From assembly GCA_036489905.1 (NCBI GenBank), contig DASXEX010000037.1, forward strand, positions 1 to 36,309: a stretch of DNA of 36,309 bases, in the 5' to 3' direction. Positions 1 to 36,309 of the stretch are shown here, piece by piece. How positions within the stretch are numbered: the first letter of the stretch is position 1; each line of letters opens with the position of its first letter. Both the position numbers and the translations under genes were made by a program. Below the pieces are notes generated by a model, which saw only the letters and a list, made by a program, of their open reading frames with translations, did no database searches and was not told where the DNA came from. The stretch comes from Candidatus Saccharimonadales bacterium (GTDB lineage: Bacteria; Patescibacteriota; Saccharimonadia; Saccharimonadales; UBA4665).

Positions 1-2
1 AC

Positions 3-131
3 CGGGGAGCAGAGCGGCAAGCAGCCCTGCTGTCAGTAATTGAGACAGCCAAGAAGCAGGGGCTCGATGTATTGGAGACTATACAGCAATTAGTATGTGG
101 GGAGACGGTTCAGTTGTTTGGGGCTGAGTAG
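3..131 (+). mobile_element. 3' end of a transposase-like gene (partial, cut by the window edge; IS66-family-like C-terminus)
   Basis: Frame +3 is open from the window edge and reads RGAERQAALLSVIETAKKQGLDVLETIQQLVCGETVQLFGAE*, with TAG at 129-131. The RGAE..A...S.IET.K..G.D pattern resembles the conserved C-terminal helix of IS66-type transposases. Only 42 codons are visible. Confidence 0.35.
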
Positions 132-182
132 TAACATAATAAAGAATTCCTATTGCACCTAGTTGCTGATGAGTAGATTGGC

Positions 183-836
183 TTAAATCGCAACCCGGCG
201 GGGGCGGATGATGCGTTTGGGGCGGCCGGCTGGGACGATGAGCTTTTTGAGCCGTTGATCGACCATGTCAGCCTCTTTTTCCATGCCCGCATGCAGATAA
301 GCTTTGTGCAGCAGCGTGAGTGCCTCTTTGTTTTGCTCCAGTTCGGCGGCGATCTCTAGTTCCTGAATCATCAGCTTGGTGTTGCCGAGTTTCTCCTGAA
401 CCTTGGCGTACGCGACGTGGCGCGCGGCCAAATTGTCTTCCAGCTTGAGTGACTGCTCGAACGCGACTGCCGCTTTTTCGTAATTTTCCGTTTCATAATA
501 AATAAGCCCCAAGTTGTGCAAACTTGAGGGCGTGGATTCGATACTGCTGGCGATTTCAAAACAATCGATGGCGTCGCGGTACTCCTTTTGCTTGGCGTAC
601 AAAATGCCGAGCCGGTTATACGCGGCCGCATTTTTCTCATCAATTTTGAGAATAGTCAGCAAAGCTTTTTCGGCCCGCAAAAAACGGTTTTCGCGCATGC
701 CTTGGTGCGCGATATCCCACAATTTACCCAAACGGTCGCCGACCTTTCGCGACATGCCGGCGAATTCGTCGTCGTGGATATTCACGCTAAAGTAGGCGGC
801 TACCGCAAATGCGGCGACAATCAACAGCTCAAACAT
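183..836 (-). CDS. TPR-repeat protein with an N-terminal transmembrane anchor
   Basis: 217 aa ORF. The N-terminus MFELLIVAAFAVAAYFSV is hydrophobic. Repeated TPR-like units follow (AAYNRLGILYAKQKEYRDAIDCFEIA, LHNLGLIYYETENYEKAAVAFEQSL). Confidence 0.8.
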   Translation of the reverse strand: MFELLIVAAFAVAAYFSVNIHDDEFAGMSRKVGDRLGKLWDIAHQGMRENRFLRAEKALLTILKIDEKNAAAYNRLGILYAKQKEYRDAIDCFEIASSIESTPSSLHNLGLIYYETENYEKAAVAFEQSLKLEDNLAARHVAYAKVQEKLGNTKLMIQELEIAAELEQNKEALTLLHKAYLHAGMEKEADMVDQRLKKLIVPAGRPKRIIRPRRVAI

Positions 837-864
837 GTTTATTAATTATAGCAGACTTAAGGCT

Positions 865-1743
865 TCAAAGCGCAAGCATGAAGTTAGTGAGCACGAGTTT
901 TGCTTGGGCGTTCGCGAGAAGCGCAGCTTCGGCCTCGTAGCTGGCGGCCAGGATGCGTTGCCAGCGCGCCAGCGGGCGATTCGTTCCGTCTTTGCTGGCG
1001 GCCTGCTCAAGCGCAATTTGCGCCATTTGTTGCATAACGGTGAGTACGCGCTGGCAGTCAGCTTTTTGTTTGGCAAGCGTATCGACGGTAGCCAGACGCT
1101 CAAACGGCGAGACTTGCAGCAATTGCCGCGCTTGCGTTGCAGCTTGCGCAAGCGGATGGTCGGCATTGGTTAGCAGCGCGTGCATCAACCCCGGCAAGCC
1201 GCCGCTCATAAGATATGCTTGCCGAATTTTAGTCCGGTCGAAATTCTGTGCGACAAGATGCGCGGTCAGCGATTTTTCTGTCGGCCGTTTTACACTAATC
1301 GTCTGCGCGCGTGAGCGAATGGTCGGCAAAAGTTCCCGGTCGTTCGTAGCCGTCAGCCCGAATAGCGTATCGCTTGGCGGCTCCTCGAGCAGCTTCAGCA
1401 CGGCGTTTTGCGCCTCGAGCGTCATGGTGTGTGCTTGCTCCAAAATAATAATTCTTCGTGGCTTTTCTGCGGGCTGGTCGGCAATTTTGAGCTTGGTGAA
1501 CTGCTGCAGAGCACGAACCATGTCGATAGAAATTGAGCCGTTTTCCGGCGCGACGAATCGTACATACGGATATTTTACGAGCGCATTTTTGCCCGCCAAC
1601 TTGAGTAATTGCAGGCAAAGTGCTTGTGCAAGTGCCGACTTGCCGACGCCTTCCGGCCCGACAATTAGCAGCGCGTGGGCGGGGCGAGCAATGAAACTCT
1701 CGAGCTGTGCCTCTGTAGCCGCCTGAAGTACAAGCCCGTTCAT
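865..1743 (-). CDS. holB: DNA polymerase III delta-prime subunit (AAA+ clamp-loader)
   Basis: 292 aa. It has a Walker-A-like GPEGVGKS, the clamp-loader motif LKLLEEPP, and an SRC-like LPTIRSRAQ. Its ATG overlaps the upstream stop (ATGA at 1740-1743). Confidence 0.8.
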   Translation of the reverse strand: MNGLVLQAATEAQLESFIARPAHALLIVGPEGVGKSALAQALCLQLLKLAGKNALVKYPYVRFVAPENGSISIDMVRALQQFTKLKIADQPAEKPRRIIILEQAHTMTLEAQNAVLKLLEEPPSDTLFGLTATNDRELLPTIRSRAQTISVKRPTEKSLTAHLVAQNFDRTKIRQAYLMSGGLPGLMHALLTNADHPLAQAATQARQLLQVSPFERLATVDTLAKQKADCQRVLTVMQQMAQIALEQAASKDGTNRPLARWQRILAASYEAEAALLANAQAKLVLTNFMLAL

Positions 1744-2603
1744 TGCTTATGCTCCATTTTCTGTTCAAAACTTTTCGGCAATGGCGCGGTGAATGTTTTG
1801 CGCTCGCGGTTTGGTAACGTAATTTCCAGGCTCAGCGCATGCAAGAACATTCGCTCGCCTGGTTCGTCACCGTATAATGTGTCGCCGACAATCGGATGAC
1901 CAAGTTGCTTCAAATGTACACGCAGCTGATGCGTTCTGCCGGTTTGCGGCTCGAGATTGAGCATGGTGTAGTGTTCATTCACCTGCGTGACTTCGTATTC
2001 AGTTACCGCGGACTTGCCATTTGCGCCGACTCGAAAGGTCGCCGGCGCTTTCGGGTTGCGCTCAATCGGCATGTCGATGACGGCGTGTGTTTCCTTCAAC
2101 TTGCCCGCCACGATCGCCACGTACGTTTTCTTGACCTTCCGCTGCGAAAATTGCTTTTGCAGCCAACTCAAAGCCTCTGGAGTTTTGGCACAAATCATCA
2201 CGCCGCTCGTCGCCCGATCCAGCCGATGCACGATGCCAGCCCGCTCGCTATCCATATTTTTAGCGCGTGAGCCAAGCCAAGTAGCCACCGTCGCCTCCGG
2301 ATTAAACGCGCCCTTGCTGTGCGACAGCACACCAACCGGTTTGTTAATCACCACGCAATCGTCATCTTCATACAATATTGGCAGATCGATATCAGGAACT
2401 TGCGCAGCTTCCGCAACGTCGTAATCTACTTTTACTTGATCGTTTGCGTTTAATTTGTGACCTGATTTCGTGACTAGTTGGCCGTTGACAGACACTTTGC
2501 CCTGCTCGATCAACTTCGCCGCAAACGCTCGGCTGAGTTGCGGTATAAGTTCGACAACTTTCTGGTCCAACCGTAGCGTGCGGCTGGTTTCTGGGCCACT
2601 CAT
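1740..2603 (-). CDS. rluD: RluA-family (RluD-like) rRNA pseudouridine synthase with an N-terminal S4 domain
   Basis: 287 aa. It carries the catalytic motif HRLDRATSGVMICAKT and an N-terminal S4-like RLDQKVVELIP..SRAFAAKLIEQGKVSVNG. There is a 4-nt overlap with trpS. Confidence 0.85.
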   Translation of the reverse strand: MSGPETSRTLRLDQKVVELIPQLSRAFAAKLIEQGKVSVNGQLVTKSGHKLNANDQVKVDYDVAEAAQVPDIDLPILYEDDDCVVINKPVGVLSHSKGAFNPEATVATWLGSRAKNMDSERAGIVHRLDRATSGVMICAKTPEALSWLQKQFSQRKVKKTYVAIVAGKLKETHAVIDMPIERNPKAPATFRVGANGKSAVTEYEVTQVNEHYTMLNLEPQTGRTHQLRVHLKQLGHPIVGDTLYGDEPGERMFLHALSLEITLPNRERKTFTAPLPKSFEQKMEHKQ

Positions 2604-4144
2604 CTAACTATGCTACCGTTTGGAACGCTGTTCTCGGGTAAAAGTAAGACTGGGCCACTGCTTCCTTCGGCGGCCATAAGCATGCCATGGCTAGTAGTGC
2701 CGCTGAAGGTTTGCGCCTGGAGGTTGGCAACGATCGGCAGCTGCTTACCCACAAATGTTTCCGGCGCATAAAATTCGCGCATCCCGGTTACGACAGTGCG
2801 CGTTTCTGTGCCGAGGTCGAGTGTAAGCTCGATAAGTTTATCGCTACCTTCGATAGCTGTCGCTGCTGTCACGATTCCGACCCTTACGTCAAGCTTGGCA
2901 AAATCATCGAATGAAATAACTGATGGTTTGGATGCGCTCACCGCATGCTTGTTCTGCTTTGGTCGGCCTTGTTGCCGCAAGCCGACAGCACGCTGGACTT
3001 TATTAAGTGTGGTGTTGGCGACTTGATTCATAGCGGCTTCGGACGTTTCGAGCTTGGTCTGCAAAGCTTGTTCGTCGACTTGGGCCAACCGCGCCTGGAA
3101 GTCTGCCAGAAACGTTTTGACCTTTTCGGCAACAGTGGATTTTAGCTCACCGTAGCTGGTTTTGCCGACCCATTCACCTATAGTTTCGTCAAGCGGTTTT
3201 TGGTTGAGCAGGCTGAGAACCTGCAGCAGGTTACTAATGCCCGGCTGTTTTTCGTAATCAAGTGCGTTTGGAATTTTGGCGAGCGAATCAGTTTCGGCGC
3301 TCATGATTTTCTTGGCTGCCGCTTCCGGATCGTCACCAAGGAAAATAACTCCTTTCCCGGATTCGTCGCTCTTGCTCATTTTCTTGCCCGGATTTTGCAA
3401 GTCGCGAATTCTCAAGCCTTGATCCTTGCCAAAAAACTCATGCTGCTTCGCCACCGGCAACGGCAGTGTAAACAATCCGTCCGGAAACGCATCTGCAAAC
3501 TGCCGGTTCATCCGCTCCGCAATATCCCGTGTAAACTCCAAATGCTGCGATTGGTCATCGCCCACCGGCACATATCTCGCTCCATATAGCAAAATATCGG
3601 CGGCCATTAGGACTGGATAGTTTAACAAGCCCATAGAGCTAGATGTTTTGTTTTGCTCATTTAATATGTCGATTCTTTGATTAATTTTTGTCTCTATCTC
3701 TTCATCATCCCAGTATTGACTTCCTAGTTCATCTCTAAGCTGGTAAATTGCTTCACCTGCAATTGCCCTCGCACTTTTTTTTCCTGACTTATCTTTGTAT
3801 TGTGTCATTCTGTCCATTTCACCAAAATCAGTGAAGCAATCTAGAATCCACGTCAATTCGGAATGCGCCGGTACGTAGCTTTGGCGGTACAAAAATAAGT
3901 CCGGGTTTTGCAAGTCCAAACCGGCGGCTGCGAAAATTTTCAAATTATGCATGGTTTGTGCGTACAAACTTCGGTGGTCAATCGGCGTCGTGAAGCTGTG
4001 CAAATCCGGCACGAACAAATTTATTTGGTATTCGCCGGCGTGCTTGTTGGCCATATCGACCATCGGCAGCAGCGCCACAAAATAATTGCCAATATGCAAA
4101 TCATTATTGGCCCGCAGGCCGGTCAAAATTACTTGTTTGCTCAT
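2600..4144 (-). CDS. trpS: Tryptophanyl-tRNA synthetase with an internal ~50 aa insertion and a C-terminal Trbp111/EMAP-like tRNA-binding domain
   Basis: 514 aa. Class-I motifs are HIGN (LHIGNYF) and KMSKS (KKMSKSD). TrpRS-typical blocks are MDRMTQYKDKS and NYPVLMAADILLY. The C-terminal ~110 aa (FAKLDVRVGIV...GSDKLIELTLDLG...HGMLMAAE) looks like an OB-fold tRNA-binding domain. Confidence 0.85.
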   Translation of the reverse strand: MSKQVILTGLRANNDLHIGNYFVALLPMVDMANKHAGEYQINLFVPDLHSFTTPIDHRSLYAQTMHNLKIFAAAGLDLQNPDLFLYRQSYVPAHSELTWILDCFTDFGEMDRMTQYKDKSGKKSARAIAGEAIYQLRDELGSQYWDDEEIETKINQRIDILNEQNKTSSSMGLLNYPVLMAADILLYGARYVPVGDDQSQHLEFTRDIAERMNRQFADAFPDGLFTLPLPVAKQHEFFGKDQGLRIRDLQNPGKKMSKSDESGKGVIFLGDDPEAAAKKIMSAETDSLAKIPNALDYEKQPGISNLLQVLSLLNQKPLDETIGEWVGKTSYGELKSTVAEKVKTFLADFQARLAQVDEQALQTKLETSEAAMNQVANTTLNKVQRAVGLRQQGRPKQNKHAVSASKPSVISFDDFAKLDVRVGIVTAATAIEGSDKLIELTLDLGTETRTVVTGMREFYAPETFVGKQLPIVANLQAQTFSGTTSHGMLMAAEGSSGPVLLLPENSVPNGSIVR

Positions 4145-4183
4145 TGCTGATAGTATACCTTATCCGAGCGCTGGCGTCACGCA

Positions 4184-4923
4184 TCAGGCGGCGTCGTGGG
4201 CGTAACGCACGATAGTTGCGACGTGTCCAAACTTGCTAGTGGTACAAACTGCCTTTGGGTTAACTCGGCGTAATGCGTGATAAAGTTTCTTGCCAAAAGT
4301 GTAAGGGATAAAATGATCTTTTTTGGCGAGGACGATATGCACCGGATGAGTTTTCAGGATTTCGAGGTGGCTTTCGGGGCAAGGTCCGCCCATTCTTTTT
4401 GCAGGTCGGTTAATTTGTAGCCTTCGTTTTTGATGATGTTGCGTAAGCGCCTGGTGCGCCAGCCGGCCCAAAAAGCGGCAGCCAAGTCGTTGCCAGTGCA
4501 AACCATCGTGACGCTATCAAAATGTGGCAGTTTCTCAGCCGCAACGCACAGCGCGATGCCACCCAAGCTAAGACTGAGCAAGTCGATAGTTTGTATATGT
4601 TTCCGCGCGACGAGCGTGGCTATGTCCTCGGAAACCGCCAGCGCAATATATTCGAAGGAATTTTTGACTTTGATAATATCTCGCTCAAGAATAAGCGGAT
4701 TGAAATTGTAAACGAGGACGTTTGAGCCTTGGCGTACCAGGCGCCGTTCCAGTTGCGTAGTAAACCGGCTGGGCACATGCCAAGGCGGGAAAATTACGGT
4801 GAGTTTTGAAGAGTTTTTCGCTTCGGCAAACGTTGCTCTCGTTATTGCCTGGTCGCCCGAATATTTGGTGTCGAAAACAGGCTTGTGCAACTGACCCACA
4901 GCCGCGTAGATTGCGTCTAGCAT
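4184..4923 (-). pseudogene. Alpha/beta-fold hydrolase split by a 1-nt frameshift
   Basis: The 4354-4923 ORF (189 aa) has the strand LTVIFPPW and a nucleophile-elbow-like LLSLSLGG. The 4184-4501 ORF, in another frame, supplies the C-terminal PVHIVLAKKDHFIP (Asp) and KFGHVATI (His). The frames can be joined across the G4 run at 4376-4379. Confidence 0.55.
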
Positions 4924-4956
4924 AAGCCCAATGATGCCACAAATAACTGTAAGTTG

Positions 4957-5364
4957 CTAGCGCTTGGTGAACTGTCGCTGTTTGCGGGCGCCGCGGAGGC
5001 CGGGTTTTTGGCGTTCTTTTTCGCGCGGGTCGCGGCTGAGCAAATCGGCGCGCTTGAGCGTGCTTTTTAGGTCTTCGTTTACGGCCACTAAAGCTTTGGC
5101 GATGCCGAGACGGATGGCTTCGACCTGTCCGTCATGGCCGCCGCCGGAAACCTTCACCGAAACGTCGAACTTCTTTTCCTGTTCGAGCACGCTGAACGGC
5201 TGCTGCAATTTGCCAAGCAGCAGTTTGCTGCCAGCGAAATAATCTTCGGCTGGCTTGCCGTTCACGACAATCTGTCCTTTGCCGCCAAACATGCGCACGC
5301 GAGCCGTGGCGCTTTTGCGCCGCCCGAGCGCGTAGAAATATTTCTGCGATTGAGTAGTCGCCAT
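4957..5364 (-). CDS. rpsI: 30S ribosomal protein S9
   Basis: 135 aa. It has YALGRRKSATARV, GGGHDGQVEAIRLGIAKAL and a C-terminal ...RQFTKR. It lies directly downstream of rplM. Confidence 0.95.
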   Translation of the reverse strand: MATTQSQKYFYALGRRKSATARVRMFGGKGQIVVNGKPAEDYFAGSKLLLGKLQQPFSVLEQEKKFDVSVKVSGGGHDGQVEAIRLGIAKALVAVNEDLKSTLKRADLLSRDPREKERQKPGLRGARKQRQFTKR

Positions 5365-5366
5365 AA

Positions 5367-5816
5367 TTATTTACCTTCTTTCACTGAGATTTTCTCGGGC
5401 TTTTGGGCTTCGTGCTGATGCTCGGCACCGGCGTAGATTTTCAGGCGCAGCAAACGGGCGTCGCGAAGTTTGTTGATGGGCAGCATGCCGCGGACGGCGT
5501 GGAAGAGCGCATGGGTTGGATCTTTTTCCATTTTTTCTTTCAAGGTCGCTTCTTTCAGGCCGCCCGGGAAATGACTGTGGTGGTAATACATTTTTTGGTC
5601 AAGCTTTTTGCCGGTGACTTTGGTGTTTTCCGCGTTGATAACGACGACGTAATCGCCGCAGTCGATGTGGTGTGTGAATATCGGTTTGCCTTTGCCGGTG
5701 AGCAGGGTTGCGATTTGCGTGGCAACGCGGCCGAGCGGAGCTTCGCTGGCGTCAACCACGTACCACTTGCGCGTGACGTCGGTTGGCTTGGCGCTATACG
5801 TTTTCTGTGCCATCAT
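5367..5816 (-). CDS. rplM: 50S ribosomal protein L13
   Basis: 149 aa, with KWYVVDASEAPLGRVATQIATLLTGKGKPIFTHHIDCGDYVVVINA, typical of L13. The start overlaps the rplQ stop. Confidence 0.95.
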   Translation of the reverse strand: MMAQKTYSAKPTDVTRKWYVVDASEAPLGRVATQIATLLTGKGKPIFTHHIDCGDYVVVINAENTKVTGKKLDQKMYYHHSHFPGGLKEATLKEKMEKDPTHALFHAVRGMLPINKLRDARLLRLKIYAGAEHQHEAQKPEKISVKEGK

Positions 5817-6277
5817 TTTGCCTCCTTCTTGGCGGGAGCTTTTTTGGCTGGTGTTTTGGCAACCGGCTTCTTGGTTTCGACTTTAGCTTCGGCCGGTTTT
5901 GCAACCGGGGCTTCCGCAAGGTCGTCGACGAAACTGATGCGCGCCAGCTGGGCGTTGTCGCCGCGGCGCAGGCGCGTTTTTTCGATGCGCACGTGACCGC
6001 TCGTGCGGCTTTTGAGCTTCGGTGCGATTTCATCAACCAGTTTGTGCGCACTGGCGATGGTCTGTAGCTTGCTGATAATCTGGCGACGGTTGTGCAAATC
6101 GCCTTTCTTCGCTTTGGTAATGAGCTTTTCGACGTACGGCACGACTTCCTTGGCCTTTGGCAAGGTTGTCTCGATCGACTCGTACTTGACGAGTGAATCG
6201 GCCAAGCCCTTCACGAGCGCCCGGCGTTGGTCGCGTTCGCGGTGCAGTTTTCTGCCTTGATATCCGTGACGGTGCAT
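5813..6277 (-). CDS. rplQ: 50S ribosomal protein L17 with a Lys/Ala-rich C-terminal tail
   Basis: 154 aa. The N-terminus MHRHGYQGRKLHRERDQRRALVKGLADSL is typical of L17. It follows rpoA, as in alpha operons. Confidence 0.92.
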   Translation of the reverse strand: MHRHGYQGRKLHRERDQRRALVKGLADSLVKYESIETTLPKAKEVVPYVEKLITKAKKGDLHNRRQIISKLQTIASAHKLVDEIAPKLKSRTSGHVRIEKTRLRRGDNAQLARISFVDDLAEAPVAKPAEAKVETKKPVAKTPAKKAPAKKEAK

Positions 6278-6280
6278 GTT

Positions 6281-7231
6281 TTAGAGCTCCAGTTCCGCCA
6301 TTTTTTCTTTAACTTCGTCCAGGGCTTTGCTGCCAAAACCCTTGAGGTCGCGCAGCTCGGCATCGCTCAAGGAAAACAAATCCTTGATGGTGTGGATGTC
6401 ATTGTTGACGAGCGCGTTCGTCGTGCGGGCGCTCAGGTTCAGGTCTTCGATAGAGGTGTTGAGTGCGGTCGGCTCGTCGCCAGACTCATTATCAAGTACT
6501 GCACCTTGTGCCGAAGTTGGCACCATCGGTTCCGGTACGGCTACGCGAGTTTTGCCCGCGAGCGCGGTGTATTGGTTGACCAAAATCGCTGCGGCTTCCT
6601 CGAAGGCGTCGCGTGGCGTTATGGAACCGTCGGTGTCGATGGTCAAGAGCAATTTGTCGAGGTTGGTCATTTGGCCGACGCGAGTGTTCTCGACTTTGTA
6701 GCGGACGCGCTGGACGGGGCTGAAGATGGCATCGAGCGCCACGTGGTCGCTGGCTTTCTTGGCTGTGGTTTCTTCGATAGTGCGGTAGCCGCGGCCGACT
6801 TCCACGACGAGATCCATGGTAAGTCTCGCTTTGTCGCCATCAATCGTGGCGATAACGTGGCTCGGGTTCACGACTTCAACGTCAGCATTCACCTGGATAT
6901 CTTTGGCGGTGACAACGCCTTTGCCTTGATTGACGATGCGCAAGGTCTGTGGTTCCTCGGAAAAAACACGGAAGCGCACGCCCTTCAAGTTGATCATAAT
7001 GTCGACGACATCTTCCTTCACGCCTTTGACGGTCGTGAACTCATGAGTCACGCCTTCGATCTTGAAACCGGTCACGGCCGCGCCCGCGATGCTCGAGAGC
7101 AACACCCGCCGCAGAGAGTTGCCAAGCGTCATGCCATACCCGCTGTGCAGCGGCTCAACCCCGAACGTCGCGCTGGTGGCGCTGTGGTCATCGACGCTAA
7201 CGAGCCCTGGTGTGTAAATCATGTTTGACAT
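6281..7231 (-). CDS. rpoA: DNA-directed RNA polymerase alpha subunit
   Basis: 316 aa. It has an N-terminal assembly domain and a C-terminal domain (LNLSARTTNALVNNDIHTIKDL). It sits between rpsD and rplQ. Confidence 0.95.
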   Translation of the reverse strand: MSNMIYTPGLVSVDDHSATSATFGVEPLHSGYGMTLGNSLRRVLLSSIAGAAVTGFKIEGVTHEFTTVKGVKEDVVDIMINLKGVRFRVFSEEPQTLRIVNQGKGVVTAKDIQVNADVEVVNPSHVIATIDGDKARLTMDLVVEVGRGYRTIEETTAKKASDHVALDAIFSPVQRVRYKVENTRVGQMTNLDKLLLTIDTDGSITPRDAFEEAAAILVNQYTALAGKTRVAVPEPMVPTSAQGAVLDNESGDEPTALNTSIEDLNLSARTTNALVNNDIHTIKDLFSLSDAELRDLKGFGSKALDEVKEKMAELEL

Positions 7232-7247
7232 TTTTATGGTTCCTCCC

Positions 7248-7868
7248 TTATCGCGAGTAATATTCTACAATTAATTGTTCGTTGATATCAGGTTCAGCGT
7301 CGTCGCGCAGCGGCAGGCCAACGACGGTTACGGCAAACTTTTTGCGGTCAACTTTGAGCCACGCCGGTATGGCACTTGGTGCCGGGCTGACATCGTCGAT
7401 ACCTTTGAAGTATTCGTTCTGTTTGCTGCGGTCGCGCAAGACGATTTGGTCGCCTACTTTGATTCGGATCGACGGAACATCCACACGGATGCCGTTGAGC
7501 GTAAAATGTCCATGCGTTGCCAGCTGGCGTGCAGCTCGACGCGACGGCGCAAATCCTGCGCGGTACAAAACGTTATCCAAGCGTTGTTCCAAAAATTGCA
7601 ACAGCACTTGGCCGGACTGGCCGGGTACGCGTGAGGCTTCTTTCATAAGGTTGCTGAACTGCCGCTCCAGCAAACCGTACAAACGCTTGACCTTCTGTTT
7701 TTCGCGCAGCTGCAGGCTGTACTGGCTGGCTTTGGCTGGTCGGCGCCGGCCGCCGGCTTGTTGCCCGGGCGGCGTGGTGCGCTTGACCAAAGCTTTATGG
7801 GCTTTGGGGTGCAAGGCGTAGCCTTCGCGGCGGGACATTTTTACGATTGAGTGAGTGTCTCTTGCCAT
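7248..7868 (-). CDS. rpsD: 30S ribosomal protein S4
   Basis: 206 aa, with QLREKQKVKRLYGLLERQF and the S4 RNA-binding domain RLDNVLYRAGFAPSRRAARQLATHGHFTLNG. Confidence 0.95.
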   Translation of the reverse strand: MARDTHSIVKMSRREGYALHPKAHKALVKRTTPPGQQAGGRRRPAKASQYSLQLREKQKVKRLYGLLERQFSNLMKEASRVPGQSGQVLLQFLEQRLDNVLYRAGFAPSRRAARQLATHGHFTLNGIRVDVPSIRIKVGDQIVLRDRSKQNEYFKGIDDVSPAPSAIPAWLKVDRKKFAVTVVGLPLRDDAEPDINEQLIVEYYSR

Positions 7869-7877
7869 AATAGTATC

Positions 7878-8270
7878 CTACATGCGCCGTGCTTTCTTGG
7901 GACGGACGCCACCGTGCGGCATGCCGGTCACATCTTTAATAGCTTCTGCATGAATATCGACATTGTGCAAGGCGCGCACCGCGGCATCGCGGCCGAGGCC
8001 AACGCCTTTTACGAACACGTCAACTTTGCTTAAGGAGTATGTTTGCTTGGCAGCCTGTGCGGCTTTTTCGGATGCGACTTGTGCGGCGTAGGCGGTGCCC
8101 TTTTTTGAGCCGCGGAAGCCGCACGCGCCGGCGCTGGACGATGTGAGCGCGCCACCCTTCTGGTCGGTGAAGGTCACAATGGTGTTGTTGAACGTCGCCA
8201 AAATGTGCATTTGCCCTGATGGCACGCTGCGCTTAGCTTTTTTCTTCTTGGTTGTAGTTGCTTCTGCCAT
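7878..8270 (-). CDS. rpsK: 30S ribosomal protein S11
   Basis: 130 aa, with HILATFNNTIVTFTD, GFRGSKKGTAYAAQ and a C-terminal PHGGVRPKKARR. Confidence 0.95.
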   Translation of the reverse strand: MAEATTTKKKKAKRSVPSGQMHILATFNNTIVTFTDQKGGALTSSSAGACGFRGSKKGTAYAAQVASEKAAQAAKQTYSLSKVDVFVKGVGLGRDAAVRALHNVDIHAEAIKDVTGMPHGGVRPKKARRM

Positions 8271-8280
8271 AATTTTAAAC

Positions 8281-8670
8281 CTACGTCTTCGACGCTACTT
8301 TCTTAGCCGTGCCGCCGACCGTTACTTTCTTGCCGCGACGCGTGCGGGCGTTAGTTTTAGTGCGTTGCCCGCGTGATGGTAGGCTGGCTTTGTGCCGCAA
8401 ACCGCGATATGCGTTGATATCTTTCAGGCGCTTGATGTTGCCGCTGACGATACGTTGCAGCTCGCCCTCAACCGTGTGATTGGCGTTGATTATGTCTTGA
8501 ATGCGCGCGATTTCGGCGTCATTCAAATCTTTGACCCGCATGGTCGGCTCAACCTTGGCCGTCTTCAAAATATTAACCGCCGTCTTTCGGCCGAGACCGT
8601 ATACATACGTCAAGGCAATTTGTACTTGCTTGTCGCTCGGAATCGTTACTCCGGAAATTCTTGCTGCCAT
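8281..8670 (-). CDS. rpsM: 30S ribosomal protein S13
   Basis: 129 aa, with MAARISGVTIPSDKQVQIALTYVYGLG, YRGLRHKASLPSRGQRTKTNART. Confidence 0.95.
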   Translation of the reverse strand: MAARISGVTIPSDKQVQIALTYVYGLGRKTAVNILKTAKVEPTMRVKDLNDAEIARIQDIINANHTVEGELQRIVSGNIKRLKDINAYRGLRHKASLPSRGQRTKTNARTRRGKKVTVGGTAKKVASKT

Positions 8671-8673
8671 AAA

Positions 8674-8790
8674 TTAACCTTGCCGTTGCTTGTGCTTCGG
8701 CTTAAATTTGTTGATAACATAAACTCGGCCCTTGCGGCGGACGATTTTATCATCGGGGCTGATTTTCTTGACACTTGCACGCACTTTCAT
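8674..8790 (-). CDS. rpmJ: 50S ribosomal protein L36
   Basis: This is below the ORF-track cutoff. ATG at 8788-8790 translates to [38 protein letters not shown], with TAA at 8674-8676. GGAAGGAG lies upstream. It occupies the canonical slot between infA and rpsM. Confidence 0.9.
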
Positions 8791-8837
8791 GCGGATCGTA
8801 CTCCTTCCAGGTGTGCACGACACACTGCTTAGTTTAT

Positions 8838-9059
8838 TTATGATTTGCGATAGGTGATTCTGCCCTTACTGAGATCGTAAGGCGTCAACTCGACCGTAAC
8901 GCTGTCGCCGGGTACGATGCGAATAAAATGCTTACGCATTTTGCCGGCAACGTGAGCTATGATTTGATGGCCGTTCTCAAGTTCGACACGAAATTGAGTA
9001 CCCGGAAGGGTCTCGATAATCGTTCCCGTTAACTCGATTACTTCCTTGTTGGATGCCAT
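8838..9059 (-). CDS. infA: Translation initiation factor IF-1
   Basis: 73 aa S1-like OB fold, with [42 protein letters not shown]. Confidence 0.95.
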
Positions 9060-9077
9060 AAATATAACTTAGAGAAA

Positions 9078-9106
9078 ATTATATCAGAGGAGTGCGCCAA
9101 TTACAA
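9078..9106 (-). promoter_or_regulatory. Candidate sigma70-type promoter for the infA/alpha-operon block
   Basis: The minus strand reads TTGTAA-N17-TATAAT, with TG one base upstream of the -10 element (TGATATAAT, extended -10 like). The -10 element ends about 18 nt before the infA ATG, and no SD lies between them, implying a very short leader. Confidence 0.55.
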
Positions 9107-9125
9107 CAACTTTTTTCGCAAGAAA

Positions 9126-10634
9126 TTATTGCTGTTTGTGGCGCGGGATAAAACGCAGCAGTCCGGGGCGTTTGACTGCTAAAGCCTCTGCCGCACCAGG
9201 CGCAAGGGCGCTGGTATCACTGAAAAAGTCCGGCTGGCTGTATTGGTCGTAGGTGACCATCAGCGCGCGCGATTCGACGGCGCGCAAAGTTTGCAACGAT
9301 ACCGATACCAAAATTAGGATGCTCGTGCCGCCGATCGCAATGTTTTGATTGACGTACACCTGAGCAATAATCGGCAGCAGCGCCAGAACGCCGAGGCTGA
9401 GCGCGCCGAAAAGCGTCAACCGGCCCACTACCTTGCCCAAATACTTTTCGGTTTGCAGGCCCGAGCGCACGCCCTCGATAAATCCACCTTGCTTGTGCAA
9501 ATTCTCGGCGATTTCTTTGGAGTTGAACGTAATGCTCGTGTAGAAAAAGGTGAAAATAAACACCAGCAAGAAATACGTAATCGGGTAAATCCACGGCGTG
9601 AAGCCGCCGGCCGCGAAGGTTTGCGACGACGGCGCCTGGAACCAAGTCGTCAAGTTCGTTCCAAGATGTTGCAGCCGCACGCTTTGCATGCCGGTCATCA
9701 GCTGGCCGGCAAAGCTCGGCACACTCAAGAATGCGACGGCGAAAATTATCGGCACCACGCCAGCCGTTATCAGCTTGACCGGCAAAATGGTCGTCACGCC
9801 GCCATATGTTCGATTGCCCTGCACGCGCTTGGCGTAATTAACCGTGATGTTTCGCGAAGCTTCGTTGAGCTTGACGACCAACCACGTCACGATAACTGCC
9901 GATAGCAACAGAATGACGCCGACAAAAAAGTTGTGCTCGTCAATCGGTAAATTTTTACCAAAAAGATGCCAGTGGTTTGACTTGCCAAAAATCGTACTGC
10001 CAATCGAAGTGAACGTCTGCGGCAAACGACTGACAATGCTCACGGTAATAATTAGTGAGATGCCGTTGCCGACGCTTTGCTCGGTCACGAGTTCGCCCAG
10101 CCACATCAGGATCATCGAACCGCCGGTTAACGACGCCACCATCAACACCCATTGCATGAATGACGCGCCCGCGGTAATGTCGCCAACGCCGCCGATACTC
10201 TGCGCGGTTTGCTTGACTAGATAAATCGCGCCGATCGACTGAATAATCGCCAACGGAAACGTCAGCATGCGGGTATATTGGTTGATTTTTTTCTGGCCGT
10301 ACTCGCCTTCTTTGTGCATCGCCTCGAGCTTCGGGATTGCCTTGGTGAGCAGCTGCATAATAATCGACGCGTTAATGTACGGGCCCATGCCCGCGATCAT
10401 TATCGAGAAGTTCGCCAGCGCGCCGCCGGACAACACGTTAATAAAGTTCAAGAACTGCGGTGTGTTGCTGGAGCTGAACAAGTTGTCGAGCACTTGCCGA
10501 AGTGTCTGCGGGTCGCTTAAAGGAATCGGAATGTGCGCCAAAATCCGAAACACCAACAAAATTCCCAGTACCGCAAAAATGCGCTTCCGCATATCTTTGT
10601 GCCCGAGCGACCTCGCAATAAGTTTCCAGTTCAT
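9126..10634 (-). CDS. secY: Preprotein translocase subunit SecY
   Basis: 502 aa polytopic membrane protein in the canonical position after rplO. It has a C-terminal ~40 aa extension. Confidence 0.93.
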   Translation of the reverse strand: MNWKLIARSLGHKDMRKRIFAVLGILLVFRILAHIPIPLSDPQTLRQVLDNLFSSSNTPQFLNFINVLSGGALANFSIMIAGMGPYINASIIMQLLTKAIPKLEAMHKEGEYGQKKINQYTRMLTFPLAIIQSIGAIYLVKQTAQSIGGVGDITAGASFMQWVLMVASLTGGSMILMWLGELVTEQSVGNGISLIITVSIVSRLPQTFTSIGSTIFGKSNHWHLFGKNLPIDEHNFFVGVILLLSAVIVTWLVVKLNEASRNITVNYAKRVQGNRTYGGVTTILPVKLITAGVVPIIFAVAFLSVPSFAGQLMTGMQSVRLQHLGTNLTTWFQAPSSQTFAAGGFTPWIYPITYFLLVFIFTFFYTSITFNSKEIAENLHKQGGFIEGVRSGLQTEKYLGKVVGRLTLFGALSLGVLALLPIIAQVYVNQNIAIGGTSILILVSVSLQTLRAVESRALMVTYDQYSQPDFFSDTSALAPGAAEALAVKRPGLLRFIPRHKQQ

Positions 10635-10671
10635 ATAATGATTAGTCTCTCACATTTTTGCAGTCAGTTCT

Positions 10672-10700
10672 AGTATAGCAGTCTGTACATCGTATGCCTA
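10672..10700 (-). promoter_or_regulatory. Candidate promoter upstream of secY
   Basis: The minus strand reads TAGGCA-N17-TATACT in the 73-nt gap between the methyltransferase pseudogene and secY. Confidence 0.3.
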
Positions 10701-10707
10701 CGTATTT

Positions 10708-11544
10708 TCACTTGTGTGCGGTAATAATATTGTAGCGAATCAACTCCCGATTATCCCAGAGTTCTACGGCCGACATGGCGTTGATGACATGCTTCTGTAG
10801 GCGCAAAAGCCTTGCGATTCTGTATGGCAACCGGGCAACGGTTGCAAATTGCTTCAGCATGGGCAGTATATGTGGAGTGATATCTTTGACGAAAACACCG
10901 TAGAAACCGGCTGTCACGAGCTTTTCCGGCATGCTGCCCCAAGTAAATTCGTTGAAAGCCGGCATGGCTGCGAACTCGTTCACATATTTTATGCGTTGCG
11001 CGCCGCGTCACTCGTCCGCAGAGAGCTTGTTAGCGGGCTTGAGGCTATACTCGAAAAGTACTAGCTTGCCGCCCGGTTTCAGGACTCGCTGAAATTCTTT
11101 CAAGGCTTCGTGGTAAGCGGGCGAATGCACCAGCGTTTCCATAGTATATACGCCGTCGAAGCTGTTGGCCTTGAACGGAAGCTTTTGGTAGGAGCCGAGC
11201 TTGAAATCGACCCTGTCTGCAAGCCGCTGCCGGTTTGCGGCGCGTACGGCTCGTGCAATATTAAAGTCAAGCAAATCAATGCCGTTGACCCGTAAGGCTG
11301 ATTCCTATGCTAGGTAAAGCGCAACGCCGCCTTCACCACAGCCAGCATCAAGTACCAGTCTGCCTGTCGGCAGCGCCAAAGCTTTGGCAAGTCGCTCACT
11401 CATAAGCAGTTGGGCTTCGGCTTTTGAAATATGCTCCTTGCCTTTCGGGTAGTAGCCGAAATGTTTGACACCGTGCAGCTTTCTATAGCCGATAATACTC
11501 TCCCACGAGTGATAGTAGCCGATGACCGGATTGGTTTTTGACAT
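10708..11544 (-). pseudogene. Class I SAM-dependent methyltransferase (sterol/ERG6-like architecture) interrupted by two in-frame stop codons
   Basis: Three ORF-track pieces (11305-11544, 11008-11274, 10708-10983) are all in the same frame. They are separated by TAG at 11305-11307 and TGA at 11008-11010. Read through, the sequence gives SAM motif I VLDAGCGEGGVALYLA*ESALRVNGIDL, then PFKANSFDGVY and LKPGGKLVLFEY, followed by the C-terminal piece. Confidence 0.7.
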
Positions 11545-11601
11545 TTAGAAACAGTATACAGCAACCTGTAAGTTGCTCGGCTCTTTCTACCCACACAGGT
11601 T

Positions 11602-12084
11602 TTATTTGCTGCGCTTTTCCTGCTTTTTCTCAGAGGCGGGGCGGGTGACGCGAGGGGTTTGGGTGAACGTGCCGCCGGCTTTTTGGGTGGCGGCGATAGC
11701 GGATTCGCTGGCGGCTTGGAGTTTGACGGTCATAGCTTTTTTGAGCTCGCCTTTGACAATGAGTTTGACGGTCACGTGCGGACTGCTAATTAGTCCGGCT
11801 TCGGTAAGTGTAAAGTTGTCGACGGTTTTGGCTTTGAGTTCGTTCAGCTGGCCGGTGTAGACGTTTTCGGTTTTCGGTTTGTGCGAGGTGAAGCCGCGGA
11901 GTTTCGGCATGCTCTGCACCAGTGGGTTTTGGCCGCCTTCAAATCCGGGCTTGCGGCTCGAACCGGTTCGGGCGTGCTGGCCTTTGGTGCCGCGCCCGGC
12001 AGTTTTGCCTTGGCCGGCGGCAATGCCACGGCCGACGCGCTTTGGACTCTTGTGTTTTGAAATGGTGAGTTCGTGGTATTTCAT
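11602..12084 (-). CDS. rplO: 50S ribosomal protein L15
   Basis: 160 aa, with KRVGRGIAAGQGKTAGRGTKGQHARTG and FEGGQNPLVQSMPKLRGF. Confidence 0.95.
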   Translation of the reverse strand: MKYHELTISKHKSPKRVGRGIAAGQGKTAGRGTKGQHARTGSSRKPGFEGGQNPLVQSMPKLRGFTSHKPKTENVYTGQLNELKAKTVDNFTLTEAGLISSPHVTVKLIVKGELKKAMTVKLQAASESAIAATQKAGGTFTQTPRVTRPASEKKQEKRSK

Positions 12085-12086
12085 TA

Positions 12087-12698
12087 TTATTTTTCCTTGG
12101 CTTCGGCTTTAGTTTTCGCAGGAGCTTTTTTGGCCGCAGGCTTCGGAGCCTTTTCAACTTGACTCTTGGTGCTTGATTCTTTGCTCTGCTTTGCAGTAAC
12201 CCAATTTTTGGCAGGCACGATACTTTGCAACGCGGCAATGGTCGCGTACGCCGTGTTGGTCTTGTTGGACGAGCCGAGTGATTTGCTGAGCGCGTTGTGC
12301 ACGCCGGCGACTTCCAAAACGGTGCGGACAACGCCGCCGGCAATCAGGCCGGTTCCGGCGCTGGCGGGTTTGACCAAAATGTGTGCGCCGCTGACTTTGG
12401 CTTCGGCTTCGTGCGGCAGCGTGCCTTTATATAATGAGACGCTGATCATGTGTTTTTTGGCGGCTTCGGTGGCTTTGGTGACAGCGGCGGTTACGTCCGC
12501 GCCTTTGGCGCTGCCGATGCCGACGCGATTTTTGCGGTCACCGACGACCACGAGTGCGCGGAAGCGGAAGCGGCGGCCGCCTTTAACCACGCGCGCAACG
12601 CGGTCGATGTGCAGCGTGCGTTCGTCGAACTGTTTTTCTTCCGGCGCCATGTCTGACGGGCGGCGGCTTCTTCGGTCTTGTGTTTGTGGTCCGGGCAT
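12087..12698 (-). CDS. rpsE: 30S ribosomal protein S5 with a Lys/Ala-rich tail
   Basis: 203 aa, with HIDRVARVVKGGRRFRFRALVVVGD and GTGLIAGGVVRTVLEVAGV. GGAG lies 7 nt upstream of the ATG at 12698. M17 is an alternative start. Confidence 0.92.
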   Translation of the reverse strand: MPGPQTQDRRSRRPSDMAPEEKQFDERTLHIDRVARVVKGGRRFRFRALVVVGDRKNRVGIGSAKGADVTAAVTKATEAAKKHMISVSLYKGTLPHEAEAKVSGAHILVKPASAGTGLIAGGVVRTVLEVAGVHNALSKSLGSSNKTNTAYATIAALQSIVPAKNWVTAKQSKESSTKSQVEKAPKPAAKKAPAKTKAEAKEK

Positions 12699-13052
12699 TT
12701 AGAACTCCAATCCTGCTTTACGGGCGGCTTCGGCGAGCGCGGCCACGCGGCCGTGATACAATTTGCCGCCGCGGTCGAACACGACTCGGCTGACTTTTGC
12801 GGCTTTGGCTTTCTTGGCAATCTCGGCTCCGACCAATGCGGCTTTCTCGCTCATCGTACCGGAAATTTTCTGGCCGACGGTCGTGGCGTACGCGAGCGTG
12901 CACTGTTTGGTGTCGTCAATAATTTGCGCGCTAACGTGCTGGCTGCTGACAAAAACACTCAAACGCGGTCGCTCACTTGTGCCGGACACGGTGGCGCGGA
13001 TGCGGCCTTTGCGCTGCGCACGATTGTGCAATTTGTGCAATAAATTATTCAT
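12699..13052 (-). CDS. rplR: 50S ribosomal protein L18
   Basis: Start trimmed to the ATG at 13050-13052 (MNNLLHKLHNRAQRKGRIRATV..RPRLSVF), which has AAGGA upstream. The longer 191-aa ORF-track version overlaps rplF. Confidence 0.92.
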   Translation of the reverse strand: MNNLLHKLHNRAQRKGRIRATVSGTSERPRLSVFVSSQHVSAQIIDDTKQCTLAYATTVGQKISGTMSEKAALVGAEIAKKAKAAKVSRVVFDRGGKLYHGRVAALAEAARKAGLEF

Positions 13053-13053
13053 A

Positions 13054-13593
13054 CTATTTTTCCTTGCCTGACTTGCCGGATTTGCGGATGATGCGTTCGC
13101 CGGCGTATTTAATACCCTTGCCTTTATACGGCTCCGGTTTTTTGAGCGCGCGGATTTCAGCCGCGACCTGTCCGACTTGCTGCTTGCCGATGCCGCTAAC
13201 GGTAATCGTATTTTGCTCCACGACTGCGGTGATGCCTTGCGGCAGATGATACAGCACATCGTGCGAAAAGCCAAGGTTGAATTTCAGGTCGGCACCCTGC
13301 AAATTGACGCGGTAGCCGACACCATTGATTTCCAGTTTTTTGCTAAAACCCTGACCGACGCCGACAACCATGTTGTTCAGCAGCGAGCGCATCAGCCCAT
13401 GCTTGGCCCGGTTTTTCGGCTCGTCATTTATTCTGGTAACAACCAATTGGTTGTCTTCTTGTTTGACGGTTATGCCCGGCATAGTGAACTGTTTTAGCGT
13501 GCCTTTCGCGCCAGCAACGGTAATCTCGTTGCCGTCGACAGTGATTGTCACGCCGCTGGGGATCAAAATCGGCAGTTTTCCTATTCGACTCAT
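13054..13593 (-). CDS. rplF: 50S ribosomal protein L6
   Basis: 179 aa, with MSRIGKLPILIPSGVTITVDGNEITVAGAKG and the duplicated L6 domain. Confidence 0.95.
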   Translation of the reverse strand: MSRIGKLPILIPSGVTITVDGNEITVAGAKGTLKQFTMPGITVKQEDNQLVVTRINDEPKNRAKHGLMRSLLNNMVVGVGQGFSKKLEINGVGYRVNLQGADLKFNLGFSHDVLYHLPQGITAVVEQNTITVSGIGKQQVGQVAAEIRALKKPEPYKGKGIKYAGERIIRKSGKSGKEK

Positions 13594-13601
13594 ATTATTC
13601 C

Positions 13602-14000
13602 TTAATAAACCTTACAAATTAATTCGCCGCCAATGCCTTGCTTTTTGGCTTGGTCGCCGGTCATCATGCCTTTGGATGTCGAGACGATGACGATGCCGCG
13701 GCCATGCTTGACGGCCGGGATTTCCTTGGCGCCCGCGTAATAGCGGCGGCCCGGTTTGCTCAATCGGGAAATTTCGGTGATGCGGGCATTTTCTTGCGCG
13801 CTGTTGATAGTCACGATCAAGGTTTTGCCGACTGGCGCTTTTTCGGTCTTTACATCAGACACGAACTTATTTGCTTTAAGCAATTTTGCCACGGCTTCTT
13901 TCGCGTTTGAATGCGGCATGCTCACCTCGTTTTTGCGCACCAAAACAGCGTTGCGGATGCGGGACAGCATGTCGGCGATGGGGTCGGTTGTGGTTATCAT
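13602..14000 (-). CDS. rpsH: 30S ribosomal protein S8
   Basis: 132 aa, with DPIADMLSRIRNA and the C-terminus GGELICKVY. Confidence 0.95.
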   Translation of the reverse strand: MITTTDPIADMLSRIRNAVLVRKNEVSMPHSNAKEAVAKLLKANKFVSDVKTEKAPVGKTLIVTINSAQENARITEISRLSKPGRRYYAGAKEIPAVKHGRGIVIVSTSKGMMTGDQAKKQGIGGELICKVY

Positions 14001-14013
14001 GTCATGCTCCTTT

Positions 14014-14283
14014 CTACCAGCTCGATTTCGTTATACCCGGGATTTCACCTTTGGACGCGTGTTCGCGGAATGAAATACGGCTCAGGCCAAACGTGCGCAT
14101 ATAAGCGCGCGGCCGGCCGGTTTCGACGCAGCGATTCGTCCAGCGCGTCGGGCTGGAATTGCGCGGCAACTTGGCCAAACCTTCTTGGTCGCCCATGCTT
14201 TTCAACTCTGCGCGCTTGGCCGCGTATTTCTGGATCATCTTCTGCCGCTTCAAATCGCGCGCGATATTTGATTTTCTAGCCAT
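14014..14283 (-). CDS. rpsN: 30S ribosomal protein S14 (long form)
   Basis: 89 aa, with [40 protein letters not shown]. Confidence 0.93.
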
Positions 14284-14879
14284 TACTTATTCTCCTTCTC
14301 AAACGGCATGCCGAATTTTTCGAGCAATGCCCTGCTCTGTGCCGGATTTTCGGCATTAATTACGAAATTGATTTGCAGTCCGTGGACGGTCGTGGTTTCT
14401 TCAAACGTGAGTTCAGGGAAAACCGACTGATCGATGAAGCCGAGGCTGAAGTTACCGGATTTGTCAAAAGCCTTGGCGCTGACGCCGTGGAAGTCGCGTA
14501 AACGTGGCAGCACGACGGTAATGACGCGGTCCGTGAACTCGTACATTTTGGCTCCGCGAAGGGTGACTTTCAGACCAATTTTGTTGCCTTCGCGCAGTTT
14601 GAAGCCGGCGATGGATTTCTTAGCTGTCGTTTGGATCGGCTGCTGGCCAGTAATCTTGCGCAGGGTGTTGGTGGCGACTTCCATGATTTTCTTGTCGTCT
14701 TTGGCTCGGCCAAGTCCGACATTCACAACAATTTTTTCAAGCCTCGGCACTTGGTGCACATTTTTTAGACCAAGCTCTTTTTGCAGTTCTTTGGTAATTT
14801 CCCCGTTGTAACGTTCGCGGAGACGTGCGGTCACGGCCGGTGCTTTAGTAGCAGTTTTGGGTTGGGTTGCAGTAGCCAT
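14283..14879 (-). CDS. rplE: 50S ribosomal protein L5
   Basis: Start set at the ATG at 14877-14879, which shares 1 nt with the rplX stop (TGATG). The ORF-track start at 14882 is GTG. The protein contains [20 protein letters not shown], typical of L5. Confidence 0.93.
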
Positions 14880-15208
14880 CACTTAATCTCCTTGCCGGTG
14901 CTTTTATACACGCGCGTCTTGCTGTCTGTCTCGACTTTGAAGCCGATGCGGGTTGGCTTTTTGGTGGTCGGATCCATGATGCCGACTTTGCTGACCCAAA
15001 TTGGTTTGGTGAGTTCGACAATGCCGCCTTGCGGGTTGGCCTTATTCGGTTTTACGTGCTTTTTGACGATATTCACGCCTTCGACCGTCACTTTATTTTC
15101 GCTTGGATGGGTCGCCAAAACTTTGCCGGTCTTGCCTTTGTACTTGCCAGCACGGACGACCACGGTGTCGCCTTTTTTGAGTCTGATCTTGAAAATCTGC
15201 TTTTCCAT
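14879..15208 (-). CDS. rplX: 50S ribosomal protein L24
   Basis: 109 aa with a KOW motif (KKGDTVVVRAGKYKGKTGKV). Confidence 0.93.
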   Translation of the reverse strand: MEKQIFKIRLKKGDTVVVRAGKYKGKTGKVLATHPSENKVTVEGVNIVKKHVKPNKANPQGGIVELTKPIWVSKVGIMDPTTKKPTRIGFKVETDSKTRVYKSTGKEIK

Positions 15209-15576
15209 TACAGAACCTCCGGCGCGAGTGAGATAATTTTGGCGTAGCCGCAGTCGCGCAGTTCACGCGGCACTGGCCCGAAAATGCGCGTGGCGCGTGG
15301 CAACTTGTCATCGCCGATGATAACGGCGGCGTTGTCATCGAACTTGATGGTCGAGCCGTCTTTGCGGCGAATCATATCCTTTGTGCGAACAACCACGGCT
15401 TTTACAACGGTTTTCTTTTTGACAGTGCCTTGCGGGCTGGCGTCTTTGACAGTTGCGACGATGGTGTCGCCGACGCGGGCATAACGCCGACGCGTGCCGC
15501 CGAGCACGCGAATGCACAGAATTTCCTTGGCTCCCGAGTTGTCACAAACATTCAGCCGTGATTCCTGCTGGATCAT
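15208..15576 (-). CDS. rplN: 50S ribosomal protein L14
   Basis: 122 aa, with [27 protein letters not shown]. Confidence 0.96.
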
Positions 15577-16001
15577 GACGCTTGCTCCTTTTTGCCAGAT
15601 GAGACAACTCTACGGTTTTTCTCATCGCGCGGGGCGTCGGAATAAATTCGCCGCTCCGGCTGCTCTTTTCCCCTACCCGTTTTGTCAGCAGTCTTAGATG
15701 CGGTGTGTTCTTTCGATTCGGTAATTTCTGCGAGCGGGTTGTCGGATTCGACGTGCTTGACGCCAGCCTTCTGTACGATTTGCTGCAATTTGAAATGCTT
15801 ACGTGCGCTGATTGGCCGCGTTTCGATGATCACGACTTTGTCACCTTCGGTGGCCTCATTTTTTTCGTCGTGCGCCATGAAGCGCTTCGTCACGGTGTAT
15901 TGCTTGCGGTATAACGGGTGCGTCAGGCGGACGTGCTCGGCCACGACAATGGTTTTGTCGGTTTTTTTCGAGGCCACGATACCGGTAATCATTTTGGCCA
16001 T
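15573..16001 (-). CDS. rpsQ: 30S ribosomal protein S17 with a ~60 aa C-terminal extension that reads through repeat copy 1
   Basis: 142 aa. The S17 core ends near ...[21 protein letters not shown] (about aa 82). There is no in-frame stop until the TGA that overlaps the rplN ATG (ATGA at 15573-15576). Confidence 0.85.
15599..15673 (-). repeat. Intercistronic two-hairpin repeat, copy 1 (before rplN, inside the rpsQ 3' extension)
   Basis: mRNA sense: GGGGAAAAGAGCAGCC-GGAGCGGCGAA-UUUAU-UCCGACGCCCC-GCGCG-AUGAGAAAAACCGUAGAGUUGUCUCAU. It shares both conserved flanks with the other four copies. Confidence 0.85.
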
Positions 16002-16201
16002 CAGTTTGTCTCCTTCATTAATTGCTCGCTGAGCACGGTTAGCATGCGAGCTAAATCTTTGCGCTTGCCGCGGACTTGGCGAACGTTTTGAACTTCGTTC
16101 AGGGCAGTGCGGCGCTTTAGCTCAGCGATTTCTTCACGCAATTTGGTGCTTTCGCTCGTGAGTTCTTCGGTCGAAAGCTTGCGGATTTCTACGATTTTCA
16201 T
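16001..16201 (-). CDS. rpmC: 50S ribosomal protein L29
   Basis: Start set at the ATG at 16199-16201 (MKIVEIRKLSTEEL...). The ORF-track start at 16210 is TTG. GGAGG lies upstream. Confidence 0.9.
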   Translation of the reverse strand: MKIVEIRKLSTEELTSESTKLREEIAELKRRTALNEVQNVRQVRGKRKDLARMLTVLSEQLMKETN

Positions 16202-16206
16202 GATGT

Positions 16207-16620
16207 TCAAGCCTCCTCTCTCACCAAGAACTTGGTTTTAACCGGCAATTTGTGAGCTGCGAGGCGCATAGCTTCGCGGGCGATTTCTTCAGTGACGCCG
16301 CGCATTTCGAACAGGATGGTGCCGGTGTGGATTTTGGCGACGAAAAATTCCGGATTGCCCTTGCCGCTGCCCATTTTCACGTCTTGCGGTTTGCGCGTTA
16401 CTGGCGTGTGCGGGAAAACGCGGATCCAAATTTTGCCGCCGCGCTTGATGTAGCGCGTCATAGCCTGGCGGGCGGCCTCGATTTGACGGCTCGTAATGCG
16501 CTCATTGCCTTGGGCTTGCAGCGCAAAATCACCAAACGCGATGTAATTGCCGCTCGTGGCTACGCCGCGGATCTTGCCCTTGCGCACTTTGCGGAATTTT
16601 GTCCGCTTCGGGAGTAACAT
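16207..16620 (-). CDS. rplP: 50S ribosomal protein L16
   Basis: Start trimmed to [15 protein letters not shown] (ATG at 16618-16620, with GGAGAGGTG 7 nt upstream). The upstream ATG in the ORF track lies inside repeat copy 2. Confidence 0.93.
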
Positions 16621-16647
16621 GCTACTGCACCTCTCCAATGTACGGAA

Positions 16648-16722
16648 ATGAGACAAACCTAACGGTTTTTCTCATCGCGCGGCGCATCGAAGTAAATTCG
16701 TCGCTCCGGCTGCTCTTTTCCC
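16648..16722 (-). repeat. Intercistronic two-hairpin repeat, copy 2 (rpsC|rplP junction)
   Basis: mRNA sense: GGGAAAAGAGCAGCC-GGAGCGACGAA-UUUAC-UUCGAUGCGCC-GCGCG-AUGAGAAAAACCGUUAGGUUUGUCUCAU. Confidence 0.9.
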
Positions 16723-16740
16723 TTAAAATTGCCAGAAGTG

Positions 16741-17373
16741 TCATGTCACTTCTCCTTTATAAATCCAAACTTTCACACCGATGATGCCGGCGCCCGGCCA
16801 GCGCGCACCGACATGTGCGTAATCAATGTCAGCTCGCAGAGTGTGCAATGGCACGCTGCCTTGCACTTCTTTTTCGCGGCGCGACATTTCGGCGCCGTTC
16901 AGTCGGCCTGCAACTTCGATACGAACACCTTTGGCACCGGCACGCATGGTAGCGGCTGCCGACGATTTGACCGCGCGGCGGAAACTCATGCGGCGCTCAA
17001 GCTGGTGCGCTATGTTCTCGGCCACGAGCTTCGCGTACAGCTCTGGCTTCTTAACTTCTTCGATATTGATACGAGCCGGCACGCCGTAAATTTTCTCAAC
17101 CGCAACTTTGAGCTCCTGCGCGCCCGAGCCGCCGCGGCCAATCACAACGCCGGCTTTGGCGGTCATAATAGTTACGGTCACGAGGTTTGGCGAGCGCTCG
17201 ATGTCAACTTTGTTGATAGCCGCACGGCTGCCAAGCTTGTCAGCAATCAATTTTCGCGTCGCCAAATCGTCGCGCAAATACTTGGCGTATTCGCGCTTGT
17301 CCACGAACCACTTGCTGCGCCAATCTTTGTTGACTTGCAGCCGCATCGAAATCGGATTAACTTTCTGACCCAT
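16741..17373 (-). CDS. rpsC: 30S ribosomal protein S3
   Basis: 210 aa, with MGQKVNPISMRLQVNKDWRSKWF and a KH domain. Confidence 0.96.
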   Translation of the reverse strand: MGQKVNPISMRLQVNKDWRSKWFVDKREYAKYLRDDLATRKLIADKLGSRAAINKVDIERSPNLVTVTIMTAKAGVVIGRGGSGAQELKVAVEKIYGVPARINIEEVKKPELYAKLVAENIAHQLERRMSFRRAVKSSAAATMRAGAKGVRIEVAGRLNGAEMSRREKEVQGSVPLHTLRADIDYAHVGARWPGAGIIGVKVWIYKGEVT

Positions 17374-17753
17374 TACTTTGACTCCTCGGATTTTTTAGCA
17401 GCCGGTTTTTTGGCGACGCGCTGTTCGCCGTCGACAACTACGCGGATGTGCGAAGTTTTCTTCTGGAACGGCAAGGCGCGGCCGTGAGCGGCCGGTTTGT
17501 AACGCTTCAGGCGCGGGCCAGGTGTAACGCTGATTTCGGTAATGTGCAAGGTATCCGGCTTGAAGTTGTGGTTGTGCTCGGCATTTGCGCGGGCGCTCTG
17601 CACGGCTTTTTTAACAGCGGTTGCCGAACGGCGCGGCGTGTGCTGCAAAATTACCAGTGCGTCATCCACGCTGCGGCCGCGCACCAGAGAAGCTACCACG
17701 CCGACTTTGCGCGGGCTCATGCGAACTCCCTTAGCGATTGCCTGTACTGCCAT
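17373..17753 (-). CDS. rplV: 50S ribosomal protein L22
   Basis: Start trimmed to [26 protein letters not shown] (ATG at 17751-17753, TAATG overlap with the rpsS stop). The longer ORF-track version overlaps rpsS. Confidence 0.93.
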   Translation of the reverse strand: MAVQAIAKGVRMSPRKVGVVASLVRGRSVDDALVILQHTPRRSATAVKKAVQSARANAEHNHNFKPDTLHITEISVTPGPRLKRYKPAAHGRALPFQKKTSHIRVVVDGEQRVAKKPAAKKSEESK

Positions 17754-18028
17754 TATTTCTTGCCTTTCGCGAGTTTGCCGCCGTGGCTGCGGAATTTGCG
17801 GGTCGGCGAAAACTCGCCGAGCTTGTGTCCAACCATGTTTTCGGTCACGAACACCGGCACATGGACTTTGCCATTGTGCACGGCGAACGTGTGGCCGACA
17901 AATTCCGGCGCAATGGTCGAAGCCCGCGCCCATGTCTTAATAATGGTGCGATCCTCGGCCGCGAGTACCGCCACTTTCTTGGAAAGCTTCGGGTCAATAA
18001 ACGGTCCTTTTTTCAGCGAACGACTCAT
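17753..18028 (-). CDS. rpsS: 30S ribosomal protein S19
   Basis: 91 aa, with [15 protein letters not shown] and [34 protein letters not shown] lies 7 nt upstream. Confidence 0.96.
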
Positions 18029-18180
18029 TCTGATTCTCCTGTAATATTGAAACCGCCGTTTTCAATCCGTTCTCTGCCTACTTCCTGTAATGCGGTAACT
18101 GTCCCATCGCCGAGTGTAACCGTGCCATTTTCTGGGTCGTCAGTGACGAGAATTGAACCAAAACCTAATCTTCCTCTCAT
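18025..18180 (-). CDS. Orphan 51-aa small ORF between rplB and rpsS
   Basis: Hand-translated, as it is below the ORF-track cutoff: [51 protein letters not shown]. The ATG lies 3 nt after the rplB TAA, with AAGAGGAAA upstream. Its TGA overlaps the rpsS ATG (ATGA). The ORF fills the whole 155-nt gap. Confidence 0.5.
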
Positions 18181-18183
18181 GGT

Positions 18184-19020
18184 TTATTTCCTCTTGGCCG
18201 CGTGGCGGCTTCTTACGATGAACTTGGTGGTGGATTTACGGCTGCGGGTTTTGTAGCCCAGGGTTTTCTGGCCCCAAGGCGTGCGCGGGTCTTTGCCGGT
18301 GCCGTGGCGTCCGCCGTCACCACCACCGTGTGGGTGATCGGCTGCGGCCATGACAACACCGCGAACACTTGGGCGAATGCCTTTGTGGCGGCTGCGGCCG
18401 GCTTTGCCGAGCTTGATATTCTGATGTTGCTCGTTGCCCAAAACGCCGAGGCTAGCCGTGCATTCGACATTAATCATACGGACTTCGCCGCTGGGCAAGC
18501 GGACTTGCGCATAGGCGTCTTCTTTGGCCATCAGCTGCGCGCTGTTGCCGGCTGAGCGGACCATTTGCGCGCCGCGGCCAGGCTGGAGCTCGATAGCGTG
18601 GATGGTGCTGCCAACCGGAATATTTTTCAGCGGCAAGCGGTTGCCGTTTTCGATTGGCGCTTCTTCGCCCGAGCTGATTTTCTGGCCGACTTTCATGTTT
18701 GCCACCGCCAAAATGTAATGGTACGTGCCGTTCGGTTCTTTGATGCGTGCGACGCGGGCCGAGCGGTTCGGGTCGTATTCGATGTGTTCGACAATTGCGG
18801 TTGTGCCGGACGCCAACTTGAAATTGACGAGCCGATAAAATTTGCGTGCGCCGCCACCTTGATGCCGCGTTGTGATGCGGCCTTGGTTGTTGCGGCCGTT
18901 GCCACGGCGTTTCGGTGCAAGCAAACTGCGCAACGGCTTTTTGGTCGTAATCATGCTCGTGTCCTGGCTCGTCATGCCGCGCCGCGCCGGAGTTGTCGGT
19001 TTATAAGCTTTGACCGCCAT
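18184..19020 (-). CDS. rplB: 50S ribosomal protein L2
   Basis: Start trimmed to MAVKAYKPTTPARRGM (ATG at 19018-19020, with GGGGGA 7 nt upstream). The ORF-track ATG at 19035 lies inside repeat copy 3. Confidence 0.95.
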   Translation of the reverse strand: MAVKAYKPTTPARRGMTSQDTSMITTKKPLRSLLAPKRRGNGRNNQGRITTRHQGGGARKFYRLVNFKLASGTTAIVEHIEYDPNRSARVARIKEPNGTYHYILAVANMKVGQKISSGEEAPIENGNRLPLKNIPVGSTIHAIELQPGRGAQMVRSAGNSAQLMAKEDAYAQVRLPSGEVRMINVECTASLGVLGNEQHQNIKLGKAGRSRHKGIRPSVRGVVMAAADHPHGGGDGGRHGTGKDPRTPWGQKTLGYKTRSRKSTTKFIVRSRHAAKRK

Positions 19021-19033
19021 TATTTGGTCCCCC

Positions 19034-19108
19034 ATGAGACAAACCTACGGTTTTTCTCATCGCGCCGGGCGCCGAAATAAATTCGGCTGCTCTGGCTGCT
19101 CTTTTCCC
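19034..19108 (-). repeat. Intercistronic two-hairpin repeat, copy 3 (rplW|rplB junction)
   Basis: mRNA sense: GGGAAAAGAGCAGCC-AGAGCAGCCGAA-UUUAU-UUCGGCGCCCGG-CGCG-AUGAGAAAAACCGUAGGUUUGUCUCAU. It contains a tandem AGAGCAGCC duplication. Confidence 0.9.
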
Positions 19109-19123
19109 TCATTAGTCCGGCAA

Positions 19124-19507
19124 TCATTTCTTGCTCTCCTTTTTGGCGCGTTTTTCAGCGGCTTTTTCCATGAGCTCGGCGGTTTTTTCGCTCTTGGCTT
19201 CGGCTTCTTCGACCGCGGCGAAAATTGGCAGACTGTCACCGCTTTTCAGTGTTACGTAAGCTTTTCGAGTGTCGCTTTGTCTGCCGGGAGTCGCGCGGCC
19301 GCCTTTGCGTATGGTGCGCTTGGCTTTGCCTTTGACGTTCGCCACGTTTACCCTTTCGACGGTCACTTCAAACTGTGCGGTTACGGCGCGGGCGACGCTG
19401 TGCTTGTTCGTACCCTTCGGCACGTCGAACACGTAGACGTTTTGGCTTTGGCTCAAGCCGTACGCTTTTTCGCTCATGCGTGGTTTCAGTGTCAAAGTTT
19501 TGTCCAT
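19124..19507 (-). CDS. rplW: 50S ribosomal protein L23 with a Lys/Glu/Ala-rich tail
   Basis: Start trimmed to MDKTLTLKPRMSEKAY (ATG at 19505-19507, TAATG overlap with the rplD stop). Confidence 0.9.
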   Translation of the reverse strand: MDKTLTLKPRMSEKAYGLSQSQNVYVFDVPKGTNKHSVARAVTAQFEVTVERVNVANVKGKAKRTIRKGGRATPGRQSDTRKAYVTLKSGDSLPIFAAVEEAEAKSEKTAELMEKAAEKRAKKESKK

Positions 19508-20145
19508 TACTTTTCGCCTCCGAGCCATGTGCTGACAACCTTCAACGAGTCTTGCGTAATAACAATCCGGTCGGCGTTGAGCGTGTCGAAAACGTTCACA
19601 TAATTTGCTTGCGTTACCTTTACGTCCTGCAAATTGCGGGCTGCACGATCAAGTTCCTCGGTTTTGTGTTCGACCACGAGCAGGACGCGCTTGCTTGCGT
19701 CAATTTTTGCGAGCAATTTCACGAGCTCAGCGGTTTTGGCTTCTTTGAGCTTGATGTTTTCGATGACCGTGATTTTATTGTCATCTGCGGCAAGGCTGAG
19801 GGCTTGGCGAATAGCCAGGCGCTTGGCCTTAACATTGACGCGTTTCGTATAATTTTCTTCGCCGGTAGGACCAAATGTGATGCCACCGCTACGCCAAATT
19901 GGACTGCGAGTGGAGCCGACACGCGCGCGGCCGGTGCCTTTTTGCTTCCAAGGTTTTTTGCCGCCGCCACGAACCAGGCCGCGGGTTTTCGTGGTTGCCA
20001 GATTTTCGCGGCCATTCGCCAGATATGCTGTATACGCGAGCTTGAGAAGTTCGTGGTTTTCGGGCGCAACGCCAAAGACGGCCTTATCGAGTTTGGCGGG
20101 TGTGGTAGCTTTCGTGCCGGTCTTGGTATACGTCGGAACCGCCAT
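19507..20145 (-). CDS. rplD: 50S ribosomal protein L4
   Basis: 212 aa, with RGGGKKPWKQKGTGRARVGSTRSPIWRSGGITFGP. AAGGAGA lies upstream. Confidence 0.95.
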   Translation of the reverse strand: MAVPTYTKTGTKATTPAKLDKAVFGVAPENHELLKLAYTAYLANGRENLATTKTRGLVRGGGKKPWKQKGTGRARVGSTRSPIWRSGGITFGPTGEENYTKRVNVKAKRLAIRQALSLAADDNKITVIENIKLKEAKTAELVKLLAKIDASKRVLLVVEHKTEELDRAARNLQDVKVTQANYVNVFDTLNADRIVITQDSLKVVSTWLGGEK

Positions 20146-20167
20146 TATTTCGTCTCCTTAACCCAAC

Positions 20168-20239
20168 ATGAGACAAACCTACGGTTTTTCTCATCGCGCG
20201 GAACGCGAAGTGAATTCGCGTTCCGGCTGCTCTTTTCCC
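20168..20239 (-). repeat. Intercistronic two-hairpin repeat, copy 4 (rplC|rplD junction)
   Basis: mRNA sense: GGGAAAAGAGCAGCC-GGAACGCGAA-UUCAC-UUCGCGUUCC-GCGCG-AUGAGAAAAACCGUAGGUUUGUCUCAU. Confidence 0.9.
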
Positions 20240-20266
20240 TAGCCAGTCTGGCAATTTCAGCGACCA

Positions 20267-20887
20267 TTACACCGCCTCCTTGAGTAAAACAATGCCTTTG
20301 CGCGGGCCGGGCACAGCGCCGGTGACGCCGATGACATTATTCTCGACATCAACCAATGCGATTTTCAAATGCTTGACCGTCACCCGTTCGTCACCCATTT
20401 GGCCAGCCATTTTCTTGCCCTTGAAAATATGCTGCGGGTACATTGAACCGATGGAGCCGGGCTTGCGGGTGTTGCCCTTGCCGCCGTGCGTTTTGCGCTG
20501 GCGCTCGAAGTTGTGGCGCTTGATGGTGCCGGCCCAGCCTTTGCCCTTGCTTGTGCCAGTCGCGTCGACTTCGTCGCCAACTGAAAAGACCTCGGCGTTG
20601 ATTTTGCTTCCAACTTTGAGGTCTTCGGAGATTTCGCTTGTGCGGAATTCGCGAATAATCTTCGGGAGCATACCGGCGACCTTAAAATGACCTGCTTGGG
20701 CTTTGTTCGTCCGAGCTTCCGAAGTTGTTTCAAATCCGACTTGGATGGCCATATAGCCGTCGCTCTCGGTATTCTTGAGCTGCGTCACGACGTTCGGGCT
20801 GCATGAAAGCAGCGTCACAGCCTGCACCGCACCGTCTTCTGCGATGGTGCTTGTCATGCCGACTTTTCGAGTAATGAGTGCTTTCAT
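20267..20887 (-). CDS. rplC: 50S ribosomal protein L3
   Basis: 206 aa, with MKALITRKVGMTS and GKGWAGTIKRHNFERQRKTHG. Confidence 0.95.
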   Translation of the reverse strand: MKALITRKVGMTSTIAEDGAVQAVTLLSCSPNVVTQLKNTESDGYMAIQVGFETTSEARTNKAQAGHFKVAGMLPKIIREFRTSEISEDLKVGSKINAEVFSVGDEVDATGTSKGKGWAGTIKRHNFERQRKTHGGKGNTRKPGSIGSMYPQHIFKGKKMAGQMGDERVTVKHLKIALVDVENNVIGVTGAVPGPRKGIVLLKEAV

Positions 20888-21028
20888 AGTTGTCTCAATA
20901 TAACGTTATTCTCTCCGCAAATGTGGCGAGCGTGACATAAAAATACTTGGCAGCTGGTGGTTTCTACCTCTGTTATTGGCAGACCTGCTTCAGCACACCA
21001 AGAACCAAAATTTATGAACTACCATCAA

Positions 21029-21058
21029 AGAATAACACGCACAAACAACCCCTGTCAA
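21029..21058 (-). promoter_or_regulatory. Candidate promoter re-starting transcription into rplC
   Basis: The minus strand reads TTGACA-N18-TATTCT within the 206-nt non-coding gap upstream of rplC. This would give a leader of roughly 135 nt. Confidence 0.3.
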
Positions 21059-21093
21059 CCTGTTGCAAATTCTACTGCGACTTTTTGTATGGA

Positions 21094-21840
21094 TCAGGCC
21101 GGTGCCGGAAAGGTCGCTAGCTGACCAGCGCCTAGTGCTTCACGTATAGTTCGTCGGGCGGCTTCGGATTCAGGCGTGATTATCTCCGTACCGATAGCGC
21201 TGGATGGCGCGTATTCGATCCCGAGTACTTCTGGCCTACCGCGCCAGCTCTGGGCGATAATTTCTGGTAGACGGGGATTTTCACGGACCTGGTGGTCGAC
21301 AATATCTAGCGTAGCACCTACTGCGCTGAGGCTAATGCAGCCAACTTTTTCTACATGGGGCATGTCGATTAATGTGCCATAACGGAAAGTGACATCCTTC
21401 CGGCCGAGAGCCGGATAGGCTGCTTCCAATACCGATCGCGCAGTAAGGAGCGAGTCGGCATCGGAAGTAATATCCTCAAACAAGAATACTCTGCGGGTCG
21501 CGTCGGTTATCGGTAACGAAAGCTGTCCTGCGGCAAGACACATGTTTCGAAAGCTGATTCCTTTCGCCGAAACGGGCATATAATGTATCGCACTGTCTTG
21601 TTGTAGGCTAACTGCATAGCCCACCAGACGGGCATTCGGGTCTAGACCAATGACAATATCGGGATCCGTTTCCTTAATGGCGGCAGCGATGGGTCTGCTG
21701 AAGCGAGGTATTTCACCCACACTGACGGGTAGATCGATGACTGGTGTAGGCATATGGTTTGCTCTGCGGTGTAAATTTAAAATCCGAGGCACACGTTGTT
21801 CTAAGCCGGTACTTTTGTTGCCGCTGGCACAATGAAACAT
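21094..21840 (-). CDS. Hypothetical protein, possible degenerate type-I phosphoribosyltransferase-like fold (cassette gene 3)
   Basis: 248 aa if started at the 21840 ATG, which overlaps the upstream gene by 40 nt. An alternative ATG at 21753 gives MPTPVIDLPV. RRVFLFEDITSDADSLLTA resembles a PRPP-loop pattern (hydrophobic run, acidic pair, small residues), and DIVIGLDPNARLVGYAVS precedes it. The motif is degenerate. Confidence 0.5.
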   Translation of the reverse strand: MFHCASGNKSTGLEQRVPRILNLHRRANHMPTPVIDLPVSVGEIPRFSRPIAAAIKETDPDIVIGLDPNARLVGYAVSLQQDSAIHYMPVSAKGISFRNMCLAAGQLSLPITDATRRVFLFEDITSDADSLLTARSVLEAAYPALGRKDVTFRYGTLIDMPHVEKVGCISLSAVGATLDIVDHQVRENPRLPEIIAQSWRGRPEVLGIEYAPSSAIGTEIITPESEAARRTIREALGAGQLATFPAPA

Positions 21841-22631
21841 CTATCCATAGCGCTCCTTACTAACGCCACCGCGGCCTTTCGCGGCCGGCGCAGGAAATGG
21901 TCGCTAATCTCATTACAAATCTCGATCCGTAATGAAGGAATGGCTTGCCTCACAGCTGCTATACCATCAGTCTGATTGCCTAGGCGAGTATCTTCTGCTA
22001 GCAATATAAGTCGTGGCGGCGAATTCCGGTTCTTTGTTTGTGCAGTTTGTAACATCGGTATTTGTCTGTCGAGTGGCGAAACGCCTTTTGATTCATCCAT
22101 AAACCCCTTCGTTACAAGCAGTGGGCGACCGCCCTGGCGGCGGTTACGGATCAGTGCGGCTACACCACCATGCCGAGATCCATAAGCCTTTACAATATCC
22201 CACTCTTCGGTGGTTAAATCATTCGCAATCCCTACGCTGTCGGCTTCAATGCGCTCCGCTGCCGATGTGAAGGCTGGCGTAATTCCTGTGATCTGCGTGG
22301 TGCGGAAATCTATGCCAGCATATGTCGCTACCAACAATCCGAGGGAGTGGGTTAATACATATGATGGCGGCGGATCGAGTTCTGACACGAATTCACTAAC
22401 CTTTCTTCCTTGCTCCGAGATAGGCGGCACAGCCACAGAGGTGTCCGTTACTTCGTTGAGCTGCGGCACATGGACGCGTATGCTGCCGGCGCTAGCCTCA
22501 GCCACTTCGTGCGCCGCTATTATGAATGGATCATTCCCATTAGAACCTAAGCCAGTAATACAGAGGATTTCTGTCCGCTCGCAAGCCATAAAATTAATTA
22601 GAAATATATCACCTTCTCTGAATTCGTGCAA
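21801..22631 (-). CDS. Alpha/beta-fold serine hydrolase (cassette gene 2)
   Basis: 276 aa. It has the strand EILCITGLGSNGND, a nucleophile elbow YVLTHSLGLLVA, an Asp candidate in RLILLAEDTRLG and a His candidate in ISDHFL. The start is uncertain: TTG at 22631 or ATG at 22589. There is no clear SD. Confidence 0.65.
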   Translation of the reverse strand: MHEFREGDIFLINFMACERTEILCITGLGSNGNDPFIIAAHEVAEASAGSIRVHVPQLNEVTDTSVAVPPISEQGRKVSEFVSELDPPPSYVLTHSLGLLVATYAGIDFRTTQITGITPAFTSAAERIEADSVGIANDLTTEEWDIVKAYGSRHGGVAALIRNRRQGGRPLLVTKGFMDESKGVSPLDRQIPMLQTAQTKNRNSPPRLILLAEDTRLGNQTDGIAAVRQAIPSLRIEICNEISDHFLRRPRKAAVALVRSAMDRCFIVPAATKVPA

Positions 22632-22634
22632 GGT

Positions 22635-22916
22635 TTAATACGTAATATAAACGCCGACTTGCGTCCAGAAACCGACGAACATTGCAACGAGCAAAATCGC
22701 AAACTCGATCTTGCGATCGATTTTGAAATGGTCGTGCGCCGCAAACAGCACGCCGATAAACAAGCCAATTGGAATAGGGATCTGTGTGGTGCCACCGGCA
22801 TTTTCGAGCCGAACCCACTGCGCGCCGACAATTAAATACAGCACAAGCTTCAGCAAATACACGCTGTCGAGCTCGGGGCCACCGGTTTTCCGCTTACGGC
22901 TTTTCGTTTTTGCCAT
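22635..22916 (-). CDS. Small basic-N-terminus membrane protein with three predicted TM helices (cassette gene 1)
   Basis: 93 aa. MAKTKSRKRKTGG is followed by the hydrophobic segments SVYLLKLVLYLIVGAQWV, IPIPIGLFIGVLFAA and IEFAILLVAMFVGFWTQVGVYI. There is no SD upstream. Confidence 0.6.
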   Translation of the reverse strand: MAKTKSRKRKTGGPELDSVYLLKLVLYLIVGAQWVRLENAGGTTQIPIPIGLFIGVLFAAHDHFKIDRKIEFAILLVAMFVGFWTQVGVYITY

Positions 22917-22981
22917 TGCTGTTATTCAATCACAAAAGCTTATGCTTTAGCAACTTCCAAACAGTGCATCTAGCTGCTCGG

Positions 22982-23017
22982 CACTTAAAAGCACCCGTGG
23001 GCGGGTGCTTTTAAGTG
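22982..23017 (-). terminator. Perfect 16-bp palindromic hairpin (bidirectional intrinsic-terminator-like) immediately after rpsJ
   Basis: The sequence is CACTTAAAAGCACCCG-TGGG-CGGGTGCTTTTAAGTG. It has a GC core (GCACCCG/CGGGTGC) flanked by A4/T4 arms, and it starts 15 nt downstream of the rpsJ stop. Confidence 0.6.
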
Positions 23018-23031
23018 AACGCAAAAGTCAC

Positions 23032-23361
23032 TTACATTTTGATTTCGACGTCGCAACCGGCTGGAAGCGATAAGTTCATGAGTGAGTCGATGGTTTTTGG
23101 GGTTGGTTCGAACACGTCGATGAGGCGTTTGTGGACGCGCATTTCGAATTGCTCGCGGCCTTTTTTGTAGACGTGCGGGCTTTTGACGACCGTGAACGTG
23201 CTGCGGCGGGTCGGCAAAGGAATCGGGCCAGCCAAGGTCGCACCGGTGCGCAGCGCCGTGTCAACAATTTGCTTCGCCGCCTGGTCGATGACTTTGTGGT
23301 CGTACGCCTTCAGGCGAATGCGAATGCGCTGCTTAACTTCTGGCTTCTTGGCTGCTTCCAT
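23032..23361 (-). CDS. rpsJ: 30S ribosomal protein S10
   Basis: 109 aa, with [24 protein letters not shown] and [38 protein letters not shown]. Confidence 0.96.
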
Positions 23362-23411
23362 GTGGCTGGTTCCGTTTCCTTTTAATGTGCGAGCTTTTTA
23401 AATCTGCTGGA

Positions 23412-24596
<1,185 letters not shown>

Positions 24597-24667
24597 TTTG
24601 GTTTAGACTCCTTGATTTAATTATTTTGCATGAGTTTAAAACAGAACTCACACGAGTTTCTGGGGGT

Positions 24668-24696
24668 AGTATAGAGAAATTTTTGCGAGTTGTAAA
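24668..24696 (-). promoter_or_regulatory. Candidate sigma70-type promoter for tuf
   Basis: The minus strand reads TTTACA-N17-TATACT, beginning right after the fusA stop codon and about 70 nt upstream of the tuf ATG. Confidence 0.5.
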
Positions 24697-24699
24697 GCG

Positions 24700-26787
<2,088 letters not shown>

Positions 26788-26803
26788 GTTTTAATCTTTT
26801 AAT

Positions 26804-27160
26804 TTAATCTTGTTTCTGGATTTGCGTAACACCGGTGCTTAAATCTACAACCTTAACGCTCTTAACTATGCAACATTCACTTTGCGGCAGTGTAGCCTGG
26901 CCATGTAAGGAATCGGGATGATTTGGTTGCCATGGCCCCGCCCCATCACTCGGCACGTCCCTTAAACCACTTCGTGTAGATGCTGTAACGGCTTCGGCCC
27001 GTTTTTCTAGTAAATGTACTGCCGGTTCGCTTACACCACTACTTCTGGCCATCTCTACGTCGGTCACAAGAGTTGCTAGATGCTGTTCTATAGAGCCGAA
27101 ATCATTCAACGGACAGAGCCTCCAACACTCAGGAGTAACCATTTGGCCGCATATTTCCAT
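26804..27160 (-). CDS. Orphan Cys-containing 118-aa protein inserted between rpsG and fusA
   Basis: It is the only long ORF in this gap on either strand and fills it completely. The ATG lies 5 nt after the rpsG TAG, with AGGAG 9 nt upstream. The N-terminus has C-x7-C-x3-C (CGQMVTPECWRLC) and there is a CC pair near the C-terminus. Codon choice looks AT-richer than in the flanking genes. I recognise no family. Confidence 0.55.
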   Translation of the reverse strand: MEICGQMVTPECWRLCPLNDFGSIEQHLATLVTDVEMARSSGVSEPAVHLLEKRAEAVTASTRSGLRDVPSDGAGPWQPNHPDSLHGQATLPQSECCIVKSVKVVDLSTGVTQIQKQD

Positions 27161-27165
27161 GATGA

Positions 27166-27645
27166 CTAGCTCCTCGCGAAGTGAGCGAAGGCGCGGTTGG
27201 CGTCGGCCATTTTGTGCACGTCTTCGCGTTTTTTAACGGCTGCGCCTTGGTTGTTGTAGGCGTCGGTGAGTTCGAGGGCGAGGCGGTCTTCCATGCTCAT
27301 GCCTTTGCGGGCTCGGGCGGCGGCCACGAACCACATCGTCATTAGGTGTTGCTGGCGCTGGCCTTTGACTTCGAACGGAATCTGGTAGTTGGCGCCGCCA
27401 ACGCGGCGGGAGCGCGTTTCGACTTGCGGCTGGACGTTTTTCATTGCTTGTTCGAAAACTTCGAGCGGATTGTCGACCTTCAGTTTGTTGGCCGCCTTTT
27501 GCATGCCGCCATACACCAGCCGCTCGGCAATTTGTTTTTTGCCGTCCTGCATCACGCGGTTGATGAGCCGCTGCACCTGCACGCTATTGTACAAACGGTC
27601 ACCCGGAATATCGCGCACGAGCGCTTTGGTTTTATGTCTAGGCAT
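27166..27645 (-). CDS. rpsG: 30S ribosomal protein S7
   Basis: Start trimmed to MPRHKTKALVRDIPGDRLYNS (ATG at 27643-27645, with GAAGGTGG 6 nt upstream). It is 159 aa and ends in ANRAFAHFARS. Confidence 0.95.
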   Translation of the reverse strand: MPRHKTKALVRDIPGDRLYNSVQVQRLINRVMQDGKKQIAERLVYGGMQKAANKLKVDNPLEVFEQAMKNVQPQVETRSRRVGGANYQIPFEVKGQRQQHLMTMWFVAAARARKGMSMEDRLALELTDAYNNQGAAVKKREDVHKMADANRAFAHFARS

Positions 27646-27856
27646 CTTGACCACCTTCATGGGATTGGGAGTCTGGTGATTCTTCAGCGGGAGGTAGCTC
27701 AACGTCAGTATTCCGATCAAGGAAAGCGCGGTCGTCTGAGCTCAAGCTATCGGGATCGCTAGCTGCCCGTTTACGTGCCTCGCGTAGACTATTCAAGTTG
27801 ACGGGAATTTCGCTTCCATTTCCGGTCTTCGGCACAAAGTCTTCGGGATATGGCAT
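27638..27856 (-). CDS. Orphan acidic 72-aa ORF inserted between rpsL and rpsG
   Basis: The ATG lies 1 nt after the rpsL TAA, with AAGGAGAG upstream. Its stop overlaps the rpsG start by 8 nt. The sequence MPYPEDFVPKTGNGSEIPVNLNSLREARKRAASDPDSLSSDDRAFLDRNTDVELPPAEESPDSQSHEGGQDA is Asp/Glu/Ser/Pro-rich and probably disordered. Confidence 0.45.
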   Translation of the reverse strand: MPYPEDFVPKTGNGSEIPVNLNSLREARKRAASDPDSLSSDDRAFLDRNTDVELPPAEESPDSQSHEGGQDA

Positions 27857-27857
27857 A

Positions 27858-28271
27858 TTACTTGCTCTCCTTTTTGGCGCCGTATTTGGAACGGCCTTGT
27901 TTGCGGTTGTTGACGCCTTGTAAATCTAATGCGCCGCGCACGATGTGGTAGCGGACACCTGGAAGGTCGCGGACGCGGCCGCCGCGGACCAAAACTACGG
28001 CGTGCTCCTGCAAGTTGTGGCCTTCGCCGCCGATGTAGGCCCAGACTTCGTGACCGTTGGTCAGGCGCACGCGGGCGACTTTACGAAGGGCCGAGTTCGG
28101 CTTCTTCGGCGTTTTGGTCGTGACCTTGACGCAGACGCCGCGCTTGAACGGGGACGGTTTTTCGTAGTTGCGGGTCTTCAGATTGTTGGTGACGCGAAGC
28201 AGTGCCGGCGACTTGGTTTTGCCGGTAAGTTTGGATCGCGGTTTGCGTACTAGTTGGTTAATTGTTGGCAT
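27858..28271 (-). CDS. rpsL: 30S ribosomal protein S12
   Basis: 137 aa, with [12 protein letters not shown] and [19 protein letters not shown]. Confidence 0.97.
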
Positions 28272-28356
28272 TTGCTGGATTGTCCTTGAAATTTTGCAGT
28301 AGGTATTGATTAATGACTCTTGTTCAAGTCACTATTACGTACTGCCCTTTTCGTTG

Positions 28357-28385
28357 ATTGTATCAGATTTACTCCTTGGCTGCAA
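28357..28385 (-). promoter_or_regulatory. Candidate promoter for rpsL overlapping the rpoC 3' end
   Basis: The minus strand reads TTGCAG-N17-TACAAT, with TG one base upstream of the -10 element (TGATACAAT). Confidence 0.3.
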
Positions 28386-31300
28386 TGGTTTCTTCAGCGG
28401 CCTTTGCGGCCTTGGCTTCTTCGATGTCGTCATCGCTCATGAAACCGGTGCCGACGGGAATCTTGCGTCCCAGAATGACGTTTTCTTTCAACCCGTACAA
28501 GTGGTCGACACGGCCGGATGTGGCGGCGCCGATGAGCACGCGCGTGGTGTCTTGGAACGACGCGGCACTCAGGAATGAGTCGGTGCTCAAACTGGCTTTG
28601 GTGATACCGAGCAACAGCTGGCTGTACTTGGCCGGCTGCTTGCCAGCGCGCGACAAAGCTTCGTTGGCTTCGACGGCCGATAGTTTGCTGACGGTGTCGC
28701 CAGTAACGAATTCGGTGTTGCCAGCGTCCTCAACTTGAACGCGGCTGAACATCTGGCGAACGATGGTTTCAAGGTGTTTGTCGGCAATGTTCTGTCCCTG
28801 GCTTGCAAAAATCTTGAGGATTTCGTTCATGATGTAGCGCTGTGTGGCTTCGACACCTTGCAGGTGCATGAGGTCGTGCAGGTTGATCGAGCCGTTAGTG
28901 AGCCGTTGGCCGGCCACGACTTTGTCGCCGTCTTTGACTAGCAGTTGCTTGAAGCCCGGGATTTCGTAGCGCACGACGCTTTGGCCGGCCGGTGTGATGA
29001 CGATTGCTTCTTCGCCGGCGACCTCGACCTTGCCGGCCATCGGTGCGACGAGCGGTTTACTGTTGTTTTCGTGTGCGGCGATGACGTCGCCGATGGCCAC
29101 ATCGCTACCACTGGCGACGCTAGCCTTCCGGCCGTTTAGCTCGAGGGTGACGTTTTCTTTTTCATGCGCCGCTATTTGCACGACGTAGTGTTCGCCTTCT
29201 TCCCAAGTTTTGGCTGTGCCGGCAATGTCGGTCAGGTACGCCTGGCTTTTTGGCGTGCGCGCTTCGAAAAGTTCTTCGACGCGGCCAAGCCCTTGCGCGG
29301 CATCATCGGCTACGACGGCACCGGAGCGGTGCTTGGAGTGAAGACTCAGCTGCGTGCCCGGCTCGCCGATAGACTGCGCGGCGATGACACCTATTGGCTG
29401 GTGCGCGACGACCAACTTGCCGGTCGCCGGATCAAGGCCGTACGATTTCTGCGGCACGCCGCGGGCCGAGGTGCAACTTAGGACGCTCATGATTTTTACG
29501 CCGTCGGTGGCGGTGTCAGCCTCAATCGCTTCGGCAATCTGCCCAGTGATGAGCTGACCTTTTTTGACGTGGTCCTTGATGGTTTCAGCGGCGAAGCGAC
29601 CATTCAGGCGAGAGGCATAGCTTGCACCGATTTCGGCGGCGTCGGCTCGCAAGCTGGCAAAGCCAGGATCATCGCCGTCGTTTTCGATCGTGAAGACGTC
29701 TTGGCTGACGTCGACCAAACGGCGAGTCAGGTAACCGGCGTCAGCGGTTTTCAGTGCGATGTCGATGAGCGCTTTGCGCGTGCCGCGGGAACCAGTGAAA
29801 TATTCGAGCGGGTCAAGTCCTTTGATGTATCCGGATTTAATCGGCAGCTCGATGGCACGGCCTGAGGCGTCGGCCAGCACGCCCAGCATACCGACGGCGT
29901 CTTTCATGTTTCGGATGTTGCCGCGGGCACCTGAATCGATGGCGATAGACATGGTGTTATTGCGGCCTTCCATTTGCTCGGCCAACATGTCCTGGACCTT
30001 TGTTTCGATCTTTGTCCAGTTTTCAACGGTCAGCCGGTAGCGTTCCTCTTCGGTAATGAAGCCCTGCTCGTATTGTTCGGAAATGGCGGCGGCGCGCTCC
30101 TCACCTCCGACAATAACCGCTTGCATACCTTTGATTTCGCTGAAGTCGCCCATGCCCATCGAAATGCCCGAGCGCGTGGCATAGTGGAAGCCGAGGTCTT
30201 TCAGTCCGTCGGCGATTTCGGCGGTTTTGTCCTGGCCGTATTTTCGGTACACTTCAGCCATGACTTTTTGCAGACGCTTCTTAGTCATCGGCTCGTCCTG
30301 GAACGGGAAGTCTTCGGGAAATGCTTCGTTGAAGGTTAAGCGGCCGAAGGTGGTGTGTCGGACTTCACCGCGGAACGGCACGCGCACACGGTCCTGAATG
30401 CTCAGCTTACCTGCGTAAAACGCCATGATGCATTCGTCCGGGCTAATGAATGGGCGCTCCTTTTGATTGGCGCTAGCTCGCTTGTAGGTGAGGTAATAGC
30501 AGCCGAGCACGATGTCTTGCTCAATGTGCAAGATGGGTGAGCCATCGGCTGGCTTGAGCAAGTTCTTGTTGGCGGCCATGATGTCGCGAGCTTCGGCTTG
30601 GGCAGCGTCAGATAGCGGCAAGTGGACGGCCATTTGGTCGCCGTCGAAGTCGGCGTTGAAACCTTTACATACCAGCGGATGCAGCTGGATGGCACGACCT
30701 TCGATAAGCGTCGGCTGGAAAGCTTGAATGCTCAAACGGTGCAAGGACGGCGCGCGGTTCAGTAGCACGTATTTGCCCTTGATGACTTCGTCGAGCGCGT
30801 CCCAAACTGCGGTTTCGCCGGTTTCGATCATGCGTGTGGCGTTGCGGATGTTGTGGGCTTCTTCGCGGGCGATGAGTTCGCCGATGACAAACGGTTTGAA
30901 GAGTTCAAGCGCCATCATCTTCGGCAAGCCGCATTGGTTAATTTTCAGTTCCGGACCAGCCACGATGACTGAACGGCCGGAGTAATCGACCCGTTTGCCA
31001 AGCAAGTTCTGGCGGAAGCGGCCTTGCTTACCCTTGAGCATGTCGCTCAAACTTTTCAGACGGCGGCGCTGGCCAGTTGCGGCGACGGCTCGGCCGGAAC
31101 GGGTCGAGTTGTTGTCGATCAACGCATCGACGGCCTCTTGCAACATGCGCTGTTCGTTGCGGCGGATGACTTCGGGCGCGTTCAAGTCCATCAATTTTTT
31201 GAGTCGATTATTACGGTTGATGACGCGGCGATATAGGTCGTTCAAATCGCTTGTGGCAAAGCGTCCGCCGGTCAGTTGCACCATCGGGCGCAGGTCGGGC

Positions 31301-32214
31301 GGAATCACCGGCAGGACCGAAACGCACATCGAGTTCGGCTCGATGCCGGCACGCTCCATACTTTCGAGTAGCCGTAGCCGCTTCATCAATTTCTTGTGGC
31401 GCTGACCTTTGGCAGTTTCGGCCTCTTCGCTCAAACTTTTGATGAGCTCTTTCAGGTCAATTTCGTCAAGCAACAGCTTCACTGCCGCGCCGCCCATGCC
31501 GACGCGCACGAGTCCTTGCAGTTCATCCGGCATGCTGCGATATTCGGCTTCGCTGAGGAGCCGGAATTTTTCAAGACTGGTAAGCTGTTCCTTGAGCTGC
31601 TCGAATTCCTTGGTGACCCCTTCCAGCTCTTTGGTCTGCATTTCGGCCAGAGCCTTCACGTTCGATTCCTCTTTGTTTGCCTCGTGCTCGTAGCGAAGCT
31701 TGATAGCTTCTTTGGCGGCGGCGAATTCGGCTTCTTTGTCGGCGAGCATTTGGTCACGCTTGGCAGTGTCTACAGAAATAATAATGTAGCTGGCAAAGTA
31801 GGCGACGCGTTCGAGGTTTTTGACGGTCATGCCAAGTAGCAAGCCGATGGCCGAAGGCGTGCCGTGCAGGAACCAAATGTGCGCCACCGGCACGGCCAGG
31901 CTAATGTGGCCCATGCGTTCGCGGCGGACGATGGACTTGGTGACGAGTTCGCCGTTTTTGTCGACGGCGGCTTCACGGCTGCGGACGCCTTTGTATTTGG
32001 CGTCGTGCGGGTTAATGTCCTTGACCGGTCCGAAAATCCGCTCGCAGAACAGGCCGTCGCGCTCCGGCTTTTGCGTGCGATAGTTGATGGTTTCCGGCTT
32101 GGTTACTTCGCCGTGGCTCCATTCCAAAATGTCAGCCGGGCTGGCAACCGCCAAACGCACTGCGTCGAAATCGGCAATGTTTGTGCCACTTGTACCGTAA
32201 GAATAGCGTCGCAT
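28369..32214 (-). CDS. rpoC: DNA-directed RNA polymerase beta-prime subunit
   Basis: 1281 aa, with the catalytic motif NADFDGDQM. Confidence 0.98.
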
Positions 32215-32245
32215 CGTTTAAGCCTCCTCTTCGTCATTACCAAGT

Positions 32246-32317
32246 ATGAGACAAACCTGACGGTTTTTCTCATCGCGCGGGACGCGAAGTGAATTCGCGT
32301 CCCGGCTGCTCTTTTCC
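32246..32317 (-). repeat. Intercistronic two-hairpin repeat, copy 5 (rpoB|rpoC junction)
   Basis: mRNA sense: GGAAAAGAGCAGCC-GGGACGCGAA-UUCAC-UUCGCGUCCC-GCGCG-AUGAGAAAAACCGUCAGGUUUGUCUCAU. Confidence 0.9.
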
Positions 32318-32330
32318 TTTACTGCAACCA

Positions 32331-35300
32331 TCAGACCTTCTCCTCCTTGTTTTCGTCGTTATCATTGGTATCGTCGGTGGTGGTAGTGGCAACTACGGTG
32401 TCACTGCCGGACACTTCGGTTTCGGCGAGTGCTTCGAACTCATCGACTGCCGCATCTTCGGTTAGGTCAATGTCGGATATAACTGGTTCCGGCACGTTGA
32501 CTTGGGCCGGGTTTTTGGCTTCTTCATTCACACTGGTCGCGAGTACTGCCTCGGCATCGACAACGTTGTTCGAGCTGACCAGGTCGACTTTCAGTCCCAG
32601 ACCTTGCAATTCTTTCACGAGCACGTTGAAGCTTTCCGGAACCTTTGGGCCGACGATTTCGGTCTTTTTGATGATGGATTCGTAGGCTTTGCTGCGCCCG
32701 TAAACGTCATCGGACTTGAGCGTCAACATTTCCTGCAAGGTAGCGGCGGCGCCGTAAGCTTCCAGCGCCCAAACTTCCATTTCGCCGAAGCGCTGGCCGC
32801 CGTTTTGGGCTTTGCCGCCGAGCGGCTGTTGGGTGACCATCGTGTACGGACCTGTCGAGCGGGCGTGGATTTTGTCAGCAACCATGTGGTTGAGTTTGAT
32901 CATGTACATGCTACCCACGGTTGTGCGCTCGCGAAATGGTTCACCGCTGCGACCGTCGTAGAGCTGTTGTTTGCCGTCTTCGGGCAACCCGGCTTCTTTG
33001 AGCAGACTTTGGATCTTTTCAGCCGGTACGCCGTTGAATGACGGGCTGGCAACTTTGATTCCCAGAGCACGCGCGGCCATGCCGAGGTGTGTTTCGAATA
33101 GCTGGCCTAAGTTCATACGACTTGGCACGCCGAGCGGGTTCAGGACGATATCAATTGGCGTTCCGTCTTCAGTGAACGGCATGTCTTCGATGGGCAGAAT
33201 GCGGGCGATAACGCCTTTGTTCCCGTGCCGTCCGCCGAGTTTGTCACCGACGGAAATTTTACGCATCTGCGCTACGAATACTTGGATTTGCTTGATGACA
33301 CCGGATTTCAGCTCGTGGCCGTTTTCGCGGCTGAAAATTTTGACGCCTACGACTTTGCCATGCTTGCCGTTGCTCATGCGCTGCGAGGTGTCACGGACTT
33401 CTTTGGCTTTTTCGCCGAAAATTGCCCGGAGCAAACGCTCTTCACTGCTCAGCTCTTGCTCACCCTTTGGCGTAATCTTGCCGACCAGAATGTCGCCCGG
33501 ATGGACTTCGGCGCCGATGCGCACAATGCCGTCTTCGTCTAGGTGACGCAAAGTGTCTTCGCTGACGTTCGGAATATCGCTGGTGACGATTTCCGGGCCG
33601 AGCTTGGTTTCGCGCACCTCAATCATGAAATCCACAATATGCACGCTTGTGAGCGAGTCGTCTTCAACCAGCTTGCGGCTGATGATGACGGCGTCTTCGA
33701 AGTTGTAGCCGTCCCACGGCATAAAGGCAGTCATAAGATCTTTGCCAAGTGCAAGCTCGCCGCCCGCAATCGACATGCCTTCAATCAGCACATCGCCTTG
33801 CTTGACCTTGTCGCCCGTGCTGACGACGACTTTCTGGTTGATGCTGGTGCCTTCGTTGCTGCGAACAAAATGTTCGGGCGCGTATGTTATTTTGCCGTCT
33901 TTATATTGCACGACAACTTCTTCGGCGGTGGCCTTGACGACTTCGCCGTTTTCTTCAGCCAAGATAAGCTGGCCCGTGTTGCGCGCTGCCGCCGTTTCCA
34001 TACCGGTACCGACAATCGGGCTCGATGGCTGGATGAGCGGCACTGCCTGACGTTGCTGGTTGCTGCCCATCAGCGAACGGTACACGTAGTTTTTTTCGAC
34101 GAATGGGATAAGTCCAGCGGACGAACCGATAATCTGGTTGCGCGCCGCATCCATGTGCGTGACTTCGTCTGAGTCGACTTCGCCGGATTGCAAATTGCGG
34201 CGGGCGCTCACACGTTCTTCGGCAAAGTAGCCGCTTTCGTCAATCTTACTGCCGGCGCCCGCGATGATTGCCGCTTCTTCGGCGGCAGCGTCCAGGTAGA
34301 TGACGTCGTTTGTCACTTTGGCTTTAACTGGCCAGGTGACTTGATCTTCGACTTTGGCGAGCTTGGCTGCATCGGCAGCTGTGACAGTTTTGCCTGCTTT
34401 CACTACGGCTTTGCCTTTTTCGTCCTCAAGGTCAACCGCCGCAATGTGGCCGATAATGTCTTTCGGCGTCGCGGCGTTGATAACTTTGCGATACGGCGTT
34501 TCGACAAAACCGTACTCATTAATTCGCGCGTAATTGGCGAGGTTCAAAACCAAGCCGATGTTGGCGCCTTCCGGCGTTTCCACCGCGCAAATCCGGCCGT
34601 AGTGCGTGGCGTGCGCGTCGCGGACTTCAAAGCCGGCGCGTTCGCGGCTCAAGCCGCCCGGACCCATCGAGCTCAAACGTCGCTTGTGTGCAAGCTCTGA
34701 CAGCGGGTTGATTTGATCCATGAATTGGCTGAGCTGCGAACTTGCAAAAAATTCGCGCACGGCAGCCACGACCGGCCGCGCGTTGATAAGTTGTCCCGGC
34801 TGCACGGTTTCGATTTCGCTCATCGACATGCGGTCTTTGGTGTTGCGCTCCATGCGCAGCAGGCCGATACGGAACTGGCGCTGGACGAGTTCGCCGACTT
34901 GCTTGACGCGGCGGTTTGCCAGGCTGTCAATGTCATCGGCCGGTTCCTGCGTGTTGTTCAGGCGGATCAATTCGGCGACGATAGCTTCGAGATCCTCGAG
35001 CCGCATGATGCGATTCTCGAGCGTATTCGGCACATCGAGGTCAAGACGCTTGTTGATTTTGTAGCGGCCGACCCGGGAAAAGTCAAAGCGCTTGTAGTTG
35101 TAAAACATGTTTTCGATAAGCGCGCGGGCGTTGTCCACGGTCGCGAGGTCGCCCGGACGTAGCCGGCGATAGACTTCGATGAGCGCGTCGTTCTGGCCAC
35201 GCGTCGGGTCTTTTTCGAGTGTGGCGTCAAGATGCTTAAGCTTGCCGGTGTCAACGTGCTTGAACGCGTCGCGCATACGTGATTCGCTTTGCCCCAACGC

Positions 35301-35888
35301 GCGCAGCAAAGTTGTTACGGCAATTTTGCGCTTGCGGTCAATTTTGACATACAACGCGCCGTTTGCGGCGGTCTCGAACTCCAACCACGCGCCGCGGCCG
35401 GGAATAACTTTTGCACCGTACAAATTGGTTGTGCCATGCTGGTCTGCCGTGAAGAACACACCGCTCGAACGGATCAGCTGCGACACGACGACGCGCTCGG
35501 CGCCGTTAATTACGAATGTGCCGCGTTTGGTCATCCACGGGTAATCGCCGAGGTAAATTTCGCTTTCCCTGACCTCGCCGGTTACTTTGTTCGTGAGTTC
35601 CACGGTGGCTTTGAGCGGTGCGTCGAAGCTGACGTTATTCTCGCGGGCCTCGGCCTCGCTCATTTTCGGGTCGTCAAAATGATAATCTTTGAATTTGAGC
35701 GACAACTTGCCGCCAGTGTAGTCGTCAATCGGACTAACTTCGGCCAACAACTCGCCCAAGCCTTCGTCCACGAACCATTGGAAAGATGTTGTCTGATGAT
35801 CTACCAAGCTTGGTAGTGCGATAGCGTCGTCGGCTCTCGTAAAATATACGCGCTCGGCCGGCTTCTGTGTAGTGGTACTTTTCGCCAT
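32331..35888 (-). CDS. rpoB: DNA-directed RNA polymerase beta subunit with an acidic C-terminal tail
   Basis: 1185 aa with conserved beta-subunit blocks (GRHGNKGV, PFMPWDGYNFEDA). Confidence 0.98.
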   Translation of the reverse strand: MAKSTTTQKPAERVYFTRADDAIALPSLVDHQTTSFQWFVDEGLGELLAEVSPIDDYTGGKLSLKFKDYHFDDPKMSEAEARENNVSFDAPLKATVELTNKVTGEVRESEIYLGDYPWMTKRGTFVINGAERVVVSQLIRSSGVFFTADQHGTTNLYGAKVIPGRGAWLEFETAANGALYVKIDRKRKIAVTTLLRALGQSESRMRDAFKHVDTGKLKHLDATLEKDPTRGQNDALIEVYRRLRPGDLATVDNARALIENMFYNYKRFDFSRVGRYKINKRLDLDVPNTLENRIMRLEDLEAIVAELIRLNNTQEPADDIDSLANRRVKQVGELVQRQFRIGLLRMERNTKDRMSMSEIETVQPGQLINARPVVAAVREFFASSQLSQFMDQINPLSELAHKRRLSSMGPGGLSRERAGFEVRDAHATHYGRICAVETPEGANIGLVLNLANYARINEYGFVETPYRKVINAATPKDIIGHIAAVDLEDEKGKAVVKAGKTVTAADAAKLAKVEDQVTWPVKAKVTNDVIYLDAAAEEAAIIAGAGSKIDESGYFAEERVSARRNLQSGEVDSDEVTHMDAARNQIIGSSAGLIPFVEKNYVYRSLMGSNQQRQAVPLIQPSSPIVGTGMETAAARNTGQLILAEENGEVVKATAEEVVVQYKDGKITYAPEHFVRSNEGTSINQKVVVSTGDKVKQGDVLIEGMSIAGGELALGKDLMTAFMPWDGYNFEDAVIISRKLVEDDSLTSVHIVDFMIEVRETKLGPEIVTSDIPNVSEDTLRHLDEDGIVRIGAEVHPGDILVGKITPKGEQELSSEERLLRAIFGEKAKEVRDTSQRMSNGKHGKVVGVKIFSRENGHELKSGVIKQIQVFVAQMRKISVGDKLGGRHGNKGVIARILPIEDMPFTEDGTPIDIVLNPLGVPSRMNLGQLFETHLGMAARALGIKVASPSFNGVPAEKIQSLLKEAGLPEDGKQQLYDGRSGEPFRERTTVGSMYMIKLNHMVADKIHARSTGPYTMVTQQPLGGKAQNGGQRFGEMEVWALEAYGAAATLQEMLTLKSDDVYGRSKAYESIIKKTEIVGPKVPESFNVLVKELQGLGLKVDLVSSNNVVDAEAVLATSVNEEAKNPAQVNVPEPVISDIDLTEDAAVDEFEALAETEVSGSDTVVATTTTDDTNDNDENKEEKV

Positions 35889-35943
35889 AAAAGTAAACCT
35901 ACCCCCATGTTTTAAGTTAGTGGTTAGTTATTGTGTAGCCAAC

Positions 35944-35975
35944 AAAAAAGAGTCGGGAGCGCATTAACGCTCTTC
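35944..35975 (-). terminator. Terminator-like hairpin plus U-run about 55 nt upstream of rpoB
   Basis: The minus strand reads GAAGAGCGUUAAUGCGCUCCCGACUCUUUUUU. It has an inner stem GAGCG(U)/(G)CGCUC and an alternative outer stem GAAGAG/CUCUUU, followed by a U-run. Confidence 0.3.
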
Positions 35976-36270
35976 AAGCTTCGCCCATTCGACTGTGTAA
36001 AAATTGCTTCCAAGTCTCTCGTTGTGGCTTATACTTATTTGTTGTATTTTTTCGCGCGAAGGCTCCTAAGCGGGTATTTTTGGCGCCAATTCTGACATAC
36101 GTTAGCACTGCCCGACTTACACTACTTCTTACATCCCAGTGTGAACGAATAGATTTCAAATGTCAAGGGTTTCGACTTAGCTCATAAATAAAGTTCCCCA
36201 AGTAGTATTCGTTAGCTCATTAAAAAAGTACCCGTAATCTTCTATCATGCTGTCTGGTATGGAGGTGCGG

Positions 36271-36309
36271 ATGAAGGGACGCTATATGAGCAAGTTAACT
36301 CGCAAAGAT
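36271..36309 (+). CDS. 5' end of a divergent plus-strand gene (partial, 13 codons)
   Basis: GGAGGTG lies 3 nt upstream of the ATG at 36271. The frame stays open to the window edge (MKGRYMSKLTRKD...). It is too short to identify. Confidence 0.3.
   Translation, partial: MKGRYMSKLTRKD

Follow-up and report, generated by a model that had tools for sequence, protein, structure and literature searches.

A stretch of 36,309 nucleotides from a Candidatus Saccharimonadales bacterium (the window) carries ribosomal protein and RNA polymerase genes with a two-hairpin repeat between several of the cistrons. The question raised by this locus is whether the repeat regulates these operons or was inserted into them. 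On balance we lean towards insertion: the element reads best as a new non-autonomous mobile structured repeat of Saccharibacteria, tolerated as a translated passenger. It is not a built-in regulator of r-protein/RNAP operons.

Five copies in the window

Analysis of the window using a covariance model with filters off identified exactly five copies, all on the minus strand and scoring 80.8-90.2 bits, and nothing else above 15 bits. The 19-mer ACGGTTTTTCTCATCGCGC has exactly five matches in the window, all on the plus strand, with a chance expectation of 0.06; this orientation is mRNA sense for the minus-strand genes. The copies and their parts, with covariance model scores, are as follows.

15599..15673, minus strand: copy 1, S17/L14 junction, 82.1 bits; 5' block 15658-15673, hairpin 1 15631-15657, GCGCG 15626-15630, hairpin 2 15599-15625
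16648..16722, minus strand: copy 2, S3/L16 junction, 90.2 bits; 5' block 16708-16722, hairpin 1 16681-16707, GCGCG 16676-16680, hairpin 2 16648-16675
19034..19108, minus strand: copy 3, L23/L2 junction, 87.1 bits; 5' block 19094-19108, hairpin 1 19066-19093, GCGCG 19061-19065, hairpin 2 19034-19060
19109..19123, minus strand: lineage-specific 5' extension of the element (TTGCCGGACTAATGA), at copy 3
20168..20239, minus strand: copy 4, L3/L4 junction, 87.8 bits; 5' block 20225-20239, hairpin 1 20200-20224, GCGCG 20195-20199, hairpin 2 20168-20194
32246..32318, minus strand: copy 5, rpoB/rpoC junction, 80.8 bits; 5' block 32304-32318, hairpin 1 32279-32303, GCGCG 32274-32278, hairpin 2 32246-32273

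Pfam assigned the genes upstream of copies 1-5 to S17, S3, L23, L3 and RpoB and those downstream to L14, L16, L2, L4 and RpoC. The first-pass annotation had described five same-sense copies between cistrons, named the same downstream genes and placed the copies 13-31 nt before the next start codon; the 19-mer count, the covariance model, Pfam and the reproduced spacers agree with it. The tandem duplication that it noted in copy 3 is present in hairpin 1 (19066-19093) as AGAGCAGCC. The extra upstream block that it saw at copies 3 and 4 was also found: the extension of copy 3 is common to copy 4, where 20240-20263 contains TTGCCAGACTGGCTA, and occurs in relative L121 at its L22/S3 copy (CTTGCCGGACGAATAA).

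The core of the element is about 75 nt long and is made up, as claimed earlier, of a 5' block (AGGGAAAAGAGCAGCC), a variable hairpin 1, GCGCG and an invariant hairpin 2, with a short extension in some lineages. Covariation of hairpin 1 spans more than 100 copies from more than 80 Saccharibacteria genomes, with 149 double-change cells compared with 54.6 +/- 7.5 in shuffles, a count attained by none of 500 shuffles. The unpaired blocks are invariant, and the element has about 45 invariant positions. That hairpin 1 keeps its pairing is true family-wide but less so of copy 1, whose sense strand forms it weakly (z = -0.8) and whose antisense strand does so better. The two-hairpin element is a real structured element, and comparison with Rfam, in line with the first-pass annotation, which had recognised no named family in it, gave no matching family and no ribozyme class even at E <= 10.

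Junction duplications and patchy presence

Comparison with the close relatives L121 (91% L2 identity) and L122 (87%) revealed that their L3/L4, L23/L2, S3/L16 and S17/L14 junctions are all empty; the L22/S3 junction holds a copy in L121 and none in the window. Which junctions are occupied varies between species. Among 80 r-protein operon loci picked by L2 homology alone, regardless of the element, 20 copies were found in 14 loci and the remaining 66 had none. In the window, diverged duplicates of the junction sequence (SD-stop-ATG, 17-31 nt) stand on either side of every copy.

20264..20281, minus strand: L3/L4 junction, left copy AAGGAGGCGGTGTAATGG; right copy AAGGAGACGAAATAATGG at 20142-20159
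16741..16761, minus strand: S3/L16 junction, left copy TATAAAGGAGAAGTGACATGA, coding for ..YKGEVT and a stop; right copy TACATTGGAGAGGTGCAGTAGCATG at 16618-16642, coding for ..YIGEVQ and a stop
19124..19141, minus strand: L23/L2 junction, left copy; right copy at 19017-19033
32329..32359, minus strand: rpoB/rpoC junction, left copy; right copy at 32212-32238, the two diverged and with indel differences
15692..15713, minus strand: S17/L14 junction, probable diverged left copy; right copy at 15573-15591

The junctions are single in relatives: L3/L4 in L121 and L122 (AAGGAGGCnAAATAATGG), L23/L2 in L120, L121 and L122 (AAGGAGAAGAAGTAATGG), S3/L16 in L121 (TATAAGGGAGAGGTAGTGTAACATG) and S17/L14 in L122 (AAGGAGGAGCAGGCATCATGA). 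At 20 of 114 copies the direct duplications in the flanks lie above the null 99th percentile, with examples of 54 nt (L079), 44 nt (L029), 43 nt (L090 and L104) and 35 nt (L091); tRNA-leader copies have no detectable target duplication. The statement in the first-pass annotation that target-site duplications are absent is wrong. Filled and empty junctions show a dispersed element spread by duplicative insertion, new copies arising by copy-and-paste with duplication of 17-54 nt of target.

The hairpin 1 sequence is common to the copies within one genome, and its class at a given junction changes from one genome to another, which argues for turnover or conversion rather than site-specific selection; gene conversion or turnover would account for the likeness of copies within a genome. 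The invariant blocks and the maintained hairpin may form the recognition module of a trans-acting copying enzyme. The 5' and 3' blocks were never found apart in the data, and so no autonomous parent is present there; no longer element with the same ends was seen either. An orthologous L5/S14 copy in four species has an invariant core and compensatory changes in hairpin 1, and the neighbouring coding sequence diverges. The invariant core at these orthologues implies that a pure passenger needs frequent gene conversion or turnover, or else that each copy is under selection.

Translation and orientation of operon copies

Each window copy lies in an open reading frame, copies 2-5 in mini-ORFs and copy 1 in a read-through extension of S17.

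16622..16744, minus strand: 40-aa mini-ORF covering copy 2; the S3 stop and the ATG overlap (ATGA), and the stop codon falls 1 nt before the L16 ATG
19020..19127, minus strand: 35-aa mini-ORF covering copy 3; the L23 stop and the ATG overlap (ATGA), as do the TAA and the true L2 start at 19020
20145..20267, minus strand: 40-aa mini-ORF covering copy 4, which the JGI gene caller predicts as well; the L3 stop and the ATG overlap (TAATG), as do the TAA and the L4 ATG
32218..32331, minus strand: 37-aa mini-ORF covering copy 5; the rpoB stop and the ATG overlap (TGATG), and the frame closes 3 nt before the rpoC ATG
15573..16001, minus strand: S17 ORF, 142 aa, S17 domain at residues 7-72

At copy 1 a stop codon was lost from the left duplicate of the junction, and the S17 frame continues through the element to a TGA overlapping the L14 ATG. 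Every tight-junction copy lies inside an open, in-frame bridging mini-ORF (M..REKSS..RDEKNRRFVS..) that begins at the duplicated ATG, over the upstream stop, and finishes at the duplicated stop codon, over the next start. Dividing the length of the hairpin 1 segment by 3 leaves 1 for 25 of 28 copies at tight junctions and for 15 of 18 copies of the unbiased set, the other three of which are open as well; the modulo 3 split is 12/11/6 in tRNA leaders, 9/16/4 in antisense copies and 13/13/8 in the rest. Indels in the 5' extension of the four L5/S14 orthologues are all multiples of 3, and P1-less and expanded variants retain an open frame. Judged by these frames, operon copies are evidently read through by ribosomes, which speaks against a stable protein-RNA operator or efficient self-cleavage at these sites. 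Inserted copies would be passengers: duplication of SD-stop-ATG and selection on the frame would let ribosomes translate straight through, and would thereby preserve the translational coupling of neighbouring r-protein/RNAP genes. The roles proposed earlier for these operons (dedicated operator, processing site or ribozyme) are unsupported in view of the patchy presence, the empty junctions of relatives and the translation through copies. Other Saccharibacteria have unrelated palindromic insert families at like junctions, with the same ATGA-start, SD-end layout.

Analysis of orientation revealed a sense to antisense ratio of 48:0 at tight operon junctions (20:0 in the operons sampled without bias, and 28 sense copies at tight junctions), so the co-orientation with transcription noted before always holds in operons. 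Genome-wide, about 24% of copies face opposite to the downstream gene; the annotation had named both orientations and untranscribed sites genome-wide as the mark of a DNA-level repeat, and the family agrees with this in part. Of 13 copies whose flanking duplications are clear, 5 have an opposite-strand gene on the 3' side, and antisense copies lie 4-24 nt past the stop codon of an opposite-strand gene. The element had been called unlike a terminator, which is correct for the sense strand only, as the reverse complement of hairpin 1 with GCUGCUCUUUUCC gives the two top terminator-like matches in the region. This reverse-strand character probably filters orientation. In the opposite orientation a stable GC hairpin followed by GCUGCUCUUUUCC would enter the transcript, and such copies would for that reason be purged from operons and tRNA leaders, surviving directly downstream of stop codons.

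Family sites and competing explanations

The 19-mer occurs in at least 117 stretches of species-representative genomes. Genuine copies were found at 112 of the loci fetched, in which genes were called with our own codon-usage caller, and nearly all are titled Saccharibacteria, Saccharimonadales or Patescibacteria. Copies occupy transcribed spacers, namely operon junctions, pre-tRNA leaders, rRNA spacers and 23S variable hairpins. Where the element precedes an RNA gene, the distance to it is 3-11 nt for tRNAs, 14 nt for 5S rRNA and about 10 nt for 23S rRNA; within these element-selected loci 32 of 66 tRNAs have a copy. Sigma-70-like promoters lie 20-45 nt upstream of tRNA-associated copies, which makes the element part of the pre-tRNA leader. 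The tight placement before tRNAs suggests an RNA-level role beyond what the passenger model needs, and the element may act as RNA in the leaders of tRNAs or rRNAs.

One alternative is a host-beneficial cis-acting RNA module, spread or retained because its fold acts in transcripts. It could mark or protect the 5' side of tRNAs, 5S, 23S and cistrons, whether by signalling processing, as a 5' stabiliser or by insulating them from structure upstream, or, since ribosomes would have to unwind two hairpins, it could adjust translational coupling. The leader position fits this proposal, as do the sense placement directly upstream of tRNAs (one antisense case), 5S and 23S, the recurrence of the element at tRNA Arg, Met, Pro and Lys in several species, the invariant core and compensatory hairpin 1 changes of orthologous copies, the small number of decayed copies (about 10 versus about 120 intact at the same loci) and hairpin 2, whose 12 G.U and 0 A.C cells favour the sense strand. 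However, presence is facultative: most of the operons sampled lack a copy, as do about half of the tRNAs in the sampled loci, and close relatives differ; clearly duplication-flanked copies occur in both orientations; translation through operon copies melts the fold; hairpin 1 classes follow the genome rather than the junction; and the antisense strand folds better, by 2.2 kcal/mol in 93 of 120 copies. We regard this module as rather unlikely, though a serious candidate.

Retroposition in the manner of a SINE would start from a released pre-tRNA/pre-rRNA leader, or from a transcript that stops at the antisense terminator, with reverse transcription followed by insertion at staggered nicks. It agrees with the long variable target duplications, the lack of terminal repeats and of an autonomous DNA parent, and the concentration of copies in highly transcribed leaders. 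The 5' boundary is sharp (A/GGG in 88% of copies), the flanks carried with the core vary, and the extra 3' sequence that dispersed copies carry (3-13 nt) matches the element-to-tRNA spacers (3-11 nt) in range. However, a comparison of the 5' extras of these copies with the 5' segments of tRNA leaders found no common motif, the 3' mini-hairpin module belongs to a subfamily and is not a 5S-specific spacer, and replication template switching would yield the same pattern, so that this route appears improbable.

A new small self-cleaving ribozyme cutting polycistronic or precursor transcripts beside tRNAs, rRNAs and cistrons would explain a variable covarying stem bracketing many invariant unpaired nucleotides, a ribozyme-like conservation, at places where RNA 5' ends are made. 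The invariant positions far exceed the needs of small ribozymes, no Rfam ribozyme class matches, and bridging frames conserved through indels, and kept open in P1-less and expanded variants, mean that the mRNA must remain intact for ribosomes; we consider such a ribozyme very improbable. That the mini-ORF itself is what matters, as a conserved leader peptide or small protein encoded between cistrons, is extremely unlikely even though every operon copy is open, coupled on both sides and frame-conserved and the JGI gene caller predicts these ORFs, since lengths outside operons step by 1 nt (72/73/74/75 nt in 27/39/17/30 copies) and leave no fixed frame between the two conserved blocks, tRNA-leader and rRNA copies cannot be coding, hairpin 1-encoded residues vary as the palindrome dictates, and a protein search matched only the window's own mini-ORF and one other.

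The mobile passenger repeat is the reading that we prefer. Its family, specific to Saccharibacteria and previously undescribed, belongs to a known kind of genomic passenger. No standard mechanism of bacterial transposition fits its target duplications, which are long and variable and come with no terminal inverted repeats.

Structure and conservation of the repeat family

Five copies of the element, a two-hairpin repeat, were identified in the window, all in the same orientation and all at junctions of ribosomal protein (r-protein) or RNA polymerase cistrons, as the first-pass annotation had claimed. Pfam matches name the neighbours of all five:

Copy 1, minus strand, S17/L14 junction
Copy 2, minus strand, S3/L16 junction
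Copy 3, minus strand, L23/L2 junction
Copy 4, minus strand, L3/L4 junction
Copy 5, minus strand, RpoB/RpoC junction

In mRNA sense the five segments share the order (A)GGGAAAAGAGCAGCC, hairpin 1, GCGCG and AUGAGAAAAACC-GUA-GGUUUGUCUCAU, and the unit of 72-75 nt consists of two hairpins with invariant unpaired blocks of 15 nt and 5 nt. The 19-mer ACGGTTTTTCTCATCGCGC occurs five times in the window, on a single strand, against 0.06 occurrences expected, and a search for the 14-mer of the 5' block gave five perfect matches. A covariance model, built after the initial copy finding and applied to the window with filters off, recovered exactly these five copies (80.8-90.2 bits, all minus strand) and no further match above 15 bits in the 36-kb window. 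The two-hairpin fold was found in four of the five sense copies (z = -2.8 to -5.8); copy 1 folds poorly on the sense strand (z = -0.8). Two further features of the window were observed:

10708-11621, minus strand, three short ORFs (91, 88 and 79 aa) between L15 and secY
11557-11621, weak model match (8.2 bits) that includes GGAAAAGCGCAGCAAAUAAAACC

Since the 88-aa ORF matches methyltransferase Pfams, the three short ORFs are probably gene fragments. The weak match may be decayed element sequence or may have arisen by chance.

Among species-representative genomes (one per species), at least 117 stretches match the invariant 19-mer (loci L001-L117). Five of the loci listed are chance matches without the rest of the element, and full copies occur in 112 loci among the matches listed, the titles of which are almost all Candidatus Saccharibacteria, Saccharimonadales or Patescibacteria. 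The few labelled otherwise (for example L064, L096 and L114) were taken as mis-binned because they hold Saccharibacteria-like r-proteins. A scan of viral and phage contigs with the 19-mer gave no matches. An exact-protein look-up with L14 returned only the window contig and one other contig with identical layout.

Comparison of 117 distinct copies among the matches listed revealed that the 15-nt 5' block, GCGCG and hairpin 2 are near-unchanged and that hairpin 1 differs widely. In a 71-sequence alignment, double-sided changes in hairpin 1 amount to 149 cells against 54.6 +/- 7.5 after shuffling; none of 500 shuffles reached 149, and slid controls were far lower. This covariation upholds both the earlier claim that hairpin 1 keeps its pairing and the wider one of a conserved structured element. 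With copies anchored at both ends, the first pair of hairpin 1 is C-G in 61 copies, G-C in 23 and A-U in 16; the second pair is G-C or A-U, and the third position is a conserved A.C mismatch (64/107). Hairpin 2 shows no covariation, its changes being G.U only (12 cells) with zero A.C. Copies of one genome have hairpin-1 sequences in common (window copies 4 and 5, three copies in L014, L012 with L065, and L036 with L053), and one junction carries different hairpin-1 classes in different genomes.

In rare variants the tip of hairpin 2 is swapped for other stems, or a two-hairpin junction or GAAG loop stands in place of hairpin 1. A minimal variant, AGGAAAAAGAGCAGC-GAAG-CGAUGAGAAAAAACCUUUGGUUUUGUCUCAU, in which the GAAG loop is a reduced hairpin 1, was observed about 10 nt upstream of the 23S 5' end in L049. 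In about 20 copies a third, optional module follows immediately on the 3' side: nAGGCGAAGCCGUWAA, a mini-hairpin of GCGAAGC type (loci include L005, L021, L039, L041, L058, L064, L079, L084 and L093).

A search of the whole window against Rfam 15 at the gathering score gave no match, and a search of window 15400-20500 at E <= 10 gave nothing relevant, self-cleaving ribozyme classes included, in keeping with the earlier remark that the element was not recognised as any named r-protein leader. A lysM-TM7 RNA (RF03005, 89 bits) at 1683-1834 of L026, minus strand, indicates that Rfam does include TM7-specific motifs, though not this element. A literature search found no description of the repeat family.

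Target duplication and probable translation at operon junctions

Analysis of loci with r-protein genes revealed that the occupied junctions vary by species and include S12/S7, L3/L4, L4/L23, L23/L2, S19/L22, S3/L16, L29/S17, S17/L14, L24/L5, L5/S14, L17/next gene and rpoB/rpoC. An element-blind sample of 80 metagenome operon loci (557 kb), fetched by L2 homology alone, contained 20 copies in 14 loci, the other 66 loci being without a copy. The closest relatives, L121 (91% L2 identity) and L122 (87%), have plain overlapping L3/L4, L23/L2, S3/L16 and S17/L14 junctions, and the L22/S3 junction holds a copy in L121 and none in the window.

Comparison of filled and empty sites revealed that a filled site has gained the element and a repeat of the junction sequence. 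For S3/L16 the empty site reads TATAAGGGAGAGGTAGTGTAACATG, and the two junction copies of the window read TATAAAGGAGAAGTGACATGA (left) and TACATTGGAGAGGTGCAGTAGCATG (right). Flanking direct repeats lie above the 99th percentile of a mismatched-pair null in 20 of 114 copies among the matches listed; the longest are 54 nt with one mismatch (L079), 44 nt (L029), 43 nt (L090 and L104) and 35 nt (L091), and others are 32, 30, 26 and 21 nt. The target duplications are thus variable in length (17-54 nt), and the statement in the first-pass annotation that there is no target-site duplication has to be withdrawn. Its companion statement on terminal inverted repeats stands: the ends of the element, GGGAAAAGAGCAGCC (5') and GGTTTGTCTCAT (3'), show no complementarity, and no matching end pair is present in the inverted-repeat list. 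The left duplicate usually ends exactly at an ATG, CAT or stop codon, and the A at position -1 (88%) is the only insertion-site base that is conserved. Separated 5' and 3' blocks were sought as an autonomous parent and none were found; as the two blocks never occur apart, no longer parent element is visible. The empty sites, the varied junctions, the flanking duplications and the sharing of hairpin 1 within genomes led us to conclude, at the level of sequence, that the element is a putative duplicative, non-autonomous mobile repeat.

Because the duplicated piece holds a Shine-Dalgarno sequence, a stop codon and an ATG, its left copy has an ATG on the upstream stop and its right copy a stop on the next start, and a small in-frame ORF bridges the two cistrons. 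Such mini-ORFs of 35-40 codons lie over window copies 2-5; at copy 1 the left stop is lost and the S17 reading frame is extended through the element. The JGI annotation of the window contig also calls these ORFs. Taken as the longest ORF, L2 would begin at 19035, within copy 3, but the real start is the ATG at 19020 on the mini-ORF stop, from which L2 is 278 aa long, in agreement with the JGI gene call.

The 5' block of the element has no stop codon in any frame, and those of the 3' block (TGA, TAG) close a single frame. Among the matches listed, the hairpin-1 segment has a length of 1 mod 3 at 25 of 28 tight junctions; the corresponding mod-3 splits are 12/11/6 in tRNA leaders, 9/16/4 in antisense copies and 13/13/8 elsewhere. 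A length of 1 mod 3 also holds for 15 of 18 blind-sample copies; the remaining three are still open, and copies with nested hairpin-2 expansions likewise keep the frame. The orthologous L5/S14 copy of four species has 5'-extension indels that are all multiples of three. Since the frame bias is found only between coupled cistrons, the frame appears to be under selection only there, from which we infer that ribosomes would read across the operon copies. The encoded peptide is not the point of the element, given that copies in tRNA leaders and rRNA are non-coding and that copies outside operons change in 1-nt steps (72, 73, 74 and 75 nt in 27, 39, 17 and 30 copies among the matches listed). Apart from itself in the window, the copy-4 mini-ORF matched a single ORF, of 37 aa, in a protein search.

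Unrelated palindromic inserts of 100-160 nt were observed at many r-protein junctions of one operon in other Saccharibacteria (L176, L193 and L138); they have an ATGA start at the upstream stop and, shortly ahead of the following ATG, their own GGAG Shine-Dalgarno. Six copies in L176 belong to one purine-arm/pyrimidine-arm family, and the inserts of L193 and L138 to different ones. The occurrence of unrelated families at junctions of this kind indicates that junction-bridging palindromic inserts are a general feature of Saccharibacteria genomes, the present element being the most widespread and most conserved of them among the loci examined. Two other features of junctions were observed in the window:

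18025-18180, minus strand, 51-aa ORF that fills a 156-nt L2/S19 insert, its stop overlapping the S19 ATG
21094-22916, minus strand, three genes (248, 276 and 93 aa) between S10 and L3

The L2/S19 junction measures 12-15 nt only in most relatives and holds unrelated inserts of 110-580 nt in about 20 of 76 loci (411 nt in the relatives L120 and L121); it resembles a hot spot at which small ORFs insert. The 93-aa gene between S10 and L3 recurs there in many relatives.

Saccharibacteria genomes are among the smallest and most compact of bacteria, yet the overlapping stop/start junctions of their essential operons have been colonised by this repeat and by at least three unrelated palindromic insert families. 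Duplication of the Shine-Dalgarno, stop and ATG into an in-frame bridging mini-ORF, with ribosome coupling kept, would be a neat solution to the problem of tolerance and is undescribed as far as we found. The family is a phylum-specific marker, explains spurious 35-40-aa gene calls in TM7 genomes and raises the question of which enzyme gives 17-54-nt target duplications without terminal repeats.

Genomic placement, orientation and rival explanations

Placement was determined with aragorn and a simple codon-usage gene caller, which recovers the minus-strand gene order of the window. Among the matches listed, 27-32 copies precede a tRNA on their own strand by 3-11 nt, and one copy only (L069) is antisense to the adjacent tRNA. 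Sigma-70-like promoters are located 20-45 nt further upstream of the tRNA-leader copies, which places the element within the pre-tRNA leader and argues that it is not itself the promoter. In the element and tRNA units of L001-L117 the promoter -10 box is TAnAAT, and (A)CCCCTGTT was observed to recur just before or after it. In L041 and L066 the element lies 14 nt upstream of 5S rRNA. Sense copies occur inside 23S rRNA at variable hairpins (twice in L110, and in L103 and L049), often beside a degenerate inverted copy; one L110 site is of helix-25 type, with empty sites for comparison in L080 and L110. The 23S gene of L049 also carries an inverted copy pair at a variable hairpin, and 23S copies are antisense in L002 and L056. 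In a 2024 survey, 64 of 66 Saccharibacteria rRNA insertions were short and unclassified (PMC11270868); in the loci read, the element family accounts for at least some such insertions. Other neighbours are housekeeping genes (alaS repeatedly, dnaE, clpB, thrS, recG, yidC and dnaN/recF).

Analysis of neighbour orientation among the matches listed found both genes sense in 55 cases, divergent genes in 17 (mostly upstream of tRNAs), both antisense in 15 and convergent genes in 11. Where the downstream gene is on the opposite strand, its stop codon lies 4-24 nt from the 3' end of the element, and antisense copies are located just after stop codons. At operon junctions 48 copies are sense and none antisense (tight-junction and blind-sample copies together). 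As five of the 13 copies with clear flanking duplications meet an opposite-strand gene on the 3' side, the sense bias looks like a filter acting after insertion.

GCUGCUCUUUUCC follows hairpin 1 when the element is read on the opposite strand, and copies 4 and 5 on this strand are the top two terminator-like matches of 18 kb, copy 3 being weaker; the gene (minus) strand gave zero such matches at any of the five copies. The earlier statement that the element is not terminator-like therefore holds for the gene strand and fails for the opposite one. The antisense fold is the better one in 93 of 120 copies among the matches listed, by 2.2 kcal/mol on average, because the conserved A.C of hairpin 1 becomes G.U there. 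It is plausible that the predicted terminator-like reverse strand acts as the filter and that antisense copies persist where termination would be harmless. A strand test of G.U against A.C is contradictory, hairpin 2 pointing to the sense strand and the A.C of hairpin 1 to the antisense strand.

In the L5/S14 orthologues the core is invariant and hairpin 1 compensatory while the adjacent coding sequence diverges, and decayed copies are few. Invariance of the core may come either from selection on each copy or from turnover or gene conversion from competent copies; hairpin-1 classes common within a genome favour the latter without proving it.

The main rival to a mobile repeat is an RNA-level role in tRNA and rRNA leaders, for which the best argument is how close copies lie to the 5' ends of tRNAs, 5S and 23S, where no duplication was detectable. 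Should the fold indeed act in pre-tRNA or pre-rRNA leaders, it would count as a new element of RNA processing. For dispersed copies, the 3' mini-hairpin was considered as a 5S-leader spacer, but it is a subfamily module continuing GUWAA, and the argument from it for RNA-defined ends fails. Enrichment of k-mers for a 5'-extra motif shared by tRNA leaders and dispersed copies was weak. We consider it unlikely that the element is a bacterial counterpart of SINEs, or a fold domesticated as a portable RNA-processing or protection signal. A SINE-like repeat would have its two-hairpin RNA produced in bulk as pre-tRNA or pre-rRNA leader; some enzyme would recognise this RNA, or a single strand of matching sequence, and copy it to other places in the genome, where long staggered duplications of the target would form. 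The long variable duplications are the one feature consistent with such an RNA intermediate. Domestication would instead place the fold directly upstream of tRNAs, 5S rRNA, 23S rRNA and cistrons.

A dedicated operon regulator, processing site or ribozyme, as suggested in the first-pass annotation, is not supported; 66 operon loci out of 80 are empty, and the Rfam searches gave no ribozyme match. An r-protein autoregulatory leader was rejected on the same empty loci, the varying junctions and the empty close relatives. A boxA was considered for UGCUCUUUU, but the likeness was treated as coincidence because, with respect to tRNAs and rRNAs, this sequence is on the strand that is not transcribed. 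A promoter was discarded, as no -35/-10 arrangement exists inside the element and the sigma-70-like promoters of tRNA leaders lie upstream; a hammerhead (CGAUGAG..AAA), as inspection showed neither the U of CUGAUGA nor a stem between the two parts; and an intrinsic terminator on the transcribed strand, as no terminator-like match falls there at any of the five window copies.

Comparison with known small repeats

The putative mobile repeat described here works like a REP, an RPE or a MITE yet differs from each in defining features. REP/BIME repeats of enterobacteria and pseudomonads (REPINs) are likewise short, structured, high-copy repeats of transcribed spacers, operon junctions included, with hairpins maintained by compensatory change, inverted pairs (in the element, inside 23S rRNA) and an orientation-dependent terminator- or stabiliser-like potential. 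However, REPs are single 20-40-nt palindromes, linked to RAYT transposases, untranslated and without long target duplications, whereas the element has two hairpins, unpaired blocks of 15 nt and 5 nt, duplications of 17-54 nt and a strong sense bias. A published account defines REP/BIME by a GTAG or CGTC tetranucleotide at the palindrome foot (PMC3733652); in the element GTAG is confined to hairpin 2 (loop and 3' arm, AAACCGTAGGTTT) and does not lie 5' of a stem.

Rickettsia palindromic elements (RPEs) are small palindromic repeats of a reduced genome, tolerated by in-frame translation. A possible counterpart here is the bridging mini-ORFs and the C-terminal extension of S17 through copy 1, and frame conservation of operon copies is strong, as judged from sequence. 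RPEs lie within genes, to whose proteins they add a peptide segment, whereas the element usually forms a separate coupled mini-ORF built from duplicated start and stop codons; the two have no sequence relationship and different host phyla.

Like MITEs (Correia elements of Neisseria, ERIC, RUP/BOX), including those of DDE type, the element is non-autonomous and multi-copy, is present or absent among close relatives, is co-transcribed with its neighbours and may alter transcripts. It differs in having no terminal inverted repeats and a long, variable duplication in place of one of fixed length (2-10 bp), and no related transposase-bearing parent was seen. Elements derived from IS200/IS605 insert without duplication 3' of a fixed tetra- or pentanucleotide; here duplications are present and only A(-1) is conserved.

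Some copies resemble 23S intervening sequences (IVS) in lying sense at variable hairpins, helix-25 type included, where a degenerate inverted partner often makes the insert an extended helix (L110, L103 and L049, a minority of copies). Unlike the IVS and other Saccharibacteria rRNA insertions, the element is also dispersed in protein operons and tRNA leaders.

Long target duplications of variable length are known from eukaryotic SINEs and IS1634-group insertion sequences, and SINEs are associated with small-RNA gene leaders. Any analogy with the element would lie in the long variable duplications as a single feature: SINEs differ by their poly-A tail and internal Pol III promoter, and IS1634-type elements by terminal inverted repeats and an encoded transposase. 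Notable in the element are its long target duplications, its bridging ORF and its bias towards leaders of tRNA and rRNA; it fits best as a new variant among small dispersed bacterial repeats, representing a so far undescribed family.

Follow-up and report, generated by a model that had tools for sequence, protein, structure and literature searches.

The canonical bacterial S10 operon runs rpsJ-rplC-rplD-rplW-rplB-..., and in Escherichia coli an attenuating leader under the control of L4 lies upstream of rpsJ. The 6-oxopurine phosphoribosyltransferases (PRTases) carry a conserved lysine after the PRPP loop, within the motif LLDKP, which reads the 6-oxo group of the base. Saccharibacteria are ultra-small epibionts with ∼1-Mb genomes that salvage nucleotides from their hosts. 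They are described as lacking de novo nucleotide synthesis (PMC7786006) and as naturally competent (PMC10633639). A 2023 paper in Cell names rpsJ solely as the source of a promoter, and our literature search found no description of the rpsJ–rplC junction in Saccharibacteria. Among anti-phage systems, one is named Rst_Hydrolase-3Tm (Rousset et al., cited in bioRxiv 10.1101/2024.10.26.620412); it has a hydrolase gene beside a gene whose product is predicted to have three transmembrane (TM) helices.

Here we analyzed a 36,309-nt stretch of DNA from a Candidatus Saccharimonadales bacterium (Saccharibacteria, or TM7; GCA_036489905.1 DASXEX010000037.1:1-36309; hereafter, the window), in which three open reading frames, ORF1, ORF2 and ORF3, lie between rpsJ and rplC. 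The original prediction regarded them as one foreign cassette and suggested an anti-phage module. Our analyses indicate that ORF1 is a native gene of this junction, that ORF2 and ORF3 are accessory, and that the pair probably serves nucleotide or PRPP metabolism.

Results

The features of the junction are as follows.

20267..20887, minus strand: rplC (ribosomal protein L3, 206 aa); Pfam Ribosomal_L3 on an identical gene call
20888..21028, minus strand: rplC leader, with conserved blocks from an alignment of 66 leaders
21029..21058, minus strand: promoter-like sequence (TTGACA-18 nt-TATTCT, TG-extended), at a distance of 36 nt from the stop of ORF3 and 171 nt from the start codon of rplC
21094..21840, minus strand: ORF3, divergent type-I phosphoribosyltransferase-like protein, 219 aa from ATG 21753 or 248 aa from ATG 21840
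21801..22589, minus strand: ORF2, predicted cytoplasmic alpha/beta-fold serine hydrolase of 262 aa, from ATG 22589
22635..22916, minus strand: ORF1, small membrane protein of 93 aa with a Lys/Arg-rich N terminus and three hydrophobic peaks
22982..23017, minus strand: terminator-like hairpin 14 nt past the rpsJ stop; the 16-bp palindrome is perfect and its loop has 4 nt
23032..23361, minus strand: rpsJ (ribosomal protein S10, 109 aa); Pfam Ribosomal_S10 on an identical gene call

The upstream boundary gene, rpsJ, closes the tuf–rpsJ unit and is 79 to 98% identical to the S10 genes of relatives; the downstream boundary gene, rplC, opens the rplC-rplD-rplW-rplB... unit and shows 71 to 81% identity across 80 Saccharimonadales genomes. 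The three co-oriented genes predicted in a 2.1-kb gap are indeed present, all on the minus strand, and the spacing from rpsJ to rplC is 2147 nt. ORF1 and ORF2 are 45 nt apart, while ORF2 and ORF3 either overlap or are separated by 47 nt, depending on the start chosen. An independent assembly, Logan SRR11833918 (L006), was 100% identical over 3.3 kb and the locus is therefore not an assembly artifact. The prediction had started from the premise that the S10 and L3 genes are adjacent in essentially all bacteria, which does not hold in this lineage: the gap was almost always expanded in 73 relatives, with a median of 1868 nt (range 255 to 5760), and it exceeded 400 nt in 71 of them. With this gap, a hairpin after rpsJ and a conserved promoter-like box before rplC, rplC does not directly follow rpsJ in one transcription unit.

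The hairpin after rpsJ has the GC core GCACCCG/CGGGTGC followed by UUUU, and its region folds with a minimum free energy of −47.7 kcal/mol over 124 nt (z = −5.6). It was not listed by a consensus terminator scan, probably because its T-run lies inside the extended stem. Equivalent GC hairpins with a T-run are found 3′ of rpsJ in 58 of 75 loci. On the rplC side, 72 of 82 loci have an exact TTGACA-N17/18-TAnnnT at 140 to 235 nt upstream of the gene. The leader, which extends ∼170 nt before rplC, contains the conserved blocks CTTGGTG (21002-20996), TAACAGAGGTAGAAACC (20975-20959) and GCCAAG (20951-20946), followed by TATTTTTATG (20945-20936). Its closing helix is maintained through double substitutions in the 66-leader alignment; RNAalifold on the full alignment resolved this helix alone because the center of the alignment is too gappy. 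The long-range helix and the U-run make the predicted structure attenuator-like. A search of the window against Rfam gave no family at the gathering threshold, the sole chance match being CPEB3 (E = 0.5). Both elements that were thought to insulate the cassette, a terminator on the rpsJ side and a leader on the rplC side, are thus real features of the sequence, but they are conserved across the lineage as parts of the operon boundary and do not represent insulation of an insert. Taken together, the expanded gap, the usual post-rpsJ hairpin, and the promoter-like box and leader that belong to rplC itself indicate an operon boundary with variable cargo.

The identifiable cargo of this slot in relatives included NUDIX (10 cases), Maf (three cases), Ham1, adenosine deaminase and HAD genes, with nucleotide house-cleaning families the commonest; because these genomes have many NUDIX and HAD genes, this neighborhood enrichment is suggestive only. 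Kinase and β-lactamase-family genes were also among the cargo, the latter in the slot of three relatives. A broken methyltransferase gene lies in a different gap of this gene cluster. A 74-nt spacer repeat was considered as a small protein gene and rejected, as its reading frame was not the same between copies.

The sequence of ORF1 bore out the description of a 93-aa protein with a basic N terminus and three hydrophobic helices. The protein carries the conserved motif H-[DE]-H-F-x-[IV]-D-R-K-I-E-Y and is 77% identical to its counterpart in locus L007. Its family has ∼50 members, all co-oriented, and lies inside the rpsJ–rplC gap in 59 of the 73 relatives. With a GC3 of 0.62, ORF1 has native-like codon usage. 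Searches with ORF1 against Pfam, NCBIfam and PADLOC at E ≤ 1 and against the PDB gave no match, and other members of the family returned noise alone from Pfam and the PDB. Judged from its sequence and distribution, ORF1 is native to the junction and conserved in the lineage. Conservation at this site across the lineage, which would speak against foreign acquisition, was found for ORF1 only and did not extend to ORF2 and ORF3.

ORF2 had been predicted as a 276-aa hydrolase starting 3 nt after ORF1. That length corresponds to its longest open reading frame, from TTG 22631. The start at ATG 22589, which gives 262 aa, is more likely, because two gene callers and the N termini of homologs point there. 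The remainder of that description was upheld. Specifically, the candidate catalytic triad consists of Ser82 in T-H-S82-L-G (codon 22344-22346), Asp200 (21990-21992), within E-D-T-R-L-G-N-Q, and His231 (21897-21899), and these three residues are invariant in all four aligned ORF2 homologs. The sequence thus contains a putative nucleophile elbow (small-x-Ser-x-small) and the order Ser, acid, His. An AF2 model, built from three sequences, had a pLDDT of 76.6 and a pTM of 0.77. When this model was searched with Foldseek, 153 PDB matches were obtained at E ≤ 1e-3, and 50 of the 50 matches listed are alpha/beta hydrolases, among them the macrolide esterases EstX and EstT and zearalenone lactonases. 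These matches are generic, with TM-scores of ∼0.5, 10 to 17% identity and no subfamily preference. At the level of sequence, nothing was found in Pfam or NCBIfam at E ≤ 1, and the best PDB profile match was 6I8W, with E = 0.13. Neither a signal peptide nor a TM segment was predicted. The conserved motifs and the model together confirm the prediction of an alpha/beta hydrolase fold with conserved Ser-Asp-His residues.

The assignment of ORF3 is more tentative. Homologs align from ATG 21753 (219 aa), the alternative ATG 21840 (248 aa) has AAGGAG upstream and creates a 40-nt overlap with ORF2, and the NCBI gene call comprises 161 aa only. The segment proposed as a PRPP-binding loop, RRVFLFEDITSDADSLL, is present at 21445-21495, in degenerate form, with Gly replaced by Ala and Thr by Asp. 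Aligned to the HPRT-type PRPP loop, VLIVEDIIDSGNTL, the corresponding stretches are VFLFEDITSDADSL in the window ORF3 and IFVIDDAACFGGTL and VFVFDDVAATGMSL in the homologs. The homologs fit the loop pattern well, and the window copy keeps the E-D pair and the final Ser. A second loop, SSYG, aligned to VSAKG, VSSVG and ISSTG in the ORF3 family.

In PDB profile searches, purine PRTases accounted for 9/10 and 8/9 matches, with best E values of only 0.002 to 0.011, and hhalign of ORF3 against the E. coli Hpt segment gave a probability of 66%. ORF3 had no match at E ≤ 1 to Pfam PF00156 or in NCBIfam. Its AF2 model is of low confidence (pLDDT 46); the top Foldseek match of that model is a purine PRTase, and the best matches are purine, orotate and adenine PRTases with E of 2e-3 to 5e-2 and TM-scores of 0.3 to 0.47. 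The profile matches, hhalign and the top structural match of the low-confidence model all support the earlier description of ORF3 as PRTase-like, and ORF3 appears to resemble purine PRTases weakly but consistently. The lysine of LLDKP that marks HPRT/HGPRT enzymes was not found at its position in the family, which has Met in the window, Val in L090 and Ala in P0005. Because of this substitution and the degenerate loop of the window copy, ORF3 may bind another ligand or be non-catalytic.

Relatives of ORF2 and ORF3 are rare. ORF2 has four, from searches of 5.8 billion clustered proteins and of the loci gathered in this analysis, and a metagenome scan with a three-sequence ORF2 alignment found nothing. 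Exhaustive HMMER searches of 1.84 billion representatives revealed three true relatives of ORF3; one further candidate, P0006, was rejected as a spurious repeat protein. A word-indexed homology search recovered one to two relatives of ORF2 and none of ORF3. All of the proteins are named "hypothetical protein" in public databases.

The two genes adjoin and overlap in two other genomes, in one upstream of rplC and in the other near NUDIX, HD and cytidylate-kinase-like genes, although with five ORF2-family and three ORF3-family loci in all, the statistics of pairing are thin. In L088, the homologs overlap by 23 nt, the neighbors are NUDIX, HD and Exo_endo_phos genes and a weak Cytidylate_kin match, and no membrane partner lies beside the pair. 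Joined, L089 and L090 give the order ORF2-ORF3-rplC, and here too the overlap is 23 nt. L001 and L007 have ORF2 but no ORF3. In L007 the ORF2 homolog follows ORF1, and in L001 it is preceded by a 180-aa multi-TM protein and has NUDIX, HAD, His_Phos and YfbR-like HD genes as neighbors. The HD genes of L001 and L088 are 54% identical.

ORF2 and ORF3 are absent from 80 GTDB relatives. Their GC3 of 0.49 is the lowest in the window (other genes, 0.53 to 0.73), and their codon distances of 0.29 and 0.25, respectively, compare with ≤0.21 for the others, in a comparison set of mostly highly expressed genes. These data support that ORF2 and ORF3 are accessory genes. The earlier interpretation was supported in part: ORF2 and ORF3 have deviant codons and are missing from the 80 relatives, and codon usage sets them apart as the most deviant genes of the window, but the three genes are not one foreign cassette, as ORF1 is native. 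Nor do the three genes form one unit of inheritance, since all ORF1-bearing relatives other than L007 lack ORF2, and the ORF2 homologs of L001 and L088 have no adjacent ORF1. Missing Shine–Dalgarno (SD) sites had also been taken as a mark of foreignness. ORF1 and ORF2 do lack them, but so do the native rplC, fusA, rpsG and secY, and we rejected the argument. We likewise rejected insertion by a mobile element, as there are no flanking repeats and no tRNA at the borders.

Discussion

The explanation that best fits our data is that the operon boundary forms a cargo slot throughout the lineage, here holding an accessory pair of nucleotide- or PRPP-related enzymes, and not that a single cassette was imported; we consider the cargo-slot explanation probable, though well short of certain. 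Transcription of tuf–rpsJ would end at the hairpin after rpsJ, and rplC would be transcribed afresh from a promoter and leader of its own, both conserved. The interval would hold the native three-helix ORF1 gene, with variable accessory genes on either side of it. The cargo of this genome would be a module of two genes that sits precisely between ORF1 and the promoter of rplC and may be co-transcribed with ORF1: ORF2, a predicted cytoplasmic Ser-Asp-His alpha/beta hydrolase, and ORF3, a putative divergent type-I phosphoribosyltransferase-like protein. The two appear to be inherited as an adjacent, usually overlapping pair, presumably translationally coupled, and would most likely act jointly, in salvage or house-cleaning, on a metabolite derived from nucleotides or PRPP, in an organism unable to synthesize nucleotides de novo. 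As the lineage is naturally competent, cargo could be exchanged by homologous recombination through the highly conserved flanks.

The alternative put forward originally was an anti-phage module in which the membrane protein senses or executes and the hydrolase and PRTase-like protein are effectors, the whole being a relative or analog of Rst_Hydrolase-3Tm or of effectors that carry a PRTase. The gene order, membrane protein then hydrolase then nucleotide-binding-like protein, fits such a module, as do the existence of a described system of that name, the variable, hotspot-like slot, the rarity and fast evolution of the families, and the few cargo ORFs of other genomes that match PADLOC models (PDC-S07, four; PD-T4-2_B, one). 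However, 116 of 122 cargo ORFs of the slot have no defense match, and the three proteins themselves matched none of 5027 PADLOC-DB v2 models at E ≤ 1, a library that may not include Rst_Hydrolase-3Tm models. IMG/VR viral-contig scans with the ORF2 and ORF3 families and tblastn of GenBank phage records revealed no relatives, mobile-element borders are lacking, the conserved neighbors elsewhere are metabolic, and ORF1 is native and occurs without ORF2 in nearly all relatives, as ORF2 does without ORF1. These sequence searches give no support for a link of ORF1, ORF2 or ORF3 to defense systems, phages or mobile elements, and we regard the defense reading as highly improbable. A joint membrane or envelope function of all three genes, in which ORF1 anchors or partners the hydrolase, for example in remodeling of lipid or cell-wall precursors, and ORF3 uses a phosphoribosyl donor, would account for the tight co-oriented spacing, for the retention of ORF1 followed by an ORF2 homolog in L007 and for the multi-TM protein before the ORF2 homolog of L001. 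Yet 58 relatives have ORF1 without ORF2, ORF2 has no membrane-targeting sequence of its own, the L088 pair has no adjoining membrane partner, and codon usage separates ORF1 from the other two; such a unit seems unlikely.

The presence of EstX, EstT and zearalenone lactonases among the fold matches, together with the β-lactamase-family genes in the slot of three relatives, could point to ORF2 as a xenobiotic or antibiotic esterase, perhaps macrolide-esterase-like, acting with an accessory protein from a highly transcribed slot beside ribosomal genes. We think this very unlikely, as the matches show no subfamily preference and the conserved PRTase-like pairing and nucleotide-metabolism neighbors would be left unexplained. 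It is equally hard to credit that ORF2 and ORF3 are decaying or functionless passengers in a tolerant intergenic slot. The scarcity of homologs, the degenerate PRPP loop of the window ORF3, its inconsistent gene calls (161, 219 or 248 aa), weak SD sites and the broken methyltransferase in a different gap of the cluster are what one might expect of passengers, but neither reading frame is broken, the triad residues and several further motifs are invariant at 27 to 39% identity across genomes, gene order and overlap are kept in three genomes, and the ORF2 model is confident from three sequences.

The preferred reading, a cargo slot with an accessory enzyme pair, also has a bolder form, which we put forward as speculation and consider doubtful. 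The rpsJ/rplC boundary would be a dedicated gene-exchange slot, with ultra-conserved flanks (S10, ORF1 and the rplC promoter and leader) as homology arms for competent cells that swap cassettes, and ORF2-ORF3 would be a new two-enzyme system, a hydrolase with a non-canonical PRTase, for salvage or modification of nucleotides or PRPP in the epibiotic lifestyle, or for a nucleotide-targeting conflict function.

The S10 operon is otherwise near-universal, and its conserved break here would be a useful landmark for accessory metabolism and gene flow in a poorly understood phylum. It is occupied by a core membrane protein and swappable accessory genes, many of them for nucleotide-handling enzymes, and it could serve as a site for inserting genetic tools. 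The hydrolase and PRTase-like pair could represent a new step in salvage or house-cleaning, and the locus offers no evidence for a new defense system.

Compared with known systems, the locus shares with Rst_Hydrolase-3Tm a hydrolase gene beside one for a predicted three-TM protein. It differs in that no PADLOC model matched, that the two genes are not co-inherited (L007 alone of 59 ORF1-bearing relatives has an ORF2 homolog), that no relatives turned up in IMG/VR contigs or GenBank phage records, which speaks against a place on phages or satellites, and that the neighbors are ribosomal or nucleotide-metabolism genes and the membrane protein is the product of a conserved core-genome gene. With alpha/beta esterases, thioesterases and lactonases (PDB 5A62, 3KXP, 2WTM, 3QIT), ORF2 shares the predicted fold, the nucleophile elbow and the Ser-Asp-His order, but at 10 to 17% identity and a TM-score of ∼0.5, and it belongs to no Pfam family at E ≤ 1. 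The best and nearly sole PDB matches of ORF3 are the 6-oxopurine PRTases (E. coli Hpt, PDB 1G9S/5KNR/8CAG; Pyrococcus horikoshii purine PRTase, 1VDM), whose acidic pair, PRPP loop and SSYG-like loop, as well as the order of the beta/alpha core, align with ORF3 over ∼120 residues. The similarity is marginal (E of 0.002 to 0.011, and no Pfam Pribosyltran match), the ORF3 family has Met, Val or Ala in place of the Lys and the window copy Ala and Asp for the loop Gly and Thr, and ORF3 has an extra, unmatched C-terminal region of ∼90 aa and a gene that is always beside an alpha/beta hydrolase. Nucleotide house-cleaning and salvage clusters (NUDIX, Maf, Ham1/ITPase, YfbR-type HD 5′-nucleotidase, HAD phosphatases) resemble both the slot cargo of relatives and the conserved neighbors of ORF2 and ORF3 homologs outside the ribosomal operon, but neither ORF2 nor ORF3 is a member of any of these families, and the association is one of neighborhood only. 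The flanking order rpoB-rpoC-rpsL-rpsG-fusA-tuf-rpsJ ... rplC-rplD-rplW-rplB is that of the canonical S10 operon, and the leader here likewise ends in a helix and U-run that look attenuator-like; it matches none of the known r-protein leaders in sequence or in Rfam. In contrast to E. coli, where the leader precedes rpsJ, the leader here precedes rplC, which is split from rpsJ by a terminator-like hairpin, the conserved gene for a membrane protein, variable cargo and a promoter of its own.

Architecture of the rpsJ–rplC Gap

Our analyses revealed that 2147 nt separate rpsJ (S10) from rplC (L3) in the window, and that three co-oriented genes, ORF1, ORF2 and ORF3, occupy this gap within an otherwise standard gene order (rpoB-rpoC-rpsL-rpsG-fusA-tuf-rpsJ ... 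rplC-rplD-rplW-rplB ... secY ... rpoA), every gene of this part of the window lying on the minus strand.

23032-23361, minus strand: rpsJ (S10)
22635-22916, minus strand: ORF1, 93 aa
21801-22589, minus strand: ORF2, 262 aa with the ATG start; 276 aa for the longest ORF, which begins at TTG 22631
21094-21753, minus strand: ORF3, 219 aa; up to 21840, 248 aa
21058-21029, minus strand: TTGACA promoter-like box
20888-21058, minus strand: promoter-like box plus rplC leader, with counterparts upstream of rplC in loci L007-L087
20267-20887, minus strand: rplC (L3)

JGI 3300036790 (the window's contig) shows an identical arrangement, as does an independently made Logan assembly, SRR11833918 (L006), which rules out an assembly artefact. 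The THSLG elbow, RRVFLFEDITSDADSLL segment, palindrome after rpsJ and long spacer before rplC named in the original prediction were all found. Public gene calls for ORF3 conflict (161 aa at NCBI; 248 aa at JGI and Logan); homologue alignment led to 219 aa, and the 161-aa call drops the N-terminal half of the PRTase-like core. At E ≤ 1, neither ORF1, ORF2 nor ORF3 had a match in Pfam, NCBIfam or PADLOC.

A Variable Slot at an Operon Boundary

The original prediction took adjacent S10 and L3 genes as the rule and read the three genes as a single foreign cassette. With the L3 protein as query and one genome per GTDB species, we obtained 80 loci (L3 identity 71 to 81%), nearly all labeled Saccharibacteria or Saccharimonadales. 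Among the 73 relatives whose fetched locus included both genes, the S10–L3 gap had a median of 1868 nt (range 255 to 5760) and exceeded 400 nt in 71, so the adjacency rule fails in this lineage. A co-oriented ORF1 homologue lay within the gap in 59 of these 73. Other genes (cargo) flanked this homologue on both sides in 31 of the 59, only on the upstream side in 16 and only on the downstream side in 6; the remaining 6 had none. The other gap ORFs of at least 100 aa were highly diverse: 75 were singletons and the rest fell into ~30 small clusters. Pfam matches among 122 gap ORFs scanned were to NUDIX (10), Maf, β-lactamase family and PfkB (3 each), Pup ligase, DUF3048 and HAD (2 each), adenosine deaminase and Ham1, and also threonine dehydratase, RidA, UbiA, peroxiredoxin and an integrase core; only 6 of the 122 matched PADLOC models. 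The rpsJ–rplC gap is a long-standing variable slot. Our literature search turned up no description of the cargo slot, of the ORF1 family or of an S10 operon split in this way.

Within this slot in other Saccharimonadales (loci L008-L087), the cargo also included one phage-tail-lysozyme-like ORF besides the three β-lactamase-family ones, and the best of the two Pup-ligase matches had E = 8e-70. Cultured Saccharibacteria have Actinobacteria as hosts, and pupylation is characteristic of that group; transfer from host to epibiont is therefore worth checking.

The rpsJ–rplC junction is a boundary between operons. Within ~110 nt of the rpsJ stop codon, 58/75 loci have a GC-rich hairpin of −15 kcal/mol or lower, in most cases followed by a T-run; the window's hairpin is a perfect 16-bp palindrome. 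An exact TTGACA-N17/18-TAnnnT box was present 140 to 235 nt 5′ of the rplC start codon in 72 of 82 loci. The rplC leader (~170 nt) contains the conserved blocks ACTTGGTG, AGGTC, TAACAGAGGTAGAAACC and CCAAGCATTTTTATG, and its closing helix (TTGGT/RCCAA) is maintained via double substitutions, with a U-run immediately after. This helix and U-run form a candidate attenuator-like end, and the leader, which had no Rfam match, lies before rplC instead of rpsJ and is a candidate attenuator for ribosomal-protein autoregulation. Terminator and leader had been interpreted as insulating a foreign insert; both are native, since they are conserved in relatives carrying quite different cargo.

ORF1 Is a Native Core Gene

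ORF1 is 77% identical to the copy in locus L007, whose genome shows 76% identity for L3 and 95% for S10. Its GC3 of 0.62 is similar to that of neighboring genes. ORF1 is a native core gene and not part of an imported cassette. The family (~50 sequences) combines a Lys-rich N terminus with three hydrophobic helices, and H-[DE]-H-F-x-[IV]-D-R-K-I-E-Y-A is nearly invariant in a predicted cytoplasmic loop. The protein is uncharacterized: it had no Pfam or PDB match and is named hypothetical in public sources.

ORF2 and ORF3 Form a Conserved Pair

Relatives of ORF2 are very rare (P0002, 31%; P0004, 31%; L088:7274-8020, 27%; a partial L090 copy, 30%). Its assignment as an α/β hydrolase was borne out: Ser82 (in HSLG), Asp200 and His231 are invariant in a four-sequence alignment of full-length homologues, and the AlphaFold model, built from three sequences (pLDDT 76.6), matched 153 PDB chains at E ≤ 1e-3. 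All 50 listed of these 153 are α/β hydrolases (esterases, thioesterases, lactonases) with TM about 0.5, and no subfamily is favored. ORF2 has no signal peptide or TM segment.

Searching 1.84 billion representatives exhaustively with HMMER for relatives of ORF3 yielded only P0005 (36%), the fragment P0007 (39%) and, as a spurious match, a repeat protein; a metagenome scan added a full-length L090 copy (39%). Family profiles matched almost exclusively purine PRTases in the PDB (E 0.002 to 0.011), the alignment spanning the PPi-loop region, SSYG-like loop and PRPP loop, and hhalign against an E. coli Hpt segment gave 66% probability. The low-confidence model (pLDDT 46) ranked purine, orotate and adenine PRTases highest. 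ORF3 is thus probably PRTase-like, as predicted. The degenerate PRPP loop holds for the window, where the acidic pair is retained and Ala and Asp replace the loop Gly and Thr, but not for the homologues, whose loops are good. In HPRTs a Lys reads the 6-oxo group; because this position is Met/Val/Ala in the ORF3 family, a 6-oxopurine is an unlikely substrate.

The pairing of ORF2 with ORF3 is conserved: their homologues overlap by 23 nt in L088 (a 1.1-Mb contig), and L089 and L090, joined through 464 shared nt at 100% identity, have the order ORF2-ORF3 (23-nt overlap)-rplC-rplD-rplW, with an L3 only 65% identical to the window's. ORF2 occurs without ORF3 in L007 (same slot, after ORF1) and L001. 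Outside the ribosomal cluster, neighbors are NUDIX (2), HAD (2), His_Phos and a YfbR-like HD gene in L001 (raw counts), and NUDIX, HD, Exo_endo_phos and a weak cytidylate-kinase match in L088; identity between the two HD genes is 54%. Adjoining the L088 pair is a second, short α/β-hydrolase-like ORF (L088:5767-6339, minus strand, 190 aa, ILAHSAGC motif), which forms an operon-like series with the HD gene, the NUDIX gene and a P-loop-like gene of 243 aa (also L088:3098-5089); the unnamed ORFs beside the pair have no Pfam match on record.

Both genes were absent from 80/80 GTDB relatives, the ones closest in L3 among them, and have the window's lowest GC3 (0.49 versus 0.53 to 0.73) and largest codon-usage distance. 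The pair lies precisely between the stop codon of ORF1 and the promoter box of rplC, the latter starting 36 nt past the ORF3 stop; no flanking repeats, tRNA or integrase were found at their borders in the window. Weak Shine–Dalgarno sites, offered as a sign of foreignness, are not diagnostic, since rplC, fusA, rpsG and secY also lack them.

Other Elements in the Ribosomal Gene Cluster

The window contains five copies of a ~74-nt element, all located in spacers of ribosomal-protein genes and rpoB–rpoC.

15599-15672, minus strand: element copy
16648-16722, minus strand: element copy
19034-19108, minus strand: element copy, L23–L2 spacer
20168-20239, minus strand: element copy, L3–L4 spacer
32246-32317, minus strand: element copy, rpoB–rpoC spacer
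10635-11601, minus strand: rplO–secY gap, ~970 nt, with short ORFs at 11305-11544, 11008-11274 and 10708-10983

The element comprises a core GGGAAAAGAGCAGCC, hairpin 1 and hairpin 2 (ATGAGAAAAACCGTAGGTTTGTCTCAT). Copies in other Saccharimonadales (L085:11246-11320, L057:6640-6711, L080:9144-9219, L072:7340-7400) show 88 to 96% nucleotide identity, versus ~75% for proteins. Hairpin 1 has compensatory changes in 5/13 pairs and hairpin 2 is invariant. Gene callers place 35- to 51-aa ORFs on it, in a frame that varies among copies. The element had no Rfam match and may represent a new structured RNA or an intergenic mobile element.

In the rplO–secY gap, the sequences of the three consecutive ORFs (79, 88 and 91 aa) read like fragments of a single class-I SAM-dependent methyltransferase (VLDAGCGEGG..., ...LKPGGKLVLFEY), so this second gap of the cluster may hold an insert that is frameshifted or decaying.

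Proposed Role and Comparison with Known Systems

Across the lineage, the operon boundary carries a native membrane-protein gene plus variable cargo, which in the window is a coupled α/β-hydrolase and PRTase-like pair. ORF2 and ORF3 probably act in salvage or house-cleaning, on a compound derived from nucleotides or PRPP. Such a role would fit an organism unable to make nucleotides, as reported for Saccharibacteria (PMC7786006), and the nucleotide-handling cargo in the same slot elsewhere. Natural competence, reported for Saccharibacteria (PMC10633639), may let cargo turn over via homologous recombination through the conserved flanks.

The original prediction likened the genes, as a hypothesis, to an anti-phage module of a hydrolase and a 3-TM protein. 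Such a system, Rst_Hydrolase-3Tm, is present in the literature, but the conserved contexts, which are metabolic, and the absence of both families from viral contigs and phage records argue against membership of ORF1–ORF3; we regard a defence function as very improbable. Also against membership, the three proteins match no PADLOC model, and the 3-TM protein and the hydrolase, ORF1 and ORF2, are not inherited together. The folds of ORF2 and ORF3 are known ones, in uncharacterized, extremely rare families whose pairing is not a described system.
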